A DNA stretch of 64,000 bases from a virus. Lineage: Duplodnaviria > Caudoviricetes. This document shows positions 1 to 64,000 of this stretch, one piece after another; the first letter of the stretch is position 1, and the number at the start of each line of letters is the position of its first letter. The stretch spans positions 96,001-160,000 of IMG/VR virus record IMGVR_UViG_3300021256_001754, one strand, 5' to 3'. The translations under genes were made by a program, and so were the position numbers. The notes beneath the pieces were generated by a model. It saw nothing but the letters and a program-made list of their open reading frames with translations. It was not told the origin of the DNA and searched no databases.

Positions 1-291
1 ACGATCATGATTTTTTCTAAACATATTTAGTTTTATCCAATATTCAATACAGTTCCTAAAATATCTCTTAGTACTATATAATACTATAATAGATACAGCA
101 ATATAAGTAGCACCAACGAGAAACGATCCAAAATAGATTGCTGAACTTATAGGATATTCTGTTAGTGTCATTATACCAATAATAATAGATACTGTTACAA
201 ATGCAAGTATTGGTAAAATAATAATAAATGAAGCTTTAAAACTATCTTCGTAAACTTTTTTAAGTAAGTTAACCTTTTTTCTTCTATTCAT
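1..291 (-). CDS. Small membrane protein, partial (runs off window edge)
   Basis: Hand translation from ATG at 291 (GGAG SD upstream) gives MNRRKKVNLL... with two hydrophobic segments; open to position 1. Confidence 0.65.
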   Translation of the reverse strand, partial: MNRRKKVNLLKKVYEDSFKASFIIILPILAFVTVSIIIGIMTLTEYPISSAIYFGSFLVGATYIAVSIIVLYSTKRYFRNCIEYWIKLNMFRKNHDR

Positions 292-364
292 ACTAATATT
301 CTCCTTTTAAATAAAAGATCTACATTTTACAAGAATATAGTATATAATTTTAATATAAATTAAA

Positions 365-391
365 ACCCGAGGAGTTAATATCTCCTCGGGT
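365..391. terminator. Intrinsic terminator hairpin
   Basis: ACCCGAGGAG/CTCCTCGGGT after phoH. Confidence 0.8.
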
Positions 392-398
392 AATTATA

Positions 399-1694
399 TT
401 ACAGTAATTTAGCAGCTAATTTACTGAGTAGACTTCTTACACATTCATCTTCTGTAAATGTAAGTTGTCCAACCATAGTCTGATTCCTCATCTTTTCTGC
501 AGTATAGATCAATCCATTACTTGTATAATCAAGTCTAGGATTATCTATCTGATTTGGATCTCCACAGAGAACAATCTTTGTTCTTTCACCGGCTCTCGTT
601 ACAAGAGTCTTAGCCTGTATTCTTGTCATATTCTGAGCTTCATCTACAACGATAAAAGCATCCTTAATACTACGACCTCTTATATAAGCCATAGAACAAA
701 TCTCTATAATTCCTTGATCAATAAGATCCTGTGCTTTCTCACTTAATACAGAGAGATTATCATAGAATGGATATAATAATGGTCCCATCTTTTCTTCAAG
801 ATCTCCTGGTAAGAATCCTAAGTCTTCTCCATCAGGTATAGTATTTGTTCTGGTTATATACATCTTACTATATTCACATTTATCCTGAATAAGATATAAC
901 CCAACAGCTAATGCTAAGAATGTCTTTCCACAACCAGCTGGTCCAATCATTAAGTTTAAAGCAATATCAGGATTAAGCAGCATCTCTATAGCATACTCCT
1001 GAGCAGCATTACGAGCTTTACAACCAATCTTCTTATTACCAGATATAAGATTAAGTTGTCCATTCTGGTATATAGTTAATGCAGAATGTCTGTTACCACT
1101 TAGAGTTTCATAATCCTCAACTCTGACAAATTGGTTCTCTTCAAATGGTTCGTGATTTTCTATTTTATTTGCATCTACAGATTTATTACTATAGATTTCA
1201 TTAACAATATCTGCTGAGGTTAAAATCACTTGTCTTCCTGTATATAACTTCTCACTTGATACATGATCGTTCTTATAGTTCTGAACTTCAACTCCTAATG
1301 CTAAAGCATCTATAGTTAAATTTGTATCGTTTGTAATAAGAATTACTTTGTTCTTTGGATGGAGTTTTGCCAACTTCATAGTTGACATGATAATTCTATT
1401 ATCAGGTTTACTCCGATCAAATCCTGATGGTGTATCGACATCTTCGAAGTCATCCATAAAGAGGAAAAGTGTACCTTTATTTTCCATCTTTACACCTTTT
1501 ACAAGGTTCCCTTTAAGTGAGACTATTTCTCTCAATATTCTAAAAGTTTCTCTGGCGGCAAACTCATGCTTATGCCTGTCTAATTCTTCCTTTACCACAT
1601 ATGGAAGAATTACGTAGTTGTCATCGAATCCTCTTAAAGCATTTCCACAAGTTTGGAATAGAATATTGGTGTCGAGAACGTAATATTTCTTCAT
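399..1694 (-). CDS. phoH: PhoH-family protein (PIN domain + P-loop ATPase)
   Basis: N-terminal YVLDTN PIN motif, GPAGCGKT Walker A, LGFLPGDLEEK, YIRGRS, VDEAQN, GDPNQID. Confidence 0.95.
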   Translation of the reverse strand: MKKYYVLDTNILFQTCGNALRGFDDNYVILPYVVKEELDRHKHEFAARETFRILREIVSLKGNLVKGVKMENKGTLFLFMDDFEDVDTPSGFDRSKPDNRIIMSTMKLAKLHPKNKVILITNDTNLTIDALALGVEVQNYKNDHVSSEKLYTGRQVILTSADIVNEIYSNKSVDANKIENHEPFEENQFVRVEDYETLSGNRHSALTIYQNGQLNLISGNKKIGCKARNAAQEYAIEMLLNPDIALNLMIGPAGCGKTFLALAVGLYLIQDKCEYSKMYITRTNTIPDGEDLGFLPGDLEEKMGPLLYPFYDNLSVLSEKAQDLIDQGIIEICSMAYIRGRSIKDAFIVVDEAQNMTRIQAKTLVTRAGERTKIVLCGDPNQIDNPRLDYTSNGLIYTAEKMRNQTMVGQLTFTEDECVRSLLSKLAAKLL

Positions 1695-1815
1695 ACGATT
1701 TCCTCCAGTCCTTTAATATATAGCAGATATTATTAAGATGTATCAGCATTAAAAAGAAAGCCCCGGTGGAAATTTTATCCCACCGGGTGAAAGGACATAT
1801 AAACACTTATGGTGA

Positions 1816-2016
1816 TTACTGATTACTTAAATGTTGATGTTTGGGACGCACAATGATTTTCTCTATATTATCAATTTTCTTAATGATATCGTAATTACTG
1901 TTATGAATATGGAATTGATCTATTTCCATCTTATATAGTTTCTTAGTGATATGCAATTGATTTATAATTATAATAATACAAAAAATAATAATTGCTATTC
2001 CTAATATCAAATACAT
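1816..2016 (-). CDS. Small membrane-anchored hypothetical protein
   Basis: 66 aa, N-terminal TM segment, coupled to upstream gene. Confidence 0.6.
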   Translation of the reverse strand: MYLILGIAIIIFCIIIIINQLHITKKLYKMEIDQFHIHNSNYDIIKKIDNIEKIIVRPKHQHLSNQ

Positions 2017-2019
2017 AAT

Positions 2020-2898
2020 TTACTCCTTTGGAAATAACCATTCGGGTGCTTCTGAGGTATTAAATCCACTAGCACCTTTATGACCACCTCCATTGTATTG
2101 ATTGGAGATAATGGTTGTATCTATAGTATTACTATAGAGAGAATATTTAAATTTATGTGTTGAACCATCATATCTCCACAGGCAACACACATCGTATTTA
2201 TCAATCAAATCTCCAAATACAAAAGAGTTACCTATACCATTAACTACAATTGCCTTATAACCATTTATAGTTGTCTCGTATGCTCTTCTTCTCTGATACT
2301 TATTTTGCTTTCTCTCATAAGATCCAACAAGATTTCCTATTTCTATAATCTTTTTAGTAAGCTCATACGATTCTGTGGATTTTGATCTAATAAGCATTCT
2401 CCATAAGTCGGCTGTAGGAGAATCATCTTCTATAGCATCAACTCCCATTTTAAAGCTATCACTATCTTTTAGCTTCTTTTGCCAACAATCATAATCACTT
2501 ACTAGCTGTATCCACAACGGGCAATTTTTGATATTATATTCTCTTTCACAGTAGAAATATAGATAAGCTAAAGCACAACCAGAAATACCTTCTAATCTTA
2601 TACCATTCACATGGTTTAACTCAGGATGCATCTGAGTTATCTCTATAGAAGTTTTATGATGGTCTATCCAAATAATATTAGCAGCTTTTTGTCTTATCTT
2701 TTTAAATTCGTCATAATTAGATTCTTGTAAAGAAAAGTCAACTATAACAACAGTCTCATTTCTTTTTATCTGCTCTACAGGCCAAGCCATTTCATAATTC
2801 ATTTCGTAATAATGATTAGGATTATAATCATTATAATAACTAGCTGCAATGGCTGCTGCAGACTTACCATCCATGTCGTCATGATGTATACAGAACAT
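2020..2898 (-). CDS. DHH/DHHA1-family phosphoesterase
   Basis: HDDMDG, VDFS, WIDHH, C-terminal GGGHKGASG. Confidence 0.9.
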   Translation of the reverse strand: MFCIHHDDMDGKSAAAIAASYYNDYNPNHYYEMNYEMAWPVEQIKRNETVVIVDFSLQESNYDEFKKIRQKAANIIWIDHHKTSIEITQMHPELNHVNGIRLEGISGCALAYLYFYCEREYNIKNCPLWIQLVSDYDCWQKKLKDSDSFKMGVDAIEDDSPTADLWRMLIRSKSTESYELTKKIIEIGNLVGSYERKQNKYQRRRAYETTINGYKAIVVNGIGNSFVFGDLIDKYDVCCLWRYDGSTHKFKYSLYSNTIDTTIISNQYNGGGHKGASGFNTSEAPEWLFPKE

Positions 2899-3028
2899 AT
2901 TATATTCCTCCCATAATATTCAAATTAGATATTATCAGTTAGTTTGTTGTTTTAATAATTTTTGTTAAAATTATTTATCATTTAGACATGTTGATAATCA
3001 ATATTAACATTTTAGGAGGAATAAAATT

Positions 3029-3418
3029 ATGTCAAATTCAGTTGATCATCCCGATCATTATAATCAAGGAGGATATGAATGTATAGAGGTAATGCTTTCT
3101 ATATATGGCCCAGAAGTAGTAAAGAATTTTTGTATCGGTAATGCTTTTAAATATCTATTTCGTTGCCAGCACAAAAATAATAAAAACGAAGATATTAAAA
3201 AAGCAGCCTGGTATTTAAATAAATACGACGAGATAGATACTAGATTTTCTAAATCAGATTCAGAGTCAACTTCTGGTACGAGTAAATTCCTCAAAGGAAA
3301 TGGTTCTTGGGATGACGTTGATATACCATCCATCACGATCCCTGGTCTTCCTAAATACACCAATACTATAGTTGCAACTCCTGAAGAACGTAAGAATATT
3401 GCTACACTACATAGTTAA
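3029..3418 (+). CDS. DUF3310-like (T7 gp1.7 nucleotide kinase-like) protein
   Basis: VDHPDHYN..GYECIE..GNAFKYLFR...EDIKKAAWYL signature. Confidence 0.85.
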   Translation: MSNSVDHPDHYNQGGYECIEVMLSIYGPEVVKNFCIGNAFKYLFRCQHKNNKNEDIKKAAWYLNKYDEIDTRFSKSDSESTSGTSKFLKGNGSWDDVDIPSITIPGLPKYTNTIVATPEERKNIATLHS

Positions 3419-3436
3419 CCAGATTACAGAAAAAAA

Positions 3437-3461
3437 TCCAGTAGGTGAATAACCTACTGGA
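3437..3461. terminator. Bidirectional terminator (CCAGTAGG family)
   Basis: Between convergent genes. Confidence 0.85.
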
Positions 3462-3467
3462 AATTTA

Positions 3468-3962
3468 TTATTCTTCTGTATCTGTATTAGCCTCATTAAC
3501 CATCTGCTTCATATACTCCGGATGGAATTTCTCTATGAGTTCTCTCAGCTCCAATAATTCATCTTTATTGTCATTTCCAGCTTCTACATTTGCCCCTATT
3601 TCATTTACAAGTGTAGTATAGAAGTTATAGGTAAATACTTCATCCGGAATAAGAGGCTTAAAGTGTGCATTCTGCATTCCTCCCATCATTCCCATAAGAC
3701 CACCAAGTGCACCTAAATCCGGATTAACCGTATCTACAACATCCTGTTTAGGGGCTTCTACAACAGGTGTAGACTCAGAAAGCTCGTTTGGAGCCTTAAT
3801 CGTTATTTCTATAGGGTTTCCGTCTTTATCGCATATAAATGGTGTTTTATCCGGATGTGTAACACCATCTCCAACACGCATTCTAAACAGTTTCTTATCC
3901 CCATTTACATCAACGTAGTAGATTCCTTCAGGATATGGATTTTTCTTCTTGTTAAAAAACAT
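3468..3962 (-). CDS. Hypothetical protein with degenerate Mtd_N-like KxGDGVT motif
   Basis: RMRVGDGVTHPDKTPF resembles the N-termini at 13089 and 60350. Confidence 0.55.
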   Translation of the reverse strand: MFFNKKKNPYPEGIYYVDVNGDKKLFRMRVGDGVTHPDKTPFICDKDGNPIEITIKAPNELSESTPVVEAPKQDVVDTVNPDLGALGGLMGMMGGMQNAHFKPLIPDEVFTYNFYTTLVNEIGANVEAGNDNKDELLELRELIEKFHPEYMKQMVNEANTDTEE

Positions 3963-3994
3963 ACTTCTTCTCCTTTGATTATTTTAATTTTCTA

Positions 3995-5641
3995 TTAACT
4001 CGCAAACCATTCAAATGGATCTATAGGATGAGATATATCAGGTTTACGATTTAATTCAGCATCTTCTTTAGAATAATCGAAAAATCTTTCATCTCTAAAA
4101 TAAATAGGAGTTATTATTCTAGGAGCAAGAGTTTCTATATTCTTATTCTGACGTTTCTCTATTATTTTTTCATTACGTCTAGCAAGTTCATATGCTTCAA
4201 GAGTTGTATCAGAAGTAGAAGAAGCATATGTATTGAATACAGGTAATTTATAATAATAGTATTTTCTTATAGCATTAAATCCCATATCTACAAGTTCGAT
4301 ATATAACGTATTAGGATCTCGTGTTCTTCCTAAAGTTTGTCTTGCCAATACTTCAGATTTAAATGGTTCTGCTAATACTACAGTAACTTTAAGTCCACCA
4401 ATATCTTCACCAGCACCAGCAGATTTGGTTGTACTAAGTATTATTCCTTTATTACGTTCTACATTTACTTTATCTTCTTTAGATACCAAAGAAGTAAATA
4501 TTCCAATATTACCAATATATTCAGGGAAATTTGTACATATCCATTTGTAGACTCTCAATATTCCATCATTAGTACCAATGTATATAAGAGTCTTTCCCTT
4601 AAACCCTTTTATCATATCCATTATAATTCTCAATGCCATATAGAAATTTTCATTTTGAGTTATATAATCTACATATTTATTTCTATCCAACCCATAAGCA
4701 TTTCTAAATGCTGATATGTATTCTGGTCTTGGTCTACTATTAAACTTTATAGCAAGATAATCAGTATGAGGATCATTATCTTTATCAAATAGATCTATAA
4801 ATGGTACATTCTTAAAAGCAGTCTTATATATAATCTTCTCCCTGAAATCGGATCTCAAAGGAGTAGCAGTTACATAATACGTTTTAAATACATTGGTAAA
4901 GAAATCTATTTTACACATATTCTCGAAATTCTGATGTGCTTCATCGAAGAATTTCATACCTATGCCTAATTGACGAAATGCTTGGTTTAATAATGCCCAT
5001 CCATTTTCGTCTGCAAAAGAACGTATAGCACCATGAGTACATAAAAAAATACTACCTGATTGTGCTAATCTACTCTTACCGGTTAATGCTAATTTCAGCA
5101 TTGCTGCTGATACAAACACAATATCTCTATCTGTTAAATTTGTATACTCTTTTATATCTTTTGCCCACTGTGCTAATAGAGAATTAGAACCAGTTATTAC
5201 AATAGACTTGATTTGATAATATGCCATTGTAGCAATAGATACATAAGTTTTACCAGCTCCAGTATTTAGATTTATAGATAACTGTGGCAGATATTCGTTC
5301 TCTTCATATTCTTGACCAATTCCACAAGTAAACTTCAATGCTTCATATTGTCGTTCATCTCTAGGTGGATATTTCATAAGTATATTTGTTTTTGTTTTCT
5401 TATATGGATTTGGTCTATCCATAATATGCTCTTTACATCCTACTTGCTTTTTAGCATACCATATATCTATTCCTCTAGGTATATATAAGATTCTCTCTTC
5501 TTTATCGTAATACATACCTACAGGATCATAGTTATGTCTTATAGGATCCCATATAGAAAAGCATCTCTCTAATTTTTGAGATTGATTAATAGTATAATCC
5601 GTTATAAGTATACAGGAATTTCTTACTATAACTTGGCTCAT
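3995..5641 (-). CDS. Superfamily 2 (DEAH) helicase
   Basis: TGAGKT Walker A, FFDEAH, TATP, QTLGRTR. Confidence 0.9.
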   Translation of the reverse strand: MSQVIVRNSCILITDYTINQSQKLERCFSIWDPIRHNYDPVGMYYDKEERILYIPRGIDIWYAKKQVGCKEHIMDRPNPYKKTKTNILMKYPPRDERQYEALKFTCGIGQEYEENEYLPQLSINLNTGAGKTYVSIATMAYYQIKSIVITGSNSLLAQWAKDIKEYTNLTDRDIVFVSAAMLKLALTGKSRLAQSGSIFLCTHGAIRSFADENGWALLNQAFRQLGIGMKFFDEAHQNFENMCKIDFFTNVFKTYYVTATPLRSDFREKIIYKTAFKNVPFIDLFDKDNDPHTDYLAIKFNSRPRPEYISAFRNAYGLDRNKYVDYITQNENFYMALRIIMDMIKGFKGKTLIYIGTNDGILRVYKWICTNFPEYIGNIGIFTSLVSKEDKVNVERNKGIILSTTKSAGAGEDIGGLKVTVVLAEPFKSEVLARQTLGRTRDPNTLYIELVDMGFNAIRKYYYYKLPVFNTYASSTSDTTLEAYELARRNEKIIEKRQNKNIETLAPRIITPIYFRDERFFDYSKEDAELNRKPDISHPIDPFEWFAS

Positions 5642-5696
5642 AAGTATTCCTTTCGAATAATTTAGGGAGACTTTAATTTAAGTCTCCCTAAGTTTA

Positions 5697-7871
5697 TTAT
5701 CTTTTTGGTGTTAATTGTGCTTTTACTGTAGCTTTGATATCATCCATAGTTACAGTTTCTTTATTAGTACTATTTATACCGGTGTCGTTATCCATAAAGT
5801 ATATAGGCTTTATAATCTTTCTCTCAGGAATATCATTAGACCTATCAACCAGTTTTGGATTAATAAAGTCTTGTGGTCTTTCCATAGCAAATGGATCAAG
5901 ATTTGATGGTTTATATAATACATGATTAGCCGCACTGGTTAATGTCTTCTTCAACTTACTTCCCTGAAGTCTTACACTAATTCTAGGAGAATTTGTTATA
6001 GCGTCTTCAAGAGTTATAAGCTGATATCCAGCATTAGACTGTTCCCAATCAGGCTCTAATAATATATCATCCGGATGTCTAATCTGATTAGAGATAAGAA
6101 CCTCAAAATGTACAGAATTGATCTTTATACCACCCTGCAGATTATATGCAATGAAATCCTGAAGTAATGTATTTCTGTCATGCATCTTGATAGAAGACTT
6201 ATTATCTATAAGATTCTTAATCTGCTTCATGGTTTTAGATAACTCATTGTTTTGAATATCTATATAGAATAGATTCAATCCAATCATTCTTGTAAGAGGA
6301 AGTACATAAACACCATCATCGTTTACATCTTCTTTTTCAAGTTCTGATATAAGGTCGTCATCTAAATAAATAGGATCGGACTCATTGGTATAAATAGATT
6401 CTATTCTACCATCAGGATATTGAATCTGGAAGTTGTATACATAATCATTGTTATCCTCATCTACATCTGTAGCACCCTCTACATCATCGTCTCCACTGTC
6501 AGATTCATCTATAATATTATCAGGATCAATAATAAGATTATATCTTCTATAATCTACATTATCTTTTAAGATGATTCTGTCATATTCTACATTAAACAAA
6601 TCGTAGAATGATTGAACCCATGTCATTTTGATAATAGACGCTTCAAGAAGATGTTTAGCAGACAATAATCGCTGAGTATATTTTGAAGATAATTGTTCCG
6701 AAGCAATCTGTCCAACGTTGATATCGTTATTAAGATAAGCCAATAAACCATAGCATCTATAACAGATACCAAATCCTTTAGCCGCAGATGCACATGTAAT
6801 AGGAGATCTAAATAATAATGTCTTACCGATAAGATGTTTATCAATCTCAGCGTTTAGAATATGCTCTACACCATCATATGATAACTTATAATATCGCATG
6901 TCAAACATGCTGAGCATGCTATTATCTTTGATATATACTTCTTCAAAGTTCTTTGTATCACATGAATACTGTGGATCAGGATTAAGGAAAGTATCCATAT
7001 TATTTAATCCTAATCTACGAGCAAATGCACCAGATTGTCCTACATTCTGTTTTGATATAATCTGTGCTATACGTCCTATAGAACTATCGATAACGATATC
7101 TTCTATACTCTTTAAACCACCATTGATAAAACTATGGTTTATAGGATGTGTAAATAGACCACCTTGACCATTAGGTTTAGGACCTATACATACATTAACT
7201 TCAGCAAACTGTTTAGGGTTTGTACCCTCTCCAGTCTGAAATGCATATTTCTGATTATGAGTAGATTCTGGTGCTGTAATATATTTCTGCTGAATCTTCT
7301 CATTTTTCATAATAAGCTCTTTAGCATCCTGCATTGGTACACCTGTTAAATCCAAATGCATTGTCTCATTAAATTCAGGATACTTTCTCATAAGCTCTAC
7401 AGTATCGTCAAAATCGACACTATTAGCAAAAAACATTTGATAGTTCTGTAGAGGTATAAACTTACTTATGCATCTATCTATGGACTGATTGATAGTTATT
7501 CTATCCATAGTCCTTAGATTTTTTCTTATGAAAAACTTATTTATATAATTAACCATCCAGTCTGTTTTTATGACCGGTTCAAATACAATATGCTTTGTAT
7601 CAATCTCTTTTCCAGATCTAGTAATCAAAGTCCAAAACATTAGATTGTATAAATACTGCTCTATATACAAACTACAATCTCCATGTCTGAAATGAATATT
7701 TATCTTAAATCTCTGCACTTCAGGATCTTCTATTCCATCATCTAAGATAGAAAGGATATTCTTGAAGTGATCATCGATGTTATCGTCGTTAATATCTTTG
7801 GTGTAAATATCTTGTACACCATTCTGTGCTAATTCTTTGTAATATCCGTAATTTTCAAAGTGTGGTAACAT
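5697..7871 (-). CDS. rpoC: Phage multisubunit RNA polymerase beta'-like subunit (C-terminal part), probably non-virion RNAP
   Basis: RSPITC...GICYRCYG Zn site, NVGQIASEQLSSKYTQRLLSAKH trigger-loop region; preceded by early-type motif at 7939-7949. Confidence 0.85.
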   Translation of the reverse strand: MLPHFENYGYYKELAQNGVQDIYTKDINDDNIDDHFKNILSILDDGIEDPEVQRFKINIHFRHGDCSLYIEQYLYNLMFWTLITRSGKEIDTKHIVFEPVIKTDWMVNYINKFFIRKNLRTMDRITINQSIDRCISKFIPLQNYQMFFANSVDFDDTVELMRKYPEFNETMHLDLTGVPMQDAKELIMKNEKIQQKYITAPESTHNQKYAFQTGEGTNPKQFAEVNVCIGPKPNGQGGLFTHPINHSFINGGLKSIEDIVIDSSIGRIAQIISKQNVGQSGAFARRLGLNNMDTFLNPDPQYSCDTKNFEEVYIKDNSMLSMFDMRYYKLSYDGVEHILNAEIDKHLIGKTLLFRSPITCASAAKGFGICYRCYGLLAYLNNDINVGQIASEQLSSKYTQRLLSAKHLLEASIIKMTWVQSFYDLFNVEYDRIILKDNVDYRRYNLIIDPDNIIDESDSGDDDVEGATDVDEDNNDYVYNFQIQYPDGRIESIYTNESDPIYLDDDLISELEKEDVNDDGVYVLPLTRMIGLNLFYIDIQNNELSKTMKQIKNLIDNKSSIKMHDRNTLLQDFIAYNLQGGIKINSVHFEVLISNQIRHPDDILLEPDWEQSNAGYQLITLEDAITNSPRISVRLQGSKLKKTLTSAANHVLYKPSNLDPFAMERPQDFINPKLVDRSNDIPERKIIKPIYFMDNDTGINSTNKETVTMDDIKATVKAQLTPKR

Positions 7872-7991
7872 TTAATACCTCCATAATTCACTGCTGTTAT
7901 ACTATTGTAATAGCATTGCTAACTTTTTACCTCAATATTATAGTATCTAATTTAATCCAGATTTACATCTTTATAAAGGAGGATTATACCT

Positions 7992-8438
7992 ATGGCTGTA
8001 TTGAATTCTAAGACTTTACCAGAACAGACTTTTAATTATAACGATTTTATTAGTTCTGGAGAAAACAATGACTTTACATTCGATAACTTTGAAATCAGTA
8101 TGCTGATAAATGGAATTTCTATTGGTGATTGTAACGTAATGGAATTTTATATACCAGAGATAATTGAGAATTGTGTCAAAGTTACTGAATTTACCAAAGA
8201 CGAAATATTAAGATATAAATATAATCCGGATCTTTTGGCTTGGGATGTATATAAGAATACTCAGTTAGATTATCTTATTCTTTTATGCAATGACATGTGT
8301 GATCCAAAAGAGTTTGATTTTAAAAAGGGATATTTATATCTTCCTAAATCTTCTATATTAAAGAACTTATTGTCTTTAATACATAATTCAGAATCTCGTT
8401 GGATAAAAAATTCTAAAGGTAAATCGTGGTTGTTATAA
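7992..8438 (+). CDS. LysM-like / T4 gp53-like baseplate wedge protein
   Basis: YKYNPDLLAWDVYKNTQLDYLILLCN pattern; late-type promoter upstream. Confidence 0.6.
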   Translation: MAVLNSKTLPEQTFNYNDFISSGENNDFTFDNFEISMLINGISIGDCNVMEFYIPEIIENCVKVTEFTKDEILRYKYNPDLLAWDVYKNTQLDYLILLCNDMCDPKEFDFKKGYLYLPKSSILKNLLSLIHNSESRWIKNSKGKSWLL

Positions 8439-8461
8439 AAATATGGGATAGGCTATATAGC

Positions 8462-10342
8462 CTATCCCGATTTTTGTCCAAGTGCTGCTCTTATAGATTC
8501 CAAATCATTTAGATCCAATTTATTCTGTGGTTCATTCATAAAGAATATTGGAACTATTACATTTGGTTTTGTTATCTGAGGATTTGGATCATTCATACTA
8601 TCAAGCTCATCTACAGAATCATCCATAACTACAGGTTCGTTAAGTGTATATACACTATTTGAATCTGAGAAAGTATTATCTTTCTTAGAAGTACCGGTAG
8701 ATATAATATCATTAATAGTAGACAATACATTAGAAGAAGTTGTTCTAACTGATGGCTGTCTACCATTTATCATCTTATTCATATGGAGATAAGTCTTATA
8801 CATTGGAGGAGTATCTAAATCTTCCAATAGTCTAATACCGCTTCCATATACAAATGGTTGAGCTATATAAGTAAGATCGGTTTTAACTCTTTTCTTGGTT
8901 AAGTTAAATACCATATATTTATTTCCCTCATCGTCGTAATCTAGATTTATAATAATTCCTAAATCCAAATTATCCAGCATAAGGAATGATTCACCTGTAT
9001 TAGACATACCAAGTTGCATTGTTATATCTGTAGGTGTTGCTCTTGCTTTATCTTGCTCTACAGCTCTAGCGGCTTCTCTATTAAGATGAGATACTGTGAT
9101 AAACGGAATATCTTTTTCAACTGCAAATGACTTAAATTCATTTACGACATTACCAAGTTCAATTCTAAGATCGGGAGTATATTCAGAAGATCTTATTCTC
9201 TTTACATGGTCCTGTATTACACATATAACTTCATATCCATCATCTTCCATATCTTCACACATATCGTATAGAAAAGTTGTATCAACTGTTCTATTGGCTT
9301 TATACCTAATTACCATATCGATAGGTGAATCATTTGTAAGTTTCAATTCTCCATCTACACGGAGTTTTCTAATAACTTCTTCCTTAGTAAAATTTTCCAT
9401 ACCAGAAGATGAGGTTATAAGATCAAATAGTCTATCTATAGTTTCTACTACAGAGTTCTCCATGGTAAGCATTACTACACATGGTTGTTTAGTTGGATCT
9501 TTTGGTTTATAATGCTTATTGTATTTTCTAATCTGATACATCAGGTTTAACAAAGTAACAGATTTTCCTATGTTTGTTATACCTAAAAGCATATATACAC
9601 GACCGGATTCAAATCCACCATTAATCATTTCATTGAATCCTTGCATACCAGTTACAAGTTTTCTAGATGGATTTGTAAGTAGATCGTAAGTTTCACCCAC
9701 TACATCTTCAAATATACCATCTCTCAAACTAAATACCATGTCTACGTTATTTGTAGATACTCTTGATTTTCTAAATTTAGAATGTGTATCGTTTACCAAT
9801 ACTTCAAAGTCATCTATCAAATGACCTTTACCTTCATATTCAGTTTTTGTTATAGCCGTACATACAGTCAAAAAATCTGGTGCCGCCATATAAGCAAATG
9901 CGAATTTGATATTATGCTCTATCATCTCATTTGCCCATTTTATCTCATTTGTAGTTAATAAGAATCTATCGATATTATTTGGATCTATAAAATCAGGTTT
10001 AAAATCCAAAGTTCCAAGTATATGATCTATCATTATATCCTGATCTGTAATCTTATAATCCATTCTAACTTCTAGAGCTTTTTTAATAAATTCTACATAA
10101 TGAGTTTTATTAAGATCATTAATATATACTTGAGGATTCAATAAATTTAAAAACTTCTTTAGATTATTTAAGTGATTCAAACGAATCAAATTGGATACAG
10201 TTACAGAATATCGTGCTAATATTCTAAAAGATCTTAAAGGTAGATTTAGAGATACAGTCTTTTTTACCTTAGGGGTCTTTATCTTTTTTGTATCATTAAT
10301 ATCAAATTTATCAATTACCATAATAAGATTACCCTCTTCCAA
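8462..10342 (-). CDS. dnaB: DnaB-like replicative helicase
   Basis: GGFESGRVYMLLGITNIGKS, LTMEN, IQDHV, VSHLNR motifs of phiKZ-type DnaB. Confidence 0.88.
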   Translation of the reverse strand: MEEGNLIMVIDKFDINDTKKIKTPKVKKTVSLNLPLRSFRILARYSVTVSNLIRLNHLNNLKKFLNLLNPQVYINDLNKTHYVEFIKKALEVRMDYKITDQDIMIDHILGTLDFKPDFIDPNNIDRFLLTTNEIKWANEMIEHNIKFAFAYMAAPDFLTVCTAITKTEYEGKGHLIDDFEVLVNDTHSKFRKSRVSTNNVDMVFSLRDGIFEDVVGETYDLLTNPSRKLVTGMQGFNEMINGGFESGRVYMLLGITNIGKSVTLLNLMYQIRKYNKHYKPKDPTKQPCVVMLTMENSVVETIDRLFDLITSSSGMENFTKEEVIRKLRVDGELKLTNDSPIDMVIRYKANRTVDTTFLYDMCEDMEDDGYEVICVIQDHVKRIRSSEYTPDLRIELGNVVNEFKSFAVEKDIPFITVSHLNREAARAVEQDKARATPTDITMQLGMSNTGESFLMLDNLDLGIIINLDYDDEGNKYMVFNLTKKRVKTDLTYIAQPFVYGSGIRLLEDLDTPPMYKTYLHMNKMINGRQPSVRTTSSNVLSTINDIISTGTSKKDNTFSDSNSVYTLNEPVVMDDSVDELDSMNDPNPQITKPNVIVPIFFMNEPQNKLDLNDLESIRAALGQKSG

Positions 10343-10422
10343 TAACCAGTATTATATTTCTGTTTAAAGATTTTTATTATTATAAATATTGCATTTTACT
10401 ACCATTGTACTGGTAGTTATAT

Positions 10423-11538
10423 TTATAAATTGCTTGATAAAATCTCTCTTAATTTATCTACAGAAATTATATTTCTTCCTTCTTTCATATTGACATACAT
10501 AACAAACTTTTCTTCGTCTGATATATTATTGTCTAATATAAAACTATACTGGTCATCTATTACACTGATCCCTTCTTTTCTATCGTTATATTCTCTTTCT
10601 TCCATTGCTGATAAGAACTCAACTACTACTGTTGGATTAGTTCTATAGTAATTCTGTATTATTACTTTATCAGAACCGATAATTGGAAAATCAAATTTAA
10701 CCTTCAAGAAGTCTATACCATTCTCTCTCTTAGTAGTATTTATTTTTTCTATTATAGCTTTAGGATTTTTATCTACTACATGGCTTAAATGTATGGTCAC
10801 GTATTTATCAGATATAATATTCTGGAAATGAGTATAATGCATATTAGAATCCAAATCATGAATCGTTATAAGGAATCCTTTATCTTCTTCCTCATTGAAT
10901 TTATATCTATAAGGAGTACCACAATAATAGAAATACTTTTCAAAACATTCTGGTTTATGTACATGACCTGCAATCATAAATCCAGTACAATTAGAAAAGT
11001 CTTTCATAGTAAATAATCTACCTTGTCCGACATTATTACCATATACAGAACCTTCAAATGTACCATGCATTAAAGCTTCATCGTATAGACCAGATTTATG
11101 AAGATATTTATCATATACACTTTCATCTAATCCATATAATTCTGGTATACATAATATTCTTGCATTTCCAACTTGTTCTATAGATAATTGTGTTCTTATT
11201 CTTACATCTACATCTGATTTTTCTTGTAAATGATAAAAAAGTTTTAATTGGTCTGCATCATGTGAGAATGTACCATGAATCATGATAATTGTAGAGTTGT
11301 GTCTTCTAGCAACTGCTACAATATCATCTATTAGCTTTATAGCATAATATATACCACTACTATTTCCCATTAATTTATGGTCAAATAGATCACCATCTAT
11401 AGATATCATGTCTAATTTTGGCAAACTATCTATAACTGGTATAAATTGTTTTATTAAAATCTCATACTGGGCTTTAGCATCAAAAGCCGCAAAATGAATA
11501 TCGGCAATATGTGCCGATATAAATAATCCACGTCCCAT
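10423..11538 (-). CDS. sbcD: SbcD/Mre11-like metallophosphoesterase nuclease
   Basis: ADIH, GDLFD, GTFSHD, MHG, GHVH. Confidence 0.85.
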   Translation of the reverse strand: MGRGLFISAHIADIHFAAFDAKAQYEILIKQFIPVIDSLPKLDMISIDGDLFDHKLMGNSSGIYYAIKLIDDIVAVARRHNSTIIMIHGTFSHDADQLKLFYHLQEKSDVDVRIRTQLSIEQVGNARILCIPELYGLDESVYDKYLHKSGLYDEALMHGTFEGSVYGNNVGQGRLFTMKDFSNCTGFMIAGHVHKPECFEKYFYYCGTPYRYKFNEEEDKGFLITIHDLDSNMHYTHFQNIISDKYVTIHLSHVVDKNPKAIIEKINTTKRENGIDFLKVKFDFPIIGSDKVIIQNYYRTNPTVVVEFLSAMEEREYNDRKEGISVIDDQYSFILDNNISDEEKFVMYVNMKEGRNIISVDKLREILSSNL

Positions 11539-11599
11539 TATTCTTACCCCTATTTATTTTTAATCAATTATGATTATCATTTTTATAGTATATATTCGA

Positions 11600-12172
11600 T
11601 TATCCATTTAGCAGAGATTTTAAATCGTTTATATTCTTTCTGAGTTCTTCTATCATATCATCTTTTAATATTTTACCAAAGGTTGTAGCAACAGTCATAA
11701 ATTGTTCTGTATATTTAGCTTCAACCTTTGGAGTTTCTAATGATGGTATCTCACGTACATTATCTACGGTATGATTCATTGTAATTTGTCCACGTTCATT
11801 TATATATGTATACCGTATAGTATAATTAGAAGAAACAATTACATTAGCTTCGGCTTTACCTAGATTATATTTGAAATATGCTATTATACTATCATCCGGA
11901 TTTACAGTACATTTAATACAATGCTGTACTGGATATAATGAATTAACAAGTACAGTTGTATGAGCAATATAATTAAGATACTCAATTACCTGATCATATG
12001 GAATTATATTTATACTTGACTCATATTTATCGATAATAGATTCTACCTTTTCTATATGCTTTAAGCACTTTCTTTTCTTTAATATTCTAGCTATTTTATT
12101 TGATTTCAAATATTCAATTATTTCTTCTCTAAGACTTGCTAGTGTATATAGTGTCAATTCAAAAAATCCCAT
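11600..12172 (-). CDS. Hypothetical protein
   Basis: 190-aa ORF coupled to upstream nuclease gene. Confidence 0.7.
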   Translation of the reverse strand: MGFFELTLYTLASLREEIIEYLKSNKIARILKKRKCLKHIEKVESIIDKYESSINIIPYDQVIEYLNYIAHTTVLVNSLYPVQHCIKCTVNPDDSIIAYFKYNLGKAEANVIVSSNYTIRYTYINERGQITMNHTVDNVREIPSLETPKVEAKYTEQFMTVATTFGKILKDDMIEELRKNINDLKSLLNG

Positions 12173-12173
12173 A

Positions 12174-12938
12174 TCATATTATCCTCTTATATGAATAAAA
12201 CCAGTCTATCATGGCTTTGAATGTATGATGTAAATTTTCTGTATCGTTACGACATTGAGGATTATTAAACTCGATTGTTTTGAAATCGAATTTACCTTTC
12301 ACATCTTTATCGACTCTTAAAATGGCTAATCCATTAATATCTGGAATAGAGTTATCTCCCATACAATATTTATTATACATTAATCCCCAATAGTATGCAT
12401 AAGTCTGGAGATAGTAATTAGCTGATATTATTTTAGAGGTTTTAAAATCCAATACATAAACAGTTTCTACTCCATTCTGTTCTAATCCAATAATACAATC
12501 TGCTGTTCCACCAAACCAAGGACAAGTAATCTCTTTCTCTATAGCGTATATATGAAGATTTATATTTTTATCTCTCATATAATTATACCAATTCATAAAC
12601 CCAGAGAAAGAATTCTCTATTTTTCTAGCAATCTTATAGCTATCTTGATATTCATCTGAGAATCTAATTCCTTTTCCATATAAAAGAAAATTTTCTATCT
12701 TCTCATGAACAGCTGTTCCTATAGTAAGAGCGGTATCTTTTATAGATTTATAATTCGATCCCATAGCAGCAGCCCATCCAATAAGATGCGAACTATCTGT
12801 AGTTACCTCCAATATTTCACTAACTCTAGGAATAGGTTTACCATTAAATGTATATGTCTTCCACATATTTGATTCTGTTAGCTCAATATCATTAAGCATA
12901 TTGAGCTCGAAATCATAAAAATAAATTGGATTAATCAT
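12174..12938 (-). CDS. PD-(D/E)XK (RecB/Cas4-like) exonuclease
   Basis: PRVSEIL, GTAVHEKIE, GGTADC, LDFKTS, YYLQTYAY. Confidence 0.85.
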   Translation of the reverse strand: MINPIYFYDFELNMLNDIELTESNMWKTYTFNGKPIPRVSEILEVTTDSSHLIGWAAAMGSNYKSIKDTALTIGTAVHEKIENFLLYGKGIRFSDEYQDSYKIARKIENSFSGFMNWYNYMRDKNINLHIYAIEKEITCPWFGGTADCIIGLEQNGVETVYVLDFKTSKIISANYYLQTYAYYWGLMYNKYCMGDNSIPDINGLAILRVDKDVKGKFDFKTIEFNNPQCRNDTENLHHTFKAMIDWFYSYKRII

Positions 12939-13021
12939 CTTAAATTCTCCCTAATAATATAATTATGGGTATGTCTTATATAAAGTAAAAATTAATGTTA
13001 AATATGAAATTCGTAGGGGGA

Positions 13022-13033
13022 ACATTCAATTAA
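13022..13033 (+). promoter_or_regulatory. Late-type phage promoter motif ACA-N6-TA(A) (representative)
   Basis: Also at 2986, 7965, 30505, 31051, 38718, 57440 (plus) and 28963, 53784, 56024 and others (minus); resembles the AR9 late consensus AACA-N6-TA. Confidence 0.7.
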
Positions 13034-13088
13034 TAAGTGAGCTTTTCCACTTTAGAGAACTATAAATTTTCAACAAAAGGAGACGAAA

Positions 13089-16000
13089 ATGGCTACAATA
13101 AATAAAATTCTTATGCCGCATCGTGGAACTGTTACCGTGATGGAAGCTAAGCCGACACTCGTTCTTCAGGAAGGTGAACTGTTTGTAGAAGGCCCAGCTG
13201 CTGGTATTGGTAAAGGCCATCATAAGATAAAAATAGGTGATGGTGTTACTCCATATTCCAGTCTGCCGTATGCACTCGGTGATACCGATAATGAAGTTAC
13301 AAACGCTTTAGTTACATTTGTAGAAGATACAAGTGAATCTATATCGGAAGCATTAGGTAATGTCGCTAGTGGGTATAGACTATCTGTTCAGATTGCTGCC
13401 CTTAAAAAGGCTATAGATCTTACTGCTAGTCAAGATCTTCCAACAGCAGCTTTCACGACGATTACTGATGGAACAACTGATATCGATGCAGGTTCTACAT
13501 CTGATACCCTTACAATATCTGCGGGAGAGAATGTATCTCTCGATGTAGATGCAGTAAATAAATCTATAACGATAAATTCTACAGATAATAATACCACATA
13601 TGCTAATGCTACAACAGCCGATGCTGGTCTTATGTCTGCAACAGATAAAGCTAAGCTTGATGGTGTAGCAGCAAACGCTACAAATGTATCAGTAACAGCA
13701 GCTCTTAGCTCTGGTGTTGAGATTGGTACTATTACTGTAAATGGTGTACCAATTACAATTTACTGTGAGGAGAATACCGATACTCACTATATAGCAAAGA
13801 ATGTAGTTGGTTCTGCATCAGCAACAACAGATACATCTGTTCCTCTTTCTAATGGTGCTGTTAATCTTAATCTTATCGAAAATGGAGAAATCCGTTCTTC
13901 TCATAATATCAGAGGTGATGGTGCAACAGAAGTTACATCTGATGCAAATGGTAATATTATTATATCTTCTACAGATAATAATACTACATATGCGACAGGT
14001 AATAGTACAACTGCTGGTTTAACAAAGCTGTATTCAACAACCGGTTCAAATTCAGATGGTACTATGACTCAGGCTGCAATCAATAATGCTCTTGGACTTA
14101 AACTTGGTACTAATGATACAGCTGCAGCAGCTAATAAAGACTCTGATAATCAGCAGATTAATACTACTTATGTCAAAGGAGTAACTTACTCTGGCCATAC
14201 AGTAACTGTAACTAAGGGTGATGGTAGTACGACAACGTTCAATACTGCTGATAATAATACCACATATGCAGCATTTACAGGTGCTACATCTGAAGCTGCT
14301 GGCACAGCTGGATTAGTTCCTGCTCCTGCTGCTGGAGAACAGAATACTGTTCTTTCTGGTAGTGGTGTTTGGGTATCTCCAAACAACATGTCTGTTGGTA
14401 ATGCATCTACAGCTCAGTATGCAGTAAATGCAAATCATGCTACATCAGCAACAAGTGCTGGATCTGCTCAGAATGCTGATACAGCTACATATGCAAACAA
14501 TGCTGGTACTGCATCTTATGCTGCTAGTGCTAATTCTGCTACCAATGCAAGTTCAGCTACATATGCAACTAATGCTGGTACAGCAACACATGCTACATCA
14601 GCAACACGTTCAACCAATGCAACATCAGCAGACTATGCTACTAATGCTAACGAATCAGTATTTGCTACAAGAACTCTTAATGATAATGCAGGACATAATA
14701 TTCAGCAGACATATGTTTCCGGAATATCAGCAACTGGTCATACAGTAACAGTTACAAAGGGTGATGGCTCTACAACAACCTTTGAAACTGCAGATGATAA
14801 TACCACATATGCTGCATTTACAGGTGCTACATCTTCAGCAGCTGGTAAAGCTGGACTTGTTCCTGCTCCTTCTGCTGCAGATAGGAATAAAGTTCTTAAG
14901 GGTGATGGTTCTTGGACAAATATTTCCGCTGTAAAGGTAGATGAAGCTGTTAATGCGGATAGTGCTACTTATGCAACTAATGCTGGTACAGCAACACATG
15001 CTACAAAGGCTGATAGTGCTTCTACAGCTACAAGTGATGTAAATGGTGCTGCTATTACATCTTACATTAAGGGAATCTCATATTCTGGTCATACTGTTAC
15101 TATCACATCGGGTGATGGATCAACAACATCTTTCGATACAGCTGATAACAATACCACATATGCTGCTGGTACTGCTAATGTCGCTGGACTTACAAAGTTG
15201 TATGGTTCTAGTGGTACAGGAACAGATGGTACAATGACTCGTACAGCAATAACAAACTTTGTTAATGATGTAAAAAATGATCTTGAACAGCAGATTGGCA
15301 ATATATCAAGTTTCGAAATCGTTATACTTACAAGTACTTCTGATTTGCCTGTAGTTGGTGCATCAAATACTGTATACTTTGTTCCTGAAGATGGTGGTTC
15401 TGGAGATCATAGGTATGCTGAGTATATGTGGATACCAGATCCTGGTTATTATGAGAAGATCGGTCTTACAACAGCAGATCTATCTAATTACTACACGAAA
15501 TCTCAAACAAATTCAGCTATTACAAATGCTACAAACGAATTAGTTAAGACTATTAGTTATAGCGGACATACTGTAACTATTACCAAAGCTGATGGTACAA
15601 CTTCATCTTTTAATACTGCAGATAATAACACCACTTATACTACAGGTAATAGTACAAATGCAGGTTTAACAAAACTCTACAGTGGTACTGGTAATAATAC
15701 TGATGGTAGTATGACTCAGGCTGCTATCACAACAGCTCTTGGTGGAAAACTTGGTACAAGTGATACAGCTGCAGCAGCAATAAATGATTCTGCAAATCAG
15801 CAGATTAATACCACTTATATCAAAGGAGTAACTTACTCTGGTCATACAGTAACTGTGACTAAGGGTGATGGTTCTACAACAACCTTTAATACTGCTGATA
15901 ACAACACGACTTATAGTGAGTTCGCTGGTACAACTGCTGGTCTTGTTCCTGCATCTTCTGCATCTGATACAAATAAGTATCTTAAGTCTGATGGTACATG

Positions 16001-18041
16001 GGCAACTATTACTGGTGTTAAGGTAAATAATGCTGGTACAGCAGATTATGCAACCAACGCTGGTACTGCAACACATGCTGGTAAGGCTGATAATGCAACA
16101 TCTGCAACCAATGCTTCTAGTGCTACGTACGCAACTAACGCAGGAACAGCTACACATGCTACAAAGGCGGCTAGTGCAACAAGTGCTACTAATGCATCTT
16201 CAGCTACATATGCCACAAATGCAGGTACCGCTACATATGCAACCAATGCTGGAACAGCTACATATGCTAATTCTGCGGCTTCTGCTACAAAGGCAACAAA
16301 TGATTCTGCAAATCAGCAGATTAACACCACTTACATTAAAGGAGTAACTTACTCTGGTCATACAGTAACAGTTACAAAGGGTGATGGATCAACAACAACC
16401 TTTAATACTGCTGATAACAATACAACCTATACAACATTCTCTACAGGAAATAATGGTCTTGTTCCTGGACCTACTTCTTCTGATACAGGTAAATTCCTTA
16501 AGGGTAATGGTTCTTGGGTTGATATTGCTACAGTTAAGTCAAATAATGCTGGTACAGCAGATTATGCTACAAAGGCTGGTAGTGCAACATCTGCAACAAA
16601 TGCATCTTCTGCTACATATGCAACTAATGCAGGAACTGCTACACATGCTGGTACAGCTGGTTCAGCAACAAGTGCTACAAACGCAACGTCTGCAACTAAT
16701 GCTTCTAGTGCTACGTATGCAACTAATGCTGGCACTGCAACTTATGCTAATTCTGCAGATTCTGCTACAAAGGCTACTAAGGATTCCGCAAATCAGCAGA
16801 TTAACACCACTTACGTTAAGAGTGTAACTTACTCTGGACATACAGTAACAGTTACAAAGGGTGATGGTAGTACGACAACCTTTAATACTGCCGACAGTAA
16901 TACTACATATGCAGCATTTACAGGTGCTACATCTTCAGCTGCTGGTAAAGCTGGACTGGTTCCTGCTCCTGCAACCTCTGATACAGGTAAATTCCTTAGA
17001 GGAAATGGTTCTTGGGTTGACATTGCTGGCGTTAAGGTTAATAATGCTGCTACAGCAGATTACGCAACTAATGCCGGTACAGCAACACATGCTACAAGTG
17101 CTAATAGTGCATCATCTGCAACCAATGCAACTTCGGCTGCATATGCAACTAATGCAGGTACTGCTACATATGGAACTAATTCTGGTACAGCTACATATGC
17201 TACATCAGCTGGTAAGGCTACTAAGGATTCTGCAAACCAGCAAATCAATACTACCTATGTCAAGGGTGTAACTTACTCTGGTCATACAGTAACTGTAACT
17301 AAGGGTGACGGATCAACTACAACTTTCAACACTGCTGATAGCAATACTACATATGCAGCATTTACAGGTGCTACATCTTCAGCTGCTGGTAAAGCTGGAC
17401 TGGTTCCTGCTCCTGCAACTTCGGACGTAAATAAATTCCTTAGAGGAAATGGTTCTTGGGTTGACATTGCTGGCGTTAAGGTTAATAATGCCGCTACAGC
17501 AGATTACGCAACTAATGCCGGTACAGCAACACATGCTACAAGTGCTAATAGTGCATCATCTGCAACCAATGCAACTTCGGCTGCATATGCTACATCAGCT
17601 GGTAAGGCTACTAAGGATTCTGCAAATCAGCAGATTAACACCACTTACGTTAAGGGAGTAACCTATAGTGGTCATACAGTAACTGTAACCAAGGGTGATG
17701 GTAGTACAACAACGTTTGCCACTGCAGATAATAATACCACATACGCAAACTTTACAGGTGCTACATCTTCAGCTGCCGGTAAAGCTGGACTTGTTCCTGC
17801 TCCTACAACAGCTACAAGAAACTATTTCCTTAGAGGAACTGGTGCTTGGGTTGATATTGCTACAGTTAAGTCAAATAATGCTGGTACAGCAGATTATGCA
17901 ACCAATGCTGGTACTGCATCATACGCTTCAAAGGCTGCTAATGTAAACAGTGCTACATCTGCTACATATCTGTCTGGTGCTGGTGCAACTACAAATATCA
18001 TTGTTGGTAATACCCTTGTCGACTTTGGATATGAAGGTTAA
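13089..18041 (+). CDS. Long repetitive tail fibre protein
   Basis: Mtd_N/hyaluronidase-like N-terminus (VLQEGELFVE...KIGDGVTPYSSLPY); about 9 copies of SGHTVTVTKGDGSTTTFNTAD; GLVPAP motifs; ATNAGTA low-complexity tracts. Confidence 0.88.
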   Translation: MATINKILMPHRGTVTVMEAKPTLVLQEGELFVEGPAAGIGKGHHKIKIGDGVTPYSSLPYALGDTDNEVTNALVTFVEDTSESISEALGNVASGYRLSVQIAALKKAIDLTASQDLPTAAFTTITDGTTDIDAGSTSDTLTISAGENVSLDVDAVNKSITINSTDNNTTYANATTADAGLMSATDKAKLDGVAANATNVSVTAALSSGVEIGTITVNGVPITIYCEENTDTHYIAKNVVGSASATTDTSVPLSNGAVNLNLIENGEIRSSHNIRGDGATEVTSDANGNIIISSTDNNTTYATGNSTTAGLTKLYSTTGSNSDGTMTQAAINNALGLKLGTNDTAAAANKDSDNQQINTTYVKGVTYSGHTVTVTKGDGSTTTFNTADNNTTYAAFTGATSEAAGTAGLVPAPAAGEQNTVLSGSGVWVSPNNMSVGNASTAQYAVNANHATSATSAGSAQNADTATYANNAGTASYAASANSATNASSATYATNAGTATHATSATRSTNATSADYATNANESVFATRTLNDNAGHNIQQTYVSGISATGHTVTVTKGDGSTTTFETADDNTTYAAFTGATSSAAGKAGLVPAPSAADRNKVLKGDGSWTNISAVKVDEAVNADSATYATNAGTATHATKADSASTATSDVNGAAITSYIKGISYSGHTVTITSGDGSTTSFDTADNNTTYAAGTANVAGLTKLYGSSGTGTDGTMTRTAITNFVNDVKNDLEQQIGNISSFEIVILTSTSDLPVVGASNTVYFVPEDGGSGDHRYAEYMWIPDPGYYEKIGLTTADLSNYYTKSQTNSAITNATNELVKTISYSGHTVTITKADGTTSSFNTADNNTTYTTGNSTNAGLTKLYSGTGNNTDGSMTQAAITTALGGKLGTSDTAAAAINDSANQQINTTYIKGVTYSGHTVTVTKGDGSTTTFNTADNNTTYSEFAGTTAGLVPASSASDTNKYLKSDGTWATITGVKVNNAGTADYATNAGTATHAGKADNATSATNASSATYATNAGTATHATKAASATSATNASSATYATNAGTATYATNAGTATYANSAASATKATNDSANQQINTTYIKGVTYSGHTVTVTKGDGSTTTFNTADNNTTYTTFSTGNNGLVPGPTSSDTGKFLKGNGSWVDIATVKSNNAGTADYATKAGSATSATNASSATYATNAGTATHAGTAGSATSATNATSATNASSATYATNAGTATYANSADSATKATKDSANQQINTTYVKSVTYSGHTVTVTKGDGSTTTFNTADSNTTYAAFTGATSSAAGKAGLVPAPATSDTGKFLRGNGSWVDIAGVKVNNAATADYATNAGTATHATSANSASSATNATSAAYATNAGTATYGTNSGTATYATSAGKATKDSANQQINTTYVKGVTYSGHTVTVTKGDGSTTTFNTADSNTTYAAFTGATSSAAGKAGLVPAPATSDVNKFLRGNGSWVDIAGVKVNNAATADYATNAGTATHATSANSASSATNATSAAYATSAGKATKDSANQQINTTYVKGVTYSGHTVTVTKGDGSTTTFATADNNTTYANFTGATSSAAGKAGLVPAPTTATRNYFLRGTGAWVDIATVKSNNAGTADYATNAGTASYASKAANVNSATSATYLSGAGATTNIIVGNTLVDFGYEG
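14150..17940 (+). repeat. Intragenic modular repeats of the tail fibre gene
   Basis: Near-identical DNA blocks (e.g. aatcagcagattaacaccacttac, ggtcatacagtaac, aagggtgatgg); units starting near 16770 and 17210 almost identical. Confidence 0.9.
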
Positions 18042-18145
18042 TCTATAAATATTATCAATTCTCCGTTGAAAATTTATAAGTGGTAGGTGTTATTTTACTA
18101 CACCTACCACAATTTAATAATTTTTATATAAGGAGAGAAATCTAT

Positions 18146-19351
18146 ATGTCTAACAGTGTTGTATATGATGGTAAACCATCAATTGAACTAAATCACAGGC
18201 CTTTCTTCTCTATCGTTATTGCATGCTATAATGCTAAAAAGTATTTAAGTACAGTATTGCAATCTATTGTAGATCAGCATATGAATGACGATATAGAAGT
18301 TATCTTATCAGACGATCATTCTACTGAAGATTATACAGAAGTAGTAGATTTATTTAAGAACACTTTATGTATCAAAAGAGTTCAAACAGATTATAATTTT
18401 GCTCCAGGTAATACAAGAGAACGTGGAGCACAATATGCAACCGGAGAATGGCTTGCATTTGCAGATCAGGATGATAAATATGTAGCTGATACTTTACCTT
18501 ATATCAAACAGGAGATATTAAAAAATAACGAGAAGTATTATGTAGTATCTAGTTTCTTAGAGGTAAATATTAATACAGATGAAGTTATAAGAGCTTTTAA
18601 ATTTCCTCTTGGATGGAACCATGCTAAGTTCTATAACTTAGATAATACATGGAAAGCATATGATATCCATTTCAAGAAAGATTTAAGATCTCATGAAGAT
18701 ATTTATATCAGTTCTACCATGAATAGCTTCATGAATTTTATGAATCGTCAACCATTATATCTGGATATTTATACTTATATATGGTATTGCAATCCTGAGT
18801 CTATAACACATACTGTATATGATGTGAAATCAGGTGGTCATACATTCTTAGAGGTATTCTTTAATGATTATCTCAGATCTACAGGATACGTATATATTGA
18901 GCAATATCTTAAAGGTAAGATATCAAAAGAATATGCTATTAGACAGGCTATCAATATAACAGCTTATGCATACTTCTATAATCAAGGATTTTTATTCCAT
19001 AATCCTAAGAATTTCTTACGCGAAAATATCGAGTATGCTAGAGGATATCTTGTAATTATAAAACGTCTATATGGATTAACGAATGAAGATATATGGAATG
19101 GTCTTGCTGCTAATGATGCTGAAGAATTTACTTCTGTAGAAAATAGTGCACATGTAGGAGCTGGTCCATTTATTCCTTTAATGACATTAATGGAATTCTT
19201 AAATTTATTACATAAAGATGGTGATCAATATCCTATAGAAAATGTAAGATATTGTGTTGATACTTGTACTACTTCTGGGTGGAGTGTAGACGATGGAGCA
19301 GGACGAGTGCAAGTATCTGGAACTACAGCTACTATATCAAAAAATAATTAG
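18146..19351 (+). CDS. GT2-family glycosyltransferase
   Basis: FSIVIACYN, DDHSTED, FADQDD (DxD), HEDIY; ATG 18146 with AGGAG SD preferred over GTG 18080. Confidence 0.9.
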   Translation: MSNSVVYDGKPSIELNHRPFFSIVIACYNAKKYLSTVLQSIVDQHMNDDIEVILSDDHSTEDYTEVVDLFKNTLCIKRVQTDYNFAPGNTRERGAQYATGEWLAFADQDDKYVADTLPYIKQEILKNNEKYYVVSSFLEVNINTDEVIRAFKFPLGWNHAKFYNLDNTWKAYDIHFKKDLRSHEDIYISSTMNSFMNFMNRQPLYLDIYTYIWYCNPESITHTVYDVKSGGHTFLEVFFNDYLRSTGYVYIEQYLKGKISKEYAIRQAINITAYAYFYNQGFLFHNPKNFLRENIEYARGYLVIIKRLYGLTNEDIWNGLAANDAEEFTSVENSAHVGAGPFIPLMTLMEFLNLLHKDGDQYPIENVRYCVDTCTTSGWSVDDGAGRVQVSGTTATISKNN

Positions 19352-19375
19352 AATTCTGATAATAATACGATAAAA

Positions 19376-19413
19376 AATATTACCGGTAGGATATAACTCC
19401 TACCGGTAATATT
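19376..19413. terminator. Bidirectional terminator
   Basis: AATATTACCGGTAGGA/TCCTACCGGTAATATT. Confidence 0.85.
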
Positions 19414-20363
19414 TAATCAAAACTACTTGTTGAATTCGAATATGCTTTAGATATATCTTTTATATTGTACATTTTAAATTCTCCTAGATCATTTGATATC
19501 TTCGACAATCCTACAAATAGTCCATATCTGTCTGTATTTATACCATTTATTACATATTTGTCTATCTTTTCTCTATAAATATTCCATATAGTATCAAAAG
19601 ACAAGCTTATATGTAGTTCTGGATATGGTAGAGTCTTTCTATCTTCAGTATACTGATATATCTTTAATGCATATACAGCATTACTAGACATGATAGCATC
19701 AAGATCTCCATATACATATACTTTACCATAAAACATTAATAAATTATTTATAAATTCATTCTCCTTTAAATTCTTTCTAGGAAACGAATCAAATATAACC
19801 TGCTTACAATACTCATTAGTTTCATAATTATAATGAAAGAATGCTAGATTTATTTTATGATCAAAGCAAACTTTAGTTATAGATCCTAATGCAGATTGTA
19901 ATCCTGTTACGTATACATATAAAGTTTTATCAGCTACATTATCGTTAAATTCAATATTATTCAAAATAAAATTTTCACAAATCTCATATTGTTTTTCATA
20001 ATCAAACATCAAACTAGATGAAAATGACTCTTCGAATATAAAAGAATCTACCGGCATGTCATGTCTGTTTGATATAAGTCCAACAGCTTTTATTGGATTC
20101 TTATATAATACAGGATTATTTCTATTTTCTATTATTTGTTCTTTTATAAATAATTCTGATAATATAACATTTGCTGCAGCATTAGCTACATTATTCAAAC
20201 CATATTCTCTAGCAGTATTATTTATAAATTCCAATCCTATTTTATATTTTTGAGCCATCTCTTTTTTTGTCATCTTACTGTCTGGATTTTTCATTGCATC
20301 TTTGATTTCTTTAATAACTACTTCTTTCATCTTTTTCCATGGAATTTGTCTCTTCACTTTCAT
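19413..20363 (-). CDS. Hypothetical protein (N-terminal HTH-like; central RHDMPV...YVTGL domain)
   Basis: 316-aa ORF with GAGGAG SD. Confidence 0.7.
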   Translation of the reverse strand: MKVKRQIPWKKMKEVVIKEIKDAMKNPDSKMTKKEMAQKYKIGLEFINNTAREYGLNNVANAAANVILSELFIKEQIIENRNNPVLYKNPIKAVGLISNRHDMPVDSFIFEESFSSSLMFDYEKQYEICENFILNNIEFNDNVADKTLYVYVTGLQSALGSITKVCFDHKINLAFFHYNYETNEYCKQVIFDSFPRKNLKENEFINNLLMFYGKVYVYGDLDAIMSSNAVYALKIYQYTEDRKTLPYPELHISLSFDTIWNIYREKIDKYVINGINTDRYGLFVGLSKISNDLGEFKMYNIKDISKAYSNSTSSFD

Positions 20364-20535
20364 TTATTCTCCTCTCATTAGTATTTAAATAATTAATTGC
20401 TATATAGGAATAATCTACTGTCAATATAAAAAATACAATAGCTAATATGAATTTTCCTATAATTGCAGCATACCAGGCAATTCCCCCAAGAATAATACCA
20501 GTTATAACAATAATAATTTTACCAATTTTTCTCAT
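20311..20535 (-). CDS. Small two-TM membrane protein
   Basis: Hydrophobic 74-aa ORF downstream of TATATACTATA motif. Confidence 0.6.
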   Translation of the reverse strand: MRKIGKIIIVITGIILGGIAWYAAIIGKFILAIVFFILTVDYSYIAINYLNTNERRINESEETNSMEKDERSSY

Positions 20536-20649
20536 TCCTTTAAATTATGTCTCCTCTCATTTATGTCATATTTATAGTATATATTCAAAATATATTTTTA
20601 TAAAACTATTTAAAATCCTAGAGGAACAATATCCTCTAGGAATATTTAT

Positions 20650-21036
20650 TTATATAGTAGCAGGTATACATATATAAGGCAAATCATTAAAACATGTCTT
20701 ACCATTACCCATTTTCATGTATACATCATGTCCATCTTTTACAAGTATAAGTTCTCTATCATGTAAAATTGGATTTAATTCTCTTAAATTTTTCAAAGTA
20801 TCAGTACGAAGTTTTACATAGTATCTTGATTGAGAATAATCTTCATACTGTTCATAAGTTATCAATCCTCGTTCATAATTATTCTTCAATTCTTCTTTTG
20901 TGAAATCAGAATCTTTATTAGTATATATGACATCACTTTTAAAAGATCTATTAAGCATCTTATCTCTATCACGAAGATATACGATCCATAATATCATATT
21001 AACAATAACAACCACAGCAATAATACAATTAAACAT
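20650..21036 (-). CDS. Membrane-anchored protein with C-terminal Mtd_N-like motif
   Basis: N-terminal TM; NPILHDRELILV...KMGNGKTCFNDLPY. Confidence 0.7.
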   Translation of the reverse strand: MFNCIIAVVVIVNMILWIVYLRDRDKMLNRSFKSDVIYTNKDSDFTKEELKNNYERGLITYEQYEDYSQSRYYVKLRTDTLKNLRELNPILHDRELILVKDGHDVYMKMGNGKTCFNDLPYICIPATI

Positions 21037-21112
21037 TTATTCTACCTCCGATTATTAAAATTGTTAAAGAGTTCTGTATAAAATATATTTTTGATAATTC
21101 TCTTAACCGCTT

Positions 21113-21343
21113 GATGACAAACCAAAAATATTACGCATTACACAAATAACTAATGAGGTTGGTAGTTTTACAATACCACGCACAGAAATCCCTAGTGATT
21201 TACATTATATTATCGGAATTTATGGTTCATCTAATGGAAACTATTATGTTGTTCAATATAATAATATTATATATGGTGTATTTAATTATACTCATACACC
21301 ATATAGCGAACAAACCTTAACAATAGATTTTGTATATATTTAA
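21113..21343 (+). other. Start-less tip cassette A (76 codons, DDKPKILRITQITNEVGSF...TLTIDFVYI*)
   Basis: TAA-CCG-CTT-GAT-GAC; no ATG or SD; beta-rich, resembles cassettes F and G; missing from the ORF track. Confidence 0.75.
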
Positions 21344-21528
21344 AGGAGAATCATATTCATTAGTTAAAGTTACATCTAAGAAACAACTATTTGAAAATTA
21401 TTCTCCAACTTTATTATATTTATTATAAAAAGAAAATCCCTGGAGAATCATTCTCCAGGGATAATGTTTTGTTTCAAAAGTCCACATTCGATAACAAACT
21501 GTGTACTATAATAAATATAGTTAGCAGT

Positions 21529-21897
21529 CTACGGTTCTACATCCGGCTCTTTCATTGGATTATCATTTATAATTATTTCAAAATGACTATAGGTGCCATC
21601 ACCGTTATTATCGTCATATCTTATCTTTTTATGTAGATCAAAACTACATAAATAGTACATATTACTTAACCATATTTGAGCTGATTCACCATTAGTAAAC
21701 TCTACATTTAATTTTATTTCTGAATCTTCATATTGAATAACAGAGAATGTTTTTATTATACCGGTATATTTATTATAATATCTAGCACCAGAAAAAGAAC
21801 AATCATGATCATCTATCAAAGTAACATTGAGTTTTCTATTAGTGATATATTTTAAAGTCTTGACAAGTTTTCTTCTAGAAATATAATCTTCTTTCAT
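21529..21897 (-). CDS. Hypothetical protein
   Basis: 122 aa, AGGAGG SD. Confidence 0.7.
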   Translation of the reverse strand: MKEDYISRRKLVKTLKYITNRKLNVTLIDDHDCSFSGARYYNKYTGIIKTFSVIQYEDSEIKLNVEFTNGESAQIWLSNMYYLCSFDLHKKIRYDDNNGDGTYSHFEIIINDNPMKEPDVEP

Positions 21898-21966
21898 AAT
21901 ATAACCTCCTAATTTATTTTAAAGTTTTCGTTATTGTAATTATTTATTAAAATAAATTATACTACT

Positions 21967-22287
21967 GATGACCAAAAATATAAATTTTACGGTATGTACC
22001 AAATAACTGTAGAAATCGTGTCTATTTCTGCACCAGCATCTTTTAATGAATTATTATTTGAAATAGGTATAACTAATAATACTCAATTGTATGGTTGTAA
22101 ATCATTTATAATACCAAAACTAGAAGATGATCAAAATATTATATCGACAGGATCAATTTATAACGGAAGCGGAGATCTCTGTAGTAGTAGTGGTGCATAT
22201 ATATTTTGTGTAGTTGGAACAATAAAAATGCATTTATTCGAAACTCCTATAAAAGGAACAATATCAACTAGAATTTATTATAGATAA
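21967..22287 (+). other. Start-less tip cassette B (DDQKYKFYGMYQITV...)
   Basis: ACT-GAT-GAC in frame with ORF 21994; no SD; no ATG between upstream stop 21937 and core. Confidence 0.7.
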
Positions 22288-22298
22288 ATTATATTGCT

Positions 22299-22637
22299 GA
22301 TGATTTGGTGAATATTCGTAACTCTATAGCACGTTTCCAGTTTGGTACAGCTCAGACTTATAATGCTAGATATATAAAAGCACCTCTTGCAGAAAGAATA
22401 ATAACATCTGGTGGGTGGCCATGTATAGCTATTGCAACCGGCAAATCTGGTGCCGATCCATACTTAGCTTTAGGAACAATAGATTGGCTTGGAGGTATTG
22501 GTGAAACTGTTATTACTAAAGGTTGGTCTAGTGCAGTTAAATTTACTGTAACTGATAATAAAACTACTGTTACATTTGATGCTTTATCTTCTGCTTCATA
22601 TATCAAACTTACAGTATTCCAATTTTTCACCGACTAG
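22299..22637 (+). other. Start-less tip cassette C (DDLVNIRNSIARFQFG...)
   Basis: GCT-GAT-GAT-TTG; in-frame stop at 22281; beta-rich tip-like domain. Confidence 0.7.
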
Positions 22638-22643
22638 CAAGCT

Positions 22644-23033
22644 GATGACGTAAATAATATATTTCAAGGTCCAACTATAATGGATGCAAATGCTGCTCCG
22701 GTTGGTATAAGTTTCTTACCAATCGAAGCAGCAAATAACCCTTTAAATTCTTGGGCAACACTTATCACTACTTGTCCACAAGCTAATTATAAACAGCAAA
22801 TATGTACACCATGGTTTAATAATTTTAGAGAAATATGTTTTAGAGTTTATGATTATGATGGTTGGAAATCGTGGTCATTAATTCCATCAACAAGTCTTGG
22901 CGACCCTTTGAATGTAACTAATACAAATTTGTCTTGGACCGCTGCAAGTGGACGACAAAATGATTGTACCCCTGTACATTATGATGGTAGAGCATTTATT
23001 TATGTAGATGGTAATAAATTATACCTTACATAA
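22644..23033 (+). other. Start-less tip cassette D, pyocin-knob-like (DDVNNIFQGPTIMDANAAP...FRVYDYDGWKSWS...)
   Basis: TAG-CAA-GCT-GAT-GAC; DAN...NNP...W..L...QQ.....FR.....WxxW pattern of knob-type fibre domains. Confidence 0.75.
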
Positions 23034-23166
23034 TATCATATTGATAATCTAAAAAGAAATTATCCCTAGGATTAATACCCTAGGGACAATTTATAATTTT
23101 CATAAATAAATTGGGAGATTTATTTTATGACATTATTTTATAGTTGTAAATTAAATCTTTTACAAA

Positions 23167-23177
23167 TATATACTATA
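23167..23177 (+). promoter_or_regulatory. Early-type phage promoter motif TATATACTATA (representative)
   Basis: Exact copies at 336, 11584, 20573, 26966, 27020, 39896 (minus) and 23167, 40371 (plus); variant at 7939; each oriented toward a downstream gene. Confidence 0.75.
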
Positions 23178-23216
23178 ATTGTAGAAACATAAAAACCTAT
23201 ATGGAGGAAATTAAAA

Positions 23217-23804
23217 ATGAGCAATTTAATGATGTGCCCACATTGTGGGAAAGTTTATTTAAAAGAAACACTATCGGCTGATATTCAGGGTAGATATTTT
23301 TGTCCAGATTACGAGGATAGAAATAATGAGCTATTCGAAGTAGATGAGCAGATGGTTGTTGTTTTAAGACGTTTATGGGATTTAGGTTATTGGACAGAAT
23401 TCTGCTGTAGTGGTCATTATTCAGATACCAATCTTCCTTATATTCTGTTTGCTGATAGAGATCTTGCACCATGTACTCATCCTAAGAACTGGTTTATTCA
23501 GGATATAGAGTATTTGGATGATAATGACAAACTTGTTCAGAGTAAAACCGGAATATATGGAATTGTATCTAGTAAGAAAATAACAACACCAGAAGAAAGA
23601 CAGATCCGTAACAATAAGCTTATGAATGAACTGGTTAAGTGGGTTATGGATCTTGAACCTAATCCTATACCAGAAGCTCATGATGCAACAAAATGCTTTA
23701 GAGATGGTGATTCCACATATTATGGAGAAGATGGTTATAATATCTTTCCAGATAAATGGATAACAAAGAGTACACATTGTAGATATAAGAGAAGACCAGA
23801 ATAA
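23217..23804 (+). CDS. Cys-rich (Zn-ribbon) hypothetical protein
   Basis: CPHC, FCP, TEFCCSGH; GGAGG SD and TATATACTATA motif upstream. Confidence 0.75.
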   Translation: MSNLMMCPHCGKVYLKETLSADIQGRYFCPDYEDRNNELFEVDEQMVVVLRRLWDLGYWTEFCCSGHYSDTNLPYILFADRDLAPCTHPKNWFIQDIEYLDDNDKLVQSKTGIYGIVSSKKITTPEERQIRNNKLMNELVKWVMDLEPNPIPEAHDATKCFRDGDSTYYGEDGYNIFPDKWITKSTHCRYKRRPE

Positions 23805-23810
23805 ATGTAT

Positions 23811-23990
23811 TTATAAAGCTGAGGATAATTCCTCAGCTTTCTTTTTCGCATCTTCGACAGATTTACAAGCAAATACTCGTTGTCCGGCAGGATTATTCAT
23901 TATAAGAGTATAACTACCAGCTTCATATTTTATAACAAATTTCAAATCTACTGTATGGTAACAATTACCGCAACTAATCCATTTAATCAT
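23811..23990 (-). CDS. Small hypothetical protein
   Basis: MIKWISCGNC... after AAGGA SD, within ORF-track 23811..24038. Confidence 0.55.
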   Translation of the reverse strand: MIKWISCGNCYHTVDLKFVIKYEAGSYTLIMNNPAGQRVFACKSVEDAKKKAEELSSAL

Positions 23991-24019
23991 AAGAAATATT
24001 TCCTTTCGTATTTTATTTT

Positions 24020-24439
24020 TTATTCTTTTATAAACCATTCATAGAATAATTCAGGTTCTATACCTTCTTTAAAGCAGGATAATAATTTCTCTGCTGATAT
24101 TTCTATAACTTTTTTTCCAATACACATATTTATTATATATGCATCATGATACTTGTTCAATTTCACTTTTTTATCATTTTTAAGTGTTGGTACAGTTAAA
24201 AAACAAGCATCAATGCCTATACAATTTGTAGTTATAAAAATCATTAATCGATGTAACCAATCGAGATAATTTATATATTCTTTTTCACATTCCGATCTAT
24301 ATTCGTTATCTTCTTTATTGTCTTTTAATGGCAGTATGGTCAAATGATTTTCACATATAAAAATACCAATAAAGAATAAGATAACCATAACCAAGAAAAT
24401 ACCAATAGCCACAATAATACTATAATATAATAACTCCAT
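24020..24439 (-). CDS. Membrane-anchored hypothetical protein
   Basis: N-terminal TM, 139 aa. Confidence 0.65.
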   Translation of the reverse strand: MELLYYSIIVAIGIFLVMVILFFIGIFICENHLTILPLKDNKEDNEYRSECEKEYINYLDWLHRLMIFITTNCIGIDACFLTVPTLKNDKKVKLNKYHDAYIINMCIGKKVIEISAEKLLSCFKEGIEPELFYEWFIKE

Positions 24440-24552
24440 ACTTATACCCCCATAAATATTGATTTATAAGAATGTAATAGTGATGCTTATTTTATATATT
24501 TTATTTATATTTCACTTTGAAATAATATAATAATCTATAAGGAGGAAAGTGT

Positions 24553-24729
24553 ATGACATCTTGTAGAGATTGTTCTAGTAGAGTTGTATGGTATCATGGT
24601 ATTGGGAATATGGATAAATGTAAGTTTATACTATGTGGATTTAGACCTAAATTGAGAATGAAACCAAAGACAGTTCCAAAATGGTGTCCACGTATAGATG
24701 AATTGGAAAAGAAAGGAGATAAAGAATGA
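24553..24729 (+). CDS. Small Cys-rich protein (MTSCRDC...PKWCP)
   Basis: Hand-translated 58 aa with GGAGG SD; below ORF-track cutoff. Confidence 0.65.
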   Translation: MTSCRDCSSRVVWYHGIGNMDKCKFILCGFRPKLRMKPKTVPKWCPRIDELEKKGDKE

Positions 24730-24902
24730 ATCCGGTTATATATTTTTTGATAACATATTCAATCGCTATAATATTTAGCTTGTTTATATTTATTATTGTT
24801 AAACTTTATAAAAAATATGGATTGTATGTAGCTGTACCTGTTATTCTTGAAATCGTTATTATAATTCTTATTGCTCTATTGATTCATGAATTAATGTATT
24901 GA
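24726..24902 (+). CDS. Small two-TM membrane protein
   Basis: ATGA overlap with previous gene, AGGAG SD, 58 aa hydrophobic. Confidence 0.6.
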   Translation: MNPVIYFLITYSIAIIFSLFIFIIVKLYKKYGLYVAVPVILEIVIIILIALLIHELMY

Positions 24903-24936
24903 ATAAATATAATATCCATTCTTTTGGATTGCTTTT

Positions 24937-25254
24937 GATGACTTAAAATTCAGGATAAACGATGTTGCTAGAATATATGGTTTTTATAACAAGTTGTATG
25001 TTTATGTCAAAGATCTTTCGGCACAATATTTTTATGGAGCTGCAAAAGTTATTACTGAATATGGTGAAAATACAATTGGATTAATGGGCTACGATGGAAC
25101 ACAAACAGATACAAGTAGCCCTATAAAAACATATAAGCATAATAACAATGGTATGCTCGATATTCAATTTGTTTTCCCAAATACATATACACATGGAGTT
25201 TTATTATTAGGTGGTTCTGTAGTGAGAGGAAAAATAATAGATGGAACAGATTGA
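24937..25254 (+). other. Start-less tip cassette E (DDLKFRINDVARIYGFYNKLYVYV...)
   Basis: TTT-GAT-GAC in frame with ORF 24994; in-frame TAA at 24910, no ATG before core. Confidence 0.7.
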
Positions 25255-25309
25255 TTAAAAGAGAATAAAATACAACATAATCAAACTCGTAAGAAATACA
25301 GTAAATATA

Positions 25310-25337
25310 TCCCAGTAGGATACATTTCCTACTGGGA
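25310..25337. terminator. Terminator (CCCAGTAGG family)
   Basis: Perfect stem. Confidence 0.85.
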
Positions 25338-25342
25338 TTATA

Positions 25343-26224
25343 CTATCTCATAGCATTTGTCATTCTCTTTTCCTCATACATTCTTTTATCAGCCAATTCT
25401 ATTAATTCGGACACTATTTTAGTTTCTGACGAGCTAGCCGCACCAATACTGGTAGATACTTTTATTTTTCGCATTCCAACATACTCTATGTTGTTAAACG
25501 CCCCTAATATGCGGTTCTTAATAGCATCTATATCTAACTTTGATTCAATTTGTGCTACAATACAGAATTCATCTCCACCTATTCTAGCTACTATATTATT
25601 CTCCCCAAATTCACTTCCTAATTCTATAGCAACTTTAATAAGCACGTCATCCCCAAATCCGTGACCATATGTATCGTTTATAATTTTGAATTTATTTATA
25701 TCCAAAAAGAATACTGCATAATCTATATGATTTATCTCATGCATTTTCTCATATTCTTCAATATAAACATCTAATCCTCTTCTATTAAGCAATCCTGTTA
25801 ATGGATCTTTTAATACGAGATCTTCAAGTTGATGTGTATGTCTATCTACTTCAGTTACATCAATAAAGTATCCCCATAGTCCAATAATTTCATTGGTTTT
25901 CTTATCATAAACAGGGAACTTATTAGCAACGATATTTCTATTCTCTCCTCGGATAATGCAATTTCCCCTAGCATTACATATAACTTCCCCATCTTTAATA
26001 ACTTTAATCTCGTCTGATTTAAAAGGTTTAGGATTTACATGCCATTTCATTTCCTCGTCGTTTTTGCCCACAACTTCATCCAAAGTAATTCCATAGTAAT
26101 CTAAAAAGAATTTATTTACCCCCAAAAACTTCCTATCCTTATCCTTCCAAAATATCCCAACATCAATATTATTTAAAATTGAGTCTAATAAAACTTCTGA
26201 GGTAAAAGGTATTAAATTACTCAT
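25343..26224 (-). CDS. PAS-GGDEF diguanylate cyclase
   Basis: PAS (GIFWKDKDRKFLGVN), DPLTGLLNRRG, FKIINDTYGHGFGD, intact GGDEF. Confidence 0.95.
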   Translation of the reverse strand: MSNLIPFTSEVLLDSILNNIDVGIFWKDKDRKFLGVNKFFLDYYGITLDEVVGKNDEEMKWHVNPKPFKSDEIKVIKDGEVICNARGNCIIRGENRNIVANKFPVYDKKTNEIIGLWGYFIDVTEVDRHTHQLEDLVLKDPLTGLLNRRGLDVYIEEYEKMHEINHIDYAVFFLDINKFKIINDTYGHGFGDDVLIKVAIELGSEFGENNIVARIGGDEFCIVAQIESKLDIDAIKNRILGAFNNIEYVGMRKIKVSTSIGAASSSETKIVSELIELADKRMYEEKRMTNAMR

Positions 26225-26317
26225 AAATAACCACCTCTAATCTCATATGGATAATTTAATAAAATGTTTTAGTACAATAAAAAATAAAAGGCAGGTTGAA
26301 TTTCCTGCCTTTTATAT

Positions 26318-26920
26318 TTATCCGTGTGTCCAATTAGTAGCAATATCGAATGTGACACCACTACCATTATGTGTAAAATCTCCAGTATCGGCTACTATAC
26401 CTTTACCGAGAGATGTGTCTACTATACTACCATATGGATATATGTCCCAATCAGCAGCGACCATTATATAGTCTCCAAACATCTTGGCACCATCTTCGCG
26501 AATCCAGTAGTCTCCCTCATATCCCTTCTCTCTGAGGGTGCGTAATACGCCTTTCATATTAAGGTCGTAATACGTCTCTTTTCCACACGGACCATTGAAT
26601 ACACCAAGTTGTTTGGTAAGCTTAGGACCATCTGGAACAGGATTTAATATCTTTATTTTTTCGTCAGATACCAAATCTGCTCTGACATACCCACCACCTT
26701 CAACTGCTAACCATGCAGTATCAGTGATTGAATATTCTATCTGGGTGTTGATTCTGAATGTATCCAGTATCTCTGACTCAGTGTTAGGTTCTGCTCTTAA
26801 CCTAACACCATCCTTTGTGTAACCTGTTGCTGCACAACTACTTAGATTACTAAAAGCAATAACGTAAAATATCGCCATAACTAAAACAACAGCAGCAATT
26901 TTGATAACGTTCTTTTTCAT
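26318..26920 (-). CDS. Secreted SH3b + 3D/RlpA-like cell-wall enzyme
   Basis: Signal peptide, VRLRAEPNTESEIL SH3b, VAAD..IYPYGSIVDTSLG.GIVADTG; start at 26920 has AAGGAGG SD. Confidence 0.75.
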   Translation of the reverse strand: MKKNVIKIAAVVLVMAIFYVIAFSNLSSCAATGYTKDGVRLRAEPNTESEILDTFRINTQIEYSITDTAWLAVEGGGYVRADLVSDEKIKILNPVPDGPKLTKQLGVFNGPCGKETYYDLNMKGVLRTLREKGYEGDYWIREDGAKMFGDYIMVAADWDIYPYGSIVDTSLGKGIVADTGDFTHNGSGVTFDIATNWTHG

Positions 26921-27045
26921 TTTCTCGTCCTCCTTTAAATGAATTTCACGTTTCAACTACATTAATATAGTATATAATTTTAATCCTTCAAAATTACATA
27001 CTATACGTTATATTATTTTTATAGTATATAACCAAAGTAAAAAAT

Positions 27046-27072
27046 ACCCAGTAGGAGTTTATCCTACTGGGT
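27046..27072. terminator. Terminator (CCCAGTAGG family)
   Basis: Overlaps the HAD gene stop. Confidence 0.8.
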
Positions 27073-27520
27073 TATAAAATTTATTACCGTTTAAAATCGC
27101 TAAAGCATATTGTACATGAACCCATCCTAAGCCATTTCTATAAAAATCTGTTTTTACAAAATGTCTTTCTATCTCATCGTCATAGTCTCTAAATCTTTCA
27201 TCGTCTATTACACACCACGCGTCTATGTTTTGGTGTTCGTTCAAATATTTATGGATAGCTGTACCACGTTTACCACCTAGATGATCAACCTGATCAAATA
27301 TAAACAGTTTATGTTCTGCTAATCTACGTTCAAGATATAATAAGTTCTCTTCTATATTCATCCAACTAGAAGTCAAAACTAAGTATGCATTAGATTGTTC
27401 TACAATAGACTGTAATACTTCTATCTTTTCGTCATCTAGTCCAATTATAAATTTACTTAGTCTATCTTGTGTATCTTGACAGTTTAAAACCCCATCTATA
27501 TCAAGAAAAATAACTTTCAT
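27059..27520 (-). CDS. HAD-family hydrolase (Swiss Army Knife RNA-repair-like)
   Basis: IFLDIDGVLN, LTSSW, VIDDE. Confidence 0.88.
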   Translation of the reverse strand: MKVIFLDIDGVLNCQDTQDRLSKFIIGLDDEKIEVLQSIVEQSNAYLVLTSSWMNIEENLLYLERRLAEHKLFIFDQVDHLGGKRGTAIHKYLNEHQNIDAWCVIDDERFRDYDDEIERHFVKTDFYRNGLGWVHVQYALAILNGNKFYNPVG

Positions 27521-27546
27521 ATTACCACCCCCTTATTATATTCATA

Positions 27547-28944
27547 TTAATCTTTATGCTGATTCTTGATTCTAGAATCGTTAATATTATTCATTGTAAT
27601 AATTGTCTCATTTACATATTTCATATCTGCATAGAATACCAAGTTGAGCATTAACTCTTCATCTACAGGGTTCTCAAGACATATTATCTTCTTACCATAA
27701 TCAACTCGTATATCAACGCATCTAGCTTGATCAAATTGTTGTGACAGATACACTTTAGTATCGATAAACATTCTTGGATCTAATCCCATCTTTATAGTAT
27801 AATCTATAACCTGAGTTATATTACCACCACCATTCAGTATAGAAGATATATCGATAGTCTTTTCATTTCTATCTGTCATATAACTTGTAAGAGCAAACTG
27901 AGCCCATCCCTTTTCATTAACAGGTGGAATCTGGAATGGATTGACAGTATATAGAGAAACAGAAGTTTCTGGATCTTTATCATACACAGTAAGTTCATTA
28001 CCAATATACTCTTCTTCAAATAGCACAAAGAAATGAGGTATTGGTATTGTCAATACCGCTTCCATTTCTATATCATAGTTATCGTATAATTTTCCAACCT
28101 GATCCCCATCATTAGGTTGTAATTTATTCAGACAAGATATATGAGTATAGAGATCATCTATTCTCATAAAATAAGCCGGTTGTTGGTTTATTCCTCTCAT
28201 CTTACATATGATAGGAAGATGACTATGTCTATTAAGATAATTTGTCAAATCGCATATATCTTTCTTCTGTATCAGCATCTTTCCAGTCTCTGGATTCTTT
28301 ACTAATTCAAATCCAGCTTTACATGCTAATCCAATAATACATGATTCTGGTATATGAAAATCTATACTGCATCTATCATGCCATGTAGAACCAATCTTAA
28401 AACATAACTCCATTCTATTTAAAGCATCTAATTGTTCAGATCTAGTATTAAATCTAGCTCTAAAAGCAAATGTCATCTTTAAAGCTCTCATACGACAATA
28501 GAGATATTGTTTTGATTCAAAGTCTTTTAAAAATGATTGCTCATAGTCTGAAGTTTTTAAAAAGAGATGCTCGTTACCTTGATATAAATCAATATTCTCT
28601 CTATTGAAATCATACTCTATAGTGGGCACTATAGATAACATTGGTTTTTCTCTTTTGATATTATAATTATTAAACTTTTTCCAGTCTGATAATACATGTT
28701 TACCGTTGATATATACTGTTTTAAAATACTCTTTAGGAAATTTAGCAAGAAACCAATCTCTCATATATTCTATAGCTAAACTATATCCATGTACATATGA
28801 CGGTAAAGATAATTGTTTATATAATTTAGGACGATATAAGAAAAAGTCTATAGGGAGATTTGTAATATGTGTCTGTGCACCATTCTTACGTTTTTCATTT
28901 ACTATCTCTCTAATACTAACTGGTTTAAATCTATTCTCGTTCAT
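27547..28944 (-). CDS. Conserved jumbo-phage protein, probably virion structural
   Basis: 465 aa, AGGAGG SD, ACA-N6-TAA motif at 28963-28974; no diagnostic motif. Confidence 0.5.
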   Translation of the reverse strand: MNENRFKPVSIREIVNEKRKNGAQTHITNLPIDFFLYRPKLYKQLSLPSYVHGYSLAIEYMRDWFLAKFPKEYFKTVYINGKHVLSDWKKFNNYNIKREKPMLSIVPTIEYDFNRENIDLYQGNEHLFLKTSDYEQSFLKDFESKQYLYCRMRALKMTFAFRARFNTRSEQLDALNRMELCFKIGSTWHDRCSIDFHIPESCIIGLACKAGFELVKNPETGKMLIQKKDICDLTNYLNRHSHLPIICKMRGINQQPAYFMRIDDLYTHISCLNKLQPNDGDQVGKLYDNYDIEMEAVLTIPIPHFFVLFEEEYIGNELTVYDKDPETSVSLYTVNPFQIPPVNEKGWAQFALTSYMTDRNEKTIDISSILNGGGNITQVIDYTIKMGLDPRMFIDTKVYLSQQFDQARCVDIRVDYGKKIICLENPVDEELMLNLVFYADMKYVNETIITMNNINDSRIKNQHKD

Positions 28945-29033
28945 AAAGGTTTCCCTCCTTTGTTATATAGATGTAATTCTTAGGATAAATTATGAGGTTG
29001 GGAATTATATCCCAACCTCGTTATATTATACAT

Positions 29034-30074
29034 TTATGACAATGGTTTTATTTCTACAGTCTGAACGTAGTTTTCATTCCAAACTCCATTAGAATCAAGC
29101 CAGCAATATCCTCTACCCTTACTATCCTTGATATAGCAATTCTTAGCCATTGCACCATCACTCTTAAGATAATACCACTGACCCTTATACTTAATCCACT
29201 GATTAGCAAGCATCTTTCCATCAGCACCGAGATAATACCACTCTCCCTTATACTGAAGCCATCTGTTAGTATAAGCAGCACCATCAGAACCAACATAGTA
29301 CCAATCATTTCCGGTCTGAACCCAAGTATTTGCAGCCATTGCACCACTCTTTCCAAGATAATACATCTTACCTTCGTCGGTAATCCATCCAGTCTGCATA
29401 ACACCATTATTATCAAAATAGTACCATACTTCTTTGATTTTATACCAACCATGTGCATTCTGACCAGGAGCTATTCTATAATACCATACTGATCCAGTAT
29501 CTATCCATGTAGGATAATCTGCAGTATCAACATTTGTTGTATTAGGCTGAGCTTTCTTACCTGTAGTAAGATTTGTTGCTGCATGATGGTTCTCATACAA
29601 TAAAATATCTCCAGGGAGAAGATAATCGTCACTTGTGAGATATTTAGAAGCTGTCAATACCTGGAATCCAGCTTTCTTAAATGCTTCTTTCATATTACCG
29701 GAATAGATATCTTTTGAGAGTGATTTAAGTTTAGCTATATTATATTTATATCCGGTAGCCTTTACACATGCAGTAACACCAGCAGTACAATCAGCATCAC
29801 ACTTATTAACGATCTTGCTAGGATCATAATTAGCATACTGAAGCTGAGTCCAGAATGAAGTACGCTTATACTGATTGTACCCAACGTTATCATTCATTGC
29901 TGCTTTATAAGCATTCTCTGCTATAGTATAAGCAACTGTTGGATCTGGATATCTTAATACTACAGTCCAAGGACGATTATACCATCCTATAACAGCCCAC
30001 TCTGTTTTAGTCTGGTCTCCGGCAACTCCACCATGATACTTTCCATTTTCGTCATGTCCACTATTGGAAATCAT
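29034..30074 (-). CDS. Endolysin: NlpC/P60/CHAP-like amidase + choline-binding-type cell-wall repeats
   Basis: DADCTA...GDILL.ENHH catalytic Cys/His; repeated WYYLxxxGxM units. Confidence 0.85.
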   Translation of the reverse strand: MISNSGHDENGKYHGGVAGDQTKTEWAVIGWYNRPWTVVLRYPDPTVAYTIAENAYKAAMNDNVGYNQYKRTSFWTQLQYANYDPSKIVNKCDADCTAGVTACVKATGYKYNIAKLKSLSKDIYSGNMKEAFKKAGFQVLTASKYLTSDDYLLPGDILLYENHHAATNLTTGKKAQPNTTNVDTADYPTWIDTGSVWYYRIAPGQNAHGWYKIKEVWYYFDNNGVMQTGWITDEGKMYYLGKSGAMAANTWVQTGNDWYYVGSDGAAYTNRWLQYKGEWYYLGADGKMLANQWIKYKGQWYYLKSDGAMAKNCYIKDSKGRGYCWLDSNGVWNENYVQTVEIKPLS

Positions 30075-30171
30075 AAGTCTATCCTCCTTTATAGATGATC
30101 ACTAAATTATTATCTTCATGTGAAAGGATATGATAAATTACCAAGAATATATAGCATTTTTCTCACCTTTT

Positions 30172-30423
30172 GATGAAAAACATTATGGAGAAAAATATAT
30201 GAGTGTATATACTGATACAAATGGTAATATAAATTTAACTCAAGAAACAGGTGTTTATCCTACCAATTTTATATCTATTACGGCAGACAACACAGCAAAT
30301 TCATTATTTATATACCCTTATACTTACTATGAAAATTTATATTGTAGAGTAAAGCATGGATTTATAGTTGAAGATTATATCAATCAACGAGCCGATTTTC
30401 ATATAATCTATATAATAGATTAG
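30172..30423 (+). other. Tip cassette F (DEKHYGEKYMSVYTDTNGNINL...FHIIYIID*)
   Basis: TTT-GAT-GAA in frame; resembles A and G; upstream ATG 30130 has an SD-like AAAGGA only 1 nt away. Confidence 0.65.
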
Positions 30424-30614
30424 TGTGCCTGATTTGAGTTATGAATAAGAAAGAGAACTAATACATAGCCAAGATATAAATTATTTTTTTTTAATACGAT
30501 ACATACATATTATTAGAAAGATTGCTGTGGTTACGTTTTGGTTCCTTTCTGTTGTTCATTTCCAGATTAATTTTCAGCAATCTTTCTAAAGCCGTTAAAA
30601 ACTGTGTCATTCGG

Positions 30615-30648
30615 AAATCCCAGTAGGAATTTCTTCCTACTGGGATTT
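30615..30648. terminator. Terminator (CCCAGTAGG family)
   Basis: 15-bp stem. Confidence 0.85.
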
Positions 30649-30654
30649 TTCGTT

Positions 30655-30993
30655 TTACATAAAATATATTGGTTCAATAATCTTCTTTATAGTAACGTGA
30701 GGTGTAGATAAAGCATCGTCATCTTTATTGGCTATCATATCTTCATATCGACTATAGAATCTCTTTCTTTTCCTTTCGATCTGTTCTTCATCCGGAACTA
30801 GATTAAATTCTCTAGCACACTGTATAAGATCAGAATATTCTTCTTTTATATTAGCATCTATCTCTTCCTCTATTTTAGGAGTAGGATTTTCTCCTCTTAA
30901 TTTTCTAACCTTTTTCATACACGCTTGTATTAATTCACTAGCCTCTTCTGCAAGTTGTTCGTACATAGCGGCCTCACCAATACACTCTATCAT
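30655..30993 (-). CDS. MazG-like nucleotide pyrophosphohydrolase
   Basis: QLAEEASELIQA...EEYSDL (EExxE...ExxD). Confidence 0.7.
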   Translation of the reverse strand: MIECIGEAAMYEQLAEEASELIQACMKKVRKLRGENPTPKIEEEIDANIKEEYSDLIQCAREFNLVPDEEQIERKRKRFYSRYEDMIANKDDDALSTPHVTIKKIIEPIYFM

Positions 30994-31107
30994 AATTACG
31001 ATCTCCTTTACGTAAAATATATTAATATAGCGTTATTATGTAATAATCTTACATCTTATTAATTGTATGAAATATTAACCTATCTTATTAAAGGAGGATA
31101 AATTAAA

Positions 31108-31467
31108 ATGAATAATTCAACGTGGACAATTGGCGATTTAACCACAGAGCAGCGTAAAGTTATTGGAAGTGATAAAAACCTTGGGTCTATTATAGAGAAG
31201 GTAATTCTTCCTTCTGCTAAATCTATAGCAGATAAAGCAATTTCTTTTAATAGAGAGATTGTTAAGGTTGTTCCTGTAGATACTACAAATTTCCAGATTC
31301 GTCCAATTATATCCAAGAAGCCAACAGATGAAAAGTACTCGGTTGTTATTTATATTACAAAGGATAGCATTGATGGTGAAAAGGTTGCTGAGTTTACAGG
31401 TGCATTTGCTGATTATGCTTCAGCTGAGAAAGATCTTGCAGAGTTCAACAAAGAATTACTTAAATAA
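31108..31467 (+). CDS. Hypothetical protein (late)
   Basis: AGGAGG SD, ACA-N6-TAA at 31051. Confidence 0.75.
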   Translation: MNNSTWTIGDLTTEQRKVIGSDKNLGSIIEKVILPSAKSIADKAISFNREIVKVVPVDTTNFQIRPIISKKPTDEKYSVVIYITKDSIDGEKVAEFTGAFADYASAEKDLAEFNKELLK

Positions 31468-31545
31468 TAATTATAGGGGATAGGAAATATCCTATCCCTG
31501 TTTAACTTTCTATTAAATACAAATACCCCGGAAAGGAGACTAATT

Positions 31546-32940
31546 ATGTCTACAAACGTCAGAACTAAAACGTATGCTGATACGTTTATTTTTTCTGTTG
31601 CAGATGGTTCTACTGATCATGAATTACAAAAAGCTATAGTAGAATTTGTACATGAAGCAGATAGAATCATTCCAGTAGATCCTTCATTTAAGGCTGTTGC
31701 TGATCAGATTAAACTTAGACAGACTACAACTGTTCTCTATAAGATTCTTATGAGAAGGGATATTGTTCTTTGCTCTTATAAAAAAGAAATGCCTGCTACA
31801 ATGAAAGTATTTGCTGCAAAGGATATCAAACTTGATAAGAAGAGAAGAATCTTTATAGACTGTACTAATTTAATCCATATGGAGAATGGATACTGGGTAT
31901 GTAATGAGATAGATAAACTCTGCTCGTATCTATTCGGTGCAATGATCAATCTCTTATACCATGCAAATACCGATAAGATTACATCTAATTCATCTATAGT
32001 AAAATCTTCTACTCAGTGTTTCATAAAGATGTTTACCGGTATATTAAACAATCTTCGTACTATCAATTTCGCTGAAAATAGACTGAAGATAAGTTATATA
32101 TGTGCTGTATATTATCTATACTCAGTTATGGGTAAAGATATCAATTATGCACGTTCTGCAGCTGTTGGTGCTATGAAATTATCACCACGTGAATCTCAGG
32201 CTTATGATATCTATTATGATGCAGATAAAGACTTTATAAATATCGATACATTTATAAAGTGTATTACCAATACATTCAATCTTAAAGATATGACTACAGA
32301 TGTCTATATAAATAGATGGAGTTTTGTATATGGTAAAGGTACAATGTATGGAACAGAATATCTACCGGCATTCTTAGATATACTGGCATATGCTTTTGTA
32401 GGAGCTTATCTAAACAATCAGAAATCTATAGAAACAATGTGTAGATCAGATATGGTTGAATGCGCTACAACTCTTCTTAAAGTAGGTTCAGATACTTTAA
32501 ATAGTGGAGAGAAATTAACTCTTGAAACTGCTTTACAGAATAGAGTAACAGAGAAATCATATTTGAGTGAAGCTCAGATTGATATCATATTAGAAGGAGA
32601 TTCTGTTGGTTTGAAACTTGCTAGAAATGCTGTTGTATTTGGTATGTCTAGACCAGCATCTGCATTGGCTACTGTAGCTGTAGTTAAAAAGGAAGTAAAA
32701 CAGATACTGAATTCTACAGATACTGTAACTGAGAAGAGATCTAGATTGACAAAACTTAGAACGGGTTTAAGAAAAGGTGCTGCATATAGAATGAAGCATG
32801 GTAATATTGTACCTGTAGTAGACAAAGCACTTAAGAAATCCTTATATGATAAAGTAGATAAGATATGTACAGATGCTATAGAGTCTTTAGTAGAATCTGT
32901 AGATATACCACAACCTAAATTTGTTCAATCTTGGGATTAA
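31546..32940 (+). CDS. Probable virion/internal head protein
   Basis: 464 aa, AAGGAG SD; cluster of hxE motifs (TLET, LSEA, ILEG, LVES) toward C-terminus. Confidence 0.5.
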   Translation: MSTNVRTKTYADTFIFSVADGSTDHELQKAIVEFVHEADRIIPVDPSFKAVADQIKLRQTTTVLYKILMRRDIVLCSYKKEMPATMKVFAAKDIKLDKKRRIFIDCTNLIHMENGYWVCNEIDKLCSYLFGAMINLLYHANTDKITSNSSIVKSSTQCFIKMFTGILNNLRTINFAENRLKISYICAVYYLYSVMGKDINYARSAAVGAMKLSPRESQAYDIYYDADKDFINIDTFIKCITNTFNLKDMTTDVYINRWSFVYGKGTMYGTEYLPAFLDILAYAFVGAYLNNQKSIETMCRSDMVECATTLLKVGSDTLNSGEKLTLETALQNRVTEKSYLSEAQIDIILEGDSVGLKLARNAVVFGMSRPASALATVAVVKKEVKQILNSTDTVTEKRSRLTKLRTGLRKGAAYRMKHGNIVPVVDKALKKSLYDKVDKICTDAIESLVESVDIPQPKFVQSWD

Positions 32941-33005
32941 AATAAAAGCTGGGGATTGCAGAATCCCCAGCATATTTTATCAAACCATATTGCTAATACC
33001 ATTTT

Positions 33006-33266
33006 GATGAACTACATTACTCATCTGTCGCTAGAGCGTTAGGAAATTTTGGTGAAGCATCGTTAACTGACAACCAAGGAATAAATTTGCTGTATAGAGA
33101 CGTTATAGTACTAAATGTAAGTACAAATGATAGTCTAAACACGATATGCATACCTTATTACTATGGTAGTGGAAGTTGGGGAGTTCAAGTCAAGCAATTA
33201 GTAGGAGGAGATTATGCGACAGGTACAATTACTATAGATACATTATATACAAATAGAAAGTGGTAG
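33006..33266 (+). other. Start-less tip cassette G (DELHYSSVARALGNFGEASL...GSWGVQVKQL...TLYTNRKW*)
   Basis: TAA-TAC-CAT-TTT-GAT-GAA; 86 open codons without ATG; lies between two terminators; missing from ORF track. Confidence 0.75.
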
Positions 33267-33311
33267 AACTAATAAAATTTTAGGACTAGGGAATTATCCC
33301 TAGTCCTATTT

Positions 33312-33596
33312 TTATTCATTTGTAATTGGCTGATTCCAAATTTTTTCTAAATCTTTTATTCCAAACGGTATTTTGATAGAATTATTTTCTTTATAATCTG
33401 TCACATAAATATTGTCATCTTCAACTTTAAGTTTAGGTGGTTTATCGTCCAAACATAAAGATTTTAATTCCTCTACAGATATACCTGTATTTATGGAAAC
33501 GCAAGACTGATCTTTTGGAATAATATGAAGAGTTGGTAAACATGGATTCATAACAGATCTTATAGAGTCAGTCAAAATAATATCGCTTAATTTCAT
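33312..33596 (-). CDS. Hypothetical protein
   Basis: 94 aa, coupled by TAATG overlap. Confidence 0.65.
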   Translation of the reverse strand: MKLSDIILTDSIRSVMNPCLPTLHIIPKDQSCVSINTGISVEELKSLCLDDKPPKLKVEDDNIYVTDYKENNSIKIPFGIKDLEKIWNQPITNE

Positions 33597-34054
33597 TATA
33601 TAATCCTCCTTATAGCTTTACTTTCTTTATTTAACAGTTGAAATCCTAAGATTTTTTCTATTTCAAAAATATTATGAGTATCTTTCAATTTACCTGCTAC
33701 AAATTTACCTGCTACAAATAAGCCAGCTCTGCAATTATCAAGTTCATTATTACCGAAATAACTATTATACATATTAGCTGTAATTTTAACGGTAACAAAT
33801 TCGGTGTTAAAAAATAATACTTCTCCTATTATATTCTCAATAGGAACCACACCGTAATCTGGTGAATCTACAAATAGAGGCATTCCTCCATTTTTAACAA
33901 CTTCTTTTGTATATTCAGATTTCATAGCTTTTATAAATGAATCTTTATCCATTATGATTCCATTTATATTTGGCTCACCAAGCTTTGTTATTAGTGGTAT
34001 TTTTATAATATTTTCTTCATCTTCTGTTTGCTTTACTTTTTCTTCATTGTCCAT
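33596..34054 (-). CDS. Tandem paralog family member (prohead-protease-like fold?)
   Basis: GEPNINGIIMDKDSFIKAM...PLFVDSP...IFEIEKILGFQL. Confidence 0.75.
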   Translation of the reverse strand: MDNEEKVKQTEDEENIIKIPLITKLGEPNINGIIMDKDSFIKAMKSEYTKEVVKNGGMPLFVDSPDYGVVPIENIIGEVLFFNTEFVTVKITANMYNSYFGNNELDNCRAGLFVAGKFVAGKLKDTHNIFEIEKILGFQLLNKESKAIRRII

Positions 34055-34476
34055 TATATAATCCTCCTTATAGGTATACCATATTTTTTAATTGTCAACT
34101 GAAACCCTAAGATTTTTTCTATTTCAAAAATATTAGGAACATCTCTCATTTTACCTTCTACAAGCAAACCAGCTCCATAATAATCACGTTTAGGATTGTC
34201 ATGATATGTATTATATGTATCAGCTGACATTTTAACAGTAACAGATTCAGTGTCAAAAAACAATACTTCTCCTATTGTATTCTCAATAACCGCAGTATAG
34301 TCATTTATAGGAAAATCTACAAATAGAGGCATTGTTCCATTTTTAATAGCTTCTTTTGTAAATTCGGAGTCCATAGCTTTTATAAATGAATCTCTGTCGA
34401 ATATAACTCCATTTATATTTGGTTCACCCGGTTTTGATATTAGTGGTATTTTTACAATCTTTTCTTCATTGTCCAT
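34054..34476 (-). CDS. Tandem paralog family member
   Basis: High aa and nt similarity to neighbours. Confidence 0.75.
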   Translation of the reverse strand: MDNEEKIVKIPLISKPGEPNINGVIFDRDSFIKAMDSEFTKEAIKNGTMPLFVDFPINDYTAVIENTIGEVLFFDTESVTVKMSADTYNTYHDNPKRDYYGAGLLVEGKMRDVPNIFEIEKILGFQLTIKKYGIPIRRII

Positions 34477-34913
34477 TATATAATCTTCCTTACAATAGAT
34501 TTACCTTCTTTTATAATTATCAACTGAAATCCTAAGATCTTTTCTATTTCAAAAATATTATGAGCATCTTTCATTTTATGTGCTTTTGTAAATAAATCAG
34601 CTCTGTAATAATTAAGCTCATGATCGCATAAATAAGTATTATACATATCAGTTGTCATTTTAACAGTAATAGATTCAGTATCAAAAGATATCACTTTTCC
34701 TATTGTATTTTCAACAGGAATAGTATTATTTATAGGAGAATCTACAAATAGAGGTATTCCTCCATTTTTATCAGCTACTTGTCTATCCATAGCTTTTATA
34801 AATGAATCTTTATCGATTATATATCCATTTATATTTGGCTCGCCAATTAACGGTATTGGTAATTTTACAATAGTATCATTACCAATTTGTTTTACTTTTT
34901 CTTCATTGTTCAT
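34476..34913 (-). CDS. Tandem paralog family member
   Basis: High aa and nt similarity to neighbours. Confidence 0.75.
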   Translation of the reverse strand: MNNEEKVKQIGNDTIVKLPIPLIGEPNINGYIIDKDSFIKAMDRQVADKNGGIPLFVDSPINNTIPVENTIGKVISFDTESITVKMTTDMYNTYLCDHELNYYRADLFTKAHKMKDAHNIFEIEKILGFQLIIIKEGKSIVRKII

Positions 34914-34981
34914 ATTTACCTCATTAAAGATTTAGCTAGAAATTCAACATATTCTTCTTCTCGTGAAGTGACAGCAGAATA

Positions 34982-35416
34982 TTATACAGTTTTACGATTT
35001 TTAGCAGCTATACCAGTTAATAGCTGAAATTCGATAATATTTTTAATAGCAAAGGTATTTACATTTTTATCCTGAGATCCAACAAATTCACCAAAGCCTA
35101 AAATGCCAGCTTTTATTTTAGAAGTATTTTCAAAAGGTTTTATATATAGATTATATTTATCTTCTGTCGTCTCTACTTTAATATGATCTTCTGTCCACCC
35201 TACAACTTTTCCTATCCAATCTTCTATAGGAACATATTTCTGTTTAAAATAATTACTATTAAGAGTTAGAGGAAGACCGATATTAGTTTTAAATACTTCT
35301 TTTATACGTTCAGATTCCATAACCTTTTTATATGATTCCGGTTCGAAGAATATACCATTCACATTGACATCTTTACCAGGTCTAGTAATAGGTATATACG
35401 TAATCTTCTTATCCAT
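34982..35416 (-). CDS. Diverged paralog family member
   Basis: NVNGIFFEPESYKK...VPIEDWIGKV...KAGILG...IIEFQLL. Confidence 0.7.
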   Translation of the reverse strand: MDKKITYIPITRPGKDVNVNGIFFEPESYKKVMESERIKEVFKTNIGLPLTLNSNYFKQKYVPIEDWIGKVVGWTEDHIKVETTEDKYNLYIKPFENTSKIKAGILGFGEFVGSQDKNVNTFAIKNIIEFQLLTGIAAKNRKTV

Positions 35417-35426
35417 AAACTACCTC

Positions 35427-35759
35427 TCATTCTTTATTCTCGTCACGCATAAACTTACCATTATTACATTCTTTAAAATAATCTACACAATTTTCGTATC
35501 CATAGTTCTTAGGATCTATCTCTTTATCAGCTACACAAGATCCACCATAATGAATAGCTCCAGAACTAGAAGCTCTAAAGTTAGAACACTTTCCACAATA
35601 GTGTTTTTGGTCGTATTCTTTTATATCACGTTTTAAACTTGTTAAACATTCTCTACAAAGAGGTATAGTTATACTGTCTATTTCTAAAACAGCTATAGTA
35701 GTATTACCACAGCTATCATAATCTTTATCATCGTAATCCGGTCCTCTAAAACGTAGCAT
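35427..35759 (-). CDS. Cys-rich hypothetical protein
   Basis: CREC, CGKC; ATG 35759 after GGAGG. Confidence 0.65.
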   Translation of the reverse strand: MLRFRGPDYDDKDYDSCGNTTIAVLEIDSITIPLCRECLTSLKRDIKEYDQKHYCGKCSNFRASSSGAIHYGGSCVADKEIDPKNYGYENCVDYFKECNNGKFMRDENKE

Positions 35760-35786
35760 ATAAACCTCCTCCAATTTAATTTATAT

Positions 35787-36113
35787 TTACTCCTTAGATC
35801 TCTTTTCTATAACATAGGATTCTATTTTATCGTCATATTTTATATGAAGAAAATCCATCAGTTTTGCCATACATTCTTCACATAATTCAAAATACGGCTC
35901 AACTATTGGAATCTCCTCATCCAAAGCATGATTATAAGGACCATTTAAGCTGCGTATCTTGACAGCAGATATATAATTAGATTCTATAGGAGTACCAGAT
36001 TCAGTATCCCAAATATAAATACCTTCATCTGTTCTAGTTGCTTTGCTTCCACAATGTCTACAAATTAATCTTGCCATATAATTCACCTCATTCTTCTTTC
36101 TATCTTTCTTCAT
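35787..36113 (-). CDS. Zn-finger-like hypothetical protein
   Basis: CRHC...LCEEC. Confidence 0.65.
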   Translation of the reverse strand: MKKDRKKNEVNYMARLICRHCGSKATRTDEGIYIWDTESGTPIESNYISAVKIRSLNGPYNHALDEEIPIVEPYFELCEECMAKLMDFLHIKYDDKIESYVIEKRSKE

Positions 36114-36579
36114 AAGTTTGACCTAATTTAAAGATAATATCAACTAGAGGTCTATGCTGAGCATCATATAACTGATATCCGGATATACTATAGACATCTG
36201 ATACGCAATCTAAACCTTCCATATGTTCAATATATGCTCCAAATACTCCAGCAGAACATTTGTCCTCATTAGTTTCAATATATTCAAGTATCTCTTTATC
36301 TAATCTAGGATCAAGACGTACTTTGATATATTCTTTATCTACACAATATACAACTCCTAATTTATATTTCCTTATAAATTCTGCATCCAAAGAATCGCAA
36401 TTATTAGCATATAAATATACAAATCCTCTATTTACAATTTCTATAAACTTATTATCAGATATAAGTTTTTCATAACTAGATCTAGAAATAATTCTACCAG
36501 TAAAAGGATTCATAGTATCTAAAAATTTTGAAGTAGGAATTGTTACCAAATGATATTCCTTCTTGTCATCTTCATTCAT
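36100..36579 (-). CDS. Distant paralog family member
   Basis: MNPFTGRIISRSSY...KYKLGVVY...AGVFGA...GYQLYD; close to 37889. Confidence 0.7.
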   Translation of the reverse strand: MNEDDKKEYHLVTIPTSKFLDTMNPFTGRIISRSSYEKLISDNKFIEIVNRGFVYLYANNCDSLDAEFIRKYKLGVVYCVDKEYIKVRLDPRLDKEILEYIETNEDKCSAGVFGAYIEHMEGLDCVSDVYSISGYQLYDAQHRPLVDIIFKLGQTYEER

Positions 36580-36601
36580 AATATTTTACTCCAATAATCT
36601 T

Positions 36602-36925
36602 TTATAATTCAACTCTAAGATTAACTATAGCTTTAGATAAATATTCTTTATATTCGTCTTCTGAAATTTCTTCGATATATCCGTTATAACAAACAGAATT
36701 GACTATATCTATAGATGTATCTTTTCCCATCTTACATCTAAATTTAAGTTCTTTGCCACATCTAGGGCATTTTATTATAGCATCAGATGGAGTATATGGG
36801 GTTCTATAATTAATAATATCGAAATCGTCTTTAAATATAGAAACAAACGAACAGCAATCTGTATGCTTTATTTTATAAAATTTATAAGTTTCTTTTTTGT
36901 CATACAATTCTACGATAGCCCGCAT
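36602..36925 (-). CDS. Zn-ribbon hypothetical protein
   Basis: CC...KCPRCG; ATG 36925 after AGGAGG. Confidence 0.65.
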   Translation of the reverse strand: MRAIVELYDKKETYKFYKIKHTDCCSFVSIFKDDFDIINYRTPYTPSDAIIKCPRCGKELKFRCKMGKDTSIDIVNSVCYNGYIEEISEDEYKEYLSKAIVNLRVEL

Positions 36926-37124
36926 AATAATCACCTCCTGTATAAATAATTTTAACTGAAAGTTGTATAGATAATAAAAATTCATTATCGTAAAAATAAG
37001 AATAAATGGAATAGCTTTATGCTACTCCTTTTTATTTTTGTAAATTAAATAAATAATAGAGGTGGAAGAAATTCCACCTCTTTATTTTATAGAAGATCCA
37101 TTGATATAGATTTGAGTGTCTACT

Positions 37125-37457
37125 GATGACATACAATATTATAGTGTTCATACATATAACAGCGAATACGGTGGAAGCATTCATGCTTTTAGAACAATGA
37201 AAATGGTGACATTATATGGTGTAGATTTGGGAAGCACATCAGCTCCACCCGAAAACACAGATTGGCTTATTCAAACATTAGATGAAATATATCGTCCTAT
37301 ATTTTCTGTACATTGTTTAGGTTTAACTTCAGAAATAATTTCATATGATCATTTGATAACTGTAACCATAAACACAGATGGTGTTATTTCGACATATACA
37401 TATGATATATATTCTAGAATTGTTTTGAGTTTCTGTGCATCATATATCGTAAATTAA
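37125..37457 (+). other. Start-less tip cassette H (DDIQYYSVH...FRTMKMVTL...IYRP...TINTDGVI...CASYIVN*)
   Basis: TGA-GTG-TCT-ACT-GAT-GAC; R....VTL...L....RP.....I..DG.I pattern of phage fibre C-terminal domains; followed by A15. Confidence 0.75.
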
Positions 37458-37507
37458 AAAAAAAAAAAAAGAAGAACAAAAATAAAATACAACAGTTCTT
37501 AAATATA

Positions 37508-37547
37508 AAAATATTCCCAGTAGGTGTTATCCTACTGGGAATATTTT
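37508..37547. terminator. Terminator (CCCAGTAGG family)
   Basis: 17-bp stem. Confidence 0.85.
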
Positions 37548-37872
37548 AATGTAATTTGACAAGTGTACCTGCTCTATAACCACTGTCTGTAATTTCTATA
37601 CCTTCAGAATTATCATCTTTATCAAATTCCCAAAATACCATTTTATATTCGAGATTTTTATAAAAACCTAACTGTTCCGGAATTTTATCCACTATGGTAT
37701 TAATTACAGACTTTTCTCCAGCATAATCTAAGTACTTTTTATCACCTTTTATAATTGGATCTGTGTTATAAATACTCTCATAGAAATCTTTCTTCTCAGA
37801 TTCAGGTAATTTAGTTGCGTCAAGAAATAATCTATGATCTTCACACAGCCATAGATAACTATCACTTTCCAT
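37546..37872 (-). CDS. Hypothetical protein
   Basis: 108 aa, GGAG SD. Confidence 0.7.
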   Translation of the reverse strand: MESDSYLWLCEDHRLFLDATKLPESEKKDFYESIYNTDPIIKGDKKYLDYAGEKSVINTIVDKIPEQLGFYKNLEYKMVFWEFDKDDNSEGIEITDSGYRAGTLVKLH

Positions 37873-37888
37873 GTTTCTCCATTATTTA

Positions 37889-38440
37889 TCAATTATCGTT
37901 CTTATCATTTGATTCGTATTCTTTATATCTCTTGCATCTTTCTTCAAAAGTTTCACCTAATTTGAATATCAGATCTATAGGAGGTCTATACTGTTCATCG
38001 TATAACTGATATCCAAGTATAAAAGTAACGTCTACTTTCGGATCTTCTCCCATAGGATTCGTAGAAGCACCAAATATACCAGCATAAGAATTAGCAGCAT
38101 TCTTCTTGATATATTCAATAATCTCTTTATCTAAATGCTGGCATAAACAAACAGAAATCTCTGATTCATTAGCCTCATATACTATTCCTAATCTATACTT
38201 AGCTATAAAATCAGAACTGATAAAACAATCCTTAACAGTACCATCCTCATTATAAGGAGAGCACTTATTTATATACAGTCCAATATTTCCAGCATTCATA
38301 TTGCTAATAAATTCATCTGACTTAATATACTCCAGATAACTATGCTTGGAAACAATGCATCCGGTATAAGGATTCATTTTGTCAAATAATTTTGATGTAG
38401 GTATTTTTACAATAAAGTCTTCAATTGGTTTTTCGTTCAT
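37889..38440 (-). CDS. Distant paralog family member
   Basis: Clear paralog of 36100..36579. Confidence 0.7.
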   Translation of the reverse strand: MNEKPIEDFIVKIPTSKLFDKMNPYTGCIVSKHSYLEYIKSDEFISNMNAGNIGLYINKCSPYNEDGTVKDCFISSDFIAKYRLGIVYEANESEISVCLCQHLDKEIIEYIKKNAANSYAGIFGASTNPMGEDPKVDVTFILGYQLYDEQYRPPIDLIFKLGETFEERCKRYKEYESNDKNDN

Positions 38441-38514
38441 AATTTTATTTCTCCTTAATTGTTAATTATTATAGAATTGTGAAAATGATACTATACTTTT
38501 ACAAATAAGTTTTT

Positions 38515-38664
38515 GATGAAATTTTCAATTTTAAATATGAAAAAATTGCTCCTAATGTGTGGGGATATTATGTCGAGTTTCCCAATGGTTCTGGATTGGC
38601 TATATCAGATTATGGTAAGGTAATGTATAAAAATTTGGTACATAGCGAATGGATAGATGTTTGA
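38515..38664 (+). other. Short start-less cassette I (DEIFNFKYEKIAPNVWGYYVEFPNGSGLAISDYGKVMYKNLVHSEWIDV*)
   Basis: TAA-GTT-TTT-GAT-GAA; 49 open codons. Confidence 0.6.
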
Positions 38665-38790
38665 TTGATAAATTTGTTTAGTTTTATAATATATTCTTCT
38701 ACATTTTTATAGATATAACATTATGGTAATATACACATATAGAGATAAAAATATCTTTATAAAATCTAAATTACCGAAAGGAGATTTATT

Positions 38791-39003
38791 ATGCCAAACC
38801 CAAACATCAAAGTAAATCCTGAAGACATTGTTACAGGTAAGATCAAAACAAATGCAGAGCCGCCTAAGGTTGATATGCCGGGTTCAGAAAATCCTGATAT
38901 CGTTACAAATAAGGTGAAGGTTAAGGCTACAAACGAGCCGGATATGAGCGCTACCGATACAACAGTTGATCCTAACGCTCCTGGATACGCTCCAAAGCAG
39001 TAA
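38791..39003 (+). CDS. Small Pro/acidic protein with internal duplication
   Basis: NPEDIVTGKIK / NPDIVTNKVK; AAGGAG SD; late-type promoter at 38718. Confidence 0.7.
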   Translation: MPNPNIKVNPEDIVTGKIKTNAEPPKVDMPGSENPDIVTNKVKVKATNEPDMSATDTTVDPNAPGYAPKQ

Positions 39004-39085
39004 AACATAAGCAGCGCATTTCTATACACATTATTGATCCAAAAAAAAAATAGACTCTTAGGCTAAAATGCCTAAGAGCTTATTT

Positions 39086-39442
39086 TTATTTGTTATTAAT
39101 TTTATTAACAAAATTTCCTAATAAAGAGCAGCGTGTTCTACCTATATACTTAAGCATTTCAATTTTATCTATACAATATCTACCAAGTCTAATTGATATA
39201 ATTAATACTATATAAGCAAATACATGTGGCACTATAAATGATTCTATAGATAAAATGATATCGCTAGTAATCACATATTTAATTAATATAGATACTATAC
39301 TTATAACATACCCTACAGTTGCTAACGGCATCAAATCGATTGATAATTTAAGCATCCATATATAACGTTTTAATTGTTTTAACTCCTTTAAAGACAAATA
39401 GTGCATATATTTAGTATCATAGTTTTTATTATTCGTATTCAT
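39086..39442 (-). CDS. Two-TM membrane protein, paralog of 39469
   Basis: Shared IKY.IT.DI.LSI.SFIVP..FA.IVL. Confidence 0.7.
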   Translation of the reverse strand: MNTNNKNYDTKYMHYLSLKELKQLKRYIWMLKLSIDLMPLATVGYVISIVSILIKYVITSDIILSIESFIVPHVFAYIVLIISIRLGRYCIDKIEMLKYIGRTRCSLLGNFVNKINNK

Positions 39443-39468
39443 ATTTCTCCTTTATATAAATTATTTTT

Positions 39469-39849
39469 TTATTTACTATTATTTTCTCTCAAATATCTTG
39501 TTTTAGCTATATCTTCAATTGCCTTAATTTTATCCATACTATATCTATCAACTTTAAATGATATAAGTAATACTATAAGAGCAAATGATTGTGGTACTAT
39601 AAATGATTGTATAGATAAAGTGATATCATTAGTAATTATATATTTAATTACTATAAACGCTGTAGCTAAAATATATCCTATAATTGATATCAATGATAAT
39701 CTGTTTGATAATTCAAGTATACGCAAATAATGTATTAAACGTTCTATCTCCTCTAAAGATAATTGGTCCAAAAGTTGGTCTAGATCCTTTGTTAAAGATG
39801 GTTCCGTAAATTTAGTATCATGATTTTTGTAGTTCATATTCATATTCAT
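39469..39849 (-). CDS. Two-TM membrane protein, paralog of 39086
   Basis: As above; TATATACTATA motif upstream. Confidence 0.7.
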   Translation of the reverse strand: MNMNMNYKNHDTKFTEPSLTKDLDQLLDQLSLEEIERLIHYLRILELSNRLSLISIIGYILATAFIVIKYIITNDITLSIQSFIVPQSFALIVLLISFKVDRYSMDKIKAIEDIAKTRYLRENNSK

Positions 39850-39937
39850 ATTTCTCCTCCAGATAAAATTATTTTATTGTTTTCGTATACATTTTTATAG
39901 TATATATTTATAAATAATAATTCTCTTTTAAACTACT

Positions 39938-40266
39938 GATGATTTAAAAGTTCAAGAATTATCAGTTTCTCTGAATCCCATAAATTCACGTGTAACTATA
40001 AACGAGAGTATTTTTATAAAATTAGCAAGTTATGCATTGCTGAAATAATATTTACAACAAATCAAGCAATATCAGGAATTGTAGTTAATCCTATTTCATT
40101 ATTTGATAGATCTCCTACACCAATTTCGAATACTCATATTACCGCAACTTTTCGTAATGGTGAAAGTGCTCAATGTGTTCTTCTTACGAATGGTAACTTT
40201 ATTTCGCAAAGTACTATATCTAGTGGTACAACATCTTATGTACATTATGTATACATATTGTCGTAA
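39938..40266 (+). pseudogene. Start-less tip cassette J with a one-base frameshift
   Basis: TAA-ACT-ACT-GAT-GAT; adding one T to the T5 run near 40011 gives DDLKVQEL...SIFYKISKLCIAEI...LLTNGNF...YVYILS*; followed by A10. Confidence 0.7.
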
Positions 40267-40424
40267 AAAAAAAAGAAGTTTCTAATTAACTGATTAACTC
40301 CTAGGGATAAAACTCCCTAGGAGTATTATTTAACATGTATCAAAACTAAAAAATAAAAATATCTTTAAAATATATACTATATTCTTGAAGTATTAAATCT
40401 ATATCAGTAAAAGGAGTAATAAAA

Positions 40425-41006
40425 ATGGGAAATGATACTTTAAACATCCTGATTGTTGTTGATATGCAGAACGATTTTACTTATGGTTCTTTAGCAAATC
40501 AATCAACAGTTGATACTATTCCTGCAATCGTAGAAAAGGTAGAGAAATATCTGAAAGATGATAATGGTAAAATCATATTTACAAAAGATATGCATTTTGA
40601 CTACTATCTCGAATCAGAAGAAGGAAAACATCTTCCTATAAAACATTGTATATTTGGAACAGAAGGTTGGGATCTTGTAGATCCTTTAAAACGTATAGTG
40701 GATAATAATACTATAAAAGATAAGATTATTCAAGTTCCTAAATCTTCATTTGGTGCAATGAAGCTTAAAGATGCTATATATCGTCCTGGTACACATTTTA
40801 TTTATAGCAAAACAAATATAGAGATAGTTGGTACTTGTACTAGCTTATGTGTTATAGCAAATGCATTTATGGCTAAAGCTGCAGCACCTGATGCACATAT
40901 AATTATCGATGCAAAGTGTTGTTCAGATGTAAACGAAGAGAATCATAATAATGCTTTGAAAGTTATGAAGAATGCTCATATGGAAATTATTAATTGGGAG
41001 AAATGA
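40425..41006 (+). CDS. pncA: Nicotinamidase / isochorismatase-family cysteine hydrolase
   Basis: VVDMQNDF, DMH, HCIFGTEGW, KSSFG, GTCTSLCV. Confidence 0.88.
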   Translation: MGNDTLNILIVVDMQNDFTYGSLANQSTVDTIPAIVEKVEKYLKDDNGKIIFTKDMHFDYYLESEEGKHLPIKHCIFGTEGWDLVDPLKRIVDNNTIKDKIIQVPKSSFGAMKLKDAIYRPGTHFIYSKTNIEIVGTCTSLCVIANAFMAKAAAPDAHIIIDAKCCSDVNEENHNNALKVMKNAHMEIINWEK

Positions 41007-41008
41007 TT

Positions 41009-41518
41009 ATGGCACGATTGAAAGATAAAATAAATAATTTATACAACGAGGTTAAAGATAATATAACCACAGAGGATGAAATGATAACCTTTATCAATGA
41101 CTTTACTGATAACTTATCTAAATTGTTCTATATTATAGACAATACTCTTGCTGAAAGTAGTATAGTTAATCCTTTTTATTATCCAGATCCGGCAATAAAT
41201 AACGAAAATAAAGGATTTAGGATGTATTATTACAACAAGTGTATTACTGAAATTCTTTTTGGTAAACTCAATTTCACTAAATTACATATCTTCTCTGTAG
41301 CAATATACAGAAATGCTGATAAGTATTTTCTTGAGATTCGTCAAGATAAACGTCCTGGACATAAAGAAGATGATAAACGCTTTTTTATAGTTGAAGGTGA
41401 AAAATATGAAAAGGCTGATAGTAATATAGATCTACATACAGTATATAATATTCTAAATACAACTTATATGAAATTAAGTATAGAAGCAGATATTAAAATA
41501 ATCGAATTAAAAAAATAA
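41009..41518 (+). CDS. Hypothetical protein
   Basis: ATG after GGGAG; contains IVNPFYY motif. Confidence 0.7.
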   Translation: MARLKDKINNLYNEVKDNITTEDEMITFINDFTDNLSKLFYIIDNTLAESSIVNPFYYPDPAINNENKGFRMYYYNKCITEILFGKLNFTKLHIFSVAIYRNADKYFLEIRQDKRPGHKEDDKRFFIVEGEKYEKADSNIDLHTVYNILNTTYMKLSIEADIKIIELKK

Positions 41519-41539
41519 TAAACAGAAAGGTGAATCACA

Positions 41540-42652
41540 ATGAAAGAAACTGATACCGATTATTCTATAAAGTTTTATAAGAGATTTTATTACAATAAAA
41601 ATTCTATATCATTTATGAGATATCCGGATTATATGTATATGGCTGAAATAAAAAATCCATATTCATCTTTATGTGGAAACAGGGTATTTGAAATCGAAGA
41701 GCTTACAAAATCACGTGATGTTAATGGAACTTGGAGTATAGATATCCTCTTTAGATCTAATCCTAAATTATTAGATTATGATTATAGTATGGTAAAGGAA
41801 ATATTTGATTATGATAGAAATTGTTTGGCATTTTACGTTAGCAATAACTTTAGTAATTCATATTGGAGAGATCGTATATTTACCATTATAGGAGATAGTT
41901 TAAAATTAATTAATACCACTCTTAGATGTACCAGAATTGACGATTCAGATGAATATTATACTTTAAGTGGTATAATTGTACCAGAGGTTGTAGAAGATAT
42001 CGATAGAAGTTCAATAATCCCTAATCAGATGATCGATATGACTTTGCCTGCTCTTCTTCCTAAGCCTATAACTAAGGATGAAAAATGGCCTACAAAACCA
42101 TCTACTGCCGAGATGGATAAAGAAGATATAGTGTCAAAAGCAATAGATGAAATGACGTTATATCCGGAGAAAATAGTAGATTATATTCATTTTAATAATA
42201 CGACCACAACGAGGCTATTTCGTGATATAATAATTAAAAGTCTTAAAAAGGTATATGGAGATGATTATAAGTTAGGTTATAAATCTCAGATGGATTCTAC
42301 AAGAAAATTAATGGAGGATAAAATGAAATTAACAAGAGTTGGAATGATGTGTTTGGAACTGAAGGATGTAAAGTTCTCTGGAGATAAAACTATCGCGTTC
42401 TGGGAAGATGGTGAAAAGACTATTGTTACTATGCAGGACGATGAAAAGGAGTATGATCCCGAGAAGGCTATTATGGCTTGTTATATGAAGAGATTGATTG
42501 ATATTCAGAAACAGGTTACTAACCATAATATTTCTATAAAGAAGATCTTTGATAAGTATCTTGCTAAGTATGAGAAAGAGAAACCGAAGATTGAAGCTCA
42601 GATTCAGAAGATTAAGCAGAGAAAGGCTAATAAAAAAGAGAATACAAAATAA
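41540..42652 (+). CDS. Hypothetical protein with a common phage C-terminal domain and internal start
   Basis: C-terminal VKFSGDKTIAFWEDGEKTIV...YDPEKAI; internal GGAGG-ATG at 42323. Confidence 0.7.
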   Translation: MKETDTDYSIKFYKRFYYNKNSISFMRYPDYMYMAEIKNPYSSLCGNRVFEIEELTKSRDVNGTWSIDILFRSNPKLLDYDYSMVKEIFDYDRNCLAFYVSNNFSNSYWRDRIFTIIGDSLKLINTTLRCTRIDDSDEYYTLSGIIVPEVVEDIDRSSIIPNQMIDMTLPALLPKPITKDEKWPTKPSTAEMDKEDIVSKAIDEMTLYPEKIVDYIHFNNTTTTRLFRDIIIKSLKKVYGDDYKLGYKSQMDSTRKLMEDKMKLTRVGMMCLELKDVKFSGDKTIAFWEDGEKTIVTMQDDEKEYDPEKAIMACYMKRLIDIQKQVTNHNISIKKIFDKYLAKYEKEKPKIEAQIQKIKQRKANKKENTK

Positions 42653-42777
42653 GCTTCTCAAGAACTGTGAATAATAAATTAATCCCTGGGTGATTCCCAG
42701 GGATTTTTCTTTTATGAAAGGAGTATTATTTAACACATATCAAAACTAAAAAATAATAAATAGAAAGGTAATTCAGA

Positions 42778-43014
42778 ATGAAAGAAAACGATAATATAAT
42801 CGAATTAGAGAAAGTTAAACAGGAGAAAGAAAAGAAACGTATTAATGAGCTTACAGAAAATTTTGTAGCAAATGATTTAAACAAATTTCTGGAAACTCTT
42901 CCTGATACATACAGTGAATTCGAAAAGGATGTATCATTAGTATCCTATGTATTTACAACTGGTTATCTTTATGGAAAAGATGATGCAAAGAAAGAAATAG
43001 GTGAATCTAAATAG
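42778..43014 (+). CDS. Small protein, tandem duplicate of 43029
   Basis: Near-identical N- and C-termini. Confidence 0.75.
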   Translation: MKENDNIIELEKVKQEKEKKRINELTENFVANDLNKFLETLPDTYSEFEKDVSLVSYVFTTGYLYGKDDAKKEIGESK

Positions 43015-43028
43015 AAAGGTGGTTCATA

Positions 43029-43256
43029 ATGAACGAAAACGATAACGTAATTGAATTAGAGAAAATTAAACAGGAGAAAGAAAAGAAACGTATTAAAGAG
43101 CTTGTAGAGCATTTTATAATAGAACAATTGGATGATTTTCTAAAAACTCTTCCAGATACATATAATACAATCGAAAGAGATATATCAATATCATCTTGTG
43201 CATTTACAGCCGGTTATCTTTATGGAAAAGAAGATGCAAAGAAAGAAATCGAATAA
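43029..43256 (+). CDS. Small protein, tandem duplicate of 42778
   Basis: As above. Confidence 0.75.
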   Translation: MNENDNVIELEKIKQEKEKKRIKELVEHFIIEQLDDFLKTLPDTYNTIERDISISSCAFTAGYLYGKEDAKKEIE

Positions 43257-43267
43257 GGAGATAATAT

Positions 43268-43849
43268 ATGGATAAATGGGGTCGTAAGAATTCAGATTCA
43301 AATAATTTTAGAGTTGTACTTTTTGTATCTAGAAATAAAGATAACAAAACACCAGCAAATATTGTAAAAGGTTTTAAAGAAAGGAAAGAATCTTTTTTAA
43401 CCTATAAAGATACAGATGAGTTGATGGAAGATTTTAAAAACTTTGCTAGTAAAGGTGTTCCTGGAGAGATAAGCAGATTCTATATATCTGTAAATGCAAG
43501 AAATCTTACAAGCATTAAAAGAGCAGTATTGCATGCATTGATAGACGATGATTCAAATAAATTTATTGCAAATCCTCTTCCTTATATTGCAGGTATAGCA
43601 GCTTTAAAAGAAAATGCTTTGACTAGGAAATGGATGCTTGATATAGATACAAAAGATGAATCTGTATTAAATCAGATAAAAGAACTCATATCTAAAAATA
43701 CTGTAATATCTGAAGAAATAGAAACTCCAAATGGTTATCATATTATAGTAGAAAATGGATTTGATACTAGAGAATTATTGAATAAATTCCGCGATGTATC
43801 TCTAAAAAGAGATGATCTAAAATTCGTTTCTATAGCTACGAAAGTATAA
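43268..43849 (+). CDS. AEP (primase-polymerase)-superfamily-like protein
   Basis: WMLDIDTKD (hhDhD) and ETPNGYHII (xxGxH) motifs. Confidence 0.5.
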   Translation: MDKWGRKNSDSNNFRVVLFVSRNKDNKTPANIVKGFKERKESFLTYKDTDELMEDFKNFASKGVPGEISRFYISVNARNLTSIKRAVLHALIDDDSNKFIANPLPYIAGIAALKENALTRKWMLDIDTKDESVLNQIKELISKNTVISEEIETPNGYHIIVENGFDTRELLNKFRDVSLKRDDLKFVSIATKV

Positions 43850-44028
43850 TATACAAAAAATAAATAGCCCTAGGGACAATAAATCCCTAGGGTTATTTAC
43901 ATGTCTATGTTTCCTAAGTCTTTATTATTAAAGGAGAAACTTCAATTTTTTAACTTAGGAATTTTGAGAGGTGTCAATATATCGATATTACGACACTAAT
44001 GTAGAAGATTCTATACCGACATATTGAG

Positions 44029-44102
44029 AGCTCCTAATCTGATTCGAACAGATAACCTACTGATTACAAATCAGTTGCTCTTGCCAGTTGAGCTATAGAA
44101 GC
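44029..44102 (-). tRNA. trnT: tRNA-Thr(UGU)
   Basis: Minus strand GCTTCTA...TAGGAGC acceptor stem, GCTC/GAGC D arm, ACTGA-TTTGTAA-TCAGT anticodon arm, ATCTG-TTCGAAT-CAGAT T arm; CCA not encoded. Confidence 0.92.
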
Positions 44103-44226
44103 TTAAGTCTTAATCTTAGTAGGAGGGAAGATTAAGACTTATGGTTGATATACACAATATATCGATAGGCGCAGCTTTGTATATACCAACTTCCAAGGAT
44201 TACTTATATGTAGATAATACATATTT

Positions 44227-44784
44227 TTATTTTTTCATATTGCTCTTTAATAATACAAGTAAAGCTTTCTTTTGTGTATCTGTATATCTAAATATATTTT
44301 CTTTCATACTTCTAAGTACAAAATTAAAATTGTTTACATCCTCATCTGTATTATCAGATAATAAATATCTTAACGATATATCAAATCTATAAGATATTTT
44401 CTCTAATATATCACTATCAGGAATTAAATCTCCAGTAAGAAGCAGTACTAAAGTATGTTCTGGTATATCGGTATCTTTTGATAATTGCTTTAGTGTTAAT
44501 TTATCTCTTTCTATTAATCTGAATAGATTAGAGCTAAAAGCAAATTTCTTACATCTATCACTAATACGTACATCGCTTAATATATAATCTGTAGGTACAT
44601 CGAATAGATCCGCTATCTTTTTCAATAAAATTACACATTTATAAGAACCGTTTATAAATTTATAAACGGTTGGTTGTTTGGTTTTTGTAAGTTCAGCGAG
44701 TTGTTGTATTGATATTCCTTTACGATCTAACAATTCATCCAAATTATCACACATTGTTTCTTCTATCTTATGATAATCTTTCAT
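44227..44784 (-). CDS. Tandem XRE/Cro-type HTH regulator
   Basis: Two HTH_3-like units (ISIQQLAELTK...; LTLKQLSKDTDI...). Confidence 0.85.
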   Translation of the reverse strand: MKDYHKIEETMCDNLDELLDRKGISIQQLAELTKTKQPTVYKFINGSYKCVILLKKIADLFDVPTDYILSDVRISDRCKKFAFSSNLFRLIERDKLTLKQLSKDTDIPEHTLVLLLTGDLIPDSDILEKISYRFDISLRYLLSDNTDEDVNNFNFVLRSMKENIFRYTDTQKKALLVLLKSNMKK

Positions 44785-44802
44785 ATGATACTCCTATATA
44801 AA

Positions 44803-45267
44803 TTACCATTTAGTAGAATCTATATCATTCCATATAACCTTATTATTATATTTCTTACCAAGTTCTATAGAATGAGATGTACCTTTACCTTTGCTCTGTT
44901 TATCTTTATAACAAAGAACTACTCTATGAGGATATTTAGCTATAAATTGATGCATTTCTTCATTTCTTATAAAACCAGCACTTGCACCAAATTTCTTCCA
45001 ATTAGCCGGAAATACTATTAAACGATATCCATTTCTTCTAGCATAATCCTCTGCAATAGAATCTACACCAGTAGCCCCACCTGATACTATAACGATATTG
45101 TATCTATCATTAACAACCGATTCTATATCTCTAGTTATCATTTTAGATATTTCATTGTATGCTTTTTCGTATTGCTCTGAATATCTAGGCGAATCTTTAG
45201 TTACTGTTCTAGATCCTGCAATTAAAACCATAAAAGTTGTCTCTGTTGTCATATTGTCGTTGTTCAT
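44803..45267 (-). CDS. YspA/SLOG-family (DUF2493-like) protein
   Basis: LIAGSR, IVSGGATGVD, ANWKKFGASAGFIRNEEM, KGTSHSI. Confidence 0.88.
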   Translation of the reverse strand: MNNDNMTTETTFMVLIAGSRTVTKDSPRYSEQYEKAYNEISKMITRDIESVVNDRYNIVIVSGGATGVDSIAEDYARRNGYRLIVFPANWKKFGASAGFIRNEEMHQFIAKYPHRVVLCYKDKQSKGKGTSHSIELGKKYNNKVIWNDIDSTKW

Positions 45268-45305
45268 TTTATTTCTCCTTTAGATTTATATATTAAAAAA
45301 GATAG

Positions 45306-45650
45306 TTATATTTTACTATCTTCTTTTTGAAGATAAGTTTTATTTATTGCTATTGCATCGTCACCGATATGTCTATACATAAAATCAAATTTATCTATAC
45401 GTAATCTTGATGTTTCACCATTATCAAATCTTACATCAGCATAGTATACAATAACACCATCAGATCTAATAGATTTACCAATTTGTGTTATCACACAATG
45501 CTGACATTCTTTAATTTCATCTATACCATCATAATCAGATAACGATGTTATACGGTTTATGCTATACAGTATGACTATAAGTGATAAAACTATAGCAACA
45601 CATCCGGTAACGAGTTTAAAATACATTAAAACTAATCTCTTCTTTTCCAT
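45306..45650 (-). CDS. Membrane-anchored hypothetical protein
   Basis: N-terminal TM; start uncertain (45650 or 45677). Confidence 0.6.
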   Translation of the reverse strand: MEKKRLVLMYFKLVTGCVAIVLSLIVILYSINRITSLSDYDGIDEIKECQHCVITQIGKSIRSDGVIVYYADVRFDNGETSRLRIDKFDFMYRHIGDDAIAINKTYLQKEDSKI

Positions 45651-45768
45651 ATTCAATTGTACCCCTTCTAATGACATTTAAGCCTAAATTAATAAAATGT
45701 GATTCTATCTGTATATAATTATTATTATCTTAATATAATATTAATAAATGATAAAGGAGCATAATTAT

Positions 45769-45939
45769 ATGGAAACTAGAGAATATTATAGATACATTGG
45801 TAGATATAGATATTTTGATAGAAAGATAATCGATTATTCTAATGGATTGATAATTCGTTGTTTATCTGATAGAGAATTAAAAAATAGACAGAATAATATG
45901 TGTGAAATATATGAGAAAATAAAAGTAAACAATAGCTAA
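45769..45939 (+). CDS. Small hypothetical protein
   Basis: METREYY... after AAGGAG. Confidence 0.55.
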   Translation: METREYYRYIGRYRYFDRKIIDYSNGLIIRCLSDRELKNRQNNMCEIYEKIKVNNS

Positions 45940-45979
45940 AACTAACTTATAATATTAGTATAATTTAGGAGGTTGATAT

Positions 45980-46288
45980 ATGAATATTGAAGTTGTTAGA
46001 AGAAAAGGTGAAATTATACCAACAAGAATGGTTATCAGAGTAGATGGAGTTGAGGTTATCTATAATCCGTTACCAGATAAATTTGGATATAATTTTTGTA
46101 TGCCATCTATAAAGGATGAGAAGAAAGCTATAGAAATTGCTGAGGGTATAGCAACAGTTATGGAGAATCAGTCTTACGATCATGGTGCTAGTTGGAGAAG
46201 AACTTCTGTAGAGATTGTACCACAGAACGAAAGATATAAGATTGGTACTATTGTAAGAGTATTGTTTAGAGTGAGAGATGCTGGTTGA
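45980..46288 (+). CDS. Hypothetical protein
   Basis: AGGAGG SD, 102 aa. Confidence 0.75.
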   Translation: MNIEVVRRKGEIIPTRMVIRVDGVEVIYNPLPDKFGYNFCMPSIKDEKKAIEIAEGIATVMENQSYDHGASWRRTSVEIVPQNERYKIGTIVRVLFRVRDAG

Positions 46289-46321
46289 TATTTTATTCTC
46301 TATGGTTAAAATACCGTAGAG

Positions 46322-46405
46322 AATATTTATTGTATAGTAAGCTCTTATATAAGATACCCCCTTAATCTGATAATGGTGGTATATGATAGCTTCAGAAATA
46401 TACAC
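46322..46405 (-). repeat. Inverted copy of an internal segment of the Bro-N gene
   Basis: Reverse complement matches 48328-48389 and 47978-48012; peptide YQIKGVSYIRAYYTINI vs YQISGVSIQELYYTINI. Confidence 0.8.
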
Positions 46406-46440
46406 TAAGATTCTTTTTTTTTTTTCGATATATATTTAAT

Positions 46441-47184
46441 GATGAGCTTACTGGCAATAGCACAGCTGGTTATCATAATGCTAAATATAGGAATAAAGAT
46501 TTAGGTACGATAACAGCTGGTAATAGAGATGCTTGGGTTCAAACCTATGTAAATGGTGGTAATTTTGAAGCTTTTGTTGGTGACGAAGTTACTATACAAG
46601 ATGGTGTTTATAATGCTAAATGGTTGGTAGCAGGATGTGATACTGAGTTGAATAAAGGAGATACCGCTTTAACAACACATCATGTTAGCTTGATTCCAAA
46701 AACACATTTATTTAGTGCTAGAATGAATAGCTCTAATACAACAGCAGGTGGTGTAAAGGGATCAGAAATGGTCACATCTACATTGCCAGCTTTAGCAACA
46801 ACTCTTAAATCTGCTCTTGGTAATAGACTTCTTGAGAGAAGAGTTTTGTACAGTAAGGCTGTTGATACATCAGCAGTTTCACAGTATTCTAAATGGACAG
46901 GTATGGCTTCCGATTGGGAATGGTTTAGCGCTTACTGTAGTTTGTTATCAGAAGTACAAGTTTATGGCTCTATGGTGTTTGGTGGTCCATACGATATAGG
47001 AGAGGCTTCACAGCAGTTACCGATATTTAAATTTATCAATTTTATAAATTACAGTCGTTCCCTCTTCTGGCTTCGTGGTGTCGCGAGCTCTACGGATTTC
47101 TGTCGTGCCAGCGGCAACGGCATTGCCGACTACACCAGCGCTTCCGCTTCCAATGGTGTTCGCCCGCTCATAACTGTTGGATGA
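46441..47184 (+). other. Start-less tip cassette K: DGR-target-type C-type-lectin (DUF6273-like) domain with variable region
   Basis: AAT-GAT-GAG start, 247 open codons (DELTGNSTAGYHNAKYRNKDLG...FWLRGVAS...ASASNGVRP); GC-rich 3' VR-like tract about 47060-47180. Confidence 0.8.
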
Positions 47185-47298
47185 TGAATGACAGCGTAGC
47201 TTAATGCGGAGCTGGAAATTCATCATCTGCACATATTTATTTTGATAACTTATAGATGAGAAATAAATATTTTTGCTGGCGGAATTCCGCCAGCAAAA
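47180..47298 (+). promoter_or_regulatory. DGR-type hairpins downstream of VR
   Basis: GATGATGAAT...ATTCATCATC inverted repeat (47180-47227) and perfect 28-bp palindrome TTTTGCTGGCGGAATTCCGCCAGCAAAA (47271-47298). Confidence 0.7.
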
Positions 47299-47311
47299 GA
47301 AAGAGGTAAAT

Positions 47312-47590
47312 ATTGCTGTTCCTAAAAGTAAACGTGGCGAGTCTAAATTAATGTATTATTACTATTCTTTAAGACTTACTGATGCTATAACTATGTTTCT
47401 TATGAAAGATTTTGGAATGAAAATGCACACCAAAGATATCCAAACAGCAACATATAATGCAAAAATGAGCAAAGAAGATACTACCGCATTTAAAAATATC
47501 TGTGGTAGATATGGTATCGATGTGGTTGTTAATTATCCAAATTGGTTAATGGATAATTTTCGCAATATGATACTTGCCGATCTTGATTAA
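47312..47590 (+). pseudogene. avd: Truncated Avd-like (four-helix bundle) DGR accessory gene
   Basis: (M)AVPKSKRGESKL.YY...L...IT..L.KDFG...YPNWL; ATT where ATG is expected after GAGG; truncated. Confidence 0.6.
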
Positions 47591-47610
47591 AATTAACAGA
47601 AACTGGAGCA

Positions 47611-47925
47611 TTGATTAGAAAAGTAAATTCAGAAGTATTTAGAAGAGAGTATAAAAGAATAAACAATTTTAGAATATTGCTGGATAAAGGTAGACTTAGT
47701 TTAAAAGATATTAGAAATTGTTATTTATCGTGGAGAGGAACATATTCTAAATTTGATTCTGGATATGATATATTAGATATGGATTTGTATTTTAGATATA
47801 TTTTTAATCTAAATAAAAATTTTGAATTACCAGAAGATATAGATAAATCTAAAAAGAAGACGAAAACAGATAAAAAGAAAATATATAGAAATAATTTTTA
47901 TAACGAACCAGGAATCAATTGCTAA
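47611..47925 (+). pseudogene. C-terminal fragment of a DGR-type reverse transcriptase
   Basis: RREYKR...LLDKGRL...DIRNCYLSWRG..SKFD....DMDLYF matches RT C-terminal end; no YxDD domain present. Confidence 0.65.
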
Positions 47926-48103
47926 TATAGTAGAATTCTCTTCTACTATATTTGTAAATAAATATAAAAAGTATATACATATACCCCCATCACCCAGATT
48001 AAGGGGGTATCTATACAATCACTATATTTGTAAATAAATACATGACTACCAACAAACTAGTATAAAATACAACATAATTGGTGTAATTAAGGAGGAATAT
48101 AAT

Positions 48104-48895
48104 ATGAACAACACACCTATTTGTCCAATTTATTTTGAGAATCATGAGTTTGGTGGTCATCTCTATAGTATTGAGAATTTTACAAACTTTAAATTTGGTT
48201 GTATAAGAACAACTATTCTTAACGGTAAACCTTACTTTTCCGCTAAAGATATTTGTAGAGGATTATGTCTCGACACAGATAATGTTTCTAGATTTGTTTC
48301 TGAAGCTGTCAATGATTTGGGTATGTACATATACCCTCCTTACCAGATTAGTGGGGTATCTATACAAGAGCTGTATTATACAATAAATATCGAAGTAACA
48401 CATCCAGGTAATAATGGCTGTCAAGTTAAACAAACGGTACAAACGTTATTTATTTCTGAACCTGTTTTATACATGCTAATATTTAGATCTAGAAAGAAAG
48501 ATGCTGTTGGGTTTAAAGCTTGGTTATCTGTAGAGATACTTCCTAATCTTAGAATTTTAGGTAGAGAAAGAGCAGCTTCTATTATAGCTGACGAAACTAA
48601 TGCTATGAGAAAGGCAGTAGCAGAAATCAGTAATAAATATGATAAGCTTGAGCATATGGCTGAAACAACAGGTCTTATATTTAGCAGTGTTATGGAAGTT
48701 ATTGATAAAGAACGTAGAGATCATAGTGTGGAAGCCTCTATAATAGATTCTAAGATTAAAGATCTAATTATTAGAGTTGATTCTATTGGTTGGAATAGTA
48801 GTGAGCTTATCAATGGACAGATGGACTTAGCTCAGAAAATAAATGGTATAGCATCTGGATTAGATATGATATTCGGTGGTAGAAGAAGTGCATAA
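48104..48895 (+). CDS. Bro-N domain protein
   Basis: FGCIRT..LNGKPYFSAKDIC..L; ISEPVLYMLIFRSRKKDAVGFKAWL..EILP. Confidence 0.88.
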   Translation: MNNTPICPIYFENHEFGGHLYSIENFTNFKFGCIRTTILNGKPYFSAKDICRGLCLDTDNVSRFVSEAVNDLGMYIYPPYQISGVSIQELYYTINIEVTHPGNNGCQVKQTVQTLFISEPVLYMLIFRSRKKDAVGFKAWLSVEILPNLRILGRERAASIIADETNAMRKAVAEISNKYDKLEHMAETTGLIFSSVMEVIDKERRDHSVEASIIDSKIKDLIIRVDSIGWNSSELINGQMDLAQKINGIASGLDMIFGGRRSA

Positions 48896-48900
48896 TAAAA

Positions 48901-48928
48901 TCCCAGTAGGATATAATTCCTACTGGGA
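48901..48928. terminator. Bidirectional terminator (CCCAGTAGG family)
   Basis: Between Bro-N and RNAP beta. Confidence 0.85.
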
Positions 48929-48936
48929 ATTTTTAA

Positions 48937-51900
48937 TTATACAGAAGTTTCATCGTATGGTATACCCAAGATATCCTTTATACTTCTATCTAATTCAACC
49001 AATAGTTTCTGCATACCACCATATATAAGCGTAGATGTAACCATTCGCTTATCTATAGAAGTAACAGATACAAATGCATCTACTGGTTCTTTAGGTCTAA
49101 AGTCTGTATAAGGTGCTTTCTCTTTAGGGATAATAGCATCTATAACTGCTTTATTGGCTGAAAAGTATACGATTTTATCTCCAACAGCGACAGTATCAAG
49201 AAACTCTATAAAGAATTCAACAAAGAATGCATCTTTTGCTTTCTTAAGTTTACCAGATAATTCCAGTTTATAATCTGCAGGAAGCTCATTAGTTTCTATA
49301 CCATTAGCAACTAATTCTTTCTTAAGATCACTTATAGGTTTCTCATATGCTTTAAATATCTTCTGTACAGAAGGAGACATTTCATCTATATCATTTGTTC
49401 TATATAGTCTTATATCAGCTATTCTACCAGTAGTATTAGCTTTAAGACTTCTACGTCCAAATTCTGATACTTCTTCTGCTGTACTTCCAAGAGCTCTAGC
49501 TAAAGCTGTAGCATCCTCTTCGTCGTGTGGATCAGACCAAATAACCAAAGGATCATTAACTTTAACTTCATCTCCTATCTTCGCAAATTTCATGATATCT
49601 GCGTCTTTAGATATAGTAATATCCATCTTCTTGATAACTCTAGATGCTAATTTCTGTGATAGTGATTCTCCACATATACCAGCATCGTCGTATCCACTAT
49701 CAGAATTCATAATACCTATCTTAGCAAGTTTACCAATATCATAAGTTAGCTTATCAGATTCACCGGCTCCCTGAGAGAATGACTTACTATCATAAGCAAT
49801 AATATCATTCTTCTTAAGTTTATAACCTTCTTTAATAAATTTACTTTTATCCAACTTCAATGGTACATAAAATCCACCATCTGAGTTTTTCTCTACTTTC
49901 TCTTTTAGACTAATATAGTCATGTGTACCATCAGCATATTTAACCAGCACCATCTCGTCAGTTACTTTTTCTACAACTCCATCCTGTTTAGCTTTAAAAG
50001 CAAACTTATCGGAAGTCATATAAGGAACAACCTGATCAAATCCATTAGTAACCAATAATGGGTCTGCATATTCAGTACGCATCATATGCTTAGCAGTCTG
50101 AATATAAGTCATATTAGTTCTGTTTGCATCATCTCTAGTTGTACCAAATGGAGTCATAGCTTCTGTTGCTGATAGAGTTTTAGCTGTATTAAACTGACTT
50201 GTATCACCATTGATGGTTTTGATATAACCTCTTTCACCTTCGATATTCATATCTATAGATGCTATACGGTTTATACCTACATTAGCAGAGAAGTTAGTAG
50301 AAGCACCTAATACATTAAGCATCGAATCGTCATAAAGACGTTTATCCAAACTATAAGATTCACTGTTATTCAAACCAGCTTTACCTTTAAAGGTAATTTC
50401 ATTTGTTGTTTCTATTGCTGATAATGCTGATAGAGTAGAACTATCAGAACTTATATCACTAGATAAAAACTTATCTATTACAGCAGATTGTTTAACAAAG
50501 AATTCCGGATTTGTTTTATGAGCTCTTATCTGATATGCATATATACCATATGCTAATCCAAGAGTTTCATATGCATACGCAGCAATCATTTCTGTTCTTC
50601 TAATACGTCTAGAAGCCATATTAGTATGAGCAACAAATTTATTATCAGACAGCAATACATTGCTGTATAATAAGATATCTATAAAATTTGTCGGTAAATG
50701 ATAATGCTTAAGATTCTCATAAGTAATAGGATCTACAAAACAATCATAGAAGTTATACAAACCATCTGCTTTAATACGTCCACCAAAATTATCCAAGAAT
50801 TCAAGATACATATTTCTACTATCTATTTCTGTTACACTAAATAATTCTGTAGAGCAATCATTAAGTCCGTTAAGAAGAAGATAAGCATCGTAAGAACCAT
50901 CAAATTTCAACCATCCATCTGAGAATCTTATTACTCCTGCATCTTCACCTGGTTCTATTTTAGGTCTACTCTTAGTCTGTTCCAAAGTATAATTTATCTT
51001 TGCACGTTTAAGAGTTTCTGTAAGTCCTACTAATAGACCTGTAATAACAACCATAGGAATCTTAGAACTCATAATAGAGCATCTTGTATAAGCACCACTT
51101 GCAGGGGCTTTTGTTTGTAGTACTAATTCTTTGAAATCAGGAGATTCGTCTGCCAGCATATAGAATAGCTCATAACAGAATGAGACACCATGAGAAAAAC
51201 TAGTAAAATATACTGCCTCATGCTTAAATTTGTTTATAGCATAAGGCACTCCTAAACTATCATCTATCTCTGGATATTCTTCATGAATTGTTTCCTGATT
51301 GAAATATATTTTGTAATTCTTTGTTTCTATGGTATCTATAGCAGATGCCATATCGATATAATCTATAGGCAATTCATACTTATTACAAACACGAGTATTA
51401 TCACCTAATCTTACTTTTATATCTTTACCTTCATATTTTGTAAGAGCTTTAATAAGTCTACCAGCCATAGGATAAGTGCGTCCAGTAGATGTATTGTAAC
51501 GCTCTATCATAATCTTCTGATAATTTGATATACACTGACATGTATCCAGATCAGTTTTCAATATAGGCATATTTAAAAGCTGAGTCTTGATAGATTTATC
51601 ATTTCCTCTTAATAAGAAACGATTATCTTTTGCTCTAGGAATATCAAGTTTAATTGTAAATCTTTGCCCTAAAGCATCTTCACAATGACAAGTATACAAA
51701 TCTAATCTATCTTCTGAAGTTGTATGGTCTGTAATTTCAAGTTCTCTTATACCAATAGGATGAGATACTCTTGTGAAATGATAAAAGCTAGCTACAATAT
51801 CTCTATTGAGATCATAGTTTTTATCAAAATTCATATAAGTAAGATTCTTCCACTCTTCGTTAGGGCTAGATATATTAAGTCTTGTAACCTCAAGAGGTTT

Positions 51901-53763
51901 TTCTTCTTCAGAAGAAGCTAATATATCTCTAACAGAACGACCTTTAACTTCGCTATCCAAGAATATCTTATCAAGCTTATTCATTCTAGCTGCTCTAGCT
52001 GGATCTGTAGACTCGGTACCATCAACTGATAAGTTAGCAAGCATACTTTTGATATCTTCAGTATCGTCCATTCTGTCAAGAGCTTCATCTGTATTATTAG
52101 ATTCTTCAGCTGCATCATCTATAGCTCTAGATATAACCTGCATATCGTGTTCCATATCTCTTTGTTTATCTATATCAGCTTTAAGAGATTTGGTTTCCAT
52201 ATCCTTTTTAGCTTCAATTTCATCTGAAGGCATATTATTTTTGGTTGTAGCAGGTACATTCTTACCAGTAAGATCTACACCTTTAGCCAATTCTATCTTA
52301 TCGATAATATTTGCTCTGATAACTTCTTTTGTTTCTTTCTTATTATCAGAATATTCTATATCAACTTCGTCTATATCAAACTCTTCTCTTGCAAGAGTTT
52401 TTCTTACTAATATAGATAAAGTAATAGCAGCTTTTTTAAGATCTTTAGCCTCAATTTCGTTGAGATTCAATCTGAATAAAATATTACTTCCTAAGAATAG
52501 AATATCACAATCAGAGAATACTGTTTTTACTCTACTATCATTAGTAAGCATTAACTGGTAAAGTATAGATATAGGATTTATAGATTGCTTAAATAACCAC
52601 ATTCTTGTAGAAGAATTATTAGTCCAATCGTTTATAGGAATAACAAGTGTCTTCTTTTTATATCCAGCTGATTTTATTCTTGGATCTTGTATTAATCTGG
52701 TAAGAAAATCTAAGAATAAATTGAATCCTCTCTTGCCTTTCCACATAGTATTCTTAAAGAATATTTCTATATAGTAATGCAAATCAATGAATAGATTCCT
52801 AGAGTTATATTTATCCAATTCTGGATAAGCAAACTTAATCTCTGGTATATCAGCTTTAACAGTTTTAAGCATCTCTAATACCTGAGATCTTTTTCTAAGT
52901 CTTTCGTTATATAATAACTTCTTAAGTTGTACATCGTTTGTACTTTCAAATAATATTACCGTATTACCATCAGTAATATAAGAAGTTTCATCTAGCTCTC
53001 TGATATCAATATTAGCAGATTCTAATGTAGACTCATTGACAATATTTATATCCTGCTTTCCATTATCATAAAACGTATGATAGAAATAAGCATGCTCACC
53101 ATATTCTCTAAGAAGATCTTCTGTTCTTCTTAAATCTTTTCTTACCTGTCCTATAACTGCTTCTGTTATCTCTTTTCTTATAGCAGATACAGATACAGAT
53201 GGATTTACAATTATAGATACACAATTCTCTTCATGCACATCATATTGTATACCAACCTCATCTATATTACAACTTCTATCTGCTACTATATCTATAATAG
53301 GAATATCATCTGTTTTATTTACATATACACCTTTCATTTCTGATAATATATCTAAATATACGAGATGATTGAAAGCTTCATATATTTTAGTAATATCGGT
53401 ATTATAACCGTTAAATTGAATAAAGTCCTCTAACAATACAGAATTAGGATAATTTTTGCTTTCTGTAACCAAGCCTGCTGTAACTATATCAGATTCGGTA
53501 GCGTTAGCGATATAATTTTCGTCTTGAACTTGATTTGTAGCAATTTTACCTGACATATAAAAAGAGACATCTCTTTCAAAATAATAAGACTGATATCTGA
53601 GTCTATTTACAAGCATATGATGCTTTATTATACTTTTTGAAGATGCGTAATTAGGAGTGAGAAGTAGTATTGCAGAATGCTTCTTCTTATCATTTTCCAA
53701 AGTAGGCATCAGCATAGGTACTTTGTAGACTTTCAGATTTTTCATCTGGTCTAATAAAATCAT
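48937..53763 (-). CDS. rpoB: Phage RNA polymerase beta-like subunit with long N-terminal extension, probably virion RNAP
   Basis: ANVGINR, DDANRTNM...QTAKH, GYDDA, VGDKI..FSANK; ATG 53763 has AAGGAGG SD and a late-type promoter. Confidence 0.85.
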   Translation of the reverse strand: MILLDQMKNLKVYKVPMLMPTLENDKKKHSAILLLTPNYASSKSIIKHHMLVNRLRYQSYYFERDVSFYMSGKIATNQVQDENYIANATESDIVTAGLVTESKNYPNSVLLEDFIQFNGYNTDITKIYEAFNHLVYLDILSEMKGVYVNKTDDIPIIDIVADRSCNIDEVGIQYDVHEENCVSIIVNPSVSVSAIRKEITEAVIGQVRKDLRRTEDLLREYGEHAYFYHTFYDNGKQDINIVNESTLESANIDIRELDETSYITDGNTVILFESTNDVQLKKLLYNERLRKRSQVLEMLKTVKADIPEIKFAYPELDKYNSRNLFIDLHYYIEIFFKNTMWKGKRGFNLFLDFLTRLIQDPRIKSAGYKKKTLVIPINDWTNNSSTRMWLFKQSINPISILYQLMLTNDSRVKTVFSDCDILFLGSNILFRLNLNEIEAKDLKKAAITLSILVRKTLAREEFDIDEVDIEYSDNKKETKEVIRANIIDKIELAKGVDLTGKNVPATTKNNMPSDEIEAKKDMETKSLKADIDKQRDMEHDMQVISRAIDDAAEESNNTDEALDRMDDTEDIKSMLANLSVDGTESTDPARAARMNKLDKIFLDSEVKGRSVRDILASSEEEKPLEVTRLNISSPNEEWKNLTYMNFDKNYDLNRDIVASFYHFTRVSHPIGIRELEITDHTTSEDRLDLYTCHCEDALGQRFTIKLDIPRAKDNRFLLRGNDKSIKTQLLNMPILKTDLDTCQCISNYQKIMIERYNTSTGRTYPMAGRLIKALTKYEGKDIKVRLGDNTRVCNKYELPIDYIDMASAIDTIETKNYKIYFNQETIHEEYPEIDDSLGVPYAINKFKHEAVYFTSFSHGVSFCYELFYMLADESPDFKELVLQTKAPASGAYTRCSIMSSKIPMVVITGLLVGLTETLKRAKINYTLEQTKSRPKIEPGEDAGVIRFSDGWLKFDGSYDAYLLLNGLNDCSTELFSVTEIDSRNMYLEFLDNFGGRIKADGLYNFYDCFVDPITYENLKHYHLPTNFIDILLYSNVLLSDNKFVAHTNMASRRIRRTEMIAAYAYETLGLAYGIYAYQIRAHKTNPEFFVKQSAVIDKFLSSDISSDSSTLSALSAIETTNEITFKGKAGLNNSESYSLDKRLYDDSMLNVLGASTNFSANVGINRIASIDMNIEGERGYIKTINGDTSQFNTAKTLSATEAMTPFGTTRDDANRTNMTYIQTAKHMMRTEYADPLLVTNGFDQVVPYMTSDKFAFKAKQDGVVEKVTDEMVLVKYADGTHDYISLKEKVEKNSDGGFYVPLKLDKSKFIKEGYKLKKNDIIAYDSKSFSQGAGESDKLTYDIGKLAKIGIMNSDSGYDDAGICGESLSQKLASRVIKKMDITISKDADIMKFAKIGDEVKVNDPLVIWSDPHDEEDATALARALGSTAEEVSEFGRRSLKANTTGRIADIRLYRTNDIDEMSPSVQKIFKAYEKPISDLKKELVANGIETNELPADYKLELSGKLKKAKDAFFVEFFIEFLDTVAVGDKIVYFSANKAVIDAIIPKEKAPYTDFRPKEPVDAFVSVTSIDKRMVTSTLIYGGMQKLLVELDRSIKDILGIPYDETSV

Positions 53764-54212
53764 AACAAAACCTCCTTTTGTAATTATAAAGATGTAAAAC
53801 CACGATAAAAATACCATGAGGGCGATGCATCCCTCATGGTACCAAAACGAGAAGATCGGTAAATGAAAAGAAACCATATATAGCATAAGTTTTATAGGAG
53901 GACCTCACACTATATAATTTATCTTATTGTTCTAATTATAAAACAAACAAAATCCCCGGTGGGGTGGGACCACCGGGGAGTAGAAGCAATAAACTTCTTT
54001 TATTTTGGATTTTTATACGATATACCTCTCTATTTTTTAATCATTGTACCCGCTGTCGTCTAGATAAAATCTAGTCGATTAATCCGGCTCTTTAAGAATT
54101 CTGAGTAATCGCATAAAATAATCGATCCGGAACAAACTATTCCTAATTTTCAGTTGAATCGATATAACCATTATCTTAATGTAAATAGAATTTCTCTTTG
54201 TAAATTTTTACA

Positions 54213-56003
54213 TTAAAATTGTGGTTCTGTAATCATATCCTTATCGTTGTTTAATACCTTTGTGATTACGTATAGAGACTGAATACAGTCATTCTCTGAT
54301 TGTTTGATATTTATACCATCAAGATTCAAGCAGTAACTCTTACTCTTTCTATGGTTAGATAACTCTTGGTTGGATTCTATTGTATATGGAATCTTTAAAG
54401 AAATTGTATCACCATCGTAGTCTCCCATCATACCAGGCATAAATACATTAGACATCTTACATACATCTACAAATTTTGTATCTGTATCTGTATCGATTTC
54501 TTTCTCTGTAATCTTAGGATAATACTTATAGTATTGATGGTTTACAGTTGCTTCTATAGTTTCTGTAGTAGAAGATACTCTAATACCGGTGGTTACAATA
54601 TTAGAACGCTTATCTATAGGATATCTTGTAATCATGGCATTCTTATCTTTAGATTGATCTACAGCAGCCATGAATAATAAATCACACCAAGTAAGCCTTC
54701 TAGAATAAGGATCTGTTGAATTTAGTGATATAGGTTTAATACCATTTGTATCAGTTCTATCACCTTTAAATCTCATAAAATATTTCTTACCGGTTTCAGA
54801 ATCTGTAATTGTAATAGGGATAAATCTATCGTTATATGCATGGATAAATTTCTCTATCTCATTTACAAATCTTTCATCTGAGAATTCTATAAGTGGATCT
54901 TTTGGTTTTATATATTTAATCTCTCCTGTAGAATCTACAACAGGATATAATTCTGTACCTACAAATTCATTTTCAAAGAAACGTCTTAACCAGAATATTA
55001 TAAATGGTCTTAAACAAGCTATACATGCATACAGAGGAACAGCAGCATGATCCATATCAGCCATTAAATCTTCTGGTCTAAATACTTTAACTTCTGGTGC
55101 AGAGATAACAAGTCTAGCAGAATAGTTAGAAGTTTTATTCATAGCAGCTCTTCTAAGAATACCAAACTTCTGTCCTAGCCCAATACCTTTTTCTACTTGT
55201 ACTGTATTATTACTATTACCACAAGCCCAATCATATATAGCAAGAATTATCTCCTGAACTTTTAATTCCATAGCACCACTCATATCGAATCCATATTCCT
55301 GAGTGGCTTTTAATGACTGTACTGCTAATAGTAGTCTCTGATATAGTTTATTGATTCCATCTATACCAACAGTGCCACCTCTACCAGTATTTACGTCTCT
55401 ATAGTATGGTGGAATTACAATATACTTGTTGATAAACATAGACTTTCTATTATACTCTAGATAGTCCACTCTCATATCTCTTTTATGAGAATCTGTACGT
55501 TTAAACTTTATCTTATCGATATTATCTTTGATAAACTTAATACCATTCTTTCCATTTGGATCTGGAGTTAGATAACCTTTATCGTCTATAGAGAAATATT
55601 CTGTTTTAGCAATACACGCTTTTATATTCTTATCTATTCTTGTCCAGTTTTTATAACAAGAAGGATCAAGATAATATTGTCTTAAATCTATATAAGCATA
55701 TATACCAGCACGTTCTTCTCTAGTAATACCAAATATCTTATTGGATAAAAATCCATCATCTGTAGGAGTTCCGTTCTTTTCAAAGAATACAGGATTTGTT
55801 ATCTCTTTACAATCATTTACCTTTACAAACTTATCTACTGGCATTACTTCTAGACGTAAATGCTGAATCTTTTTATTGTATTCTGATTCTGTAAATAAGT
55901 TATGATTGTTATCTATAGCGGTATTAAAATTCTCTATAGCAATTTCAGGATTTATACTAAATTGCTCTTGAAATTCTTGTATAACGGAGTCTAAAAAATT
56001 CAT
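54213..56003 (-). CDS. rpoC: Phage RNA polymerase beta'-like subunit (N-terminal/catalytic part), probably virion RNAP
   Basis: VIPPYYRD, SARLVIS, TRYP, catalytic GDYDGD. Confidence 0.88.
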   Translation of the reverse strand: MNFLDSVIQEFQEQFSINPEIAIENFNTAIDNNHNLFTESEYNKKIQHLRLEVMPVDKFVKVNDCKEITNPVFFEKNGTPTDDGFLSNKIFGITREERAGIYAYIDLRQYYLDPSCYKNWTRIDKNIKACIAKTEYFSIDDKGYLTPDPNGKNGIKFIKDNIDKIKFKRTDSHKRDMRVDYLEYNRKSMFINKYIVIPPYYRDVNTGRGGTVGIDGINKLYQRLLLAVQSLKATQEYGFDMSGAMELKVQEIILAIYDWACGNSNNTVQVEKGIGLGQKFGILRRAAMNKTSNYSARLVISAPEVKVFRPEDLMADMDHAAVPLYACIACLRPFIIFWLRRFFENEFVGTELYPVVDSTGEIKYIKPKDPLIEFSDERFVNEIEKFIHAYNDRFIPITITDSETGKKYFMRFKGDRTDTNGIKPISLNSTDPYSRRLTWCDLLFMAAVDQSKDKNAMITRYPIDKRSNIVTTGIRVSSTTETIEATVNHQYYKYYPKITEKEIDTDTDTKFVDVCKMSNVFMPGMMGDYDGDTISLKIPYTIESNQELSNHRKSKSYCLNLDGINIKQSENDCIQSLYVITKVLNNDKDMITEPQF

Positions 56004-56215
56004 AGTGATGGTCTCCTTTCAATTTATTAAAATGTACCTCCAAGAAACGTTTAATTATTTATCAACATGCATACTTTATATTAATATAGAATCAGCAAGC
56101 TATTGTGGGCCCTCCTTCACCTTTTCCACAATATCCATATCAGATGTTCACCCCCTGATGCTTACTGGTTCTTTATTATGGTTTGTGAAATTTTATAAAA
56201 GGAGAGATTTAATTT

Positions 56216-56548
56216 ATGACGTATGAAGATATCAATAAAATTATAGATAATATTGCACAGAAGCTAGGGATAACTTCTGAATATCTTATCACAGAATATG
56301 GTAAATATCAAGTTAGTTGTGGTGCTACAAGATTAATTGTAGGAATTATATTTATAATAATAACTTGTATTGCCATAATAGTAACTAAAAAATCTGACGA
56401 TGAAGATTTAGGTACGTTTGCTTTTATTATTGGTTTTATCGCTGCTATTATAGGCATTATTTTTATCATAAGTGGATTTACGCTTATTCCTTGGATAATT
56501 TCTCCTACAGGTGCTATTGTACATGAAATTTTATCGAAAATAAGATAA
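56216..56548 (+). CDS. Two-TM membrane protein
   Basis: AAGGAG SD; hydrophobic helices. Confidence 0.7.
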   Translation: MTYEDINKIIDNIAQKLGITSEYLITEYGKYQVSCGATRLIVGIIFIIITCIAIIVTKKSDDEDLGTFAFIIGFIAAIIGIIFIISGFTLIPWIISPTGAIVHEILSKIR

Positions 56549-56577
56549 AAAACCAGGTAGGGTAATTCCTACCTGGT

Positions 56578-57390
56578 TTATTTATATCCAAATTTCTTTC
56601 TATATTCAGCAAATGTAATTTCCATAATAGAATCAGTTACAGTAAAACATTCTTCTACTAATGGGTATTCTTCTGGTAACCAGAAATATCCACCATCTCC
56701 ATAAGAATGTCCCCAGCTATTTAAACATCTCCACCAAAGTTTTCCATTACTATCGGTTCTCCATCCTGTAACTAATATACAATGTCCACCAAAATTGACT
56801 ACATCTTTATCTGGATTATAATTTACAACTCCATCTGATTTTACATTATAAGCAGATTCATATATAGGAATTCCGGTCATAAATCCCATACAAGTTATTA
56901 TAGCTGTCTGCATAGCTTCTCTACTACGACATGCATAGAATCCACTTATTCTATAAGGATTTCCTTTAGCTAGATATTCAGCTTGTTTCTGTTTTACTTT
57001 ATTCATAGCTTCTCTTGTACTACAAAATCCAGGTAAATCAGAATATAATATACTTCCAGCTGTTCTAGCTTTCTTTAAACAGTTTCTCAAATACATTCCT
57101 TCATAAGTCTCAATCGGATCTCTTGTACCATAAGTATATATAGGAGAGAAAGGTTTTGTTAATCCAGACTGTTTAGATTCTTGTAGATATCTAAGACTAC
57201 TAAAAGCACAAGCACAGCATTGATTACTATCTCCTTGATCAAATACATAATTAACTTGTTCTGATTCATAATTAGCAGGTATATCTACAGCTTCTAAAGG
57301 TACATATTCTTTAAAATTCCAATCTCTTCTATCATAAGGTGATTTTAGCCAGCCACTAAAAAATACATTTTGTTGCTGCATATTTATCAT
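56578..57390 (-). CDS. Papain-like C1A cysteine peptidase
   Basis: DQG..NQCCAC, GGHCI, LNSWG, GDGGYFW. Confidence 0.88.
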   Translation of the reverse strand: MINMQQQNVFFSGWLKSPYDRRDWNFKEYVPLEAVDIPANYESEQVNYVFDQGDSNQCCACAFSSLRYLQESKQSGLTKPFSPIYTYGTRDPIETYEGMYLRNCLKKARTAGSILYSDLPGFCSTREAMNKVKQKQAEYLAKGNPYRISGFYACRSREAMQTAIITCMGFMTGIPIYESAYNVKSDGVVNYNPDKDVVNFGGHCILVTGWRTDSNGKLWWRCLNSWGHSYGDGGYFWLPEEYPLVEECFTVTDSIMEITFAEYRKKFGYK

Positions 57391-57478
57391 ATTATTTCTC
57401 TCCTCTCTAAATATTAATTTGATGTGATGGAATTCTATCACATTCTTATAACAATTTATTTTATATAAGGAGGAAAGT

Positions 57479-57979
57479 ATGAAAGAGAAAAAACCTTCAA
57501 TATTTGGTGCTGTATTTAGATTTCTTGGTCAAGATACAACTAAGACAAGACAGATAACTATGGACGATAGAATGAATAGAACCGCAGAAAAATCTATTGA
57601 GTTTATAGATTGGGTTCAGTCATTCACAAAAAGAATTATTGTTGTAGTATTTGCTATATTTATCATTATCGATCTGGTAACTCTTGCTGTAGCAGTTGTT
57701 GCTTGTTTTAGAAATGCAGATAGCAATGCTATAACTATTCTTATTACTGAAACTAACTCTACATTTAGAGATATAGTTGGTGGTTATCTTATAAAAGCAG
57801 CATTCGAAAATGTATCTATGGGTATAGAGAAGATTGTTGCTTATGTAGTGGATAAAAAGGTGGAGTCTAATAGACCAGTAAACGATTTAGATGGTGGTGT
57901 GGAAGATCGTGATATACCTTATAATCCAGAGGTTATGAAAACTTCAGAAGATATGTCTATACATGATATAGTAAAATAA
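57479..57979 (+). CDS. Membrane protein, holin-like
   Basis: One or two TM helices, late-type promoter at 57440. Confidence 0.45.
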   Translation: MKEKKPSIFGAVFRFLGQDTTKTRQITMDDRMNRTAEKSIEFIDWVQSFTKRIIVVVFAIFIIIDLVTLAVAVVACFRNADSNAITILITETNSTFRDIVGGYLIKAAFENVSMGIEKIVAYVVDKKVESNRPVNDLDGGVEDRDIPYNPEVMKTSEDMSIHDIVK

Positions 57980-57986
57980 ACATAAT

Positions 57987-58013
57987 ACCCAGCAGGATAT
58001 TATCCTGCTGGGT
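57987..58013. terminator. Bidirectional terminator (CCCAGCAGG variant)
   Basis: Compensatory T>C/A>G change keeps the stem. Confidence 0.85.
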
Positions 58014-58019
58014 TTGTTG

Positions 58020-60350
58020 TTACTTTGTAATCATATTAAGTTTAACCGAGATTTCTTCGATGGTCTTCTTAAGCTGTTTCTGAGTTCTTTCAAGTTCAGA
58101 AATCTTATCATAAGAGTCTTTAAGAGCTCTCTTAATATAAGGCATAAGAATATTAAGTTCCTGACCAGACTTAATATTAGCAAGTACATCTAAAGTTGTA
58201 CCTGTAGTGGCAAGATTCCATACAATCTTCTTTGTAGAGATATCAAGATCATGTAACTGATCTCCACTGATAAGTTCAACCGCTCTCTTTAGTCCAGCAA
58301 TATCAGTATTAAGAGCTGCACCAGACTTAATATTAGCCAATGCTTCCTGAGCTGTGATAGAAGTATTCTCTACAAATTTAACAGTCTTATTTGAAATATC
58401 ATCTGTCTGTTCTGTAAGCTCTATTGCTCTCTTAAGAGCTGCAATATTTGCAGACAATGAATTACCACTTAATACAGATTGTAAAGCAAGACTTCTTGTA
58501 GAAGCTTTATTTGGTTTAAATGCTACAGGTTTTGCTGATATATCAGCATTTGCTGGCATTTTGTTTTTATCAAGTAATAATATCGCCTGTTTTAATGCAC
58601 TTACAGCATCTGCTATTGCAATTCCGGTCTTTACAGAATTTCCTACTGTAGTGGCAGAGGTACCCTTTACATCTTTTAATATAAGTCCTTCTTTGTTGAT
58701 ATTTACAGGCTGAGGTATCTTCTTGTCTAATAACTCAATACCTCTCTTAAGATCTGCAACTATAACAGATAATTCTGTACCTGTTACAATCTTAGCCATT
58801 AACTTAGTTGGATCAGATGTAGACGAATCTGCATTTGTAAATGATACTCTTCCAGAACCTACATTTGAAAGAAGTTGTTTATTCTTATCATCTACAGTCT
58901 TTACTGTGTTATCAACTTTATCGTTTAATAACTCAATAGATCTCTTAAGAGATGCTACGATAGATTTAAGCTGCTTGCCAGATTTAGCATTTGTCTCAAC
59001 AGCTGCAACAGAAGTGGAGTTATCGTCGATATATTCTATAGTCATATTAGAAATATCTATCTCATGATCGATAAGCTCTATAGCTTTCTTAAGACCAGCA
59101 ATGATTGTTCCTAATGAGTTACCAGATTCAACTGTATTTAAAGCAGCCTTCTCTGTACTAGCATTAGATTCTTTGAATATAATATCTTTATAAGATATAT
59201 CTACTAAATCCGGAATAGCATTATCAACTTTCTTCCCTTCATTGGTTGATATATGTATCTGATTTTCTTGTAGAGTTTCTTCTGATCCCTGATATACACC
59301 TGACTTATCAATATCATCCATGATACTTCTAAGAGATGCATTAAGTTTACGTGCACCAAGAATAGCTGTCTCTTCTCCGTAGTCACTTGTATCATCTGTA
59401 AGCTCTATTGCTCTCTTAAGAGCACCAACAAGAATACCAAGCTCATCTGTCTGATCCACCTCGTCTAATGCATCTTCTTTTGTTTCTGCATAAGAAGGCA
59501 CATATTCAATCTCAGATTTGGTTACATTGATATTCTCTCCACCACCAATCTGTACAAGTTTGATAGCAGCTTTAAGACCTGATATGATATTTTTAAGTTT
59601 ATTTCCACTGCCAGCTTCATCTAAAGCTTCTTTAACTGTTTCTGCTTTAGATTCGTCGTAGGTTATAACTGAATTTCCTACATCTGTTGGAGATGGTGGA
59701 GTAGGACCAGGACCTGGAATCTCTTGTTCTACTAACTCAATAGCATTTTTAAGAGCTCCAATTACAACTCCTAATTCTTTACCAGCAGTTACATTTGCTA
59801 AGGCTTCTGATGCATCCTTATACTCATCTTCAACTACTTTAGAGAGTTTCTCTACAGCAATATCAATTCCTGTACCACCCTGCTCATAGGTGATCTTGAT
59901 AGCCTGTGTTAATGTACCAAGAACAATACTAAGCGACTCTTTCTCTGTAAGAGCAGCTAATGCTTCTTCTACAGTATCATATTTCTTGGTTTCTAAATCA
60001 GGCTGTACTTTCTCTTTACCGATATCTATAATTTGACCAGAACCAGAAGCAGTAAGCTCTATGGCTTTCTTAAGATTAGAGATAATAGTTTTTACATCAG
60101 CACCGGAAACGACCTTCTCGAGAGCTTCACTTAAAGTTTCAACTTCAGACTCTGAGAAATACAGTTCATCTGTAGATGTATCTCCAAGTCTATAAGGAAG
60201 ATCTTTATATTTAGTTTCACCATCACCATATTTGACTCTAATATTATCAGAATCATTTGGTGGTAATTCGATAAACAGTTCACCATATCCAAGAACTAAA
60301 TCAGGATTTGGATAACCTGTAGGAAAATCTTTAAAAATCGACGTTCTCAT
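58020..60350 (-). CDS. Fibre-like protein: Mtd_N-like head + about 14 helical repeats
   Basis: LGYGELFIE...KYGDGETKYKDLPY, then repeats ending SG..L...IA.LKRAIEL. Confidence 0.75.
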   Translation of the reverse strand: MRTSIFKDFPTGYPNPDLVLGYGELFIELPPNDSDNIRVKYGDGETKYKDLPYRLGDTSTDELYFSESEVETLSEALEKVVSGADVKTIISNLKKAIELTASGSGQIIDIGKEKVQPDLETKKYDTVEEALAALTEKESLSIVLGTLTQAIKITYEQGGTGIDIAVEKLSKVVEDEYKDASEALANVTAGKELGVVIGALKNAIELVEQEIPGPGPTPPSPTDVGNSVITYDESKAETVKEALDEAGSGNKLKNIISGLKAAIKLVQIGGGENINVTKSEIEYVPSYAETKEDALDEVDQTDELGILVGALKRAIELTDDTSDYGEETAILGARKLNASLRSIMDDIDKSGVYQGSEETLQENQIHISTNEGKKVDNAIPDLVDISYKDIIFKESNASTEKAALNTVESGNSLGTIIAGLKKAIELIDHEIDISNMTIEYIDDNSTSVAAVETNAKSGKQLKSIVASLKRSIELLNDKVDNTVKTVDDKNKQLLSNVGSGRVSFTNADSSTSDPTKLMAKIVTGTELSVIVADLKRGIELLDKKIPQPVNINKEGLILKDVKGTSATTVGNSVKTGIAIADAVSALKQAILLLDKNKMPANADISAKPVAFKPNKASTRSLALQSVLSGNSLSANIAALKRAIELTEQTDDISNKTVKFVENTSITAQEALANIKSGAALNTDIAGLKRAVELISGDQLHDLDISTKKIVWNLATTGTTLDVLANIKSGQELNILMPYIKRALKDSYDKISELERTQKQLKKTIEEISVKLNMITK

Positions 60351-60471
60351 TTATTCATTCCTCCTATAAATTTTCAGTACTTATATACTGTCTAATCTAG
60401 TTTGATTCATTATTGATATGTTTTTCGACAATCAATCTCAGTGAGATTAAATTCCCACTGAGAGTTATTTA

Positions 60472-60720
60472 TTACACTTTATACTTATCCAGCTTCTCTA
60501 TTAATCCACTTTTATTTATATAATCTTCATTTTCTGCTCGTATAACCAAAGTTAATTTTTTAGATAAATTTATAGAAAGAATTCCCATCAATGATTTTCC
60601 ATCTACAATATAATTACCATCGATAATATCAACGTCTATAGGCTGGTCTTCTACTAATGATATAAAAGAAACAACTCTATCCATACTATTAAATTTTATA
60701 GTGCTACTGTATTTAAACAT
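60472..60720 (-). CDS. HPr-like protein (Ser46 motif, no His15)
   Basis: VDGKSLMGILSINL. Confidence 0.8.
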   Translation of the reverse strand: MFKYSSTIKFNSMDRVVSFISLVEDQPIDVDIIDGNYIVDGKSLMGILSINLSKKLTLVIRAENEDYINKSGLIEKLDKYKV

Positions 60721-60806
60721 AAAATCTCCTCCTAAAAATAATTTAGTTATTATTTATGTTTAATACAACACCGTGATAATTATTAAAGAATTCTGGAGGA
60801 ATTAAA

Positions 60807-60974
60807 ATGATTGTCTTAATATTTTCACTTTCATTATTTATATCTACATGTATAACTTTTTTATCTATTTTTGTCTTTACCAAGATAATAAAGAAAGTTG
60901 ATACAGCTGTATTTATTACACTTGCAATATTGATAGTACTATTATCATTTTCGTTTACTGCAAATTTTATATAA
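60807..60974 (+). CDS. Small two-TM protein
   Basis: Hand-translated 55 aa after GGAGG. Confidence 0.55.
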   Translation: MIVLIFSLSLFISTCITFLSIFVFTKIIKKVDTAVFITLAILIVLLSFSFTANFI

Positions 60975-61014
60975 TAAAAATTACCCGTAGGAGTTATATC
61001 CTACGGGATATATT

Positions 61015-61653
61015 TTAAGAATCCATAATTTTCATAGCTTTAATTTTCTTCTGTAGAATTTCTATATCAGCCATTAATCTATTGCAATAAGATATCATCT
61101 TTACCTTATATCCATTTAATGGTTCTAATCCAAGATCTGATTTCTTATAAGCTTTCATATCCTGAGATAATCCTTTTATTGCATTTACAATACCAGCAAA
61201 TTCATTACTATTATCTCCACTAATAGCATTATTAATAGAAATGCCAGTAACAGCTATTTTACCAGCAACAGTTTTACTTATAGTAGCACCAAGAACAATA
61301 GTCAGAACAGGTATTGTAACTTGTACTGCTGATATAACTACAGCTAAACAAGTACCCATAACAGATTCACTAGGAGCTGAATTAATTTTAGATATTTCTG
61401 TTTTCATATTAGCCACTATAGGTTTCATATTACGAGCATGTTTTGCTGCTTCATTGTATTTCTTTTCTTTTATACATCTCTTACATTCTTTTGCTTCTTC
61501 TGTATATTGTTTTCTAAATTCTATAAATATTTTAGTAATATCTACATTTGCATCCTCTGATAACAACTGTGGTATATTATCAAATTTATCAAGTATAGAA
61601 TTTAACTCCATTAAGTCGTTATACTCTTCAGTAATATCTATCATATAATCCAT
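61015..61653 (-). CDS. Hypothetical, probable virion protein
   Basis: Acidic N-terminus ending LSED, hydrophobic core; late-type promoter upstream. Confidence 0.55.
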   Translation of the reverse strand: MDYMIDITEEYNDLMELNSILDKFDNIPQLLSEDANVDITKIFIEFRKQYTEEAKECKRCIKEKKYNEAAKHARNMKPIVANMKTEISKINSAPSESVMGTCLAVVISAVQVTIPVLTIVLGATISKTVAGKIAVTGISINNAISGDNSNEFAGIVNAIKGLSQDMKAYKKSDLGLEPLNGYKVKMISYCNRLMADIEILQKKIKAMKIMDS

Positions 61654-61704
61654 AATTTTACCTCATATATTTTTATAACAAAATTAATTATTAATTGAAT
61701 GTGA

Positions 61705-61950
61705 TTGTGTTATGGTGTTATATACAAGAATCATTATTATTATTATTATTATACCGATTGTGATCCAAATGATCTAGAGAACTTGTATGGTAATTATTAT
61801 TGGCATGAGCTTTTGATAAAGAGAGGGGTAATACCTTGTGAAGATTTACCAGTTGAATACTTATTTCCTAAAGAAGCTCCACGTTTTAAAAGACGTAATA
61901 AAGACTTTATGCATAATGGTACTTATTTCTGCAAGTTTCAGGATAGGTAA
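61705..61950 (+). CDS. Possible small hypothetical protein
   Basis: 81 codons with (TAT)6; no clear SD or start. Confidence 0.3.
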   Translation: MCYGVIYKNHYYYYYYTDCDPNDLENLYGNYYWHELLIKRGVIPCEDLPVEYLFPKEAPRFKRRNKDFMHNGTYFCKFQDR

Positions 61951-62051
61951 TTCATAAAAAGAGAGAGGAGACTATTATGTCTCCTCTCCATCTATTATTT
62001 TTCAATAATAAATCAAGTATTTTTAAGTACTTGCTTTAAGCTGCACTTATA

Positions 62052-63809
62052 TTATACAACTGCTCTCTGTGCATCCTTGTTAAGAATACGTGCACGAGAC
62101 TGAACCGGCTGATACTCCATAGGAAGCCATCTCTCAAAGGCATGTATACTTGGTAAGGCGGGATTGCTGATATTTCTAATCTCGTTAGAAACATAGAGCT
62201 GGTAATCATAGATTCTGTAGATAATACGCTCACTGTTATGAGGATTGATCAGAATGATAAGCTCATCTGTGTTACGAAGTTTATCAGAACCGATGAAGTT
62301 GTAAACTCTTCTATCAGACATATTGCAGATTGTCTGTGTATAGTCAAGAGTTACAGGTCCGATCTGTGCCGGTGCTGTGTAGCTATACTCCTTAGGAGTA
62401 ATCTTTCTGATTACAAGAGGATCGCCGAATACTGTGAATGTCATATTAGGATCGTTGAGAACCATAAGCATCTTAGATGTAAGAGCATCGAACCAATCCA
62501 TGAACTGGTGCTGACGATACTCTACAGCAGTAAGAGCGTACTCTGCAGGCGGTGCGAAATCGAACTCGTCGTAGAAGCTGTTTCTCTCATCCAGTCTCTT
62601 ATAAGAATCATCCAGGAACTCATGAATCTTATCATCCTTGTAGTTAGACATAACTGTCTTGAACATAGCAAGGTGCTTTGTAAGCTGGTTAACGTTGTAA
62701 AGAGCAGCGATATCCTTAACTTCGTTAGGAGATATTGTTGTATTGATAGGAGGAGCTGAAGGGATCTCAATGAGATCTGTATCAACCTTCCACATTGTGT
62801 GGCAAGTCTCAAGCATAGCAGATGAAGAATCAAGCTTAGCCTGAAGTCTTACCTTAGCAACAACACCCTTCATATCGATGATATTGAAGAGGTTCTTATT
62901 CATTGTACCGGAAATAACGATTTCCTTAGTAACAACTGCACCAGTTGCATCTCTGAATGAAGCAGTAAGCGGCTTTGTGCAAATACGATCAAAGTGATGT
63001 GGTCCACCATAGTTAGGAAGGAACTTAATATCTGTACGGAACCAGATATCTGTTGTTACATCCTCTGTAGCGATCTTTGCCATCTCAGGTCTTCCGCCTA
63101 CATAACCTTCCTCATCTGGAAGTGCATCGCCCTCTTTGATCAGAGCGTTCTTAATCTGAATTCCGACGATACGAGCATTGATATCAATGTTATCAAGTGC
63201 TGTGCCGCCGAAGTATGTTGTAACGATATCAGTATCTTCTGTTACAGGAAGAGTGAGCTCGATTGTCTTAACAGGGTTCGTTGAATCGATAGCCTCTGTC
63301 ATCTTGTTCTGCTCATAGAACATATCGATCTCTGTTCCATCCGGCTTAACCAGGATACGTCTCTCAAGAGAGATAGGGAACTTATTTGACTGTGCAGTAA
63401 CCTTCTGGATACCACCCTTGTCGAATACGTTATTCATAAGAATAAGCTTATGGATTGGCAGTGCCATACCGATCATCGGTGAATAGTCAGCCGGAGCTGC
63501 ATGCTCGTTCATAGCTTCGATGTCGTTATCGAACTGAGCCTCTGCCTCTTCCTTAAGATCTTCGATATCTTCTGCATCAAGGTTTTTATTTGAAAAATCA
63601 TACATGTTCTCTGTAAAGAACTTCTTCATATGATTCTTGGAAGCTCCTCTACGAAGAACCTTCTTAGGCTCCTCAAATATATCGAGCTGATCTTCTGTTA
63701 AGATAGCCTTAGCTGTTTCTGTAAAGGCCTTCGCAAAAGCGTAGTTCGGATCTTTACGATAAGAATTTCCAGCATTAGCATAGCTTTTCTGTCTTTCGCC
63801 AACTAACAT
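62052..63809 (-). CDS. Probable major capsid protein
   Basis: 585 aa, strongest codon bias in the window, acidic N-terminal propeptide-like region, strong SD; no database confirmation. Confidence 0.55.
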   Translation of the reverse strand: MLVGERQKSYANAGNSYRKDPNYAFAKAFTETAKAILTEDQLDIFEEPKKVLRRGASKNHMKKFFTENMYDFSNKNLDAEDIEDLKEEAEAQFDNDIEAMNEHAAPADYSPMIGMALPIHKLILMNNVFDKGGIQKVTAQSNKFPISLERRILVKPDGTEIDMFYEQNKMTEAIDSTNPVKTIELTLPVTEDTDIVTTYFGGTALDNIDINARIVGIQIKNALIKEGDALPDEEGYVGGRPEMAKIATEDVTTDIWFRTDIKFLPNYGGPHHFDRICTKPLTASFRDATGAVVTKEIVISGTMNKNLFNIIDMKGVVAKVRLQAKLDSSSAMLETCHTMWKVDTDLIEIPSAPPINTTISPNEVKDIAALYNVNQLTKHLAMFKTVMSNYKDDKIHEFLDDSYKRLDERNSFYDEFDFAPPAEYALTAVEYRQHQFMDWFDALTSKMLMVLNDPNMTFTVFGDPLVIRKITPKEYSYTAPAQIGPVTLDYTQTICNMSDRRVYNFIGSDKLRNTDELIILINPHNSERIIYRIYDYQLYVSNEIRNISNPALPSIHAFERWLPMEYQPVQSRARILNKDAQRAVV

Positions 63810-64000
63810 GGTTGTATTCCTCCTTATATGTAATTAAATATCATTTCGGGTTGTATCTTAGAATATATTATGGGATAAATAGATTTAGTTTACATGCTTT
63901 TCGCAAATCGTTCTAAACTATTTACTTCTATGTTATTTCTTACCTATTGTACTGGTAGAAAAATGTAGTATAAATACACATTTTATACCCGTATAATTCC

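Follow-up and report, generated by a model that had tools for sequence, protein, structure and literature searches.

A terminal peptide respelled by lineage on the DNA and RNA enzymes of uncultured gut jumbo phages, and a predicted reader

The peptide and its carriers

The window, that is, the whole stretch of 64,000 nt analysed here, belongs to the 249,585-bp genome (32% G+C) of an uncultured animal-gut jumbo phage. Among sampled sequence words, at least half were found only in sequencing runs labelled gut metagenome, with a sheep-gut run accounting for one third; the small shares in other runs are not taken as an indication of habitat. Six genes of the window, identified with Pfam and PHROGs, encode proteins that carry a common short peptide at or near one end, each where the original prediction had located it:

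4097..4117, minus strand: IITPIYF, 33 aa before the C-terminus of an SF2 (Rad25/ResIII-like) helicase (gene 3995-5641); weight-matrix score 28.6
5796..5816, minus strand: IIKPIYF, 32 aa before the C-terminus of the non-virion RNAP beta' C-terminal subunit (gene 5697-7871); score 31.2, the best site of the weight-matrix scan
8540..8560, minus strand: VIVPIFF, 25 aa before the C-terminus of a divergent DnaB-like helicase (PF20307, PF03796; gene 8462-10342); score 25.7
12918..12938, minus strand: MINPIYF, extreme N-terminus of an exonuclease (phrog_298; gene 12174-12938); score 21.8
30661..30681, minus strand: IIEPIYF, followed by Met and stop, C-terminus of a MazG-like NTP pyrophosphohydrolase (phrog_4856, phrog_2245; gene 30655-30993); score 29.3
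48116..48136, plus strand: PICPIYF, N-terminus of a Bro-N protein (PF02498; gene 48104-48895); score 22.6

Three further features lie outside this set:

41171..41182, plus strand: PFYY, non-member, inside a 174-aa protein (40994-41518); score < 9
48937..53886, minus strand: virion RNAP beta-like protein, 1649 aa, homologous to the AR9 gp189 region, an untagged control without any site above 9
55782..55793, minus strand: PVFF, not a tag, in the virion RNAP beta' N-terminal subunit (gene 54213-56003); score 10.2

The first of these, as IVNPFYY, had been proposed as a weak member of the family, a status that its low score, its internal position (residue 60 of 174) and its lack of both basic and acidic flanks do not permit. 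The PVFF of the virion beta' subunit reads PVFF or PVFY in two related genomes (G001 and G002) and PVYF in the AR9 virion RNAP subunit gp145; because it is kept even in AR9, which has no tag, we take it for a conserved fold element.

Across the whole genome, the tag follows the consensus [KR]x[IV]IxP[IL][YF]F and then acidic residues, i.e. a core of seven residues, [IV]-I-x-P-[IL]-[YF]-F, that is basic before and acidic after, and it occupies 23 sites in 21 proteins, about 1.7 being expected. Could so short a peptide recur by chance? Ile, Tyr and Phe are common because the genome has only 32% G+C, and one start-less copy of the tag lies in a non-coding frame (11498-11563, plus strand), so that a composition effect, or the incidental translation of a promoter, terminator or recombination site, might be suspected. 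However, P[IL][YF]F was observed 23 times, where composition predicts 1.6 and 200 shuffles averaged 1.8 and never exceeded 6, and [IV]xP[IL][YF]F 20 times against 0.23 expected; counts thus exceed composition and shuffles 14- to 87-fold. PIYF alone occurs 14 times, whereas its 23 other letter orders, at 0-2 occurrences each, are not enriched. The weight-matrix scan returned 22 sites at 20 or above and one at 17.5, with everything else at 16 or less (the top-scoring non-site being an N-terminal MPLYF, 15.9), while shuffled proteomes yielded 0.05 sites above 16 per genome. In a pattern-free search, PIYF was the most enriched of all tetrapeptides in the proteome and, in a reduced alphabet, P-aliphatic-aromatic-aromatic ranked first, lying no more than 45 aa from an end in 19 proteins against 2.2 expected. 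Codons differ synonymously between sites (CCT/CCA, ATT/ATA, TAT/TAC), which indicates selection on the peptide and rules out a motif at the DNA level, and orthologs from genomes of 27-39% G+C keep differently spelled tags in the same places. Chance, composition and a DNA signal, to which we attach practically no residual credence, are refuted by codons, enrichment and concerted spelling; the recurrence is real, and stronger than originally noted.

Which proteins bear the tag? Among the enzymes of RNA synthesis, it is present on the non-virion RNAP subunits beta' (one tag) and beta (three tags). Both halves of the split DNA polymerase B, DnaB, the RNAP-associated SF2 helicase, NAD ligase, RNase H, RusA, the exonuclease and the MazG-like enzyme are also tagged, as are the selfish or regulatory DNA binders NUMOD4 and Bro-N and eight small or unknown proteins. 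Virion RNAP subunits, the major head protein and capsid, tail, protease and fibre proteins are untagged. The expectation that carriers would be DNA- or nucleotide-handling proteins is thereby met, in that DNA and RNA enzymes bear the tag and the examined virion proteins do not. Fifteen sites lie in C-terminal tails, five no more than 15 aa from the N-terminus and three in internal linkers; as had been suggested, the tag is therefore mostly terminal (20 of 23 sites), and the extensions that hold it are non-homologous.

Conservation and respelling among related phages

The protein relatives of this phage are distant (AR9/PBS1, phiR1-37 and S6-like phages, 25-33% identity), and a megablast search of phage records with the helicase-to-DnaB stretch gave no match. 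Orthologs in AR9, phiR1-37 and S6 are without the tag tails. AR9 gp156, for instance, the ortholog of the SF2 helicase, is 71 aa shorter and untagged; the counterpart of the tagged beta' subunit is AR9 gp154, a non-virion RNAP subunit. phiKZ is likewise without them, and the ends of its gp74 and gp75 have no peptide in common. AR9's only enriched terminal word, FPE[ILV][FY], derives partly from paralogous homing endonucleases and is no tag.

In related uncultured jumbo phages, the same proteins are tagged at the same places, with each lineage using its own spelling (PIYF, PIYY, AIYF, PA[TFY]I, PF[TYE]I or VVEF) and each spelling enriched only in its own genome. Counting proteins with the pattern no more than 60 aa from an end, we found P[IL][YF]F in 18 proteins of G000 (0.7 expected), PA[TFYV]I in 18 of G007 (0.6), PF.I in 15 of G009 (1.1), A[IV].F in 10 of G004 (1.8), the spelling peculiar to G002 in 9 of its proteins (1.7) and VV[ES]F in 5 of G010 (0.6). 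Off-diagonal cells of this spelling-by-genome matrix mostly hold 0-4, except for overlapping spellings of close relatives, and those of AR9 hold 0-2. The test is partly circular, because each spelling used for the other genomes had first been taken by eye from 3-6 tails and was only then counted.

The tag behaves like a short linear motif, with sites gained, lost and relocated in alignments with G001 and G002. The SF2 helicase of G001 has lost the old site to decay and gained a PIYF at its extreme C-terminus; the exonuclease ortholog of the same genome has a decayed NPLYV; and the Bro-N ortholog of G007 carries its lineage's tag, IVPATI, at the C-terminus as opposed to the N-terminus here. The beta' tail is retained in ~120 orthologs in lineage-specific spelling, DnaB orthologs likewise bear the tag of their own lineage, and the RNAP beta tail is multivalent, with three copies in the present phage and five in G009. 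Conservation in orthologs, without which the original prediction would have failed, is thus observed: the tag, PIYF in the alignments above, is kept while its flanks diverge, and it is respelled together across carriers. Such concerted, lineage-private spelling points to one co-evolving reader.

A candidate reader

What might this reader be? The best hub candidate is a small acidic two-repeat protein that was missing from the list originally put forward:

24715-25347 of the genome (L002:6715-7347), outside the 64-kb window: candidate reader, 210 aa, pI 4.4

Of 32 near-complete clade genomes, 31 have a member of its family, which AR9, phiKZ, phiR1-37 and S6 all lack; in G018, a tagged and 99%-complete genome, no reader match was obtained at E 0.01. 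The gene is always found in a block of RNAP beta, ligase, reader, HTH-like protein and RNAP beta-N, and the same interval in AR9 is occupied by the HU gene gp103. The neighbouring 240-aa protein, which is clade-core and was not docked, has an XRE-like helix-turn-helix signature by eye.

The reader is confidently modelled (pLDDT 89.2, pTM 0.87) as a monomer with one predicted site, in which a unit of two helices and then a three-stranded sheet occurs twice. Structurally, it most resembles two-repeat microtubule inner proteins of eukaryotes (Z 10, rmsd 3.6, 162 aligned residues). Single-chain IHF (2iif) matches more weakly (Z 5.1, rmsd 3.7, 112 aligned), as do halves of HU/Hbb (Z 3.2-4.7); the IHF/HU scores are below the level at which fold identity is safe. 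No Pfam family, Bac_DNA_binding included, was matched at E up to 0.5, and an hhalign comparison with AR9 HU gp103 was not significant (probability 1.1%). The reader is reminiscent of HU/IHF proteins (AR9 gp103, SPO1 TF1) in doubling their helix-helix-three-strand order and in its position at the AR9 HU locus, but it is acidic and without a sequence match to them. Moreover, its arm loops are short and acidic in consensus (PN.EDP.APG; ENGEV), which argues against HU-like DNA binding, and we consider DNA binding by this protein doubtful. Conservation is highest in a basic C-terminal helix (K199/K203/D205). Possibly, the reader descends from a phage HU gene by fusion and has lost its basic character.

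When the reader was modelled together with beta' residues 672-706, the predicted complex reached an ipSAE of 0.81 (0.79, 0.81 and 0.82 in the individual runs), as compared to 0.01 for the best control; runs shared at least 84% of contacts, and partner pLDDT was at least 56. In our docking calibration, solved complexes attained the mark in 58 of 80 cases and mismatched pairs in 2 of 110, counts that are only rough because our own alignment was used. On the partner, the predicted interface consists of residues 685-695 (KIIKPIYFMDN), which is exactly the tag and nothing else. On the reader, it comprises residues 23, 27-30, 34, 38, 126, 129-135, 138 and 141-142, including the conserved F133, and would place the tag in a central groove that is flanked by the helix pair of either repeat. 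Docking covered this one candidate only, and a hydrophobic peptide may enter grooves more readily than the calibration pairs do. In a comparison of 32 orthologs, variability is higher at the predicted interface than in the remaining columns of the protein (mean entropy 2.88 vs 2.28, reached by 3 of 10,000 random column sets), as would be expected if the pocket tracks a changing tag, yet this is weak evidence because surface columns vary more than cores anyway. Co-variation of pocket columns with tag letters could not be resolved, since related lineages share both. Among the readers found, the 210-aa protein is the best supported; its binding to the tag is predicted, not measured.

Several other proteins were considered and set aside. 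A 371-aa ORF between DnaB and the exonuclease, of a size fitting a beta-clamp, encodes an SbcD/Mre11-like nuclease. The highly conserved phrog_12252 paralog (239 aa) has only weak HNH-like features and an AR9 homolog. Families A4 (249 aa), A3 (266 aa) and A2 (374 aa) have AR9 homologs by profile search, which contradicts the phyletic pattern; none of the three has a PDB sequence match, and the A4 fold is poor (pLDDT 62.6) and without structural match.

The reading that we favour, if only by a modest degree of confidence, is that the peptide serves as a docking tag for one co-evolving phage reader, with the 210-aa protein as best candidate and its binding resting on prediction alone. Displayed on flexible ends and loops of ~21 proteins acting on phage DNA or RNA, every tag would plug as an extended strand into this single phage-encoded protein, which would change along with the tags and gather the enzymes of replication, Okazaki-fragment processing, recombination and late transcription at one place, in the style of a clamp 'toolbelt'. 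We observe the enrichment, placement, conservation and concerted change of the tags, and their phyletic match with the candidate reader. The purpose of the tag and the anchoring of the reader, on the other hand, are inferred, and how a monomer with one site gathers its clients remains unexplained. Of the original proposal, the idea of a docking or targeting motif for a common hub is supported by the carrier set, the retention of the tag and its concerted respelling, while the hubs named as examples did not materialise: no nucleus-shell or import homolog was found, no classical clamp could be detected by sequence, and no SSB was identified.

Alternative readings and biological meaning

Alternatively, the same docking tag could be read by a hidden sliding-clamp-like protein behind the PolB exonuclease half, a protein left out of our docking:

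228196-228720 of the genome (L010:16196-16720): clamp-like ORF, 174 aa, next after the exonuclease half of the split DNA polymerase B, with which ORFs of this kind frequently overlap

If true, this would be a genuine toolbelt of the T4 gp45 type, in which the clamp would also couple late transcription to replication. We judge this unlikely, though it deserves to be kept in play: the tagged set reads like the list of classical clamp clients known from T4 gp45 and PCNA (polymerase, ligase, RNase H, nucleases, resolvase, RNAP), all 6 genomes compared have a positional ortholog behind the tagged PolB exonuclease gene, with C-terminal halves that align, and the ORF family (A6), absent from AR9, phiKZ, phiR1-37 and S6, has members in 26 of 32 clade genomes. 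However, Pfam PCNA_N, DNA_pol3_beta and gp45-slide_C gave no credible match in five clade genomes (none for PF00705 and PF00712, and a single sub-threshold one for PF09116, at E 0.015 in G005, that adjoins an SbcC gene and not the polymerase), and the A6 profile matches nothing in PDB sequences or Pfam. The ORF of this genome is also 26-38 aa shorter than most relatives' copies (200-212 aa), and its pI is near-neutral (7.8), whereas known clamps are acidic. Finally, no clamp loader (RFC or gp44-62-like AAA+) was identified among the ~60 proteins scanned with Pfam and PHROGs, a survey that did not include a dedicated search.

Peptide-reading hubs are well known from replication. In T4/RB69, gp45-binding peptides are present on gp43 polymerase, DNA ligase, gp33 and gp55, linking replication to late transcription (PMC6212786, via PMC7824862), so that there, too, one phage reader meets a short hydrophobic end peptide on polymerase, ligase and late-transcription machinery. 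The present tag differs in its unrelated consensus, its ~21 clients (DnaB, RusA, the MazG-like enzyme and selfish elements included), its lineage-private spelling and a candidate reader that is a two-repeat alpha+beta monomer and not a ring. The PIP-box of PCNA and the QL[SD]LF motif of the bacterial beta-clamp, 'toolbelt' systems in which an extended or 3-10 peptide lies in a hydrophobic pocket (PMC11139829), are likewise short linear motifs on flexible termini with which many replication and repair enzymes compete for one hub. The phage tag conforms neither to Qxx[LIM]xx[FY][FY] nor to QL[SD]LF or LDFLF-type motifs, as it has no Gln anchor and an invariant Pro (or Ala), and, while the cellular motif is conserved across kingdoms, the tag is rewritten per lineage, apparently together with its reader. 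In eukaryotes, the Ctf4 trimer is a non-clamp hub at which a short peptide, the CIP-box, couples the replicative helicase to polymerase and to accessory nucleases and helicases; fold, motif and organisms are unrelated to those described here.

It is also conceivable, albeit improbable in our view, that the tag is an address label read by a host protein, by another phage protein of the clade or by the gate or scaffold of a compartment. Host candidates would be clamp, SSB or chaperone; phage candidates are the 240-aa HTH-like protein, a 173-aa basic protein and proteins of 536 and 685 aa; and in the compartment version, the tag would resemble a nuclear import or partition signal for a non-chimallin compartment or condensate. 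The tagged set does match the proteins that a nucleus-forming phage retains around its DNA, and virion RNAP is untagged, just as phiKZ has its nvRNAP inside the nucleus and its vRNAP excluded (PMC13282480). Selfish endonuclease-like and Bro-N proteins, which need access to phage DNA, are tagged as well, multivalency like that of the RNAP beta tail is frequent in condensate clients, and four further clade-core genes lack AR9 homologs. Chimallivirus import (chimallin shell, PicA/Imp1) similarly operates in jumbo phages with split multisubunit RNAPs and selectively gathers DNA and RNA enzymes around phage DNA, the non-virion but not the virion RNAP among them. There, however, cargo is recognised by surface residues, reportedly without a terminal signal sequence (PMC12908238). 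The tubulin gene (PF00091) is accessory here, being absent from G002 and G004 although both are tagged, which rules out tubulin as the hub. The known shell and importer are both absent: in the complete genome, chimallin (PF25677) had no match at E up to 10, against 1121 bits for the phiKZ gp054 control, and neither had phiKZ gp69, which we take to be PicA, in a single-sequence search that does not exclude a very distant relative. Fast divergence of the spelling argues for a fast-evolving phage reader over a conserved host hub, and the 210-aa protein already offers a strong, motif-exact predicted interface. Less plausible still is a regulatory handle, i.e. a degron, a protease or chaperone site or an inhibitor dock through which the enzymes would be switched jointly, and we give this very little weight. 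The 210-aa protein could itself be a sequestering factor, a role that a single-site acidic monomer would fit as well as that of a scaffold. A hydrophobic heptad with preceding basic residues does resemble chaperone and protease recognition sequences, but acidic residues such as those behind the core disfavour DnaK-type binding, conserved host chaperone or protease pockets do not fit lineage-private spellings, and recruitment accounts better both for the restriction to DNA and RNA enzymes and for the multivalent tails of the RNAP.

Taken further, docking to a co-evolving phage reader might amount to a private addressing code, wherein the tag-reader pair defines a replication-transcription factory without a shell. 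We regard the conjunction of all its parts as rather unlikely and put it forward as speculation. The HU-derived, now acidic reader would mark the factory site, and the tag would admit every enzyme working on phage DNA; this would include the RNA polymerase, a possible source of replication primers in these phages, which have no primase. Resident selfish elements (NUMOD4/HNH, Bro-N) would have copied the tag to gain access, and rapid respelling of tag and pocket, lineage by lineage, would act as a kind of molecular kin discrimination by keeping out both host proteins and co-infecting relatives.

According to a published description, phiKZ/AR9-group jumbo phages have no sliding clamp, no primase and no classical SSB (PMC7824862), which leaves open how their replisome and their own RNAP cohere. 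In the literature, we found no paper describing this tag system, and queries for PIYF and phage gave unrelated work only. A proteome-wide docking code with a candidate reader makes the question testable with peptides and one or two small proteins, without the need for an isolate. Lineage-private respelling across a large clade of uncultured gut phages further represents a natural experiment in motif-pocket co-evolution, and the respelled pairs would be orthogonal peptide-receptor pairs that might be harnessed as tools. For annotation, finally, a simple rule follows: the tag marks an unknown phage protein as one that most likely acts on the DNA or RNA of the phage.

Terminal tags on DNA- and RNA-handling proteins

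The stretch covers bases 96001-160000 of a single contig of 249,585 bp (32% G+C; rated 100% complete by CheckV), the genome of a jumbo phage whose multisubunit RNA polymerases (RNAPs) are split, as is its divergent family-B DNA polymerase (PolB), and whose DnaB is divergent. Protein identity to the closest named phages (AR9/PBS1, phiR1-37 and Staphylococcus S6-like phages) is only 25–33%. Sequencing runs containing at least half of the stretch's sampled words are labeled gut metagenome, and one sheep-gut run contains a third. Of the sampled words from window positions 3995-10342, 29% also occur in a metatranscriptome run that shares its sample with the likely source, hinting at expression of this segment.

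The original prediction proposed that unrelated proteins of this phage share a terminal peptide. All six strong instances are present at the positions it gave, and the carriers are indeed an SF2 helicase, the non-virion RNAP beta' C-terminal subunit, DnaB, an exonuclease, a MazG-like pyrophosphohydrolase and a Bro-N protein; the seventh, weak instance (IVNPFYY) had to be excluded. Compared with expectation from composition and with shuffled controls, the motif stands well above background: across the 270 called ORFs of the whole genome, P[IL][YF]F occurs 23 times (1.6–1.8 expected) and [IV]xP[IL][YF]F 20 times (0.23 expected). PIYF alone is found 14 times, as opposed to 0–2 times for each of the 23 other orders of the same letters. 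A pattern-free tetrapeptide search likewise ranked PIYF top of all, and in a reduced alphabet P-aliphatic-aromatic-aromatic came first (19 proteins vs. 2.2 expected, terminal 45 residues). In a weight matrix built from the sites, information extends beyond the letters used for choosing them: positions −5 and −4 favor Lys/Arg, −3 favors Ile/Val, −2 is Ile in 17 of 22 sites, and Asp/Glu follow the core. When scanned with this matrix, 22 sites scored 20–31 and one 17.5, with everything else set apart; shuffled proteomes yielded 0.05 sites per genome above 16. Since synonymous codon positions vary from site to site, selection acts on the peptide.

One further match lies outside the called proteins:
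window 11498-11563 (+): start-less frame of 21 codons (no ATG, GTG or TTG) ending in PRPIILTPIYF-stop, antisense to the first codons of an SbcD-like gene; weight-matrix score 19.3
This frame may be a chance occurrence in six-frame space or the relic of a tagged gene end.

C-terminal tails harbor fifteen of the sites; of the other eight, five lie no more than 15 residues from the N-end and three are part of internal linkers.

Table. Tag carriers
Non-virion RNAP beta C-terminal subunit (ortholog of AR9 gp089): three copies in tail
Non-virion RNAP beta' C-terminal subunit (ortholog of AR9 gp154): tagged
PolB exonuclease half: tag at C-end
PolB catalytic half: tag in internal linker
DnaB; RNAP-associated SF2 helicase; NAD ligase; RNase H; RusA; exonuclease; MazG-like protein: tagged
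Bro-N and NUMOD4-like proteins: tagged
phrog_12252 paralogs: one of two tagged
Small or unknown proteins: seven tagged

Equal frequency in virion proteins would have spoken against the proposal, and here the tag is absent from the major head protein, prohead protease, fiber proteins and both virion RNAP subunits of the window (54213-56003 and 48937-53886). Topoisomerase II, UvsX and SbcCD also lack it. A PVFF in the virion beta' subunit was rejected as a conserved fold element that is present in AR9, too.

Among the neighbors and paralogs of carriers, we noted:
L004:11829-12548 (−) and L011:16430-17239 (−): two phrog_12252 paralogs (weak HNH-like features); one, of 239 aa, is untagged and among the clade's most conserved proteins, the other, of 269 aa, has a tag at its end in every lineage examined
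L004:776-1576 (+), genome 54776-55576: microbial-type poly(ADP-ribose) glycohydrolase domain (PF10021, E 7e-24), upstream of the RNase H gene

Lineage-private spellings

Is the tag conserved in orthologs? Its place is, while its letters differ by lineage. The beta' protein has >1,300 metagenome relatives, and in almost all of the best 120 of these (47–98% identity) the corresponding position of the tail is still taken by a hydrophobic peptide, whose spelling differs by group. Eighty IMG/VR loci (33–51% identity) follow this pattern, and the DnaB and helicase tails of each lineage use that lineage's own spelling. G001, a relative with 48% identity, has a helicase that lost the tag at the old site and gained one at its very end; in the exonuclease and the PolB linker of this relative, the sites are decayed.

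Five further near-complete genomes were compared, and every spelling proved to be enriched in the protein termini of its own genome only.

Table. Proteins with the respective pattern within 60 aa of an end
G000 (this phage): P[IL][YF]F; 18 found, 0.7 expected
G007: PA[TFYV]I; 18 found, 0.6 expected
G009: PF.I; 15 found, 1.1 expected
G004: A[IV].F; 10 found, 1.8 expected
G002: own spelling; 9 found, 1.7 expected
G010: VV[ES]F; 5 found, 0.6 expected
AR9: all patterns; 0–2 found

A few tails, inspected by eye, supplied the spellings before any counting, making the procedure partly circular; the counts greatly exceed the number of proteins that defined them. Carriers across lineages are largely the same orthologs: beta, beta', the RNAP subunit beta-N, helicase, DnaB, the PolB exonuclease half, RNase H, RusA, Bro-N and the phrog_12252 paralog. 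Copy number varies: G009 (26800-29007 and 42143-44098; L176 and L177) has five tags in its RNAP beta tail (three here) and three in the tail of its PolB exonuclease half (one here). Orthologs in AR9, phiR1-37 and S6 stop short of the tag-bearing tail, and no comparable enriched terminal peptide was found in AR9. Such re-spelling in concert on unrelated proteins is hard to explain except by one co-evolving partner. Together with the enrichment, it sustains the proposed docking motif for a common hub, and we are highly confident that the tag is real and serves this role.

Candidate readers of the tag

What is the partner? Two of the hubs originally suggested found no support from homology. As to a nucleus-like shell import factor, this phage has no match to chimallin and, in a single-sequence search, none to the phiKZ importer gp69. 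For a classical clamp, PCNA, beta-clamp and gp45 models gave no credible match in five clade genomes, in agreement with comparative work on this phage group (PMC7824862). Tubulin was rejected as an accessory gene of the clade, present in G001 and missing from G002 and G004. Of 60 genes common to six tagged genomes, the clade-specific non-carriers left after profile searches against AR9 encode proteins of 210, 240, 173, 536 and 685 aa.

Loci considered here:
L002:6715-7347, genome 24715-25347: 210-aa protein
L002:7425-8147 (+), genome 25425-26147: 240-aa clade-core protein, directly after the 210-aa gene; C-terminal half XRE-type helix-turn-helix in look (by eye), with a terminal acidic run in this genome's copy; not found in AR9 and phiKZ by search
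L010:16196-16720 (+), genome 228196-228720: 174-aa ORF, starting 3 bases past the stop of the tagged PolB exonuclease half
L007:11372-12541 (+), genome 169372-170541: tubulin/FtsZ-family GTPase (PF00091, E 1e-11; weak PhuZ PHROG match), adjoining the PolB catalytic gene
L215:11706-12002 (−): AR9 gp103, 98-aa HU/IHF-family protein beside a uracil-DNA-glycosylase inhibitor gene

The 210-aa protein is the most likely reader, a reading we hold with moderate confidence; its binding is only predicted. When it was modeled with beta' residues 672-706, the complex reached an ipSAE of 0.81 (runs 0.79, 0.81 and 0.82; best control 0.01), with at least 84% of contacts common between runs and a partner pLDDT of at least 56. 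That mark was attained by 58/80 solved complexes and 2/110 mismatched pairs, counts that are rough only, owing to our own alignment in the complex prediction. On the peptide, the confident predicted interface spans residues 685-695 (KIIKPIYFMDN), exactly the tag; on the protein, it is a groove between the two repeats' helix pairs (residues 23-38 and 126-142) that includes the conserved Phe133. Over 32 orthologs, the predicted pocket columns have a higher entropy than the remainder of the protein (2.88 vs. 2.28; matched by 3 of 10,000 random column sets). Such variability would fit a pocket that follows the tag as it changes, although surface positions are the more variable ones in any case. 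Most conserved is the basic C-terminal helix (K199, K203, D205), which may anchor the protein to something else.

Of 32 near-complete clade genomes, 31 contain the family, which AR9, phiKZ, phiR1-37 and S6 all lack. The gene always lies in a block with the order RNAP beta–ligase–210 aa–240 aa–RNAP beta-N. The sole near-complete clade genome without a match at E 0.01 is G018 (contig of L051), whose beta' tail has a tag-like LINPLITVED and which contains the A6 family, that of the 174-aa ORF. In AR9, the HU gene gp103 occupies the same ligase to RNAP beta-N interval. The confident model of the 210-aa protein (pLDDT 89, pTM 0.87) has two repeats, each of two helices followed by a three-stranded sheet, and best matches two-repeat microtubule inner proteins (Z 10). 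Because matches to single-chain IHF (Z 5.1) and HU halves (Z 3–5) are weak, sequence kinship to HU is undetectable and the pI is acidic (4.4), this predicted fold can be called HU-like only tentatively.

Alternatively, the reader could be a gp45-like clamp encoded behind the split polymerase gene, namely the 174-aa ORF, which we consider possible, if doubtful. Positional counterparts of about 200–310 aa overlap or follow the PolB exonuclease-half gene in five other genomes, and the A6 family, absent from the outgroups, is represented in 26 of the 32 clade genomes. As it is likewise clade-only, phyletic evidence does not separate the two candidates. Against it, the family resembles neither clamps nor any Pfam or PDB entry by sequence, and neither a clamp fold nor binding is backed by data. 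The ORF remains a serious rival to the 210-aa protein, and both could take part. That the tag is read by neither of them, but by something else, seems unlikely.

A possible replisome hub

By its consensus, the tag falls outside the PIP-box, beta-clamp-motif and gp45-peptide families, and, without chimallin or a gp69 relative, the system is distinct from chimallivirus import. In function, it resembles a clamp toolbelt or replisome hub: it would gather enzymes of replication, Okazaki-fragment processing, recombination and late transcription, in a phage group without recognizable clamp and primase.

What the first reader, a model, noticed from the sequence alone, without database searches (positions are those of the whole stretch)
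21112..47184. Dispersed library of 11 silent receptor-binding tip cassettes sharing an in-frame TGATGA junction
Seen in sequence: 11 + strand reading frames sit in intergenic gaps, with the GAT at 21113, 21967, 22299, 22644, 24937, 30172, 33006, 37125, 38515, 39938 and 46441. All begin with T|GAT|GAN (DDK, DDQ, DDL, DDV, DDL, DEK, DEL, DDI, DEI, DDL, DEL), and 10 of 11 have a pyrimidine just before the core. In 10 of 11 an in-frame stop lies 2-17 codons upstream with no ATG and no SD in between, so the coding signal begins exactly at the core. From family knowledge: most products resemble C-terminal adhesin domains of Firmicutes phage fibres (pyocin-knob-like D, fibre tips H and J, a related A/F/G group, C-type lectin K), and DDL/DEL looks like the end of the coiled coil before such tips. 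Inference: these are interchangeable tips fused to an expressed fibre stem by crossover at TGATGA. Unlike Gin/Cin/Rci shufflons, the cassettes are co-oriented, spread over 26 kb among ordinary genes, and share only a 6-bp core. Alternatives are gene conversion, circle excision and reinsertion, RNA-level joining, or discarded relics of past tip swaps. No acceptor gene or recombinase is in this window.
Basis: partly seen in the sequence, partly recalled or inferred. Interest (0 to 1): 0.95.

Follow-up and report, generated by a model that had tools for sequence, protein, structure and literature searches.

The report
Silent tail-fibre tip library in jumbo phage
A 250-kb gut jumbo phage stores about 20 start-less alternative tips for one short tail fibre, each beginning at the six bases TGATGA that end the fibre's constant part, and has erased that hexamer from nearly all the rest of its genome, which points to an undescribed way for a virus to change what it binds.

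Summary
All 11 frames begin at T|GAT|GA, have an in-frame stop 2-17 codons upstream, lack a ribosome-binding site, and use the phage's own codon preferences.

The window lies in a complete 249,585-bp AR9/PBS1-like jumbo phage. TGATGA is its most avoided hexamer: 26 copies on the + strand and 2 on the - strand, against about 275 expected inside long genes alone. About 20 of the survivors are cassette starts.

The missing acceptor lies 10 kb upstream of the window. It is a 235-aa fibre: a 117-aa anchor ending ...ITQLN|DD (AAT GAT GAC), then a tip.

Metagenome contigs from near-identical strains carry the same anchor (96-100% identical) fused to unrelated tips. DNA similarity breaks at TGATGA and resumes in the flanks of distant cassette slots of this genome. 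More distant ~255-kb relatives also have start-less TGATGA cassettes and share a Xer/integron-like tyrosine recombinase, but show no hexamer purge.

Best reading: silent tips joined to the anchor by DNA recombination at TGATGA. Switching within this phage and the enzyme are unproven, because no read data could be obtained. This scan reported other silent fibre-cassette libraries in another jumbo phage.

The parts
21112..21343 (+). Cassette A: TGATGA core (21112-21117) plus a 76-codon start-less tip ORF (DDK...).
   Evidence: It has no ATG/GTG/TTG start that would give 60 aa or more.
21966..22287 (+). Cassette B: core plus a 106-codon ORF (DDQ...), first of the tandem array B-C-D.
   Evidence: The positionally equivalent array in related contig L018 holds different tips.
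22298..22637 (+). Cassette C: core plus a 112-codon ORF (DDL...). It starts 11 nt after B's stop.
   Evidence: Highest coding score of the set. The AlphaFold model is all-beta but of low confidence.
22643..23033 (+). Cassette D: core plus a 129-codon ORF (DDV...), pyocin-knob-like tip. It is in frame with C, separated by TAG and two codons. A hairpin follows at 23063-23086.
   Evidence: The protein atlas gives feature score 0.94 to pyocin-knob clusters and TM 0.55-0.63 to the C-termini of fibre proteins.
24936..25254 (+). Cassette E: core plus a 105-codon ORF (DDL...). A terminator-type hairpin follows at 25309-25338.
30171..30423 (+). Cassette F: core plus an 83-codon ORF (DEK...). It is the only window cassette with an in-frame ATG upstream (30130), so it may be translated on its own.
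33005..33266 (+). Cassette G: core plus an 86-codon ORF (DEL...). A hairpin follows at 33281-33308.
   Evidence: Its coding score is weak (0.05).
37124..37457 (+). Cassette H: core plus a 110-codon ORF (DDI...). A hairpin follows at 37511-37544.
38514..38664 (+). Cassette I: core plus a short 49-codon ORF (DEI...).
39937..40265 (+). Cassette J: core plus 36 codons (DDL...). The tip then continues in frame +2, so this copy is frameshifted and damaged.
46440..47184 (+). Cassette K: core plus a 247-codon ORF (DEL...), a large tip of the kind that diversity-generating retroelements rewrite.
   Evidence: 2,283 homologues; in nearly all of the 150 listed the domain lies at the extreme C-terminus, and similarity starts at K residues 7-13. 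The best hit, P0001, is the same anchor plus KLN-NDL plus a K-like tip, next to an intact reverse transcriptase.
47182..47225 (.). Second TGATGA at K's stop, paired with TCATCA 38 nt downstream. Together they form the inverted repeat TGATGAAT...ATTCATCA. This TCATCA is one of only two - strand copies of the hexamer in the genome.

Best explanation
The 11 frames are silent alternative C-terminal receptor-binding tips of a short tail fibre. They cannot be translated where they lie. The fibre's constant part is a 117-aa N-terminal anchor with its own promoter region and strong ribosome-binding site. It is encoded once, 10 kb upstream of the window (genome 85,705-86,055), and ends ...ITQLN|DD, written AAT|GAT|GAC.

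A tip is expressed when DNA recombination places it directly behind the anchor, with the joint inside the shared hexamer TGATGA, so that the frame is kept.

Shown:
- the cassettes are real coding sequence without starts;
- the acceptor exists;
- the hexamer is held at the nucleotide level against a genome-wide purge;
- in nature the same anchor is joined at TGATGA to different tips and to different cassette slots.

Inferred:
- the joining is an active, recurrent process in this phage rather than rare evolutionary accidents;
- the enzyme may be the family-conserved Xer/integron-like tyrosine recombinase at 222 kb;
- because essential genes lie between the anchor and the window's cassettes, the productive event is not a heritable deletion. 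It would have to be a move of the anchor module or of a cassette, a copy, or a rearrangement on only some of the replicating genome copies.
For: 1. No independent translation: there is no start codon and no SD, while 106 of 122 genes have an SD. The coding signature is nevertheless genuine.

2. Acceptor: the 235-aa gene has the SD AGGAGG. Its anchor is paralogous to the N-termini of the 764-aa fibre (PHROG 7389 tail fibre), the 1,650-aa protein and the 776-aa protein. In 29 homologues the sequence is conserved up to L-N-D-D and unalignable after it. The junction lies inside predicted helix 95-137.

3. Natural fusions: P0152, P0153 and P0171 have anchors 96-100% identical to this one but unrelated tips.
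- In L019 and L020, from two samples, DNA identity to genome 85,537-86,065 stops at TGATGA. It resumes at 93,519-94,020, the flank of slot c93114, and stops again at the next TGATGA.
- L018 links the anchor to an array that continues into the sequence just downstream of the B-C-D array (genome 119,058-120,237).
- L021 links it to a homologue of the - strand cassette at 53,007.
- A silent cassette of L018 is 46% identical over its full length to the expressed tip of L019.

4. Nucleotide-level constraint: the purge recoded 104 of 107 T-Asp-Asp/Glu contexts to GAC, yet every junction keeps T GAT GA.

5. DNA level: the hexamer is avoided on both strands whatever the direction of transcription. Non-coding TGATGA copies mark module edges at 85,543 and 52,353.

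6. Candidate enzyme: it is the only recombinase in the genome. Its homologues have longest contigs of the same lengths as those of anchor homologues (255,984; 256,798; 255,006 bp). It is not among the top hits in AR9-like phages.
Against: - No reads could be examined, so no junction variant has been seen inside one population. Exact-junction searches found nothing.
- The strain differences could be fixed evolutionary rearrangements.
- Only 6 bp are shared and no recombinase-binding arms are visible.
- The recombinase lies 80-170 kb from the cassettes, and its nearest characterised relatives are prophage integrases.
- A DnaB-like helicase, an SF2 helicase and an endolysin lie between the anchor and the window's cassettes, so simple deletions would be lethal.
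- Relatives keep start-less TGATGA cassettes without any purge, even at 74-75% recombinase identity. The purge may therefore have another cause, such as a host restriction enzyme.
- J is frameshifted, and I and G look weak, as expected for decaying relics.
Confidence: 0.55

Rival explanations
1. Evolutionary relics. Each cassette is an orphan tip displaced when a new tip was recombined in behind the anchor, as with orphan Rhs and CdiA toxin tips. The orphans are no longer used. The purge of TGATGA is ordinary avoidance of a host restriction site.
For: - Orphan C-terminal modules without starts are well known in polymorphic toxin loci (PMC3967940, PMC3482391).
- J is frameshifted and I is very short.
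- K sits beside a collapsed diversity-generating retroelement.
- Relatives have cassettes but no purge, so the two phenomena can be separated.
- No switching has been observed directly.
Against: - Most of the roughly 20 cassettes are intact (I is very short and J is frameshifted) and carry host-like codon usage, although they share no detectable sequence similarity.
- A purge that removed about 98% of copies spared every cassette junction, although a synonymous GAC would do.
- The residual sites would still expose the phage to a restriction enzyme.
- Cassettes turn over completely between strains that differ by only 5-10% in the flanks.
- Non-coding TGATGA copies sit at module edges.
- Dispersal among essential genes is hard to obtain by serial displacement.
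Confidence: 0.15
2. RNA-level joining. Each cassette is transcribed on its own, and its RNA is joined to the anchor message at UGAUGA. The joining could be sequence-specific cleavage and ligation, trans-splicing, or template switching by the phage RNA polymerase. The genome itself stays intact.
For: - Most cassettes or cassette arrays occupy their own intergenic slot, with a divergent upstream gap and often a terminator hairpin downstream.
- Essential genes separate the anchor from the cassettes, so a non-genomic joint would be safe.
- A pyrimidine-rich tract precedes the core here and in relatives.
Against: - The hexamer is also purged in antisense orientation (0 observed against 42 expected), which an RNA signal does not need.
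- No RtcB or MazF-type nuclease was found, and no known RNA family matched the window or the upstream cassette cluster.
- The gaps are too short for group I or II introns.
- The fusions seen in contigs are DNA.
Confidence: 0.12
3. The cassettes are independent small genes, translated by an unconventional initiation at or next to TGATGA. One possibility is the AUG inside the hexamer followed by a frame change. The products would then bind the fibre non-covalently.
For: - Every core contains NTG-ATG.
- F and H have upstream in-frame starts.
- Gene callers predict truncated ORFs from internal ATGs.
Against: - The ATG is in the +1 frame, which closes after 2-35 codons.
- There is no SD in a phage that uses a strong SD.
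- There is no upstream ORF for a +1 shift; K has TAA TGA TGA.
- Homologous tips occur covalently fused to anchors.
Confidence: 0.05

Closest known systems
Phage receptor-binding-protein shufflons: Min of p15B, Gin of Mu, Cin of P1, and the tyrosine-recombinase Rin shufflon of Bifidobacterium prophages (PMC6109161)
   Same: One constant N-terminal fibre segment and several dissimilar, start-less C-terminal segments. Each segment is preceded by a short asymmetric repeat (11 bp in Rin) that is rare elsewhere. Rin uses a tyrosine recombinase.
   Different: - Shufflon segments are inverted relative to one another, contiguous, and next to their recombinase, and they are swapped by inversion.
- Here nearly all cassettes are co-oriented and spread over 90 kb among essential genes.
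- They share only 6 bp.
- The only recombinase is 80-170 kb away.
- The core is purged genome-wide.
Orphan C-terminal toxin modules of Rhs and CdiA (PMC3967940; PMC3482391)
   Same: Gene fragments that lack translation initiation and encode alternative C-terminal domains. They begin at a conserved demarcation motif and are expressed only after recombination with the main gene.
   Different: - Orphans keep tens to hundreds of bp of core homology that guides homologous recombination.
- They lie directly downstream of the main gene.
- They carry immunity genes.
- Here the shared sequence is a hexamer, and the modules are dispersed.
Integron gene cassettes (IntI, attI x attC)
   Same: Promoter-less, co-oriented cassettes whose only conserved sequence is a short core at each boundary. 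They are moved by a Xer-related tyrosine recombinase. A newly inserted cassette pushes older ones downstream, as in the tandem arrays here.
   Different: - Integron cassettes are whole genes with an attC hairpin, held in one contiguous array beside intI.
- Here the cassettes are in-frame protein modules.
- Hairpins are generic terminators, with 16 copies genome-wide.
- Only K has a core/inverse-core pair.
- The recombinase scores far below the integron-integrase cut-off.
Silent-cassette antigenic variation (Neisseria pilE/pilS, Borrelia vlsE, Treponema tprK)
   Same: One expression site and many silent partial copies without promoter or start.
   Different: Those systems rely on homology blocks for non-reciprocal gene conversion and occur in bacteria. 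Here the cassettes are unrelated in sequence and the carrier is a virus.
Restriction-site avoidance and strand bias in phages (T7 and EcoP15I, recalled from memory)
   Same: Extreme depletion of one short asymmetric sequence, and a strong strand bias of the survivors (26 to 2).
   Different: The survivors are not random. They sit at the first base of about 20 start-less fibre-tip frames and at module edges. Both orientations are purged, which a type III enzyme does not require.

Membership tests
Phage RBP shufflon (Min/Rin/Gin/Cin type) | A constant N-terminal fibre segment with alternative start-less C-terminal segments | tested here: met
   The anchor is conserved up to LNDD and the tips are unalignable after it. 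The cassettes lack starts.
Phage RBP shufflon (Min/Rin/Gin/Cin type) | Segments bounded by inverted crossover sites, so that inversion swaps them | tested here: not met
   26 of 28 cores are on one strand, and all 12 in the window are. Only the cassette at genome 53,007 is inverted.
Phage RBP shufflon (Min/Rin/Gin/Cin type) | A contiguous locus with its own invertase gene adjacent | tested here: not met
   The cassettes span genome 53-143 kb. There is no serine recombinase. The single tyrosine recombinase is at 222 kb.
Integron | An integron-type integrase (IntI) | tested here: not met
   TIGR02249 scores 74 bits against a cut-off of 265. The best model is XerA/Xer-like at 209 bits, against a cut-off of 220.
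Integron | Each cassette ends in an attC palindrome with an inverse-core and core pair | tested here: not met
   TCATCA occurs only twice in the genome. Only K has such a pair. The other hairpins are generic terminators.
Silent-cassette gene conversion (pilS/vls/tprK type) | Homology blocks that flank the variable segment and guide conversion | tested here: not met
   Only the hexamer and a weak C-N-T-A-A after it are shared. The cassettes show no significant similarity to one another.
Silent-cassette gene conversion (pilS/vls/tprK type) | Non-reciprocal copying into one expression site, with donors left unchanged | not testable with these tools
   This needs reads from one population.
Orphan modules of polymorphic toxins (Rhs/CdiA type) | Start-less C-terminal modules that begin at a conserved demarcation motif | tested here: met
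   All begin D-D or D-E at T GAT GA.
Orphan modules of polymorphic toxins (Rhs/CdiA type) | Retained upstream core homology, and a position directly behind the main gene | tested here: not met
   There is no similarity upstream of the core. The window's cassettes lie 31-57 kb from the anchor.
Diversity-generating retroelement (for cassette K) | A reverse transcriptase plus a template repeat | tested here: not met
   The genome has no RVT_1 match. Only remnants homologous to the avd-like gene and the RT tail of relative L013 are present.
Restriction-site avoidance | Depletion of a short sequence on both strands | tested here: met
   AR9-like phages of the same size carry 169-252 copies per strand.
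Restriction-site avoidance | Residual sites placed without regard to gene features | tested here: not met
   About 20 of 26 + strand sites are the first bases of start-less tip frames, and 3 more are at module edges.

The most novel reading that the evidence does not exclude
The phage carries out a V(D)J-like somatic rearrangement. A hexamer-specific cut-and-join activity acts on TGATGA in a fraction of the replicating genome copies, or on their transcripts. One anchor is thereby fused to many tips within a single infection, and the burst carries a mixture of fibre tips while the packaged genome stays unrearranged. The genome-wide purge of TGATGA would be the price of using a 6-bp signal.
Probability: 0.2. 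Interest if true: 0.97.

Novelty: new variant of a known kind. Interest (0 to 1): 0.88.

Why it matters
Host range is the main limit on what a phage can infect. The known programmed ways to change it are few: invertible tail-fibre segments and diversity-generating retroelements.

A stored library of about 20 unrelated ready-made tips keyed to a 6-bp joint would be a third route. It occurs in a widespread family of human-gut jumbo phages.

The anatomy rules out three textbook mechanisms:
- inversion, because the cassettes are co-oriented;
- heritable deletion, because essential genes lie in between;
- homology-guided conversion, because only 6 bp are shared.

Working out the mechanism should therefore reveal new recombination, or RNA-joining, biochemistry.

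The near-total, very recent purge of one hexamer, which spared only the junctions, is a rare natural experiment. It marks functional nucleotides directly.

Tried and rejected
- Alternative genetic code: reassigning any single stop codon gives no clear gain.
- +1 frameshift from a short upstream ORF ending at TGA TGA (prfB or antizyme type): the upstream TGA-frame stretches are only 0-34 codons, and K has none.
- Start at the ATG inside the core: that frame closes after 2-35 codons.
- Introns and known RNAs: Rfam finds only tRNA-Thr in the window, and nothing above E=0.01 in the upstream cassette cluster. The gaps are too short for an intron.
- tmRNA-like tagging: five tRNA-like elements lie behind two upstream cassettes. 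They are not one per cassette and ARAGORN finds no tmRNA, so I dropped the idea.
- Own-promoter idea: the early-promoter-like motif AAATATATACTATA exists in the genome, but only 3-4 cassettes carry a degenerate copy.
- Cassette-specific 3' site: the recurrent hairpin CCAGTAGG...CCTACTGG occurs 16 times genome-wide and is a generic terminator.
- Enzyme hunt: no serine recombinase, reverse transcriptase, Y1 transposase, RtcB, MazF/PemK or N6/N4 methyltransferase. Ten ORFs inside the upstream cluster and seven next to window cassettes gave nothing relevant.
- Homologues of B, C, D and H: none in isolated phages, and none for D among longer proteins.
- Exact anchor-junction 26-mer: no match in metagenome or viral contigs.
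- The search for related loci with single proteins: one distant fibre found (L009) and otherwise nothing.
- Genome-wide scan for other start-less coding frames: too noisy, because antisense frames of real genes also score.
- AlphaFold model of cassette C alone: too poor (pLDDT 48) to search with.

Full report
**What the window is.** The window is bases 96,001-160,000 of a complete 249,585-bp virus record. The code is standard: reassigning a stop gives no gain. A split virion RNA-polymerase beta subunit is 34% identical to those of Bacillus phages AR9 and PBS1. Genes use strong Shine-Dalgarno sites (106 of 122). An endolysin with choline-binding repeats lies among the cassettes. This is therefore a jumbo phage of a low-GC Gram-positive gut bacterium, with no near relative among isolated phages.

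**The observation.** All 11 coordinates are right.
- Each frame opens at T|GAT|GA and runs 36-247 codons.
- Each has an in-frame stop 2-17 codons upstream and no ribosome-binding site.
- The ATG inside the core is in the +1 frame, which closes after 2-35 codons. The TGA frame upstream is 0-34 codons long.
- Codon-usage likelihood marks the GAT frame of every cassette as coding, at the level of real small genes. G and J are weak.
- F has an upstream in-frame ATG, H has a GTG, and J is frameshifted.
- The cassettes are not significantly similar to one another. Nine of them match no Pfam or PHROG family.

**The hexamer.**
- TGATGA occurs 26 times on the + strand and twice on the - strand.
- It and its complement are by far the most under-represented hexamers (z -8.1 and -7.5; the next is -3.6).
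- Synonymous shuffles of 166 long genes expect 163 and 71 sense copies and 28 and 14 antisense copies. Observed: 4, 0, 0, 0.
- The purge is visible codon by codon. After a codon ending in T, Asp before Asp/Glu is GAC 104 times and GAT 3 times, against 85% GAT overall.
- AR9-like phages of the same size carry 169-252 copies per strand.
- About 20 of the 26 + strand survivors are the first bases of start-less frames. Ten of the 11 flagged in the window are such starts; F has an upstream in-frame ATG. About nine more lie at genome 86.4-95.7 kb.
- One of the two - strand copies starts a further cassette at 53,007. The other pairs with the TGATGA at K's stop in an inverted repeat.
- Only the hexamer is conserved, plus a weak C-N-T-A-A that reflects D-D-[LVI]-[KN].

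**The acceptor.**
- Gene 85,705-86,412 has a strong SD and encodes 235 aa.
- Residues 1-117 are an anchor paralogous to the N-termini of four other proteins: the neighbouring 764-aa tail fibre (PHROG 7389), a 1,650-aa protein, a 776-aa protein and a 150-aa protein.
- The anchor ends ...ITQLN|DD, written CTA AAT GAT GAC. A 118-aa tip follows, and then two start-less cassettes in tandem.
- AlphaFold puts the junction inside a long helix, residues 95-137.
- The 764-aa fibre also keeps an in-frame TGATGA, at codon 407 (YFVV|DD). A related fibre is homologous on both sides of that point, so its role is open.

**The cassettes are tips.**
- K has 2,283 homologues. In nearly all of the 150 listed the domain is at the extreme C-terminus of a longer protein, and similarity starts at K residues 7-13.
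- The best hit, P0001, is the same kind of anchor, then KLN-NDL, then a K-like tip. It lies after baseplate-gene homologues and before an intact reverse transcriptase.
- D resembles pyocin-knob domains and the C-termini of fibre proteins.

**Comparative evidence for joining at TGATGA.** A search with the 235-aa protein found proteins whose anchor is 96-100% identical but whose tip is unrelated from the residue after LNDD: P0152, P0153 and P0171. P0154 does the same at 80%. Across 29 homologues, L-N-D are nearly invariant and nothing aligns afterwards. At the DNA level:
- L019 and L020, from two samples, match genome 85,537-86,065 at 94% and stop at the core. A new tip follows. They then match 93,519-94,020 at 96%, which is the hairpin and - strand gene that follow slot c93114. 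They stop again at the next core, where a different tip sits.
- L018 links the anchor and its tip to four start-less cassettes, and then to the sequence that follows the B-C-D array at 119 kb.
- L021 links the anchor to a 52%-identical homologue of the - strand cassette at 53,007.
- A silent cassette of L018 is 46% identical over its full length to the expressed tip of L019.
- The left edge of the conserved anchor module coincides with a non-coding TGATGA at 85,543, which reads TAATGA in the relatives.

So the same stem is joined to different tips and different slots, with breakpoints at the hexamer, in strains only 4-11% diverged.

**Family-wide versus lineage-specific features.** Three ~255-kb relatives, with anchors 54-61% identical, also carry start-less TGATGA-led tips. 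These lie on both strands and are often homologous to the resident expressed tip. Those relatives, and closer ones with 74-75% recombinase identity, show no depletion of the hexamer. The cassette system is therefore old, and the purge is recent and specific to this lineage. Whatever caused the purge, it spared every junction. That shows the nucleotides, not only the two acidic residues, are needed there.

**Mechanism.**
- Purging on both strands regardless of transcription, together with DNA-level fusions in contigs, favours DNA recombination.
- The only recombinase is a Xer/integron-like tyrosine enzyme. Its homologues have longest contigs of the same lengths as those of anchor homologues. 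It was not among the top hits in AR9-like phages. It is a candidate only.
- A DnaB-like helicase, an SF2 helicase and the endolysin lie between the anchor and the window's cassettes, so heritable deletions are excluded. The remaining options are movement of the anchor module or of cassettes, copying, or rearrangement of only some genome copies.
- RNA-level joining, pure relics plus restriction avoidance, and odd translation starts remain as rivals. I give them about 0.12, 0.15 and 0.05.
- No read data could be obtained.

**Comparison with known systems.** The closest are:
- the Min and Rin shufflons of phage receptor-binding proteins (PMC6109161);
- orphan Rhs and CdiA tips, which are activated by recombination (PMC3967940);
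- integron cassettes;
- bacterial silent-cassette antigenic variation.

This system shares their logic but fails a defining feature of each: inverted sites and an adjacent invertase, retained homology, attC sites and IntI, or homology blocks. Five literature searches found no description of it. Earlier notes of this scan report silent fibre-cassette libraries of a different design in another jumbo phage.

Noticed in passing
L010:7215-7347, 7670-7797, 7996-8162, 12904-13087, 13094-13224 (genome 89,015-95,024, upstream of the window): Five tRNA-like elements with a conserved closing stem (ATGTGG/CCACAT), a tRNA-Leu-like D arm that covaries, a T-like arm with an enlarged loop, and a 60-100-nt variable centre. 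They lie behind cassettes c88692 and c94360. ARAGORN and Rfam do not call them.
   Followed up: partly
window:47267-47922: Directly after cassette K lie remnants of a diversity-generating retroelement. One frame is 53% identical to part of the avd-like gene of relative L013, and another is 55% identical to the last ~77 aa of its reverse transcriptase. The genome has no intact RT.
   Followed up: partly
genome 52,353-53,007 (outside the window; L001): A start-less tip cassette on the - strand (53,006 down to 52,668) is bracketed by inverted TGATGA copies at 52,353 (+) and 53,007 (-). This is the one place where an inversion-type switch is geometrically possible.
   Followed up: partly
window:13089-18041: A 1,650-aa protein in the GC-richer part of the window starts with the same fibre anchor domain (42% identical) and contains no TGATGA. 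A 776-aa paralogue lies on the - strand at window 58,023-60,350.
   Followed up: partly
genome-wide, e.g. window:23164 and window:40368 (+), window:39909 (-): The motif AAATATATACTATA recurs about a dozen times, often 20-30 nt upstream of SD-ATG gene starts. It resembles the annotated early promoter of phage AR9 (AAATATATATTAT).
   Followed up: partly
window:25346-26224 (-): A phage-encoded PAS-GGDEF diguanylate cyclase lies between cassettes E and F.
   Followed up: no
window:29037-30074 (-): An endolysin-like protein with choline-binding repeats, a clue that the host has choline-decorated cell walls (clostridial or streptococcal type).
   Followed up: no
genome 83,583 and 60,003 (outside the window): Two in-gene TGATGA copies survived the purge: one in the 764-aa tail fibre (YFVV|DD, codon 407) and one in a 463-aa protein of unknown function (G-D-E). 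Both could have been recoded synonymously, so they may be further functional sites.
   Followed up: partly
genome-wide: The pentamers AACAT and ATGTT are the most under-represented (197 observed against 320 expected; 204 against 323). The hexamers AAACAT and ATGTTT are over-represented. This may relate to an AR9-type late promoter.
   Followed up: no
L026:883-1149 (the equivalent of cassette c86435): In another sample's contig, the precomputed annotation gives the ORF called inside cassette c86435 a Pfam Gp53-like_C hit. This is a further sign that the upstream cassettes are tail or baseplate-tip domains.
   Followed up: no

Follow-up and report, generated by a model that had tools for sequence, protein, structure and literature searches.

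How does a phage reading frame of 247 codons that lacks a start codon come to lie in front of the remains of a DGR, and is it still of any use to the phage? Two ways are known by which phages anticipate changes in their receptors, diversity-generating retroelements (DGRs) and tail-fibre switching, and each has been described on its own. In the window studied here (the whole 64,000-nucleotide stretch of phage DNA that was analysed), the frame in question, cassette K, had been taken in the original prediction for a DGR target followed by a collapsed DGR without a template repeat (TR). Homology, fold, deletion mapping and a genome-wide search all uphold this description. In our view, K probably represents the receptor-binding tip of a DGR variable protein, stored among some 22 start-less tip cassettes that are led by TGATGA in a PBS1/AR9-like jumbo phage of the gut, with the wreck of its own DGR still attached.

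Cassette K (46441-47184, + strand) consists of 247 codons plus a stop; measured against a complete DGR variable protein, it covers the C-terminal two thirds. Its frame runs without interruption from 46390 to the stop at 47182-47184. The 5' end has neither an ATG nor an RBS and opens as T-GAT-GAG at 46440, and a scan for sigma-70-type promoters 5' of K gave nothing exceeding the shuffled background. The ATGs within AATGATGA were weighed as starts for leaderless or frameshifted translation, an idea that was set aside: that frame ends after about 20 codons, and both differences between the window and L005 in K's opening codons are synonymous in K's own frame. A DNA search with 46390-48100 against 50,697 phage records gave no match, and a single protein query found no relatives of K in viral contigs. 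K is 53-56% identical to the C-terminal part of the targets of other phages' intact DGRs (55.5% identity with residues 94-338 of the L006 target, E = 2e-89; the alignment with residues 122-373 of the L015 target begins at 46435). Moreover, K and the remnants behind it are colinear with the target-accessory-TR-RT loci of L003, L006, L015 and L016; the intact loci come from Acutalibacter phage Fontainebleau (ON453893), a contig of GCA_963646685.1 (L015) and the metagenomic L006 and L016. This colinear homology to the target, accessory and RT genes of intact DGRs identifies the locus as a former DGR.

According to its structure model (pLDDT 93.9), the K product is a receptor-binding tip with a C-type-lectin fold, in which the variable region (VR) occupies the C-terminal strands. 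Foldseek returned no PDB match for K at E <= 0.001, and the fold matches came from an exhaustive aligner. The top match is the N-terminal domain of the T. ramosa IgA peptidase (9qa6_A; Z 12.6, rmsd 3.1 over 173 residues); TvpA (2y3c) follows with Z 6.0 and rmsd 4.3 over 134 residues, and C-type lectin domains, more than 40 in number, score Z 4.2-5.8. Of the CLec/DUF6273 fold expected for K, the model bears out the first part, whereas the DUF6273 profile stays below its cut-off (E = 0.025; 14.9 bits for a cut-off of 23.5, over the C-terminal 56 residues only). The intact relatives score equally low with this profile.

The GC-rich end of K, which had been described as VR-like, aligns with real VRs and TRs. 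This VR (47062-47166, + strand) has a G+C content of 61%, compared with 37% for the remainder of K and 32% for the genome, and can be aligned, column by column, with the VR/TR pairs of the intact DGRs in L006, L015 and L016. Start-less K is present in four related lineages (that of the window, L005, L008 and L017), and among their VRs 28 of the 29 columns that are A in the L015 TR are variable, compared with four of the 76 other columns (p = 4e-20). The VR variation gives the same result when the L006 or L016 TR is taken as reference, and A occupies 0 of 76 invariant VR columns. In the intact relatives, all TR/VR mismatches lie at TR adenines (14/14, 18/18 and 20/20). The dN/dS ratio of the VR is 2.2-2.8. 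Variation at TR-adenine positions thus shows K to be a DGR target by descent. The 3' end of the VR (47161-47181, + strand), at the IMH-like position, is invariant and of the VR type: CGCCCGCT is found in all seven aligned VRs and CGCCCGAT in the three TRs of the intact relatives. This VR-specific, IMH-like end and the hairpin behind the VR would, as read from the DNA, likewise be those of a former DGR.

Both of the hairpins noted earlier behind K are confirmed. In hairpin 1 (47180-47227, + strand), a 10-bp outer stem pairs the stop TGATGA of K (47182-47187) with TCATCA (47220-47225). Its sequence is almost identical in L005, L008 and L017. With an inner part of 28 nt, it differs from its short-looped counterpart in the Bordetella phage DGR. 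A scan for the conserved hairpin 1 sequence found none in metagenome contigs, and also missed L008, a known JGI relative, so that negative scans of this kind carry little weight. Hairpin 2 (47271-47298, unstranded) has a 12-bp stem, a 4-nt loop and T and A runs beside it, and is terminator-like on the minus strand. For the 161-nt hairpin stretch the folding energy is -30 kcal/mol (z = -6.15), a stability reached by 0 of 200 shuffled sequences.

The next element, the Avd-like accessory remnant (47312-47590, + strand), retains codons 1-92 plus a stop, preceded by an RBS (AAAGAGG, 47300-47306). The fragment 47312-47587 is 45% identical to residues 1-88 of the L006 accessory protein (E = 2.7e-25) and also matches residues 1-91 of that of L016 (E = 7e-23). 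Met1 of the accessory protein aligns with the ATT at 47312, whereas the sister lineages L005 and L008 have ATG; the change of start is confined to the window lineage. The claim of an Avd-like N-terminal half with ATT in place of ATG therefore holds by homology and position, but not by profile: Pfam and NCBIfam gave no match for the fragment or for its intact relatives in L006 and L003. The intact L006 protein is modelled as a four-helix bundle (pLDDT 83), whose best PDB matches are Avd-family chains: the ten best Foldseek rows comprise 2rld, 2gsc and 4dwl, then 8ube and 8ub7 (probability 0.96-1.0, E = 0.02-0.3). The predicted bAvd-like four-helix bundle coded between target and TR is thus that of L006 and not of the window fragment, in which helix 1, the insertion and the beginning of helix 2 are all that survives. 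The label 'Avd-like' rests on the locus position and this predicted fold.

The last element is the DGR reverse transcriptase remnant (47590-47925, + strand), with about 80 codons of the RT C-terminus (47590-47835) followed by a lysine-rich tail of about 30 codons. It matches residues 341-421 of 423 of the L015 RT (52% identity, E = 2e-23) and residues 323-394 of 402 of the L006 RT (E = 1.9e-14), with a sub-threshold match to phrog_1423 (E = 1.2e-3). A C-terminal RT remnant joined by a deletion had indeed been proposed. We mapped the joint to 47576-47592 (+ strand) from the end points of the tblastn matches and alignment to intact relatives; here, accessory codon ~92 (frame 2) meets RT codon ~322 (frame 1). 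The missing stretch is about 1.46 kb as judged from L006 and about 1.7 kb from L015, and takes in everything from the accessory gene beyond codon ~92, through the TR, to RT codon 322. The absence of a TR, remarked for the window, holds for all 249,585 bp of the genome: elsewhere, 47060-47180 has no ungapped match better than 52/121, blastn of the region against its own genome finds the region itself only, and RVT_1 has no match in the genome. This genome thus has neither of the two components of a functional DGR, an RT gene and a TR matching the VR.

We may wonder at this stage whether a DGR of a co-infecting phage, a prophage or the host still diversifies the VR of K. The original prediction had offered cassette swapping layered on adenine mutagenesis supplied in trans, of which one part stands, namely that adenine mutagenesis has hit a start-less cassette. 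Supply in trans would suit the intact VR, its VR-type 3' end and hairpin 1, which are nearly invariant between lineages, and the A-type VR differences found in four lineages although two of them provably have no RT. We nevertheless hold it to be highly improbable. Besides the 250-kb genome without RT or TR, pattern scans for VR/TR matches found none in viral contigs, metagenome contigs and 185,579 species genomes; the TRs of the nearest intact DGRs mismatch the VR of K at many non-A columns; and the VR is identical across at least five independent assemblies of the window lineage and across two of the L005 lineage. ENA ERZ12302812, with about 200x coverage, is one of the samples that contain the phage.

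The order of events can instead be read from the related lineages. As their four VRs differ almost only at TR-A columns, the DGR diversified K when K was already start-less. The accessory gene is readable in three lineages, each with its own lesion: start loss in the window, a stop at codon 44 in L008 and a cut after codon 53 in L005. These separate lesions, together with a genome devoid of RT and TR, indicate that the DGR is now dead. The L005 deletion spans the joint of the window, a point that the L008 and L017 contigs do not reach; had RT and TR been lost once, in a common ancestor, the VR differences would demand another source. Finally, the two remnants have the low G+C content of the resident genome (31%, and 23% for the RT remnant) and the DGR was active within the phage clade, so the element did not arrive recently in a dead state. 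The earlier idea of a tip captured together with downstream DNA is only partly sustained: the colinearity with intact loci and the left edge at TGATGA in L008 agree with it, but the base composition and the past activity speak against such a recent arrival.

K has TGATGA at both ends, as had been noted. The 5' core (46440-46445, + strand) is read in K's frame as T-GAT-GA (N-D-E), and the second (47182-47187) is the double stop of K, which is TAATGA in L008. Whether homology starts at 46441 had been raised as a check: that between L008 and this genome begins at the TGATGA at 46440, and nothing 5' of this core in L008 matches the present genome. In L012-L014, homology breaks exactly at TGATGA at other cores. 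An extra gene 5' of K in L005 was examined as a further TGATGA-bounded cassette and discarded, as it has its own RBS, ATG and terminator. TGATGA (26 copies versus 111 expected) and TCATCA (two versus 60), counted on the + strand, are the most avoided hexamers of the genome, in sense and antisense alike, an avoidance that is absent from L006, L015 and L016. The cores thus number 26 on the + strand and two on the - strand, where one is the stem partner in the hairpin of K and the other leads the lone minus-strand tip. Among the + strand copies, 22 of 26 lead open GAT-frame stretches of at least 36 codons. K, itself a start-less + strand frame opening at T-GAT-GA, is the longest, with 247 codons compared with 36-129 for the others.

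At the protein level, the first residues of K coincide exactly with the LN(D/N)D joint that fuses this fold to an N-terminal anchor in other phages. Seven proteins read anchor-LNND-K-like, two of them (L015 and L016) within intact DGR loci, and the present phage encodes a homologue of their anchor as its own fibre anchor (genome positions 85705-86055). The head formed by promoter and anchor has T(G/A)ATGA as its left edge in three different upstream contexts, and one anchor (100% identity) is fused after NDD to different tips. Inverted sites flanking alternative ends, as in a shufflon, were not found.

Could K simply be an inert fossil, a 5'-truncated DGR target decaying along with its DGR, whose open frame and TGATGA edges have no present function? 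The adjoining DGR parts are clearly dead, no start codon, RBS or convincing promoter lies upstream, and neither a protein search nor a junction pattern scan of viral contigs showed K joined to the head. We judge this reading unlikely, however, because K outside the VR is under purifying selection, with dN/dS of 0.15-0.41, the first 61 codons included. Part of this low dN/dS could be inherited from an earlier, differently expressed state. Moreover, the 247 codons have stayed open in all four lineages at 32% G+C, whereas the 92 codons of the accessory gene have variously lost their start, acquired a nonsense codon and suffered a deletion, and K is cut exactly at the joint of the natural fusions and at a hexamer otherwise purged from the genome. 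The same 61 codons bear on whether K is a stand-alone gene with an internal start, for instance the TTG at 46624, as the 178- and 186-residue products given by gene callers would have it. This is scarcely credible: the codons before the TTG share the low dN/dS, include an in-frame indel of 4 codons in L008, belong to the domain in the model (pLDDT 95-98) and align with full-length targets.

Under the preferred reading, of K as a start-less tip cassette, K would be used through in-frame joining to the promoter-plus-anchor head, itself a unit with T(G/A)ATGA cores at its borders and with varying genomic surroundings among relatives. A head docked at 46440 would create an ordinary target-accessory-TR-RT operon, which would account both for the presence of a DGR at this place and for its decay after the head had come to stay elsewhere. 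A candidate for the joining enzyme is the single Xer-like tyrosine recombinase (genome positions 222219-223253) of the genome, in which resolvase and Y1 transposase were sought and none was found; a scan of viral contigs for the 5' UTR of the head gave no hit. More specifically, we tentatively propose, as a possibility that we rate somewhat below even, that a mobile head of about 0.5 kb (promoter, RBS and 117 anchor codons) docks site-specifically before any of about 22 tips, and that at K it re-creates a DGR operon in which the tip could also be hypermutated. If so, K would be the first DGR target switched on and off by moving its 5' half, and the dead DGR would record the outcome of the head staying away.

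The locus can be compared with several known systems. It shares with the prototype BPP-1 DGR (mtd-avd-TR-brt) the order target, accessory, TR and RT, a C-terminal VR in a C-type-lectin fold, a four-helix-bundle accessory protein, adenine-specific variation, the difference between the VR and TR 3' ends and a hairpin after the VR. Unlike BPP-1, this locus has lost its TR, most of its RT and half of its accessory gene; the target has neither its N-terminal part nor a start codon, and the accessory protein has an insertion of about 40 residues and is missed by Avd profiles. The intact DGR loci of Firmicute phages have homologues of all three parts (36-56% identity for the target, 36-45% for the accessory protein and 36-52% for the RT tail), share the VR scaffold with K and, in L015 and L016, have anchor-LNND-K-like targets. 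Yet these loci are complete, their targets are ordinary genes with their own N-terminus, and TGATGA is not avoided.

Shufflons and invertible tail-fibre segments (R64 Rci/sfx, Mu Gin, P1 Cin, p15B Min and the Bifidobacterium prophage Rin; PMC6109161) also join a constant N-terminal part in frame to alternative receptor-binding ends at short sites. They invert between inverted sites in a compact locus, whereas here direct repeats make up 22 of the 23 tip sites, which lie scattered among essential genes across about 60 kb, with a core of just 6 bp, and the movable piece appears to be the promoter-plus-anchor part. Neisseria pilE/pilS and Borrelia vlsE/vls likewise keep promoter-less, start-less cassettes away from a single expression site, but use homology-driven gene conversion, whereas the exchange points here are sharp, at a 6-bp core without flanking homology. 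Integron cassettes (IntI, attI x attC) are also promoter-less, in one orientation and with a short core, and the Xer-related tyrosine recombinase of this genome adds to the parallel. By analogy with the R'' and R' boxes of attC, the 3' core of K may be seen as lying in a hairpin with its own complement. Integron cassettes are whole genes, each with an attC, whereas here protein parts are fused in frame and the hairpin is present at K only.

In the literature searched, neither a library of tail-fibre tips without start codons nor a DGR target kept as a silent cassette is described. A DGR variable protein within a library of start-less tips would mean that swapping and hypermutation have acted on the same receptor-binding module, and the tip-library hypothesis for this phage gains here its first evidence from selection. 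The natural anchor-LNND-tip fusions fix the joint at the protein level. K is, in addition, a natural example of DGR loss in which the order of decay can be read from the remnants.

Cassette K (window 46441–47184) is a start-less frame of 247 codons that opens as T-GAT-GAG at 46440; no stop interrupts it between 46390 and its own stop codon (47182–47184). Its 5′ end has neither an ATG nor a ribosome-binding site, and gene callers place its start at an internal TTG (46624). Two hairpins lie 3′ of the stop, at 47180–47227 and 47271–47298, and the 161-nt stretch there folds with a z-score of −6.15 compared with shuffled sequences. They are followed by an accessory remnant frame (47312–47587), which is preceded by AAAGAGG and has ATT at the expected start position, and then by a reverse-transcriptase (RT) remnant frame (47590–47925). 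The original prediction had described these parts, together with the GC-rich variable region (VR) of K, and was accurate in every detail. Its main claim, that K is a DGR target followed by a collapsed DGR with no template repeat (TR), is also right, given the colinear homology to intact loci of other phages and the lack of an RVT_1 match or a second VR copy in the genome.

A protein of Acutalibacter phage Fontainebleau (ON453893) is 36% identical to K (E = 2e-33), and downstream of its gene come a gene for 184 aa, two 94-nt repeats with 80% identity to each other and an annotated reverse transcriptase. A search of a 5.8-billion-protein collection returned 77 relatives of K, the contigs of which include three intact DGR loci: L006, which lies on a phage contig of 201.5 kb; L015, on a contig of 52 kb from NCBI assembly GCA_963646685.1; and L016. 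Every TR/VR mismatch in these loci is at a TR adenine (14/14, 18/18 and 20/20, respectively); they are DGRs of the working type. K aligns with residues 94–338 of the L006 target (46459–47181; 55.5% identity, E = 2e-89) and with residues 122–373 of the L015 target (46435–47181; 53% identity). The accessory remnant (47312–47575) corresponds to residues 1–88 of the 181 of the L006 accessory protein (45% identity, E = 2.7e-25) and to residues 1–91 of that of L016, and the RT tail (47593–47835) to residues 341–421 of the 423 of the L015 RT (52% identity, E = 2e-23) and to residues 323–394 of the 402 of the L006 RT. The deletion can be mapped against these loci: the two remnants, which are in different frames, are joined within 47576–47592, and everything from the middle of the accessory gene through the TR to RT codon 322 is absent, about 1.46 kb as measured on L006 or about 1.7 kb on L015. 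No RVT_1 match and no intact RT were found in the whole 249,585-bp genome, which is rated complete and of which the window covers bases 96001–160000. Nor does the genome contain a second VR copy or a TR (ungapped matching reaches 52/121 at best, and blastn recovers nothing but the region itself), and pattern scans of viral contigs, metagenome contigs and species genomes found no matching TR or VR.

Four known lineages carry K: that of the window, which also occurs as a 249,578-bp contig identical across 46300–48110, and the related lineages L005, L008 and L017 (92, 93 and 94% nucleotide identity to the window, respectively). In all four, the start-less K opens at the identical core, TGATGA. 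Outside the VR, K is 92–95% identical with a dN/dS of 0.15–0.41, a range that also holds for the 61 codons upstream of the gene callers' TTG, and in the VR dN/dS exceeds 2. The columns that vary among the four VRs comprise 28 of the 29 at which the L015 TR has an adenine, compared with four of the 76 others (Fisher p = 4e-20); none of 76 invariant VR columns is an A, and the picture is unchanged with the L006 or L016 TR as the reference. At the 3′ end, all VRs read CGCCCGCT and all TRs CGCCCGAT. Since the variation is almost only at TR-adenine columns and no invariant A is left, the differences between lineages bear the signature of adenine mutagenesis, made after the cassette took its present start-less form. 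The proposal that cassette swapping is layered on adenine mutagenesis holds for the past, while the supply of mutagenesis in trans that it invoked found no support. A dead DGR is by itself the ordinary decay of a known element; by the literature searched, what is new is a DGR target kept as a start-less cassette that is under selection and was hypermutated when it was silent.

Judged from its sequence, the DGR of K is now dead. The accessory gene carries a different lesion in each of three lineages: the start is ATG in L005 and L008 and ATT in the window, codon 44 is a stop in L008, and L005 is cut past codon 53 and joined directly to a 115-nt stretch, 75% identical to window 47893–48010, that corresponds to roughly the final nine codons of the RT frame. 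At least five contigs (NCBI, ENA, Logan and JGI) encode an identical K product of the window lineage, and two an identical product of the L005 lineage. The data fit a single loss of the RT and TR as well as several. In L005, about 1.2 kb (L005:5479–6725) stands in place of window 47473–47949, replacing the RT tail; it holds one more start-less frame led by TGATGA (L005:6378; 97 codons), which is preceded by a terminator and a CGATA motif, an arrangement also seen ahead of K.

The genome has a G+C content of 32%, and the large RNA-polymerase subunit of the phage is distantly related to those of PBS1/AR9-group jumbo phages of Firmicutes. The VR tract (47062–47166, the last 105 coding bases ahead of the invariant end) reaches 61%, compared with 37% for the rest of K. 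The accessory remnant (31%) and the RT tail (23%) resemble the resident genome, and the intact relatives are at 42–58%. The K-DGR element has long resided in low-G+C phages and was not recently captured as foreign DNA. The original prediction that the tip (the C-terminal receptor-binding part) was captured together with downstream DNA agrees with the colinearity and with the left edge at 46440–46441; it is wrong if taken to mean the import of an element that was already dead.

The model of K, built on an alignment of 44 relatives, has a pLDDT of 93.9 and a pTM of 0.91. Exhaustive structural comparison gave as the best match the N-terminal domain of the Thomasclavelia ramosa IgA peptidase (Z = 12.6, r.m.s.d. 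3.1, 173 residues). This match, of K residues 34–247 with residues 32–283 of 9qa6_A, is by far the top one; from the model, phage DGR tips seem to have a lectin-like module in common with a surface protease of a gut Firmicute. The predicted CLec fold is borne out by TvpA, the DGR variable protein of Treponema denticola (Z = 6.0, 134 residues), and by more than 40 C-type lectin domains (Z = 4.2–5.8); the Pfam DUF6273 match is under threshold. The accessory protein matches no Pfam or NCBIfam profile. For the intact L006 protein, the model (pLDDT 83) shows a four-helix bundle in which helix 1 is followed by an insertion; its ten best Foldseek rows are 23S-rRNA-IVP/Avd family chains (2rld and 2gsc) and BPP-1 Avd (4dwl), with the Avd subunits of a DGR ribonucleoprotein (8ube and 8ub7) just below. 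The label 'Avd-like' thus holds by predicted fold and by position, not by sequence profile. Three Avd-like accessory proteins of other phages (P0100, P0102 and P0103 in alignment A4) are extended at the C-terminus by a stretch containing C-P-I-(S/I)-F.

Under a maximal-order Markov model, no hexamers in the genome fall further below expectation than TCATCA (two copies, 60 expected) and TGATGA (26 copies, 111 expected). They are avoided in both gene orientations (seven versus 119 in sense, one versus 24 in antisense), which points to a signal recognised as DNA, and to an enzyme reading the 6-mer at this level, with a recombinase or restriction-like activity. The hexamers are not avoided in L006, L015 and L016. 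Frames of at least 36 codons follow 22 of the 26 plus-strand TGATGA copies in the GAT frame, one of the remaining four being K's own stop. Copies of the avoided hexamers in the window are, for example, at 21112, 21966, 22298, 22643, 24936, 30171, 33005, 37124, 38514, 39937, 46440 and 47182. The TGATGA of the K stop pairs, across 47182–47225 in the first hairpin, with one of the two TCATCA copies of the genome, resembling the paired core and inverse core of integron attC sites; in L008 the K stop is TAATGA, with one mismatch in this stem. The other TCATCA (genome 53002), the only further minus-strand core, leads a minus-strand tip (53006–52668) that is 53% identical to the tip of P0125, the anchor of which is 100% identical.

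The anchor, the N-terminal part of the expressed fibre gene (genome 85705–86412), is found at 100% identity joined after N-D-D to unrelated tips (P0105 and P0125), and at 96 and 82% identity with other tips again. In relatives L012 and L013, homology to the genome stops at core 86055 and restarts at 93519, with a second break in L012 at core 94014; L014 has the head, then four other tips, then DNA found at 119 kb in this genome. The head (genome 85537–86060; L011:2538–3061) is about 0.5 kb of promoter, 5′ UTR, ribosome-binding site and 117 anchor codons, with TGATGA as its right edge and a sharp left edge at TGATGA (85543 in this genome) or TAATGA (L012 and L014). In relatives the head is followed by different tips and preceded by one of three neighbours, so it may itself be the movable piece. 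The sole tyrosine recombinase of the genome (222219–223253; L010:994–2028) is Xer-like (best NCBIfam model XerA/integron integrase, E = 9e-62), and no resolvase or Y1 transposase was found in the genome; the recombinase is a candidate for the TGATGA reaction, or may simply resolve dimers.

In L008, homology to this genome starts at the core of K, and nothing upstream of the core is similar; the alignment with the L015 target begins exactly at the L-N-N-D motif. Seven natural fusions (P0006, P0016, P0019, P0020, P0025, P0037 and P0043) consist of an anchor homologue (34–38% identity), L-N-N-D and a K-like domain (48–58% identity). We infer that the head could dock at K. Docking at 46440 would give an anchor-N-D-E-K protein of about 364 residues, comparable in size to these natural DGR targets (367–384), and would restore the canonical target–accessory–TR–RT order. 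No head–K junction was found by protein search or by a junction pattern scan of viral contigs. An insertion hot spot (46385–46415) lies between the upstream terminator and the T-run of K; L005 has an extra gene of 134 aa there and L017 a different one of 223 aa, both having a ribosome-binding site and terminator of their own, and the window has neither gene. The K-DGR block is flanked in inverted orientation by copies of a short repeat containing a G5/C5 hairpin (46322–46385 and 47950–48040); this repeat occurs several times in L005 and may represent either a family of terminators or a small mobile element.
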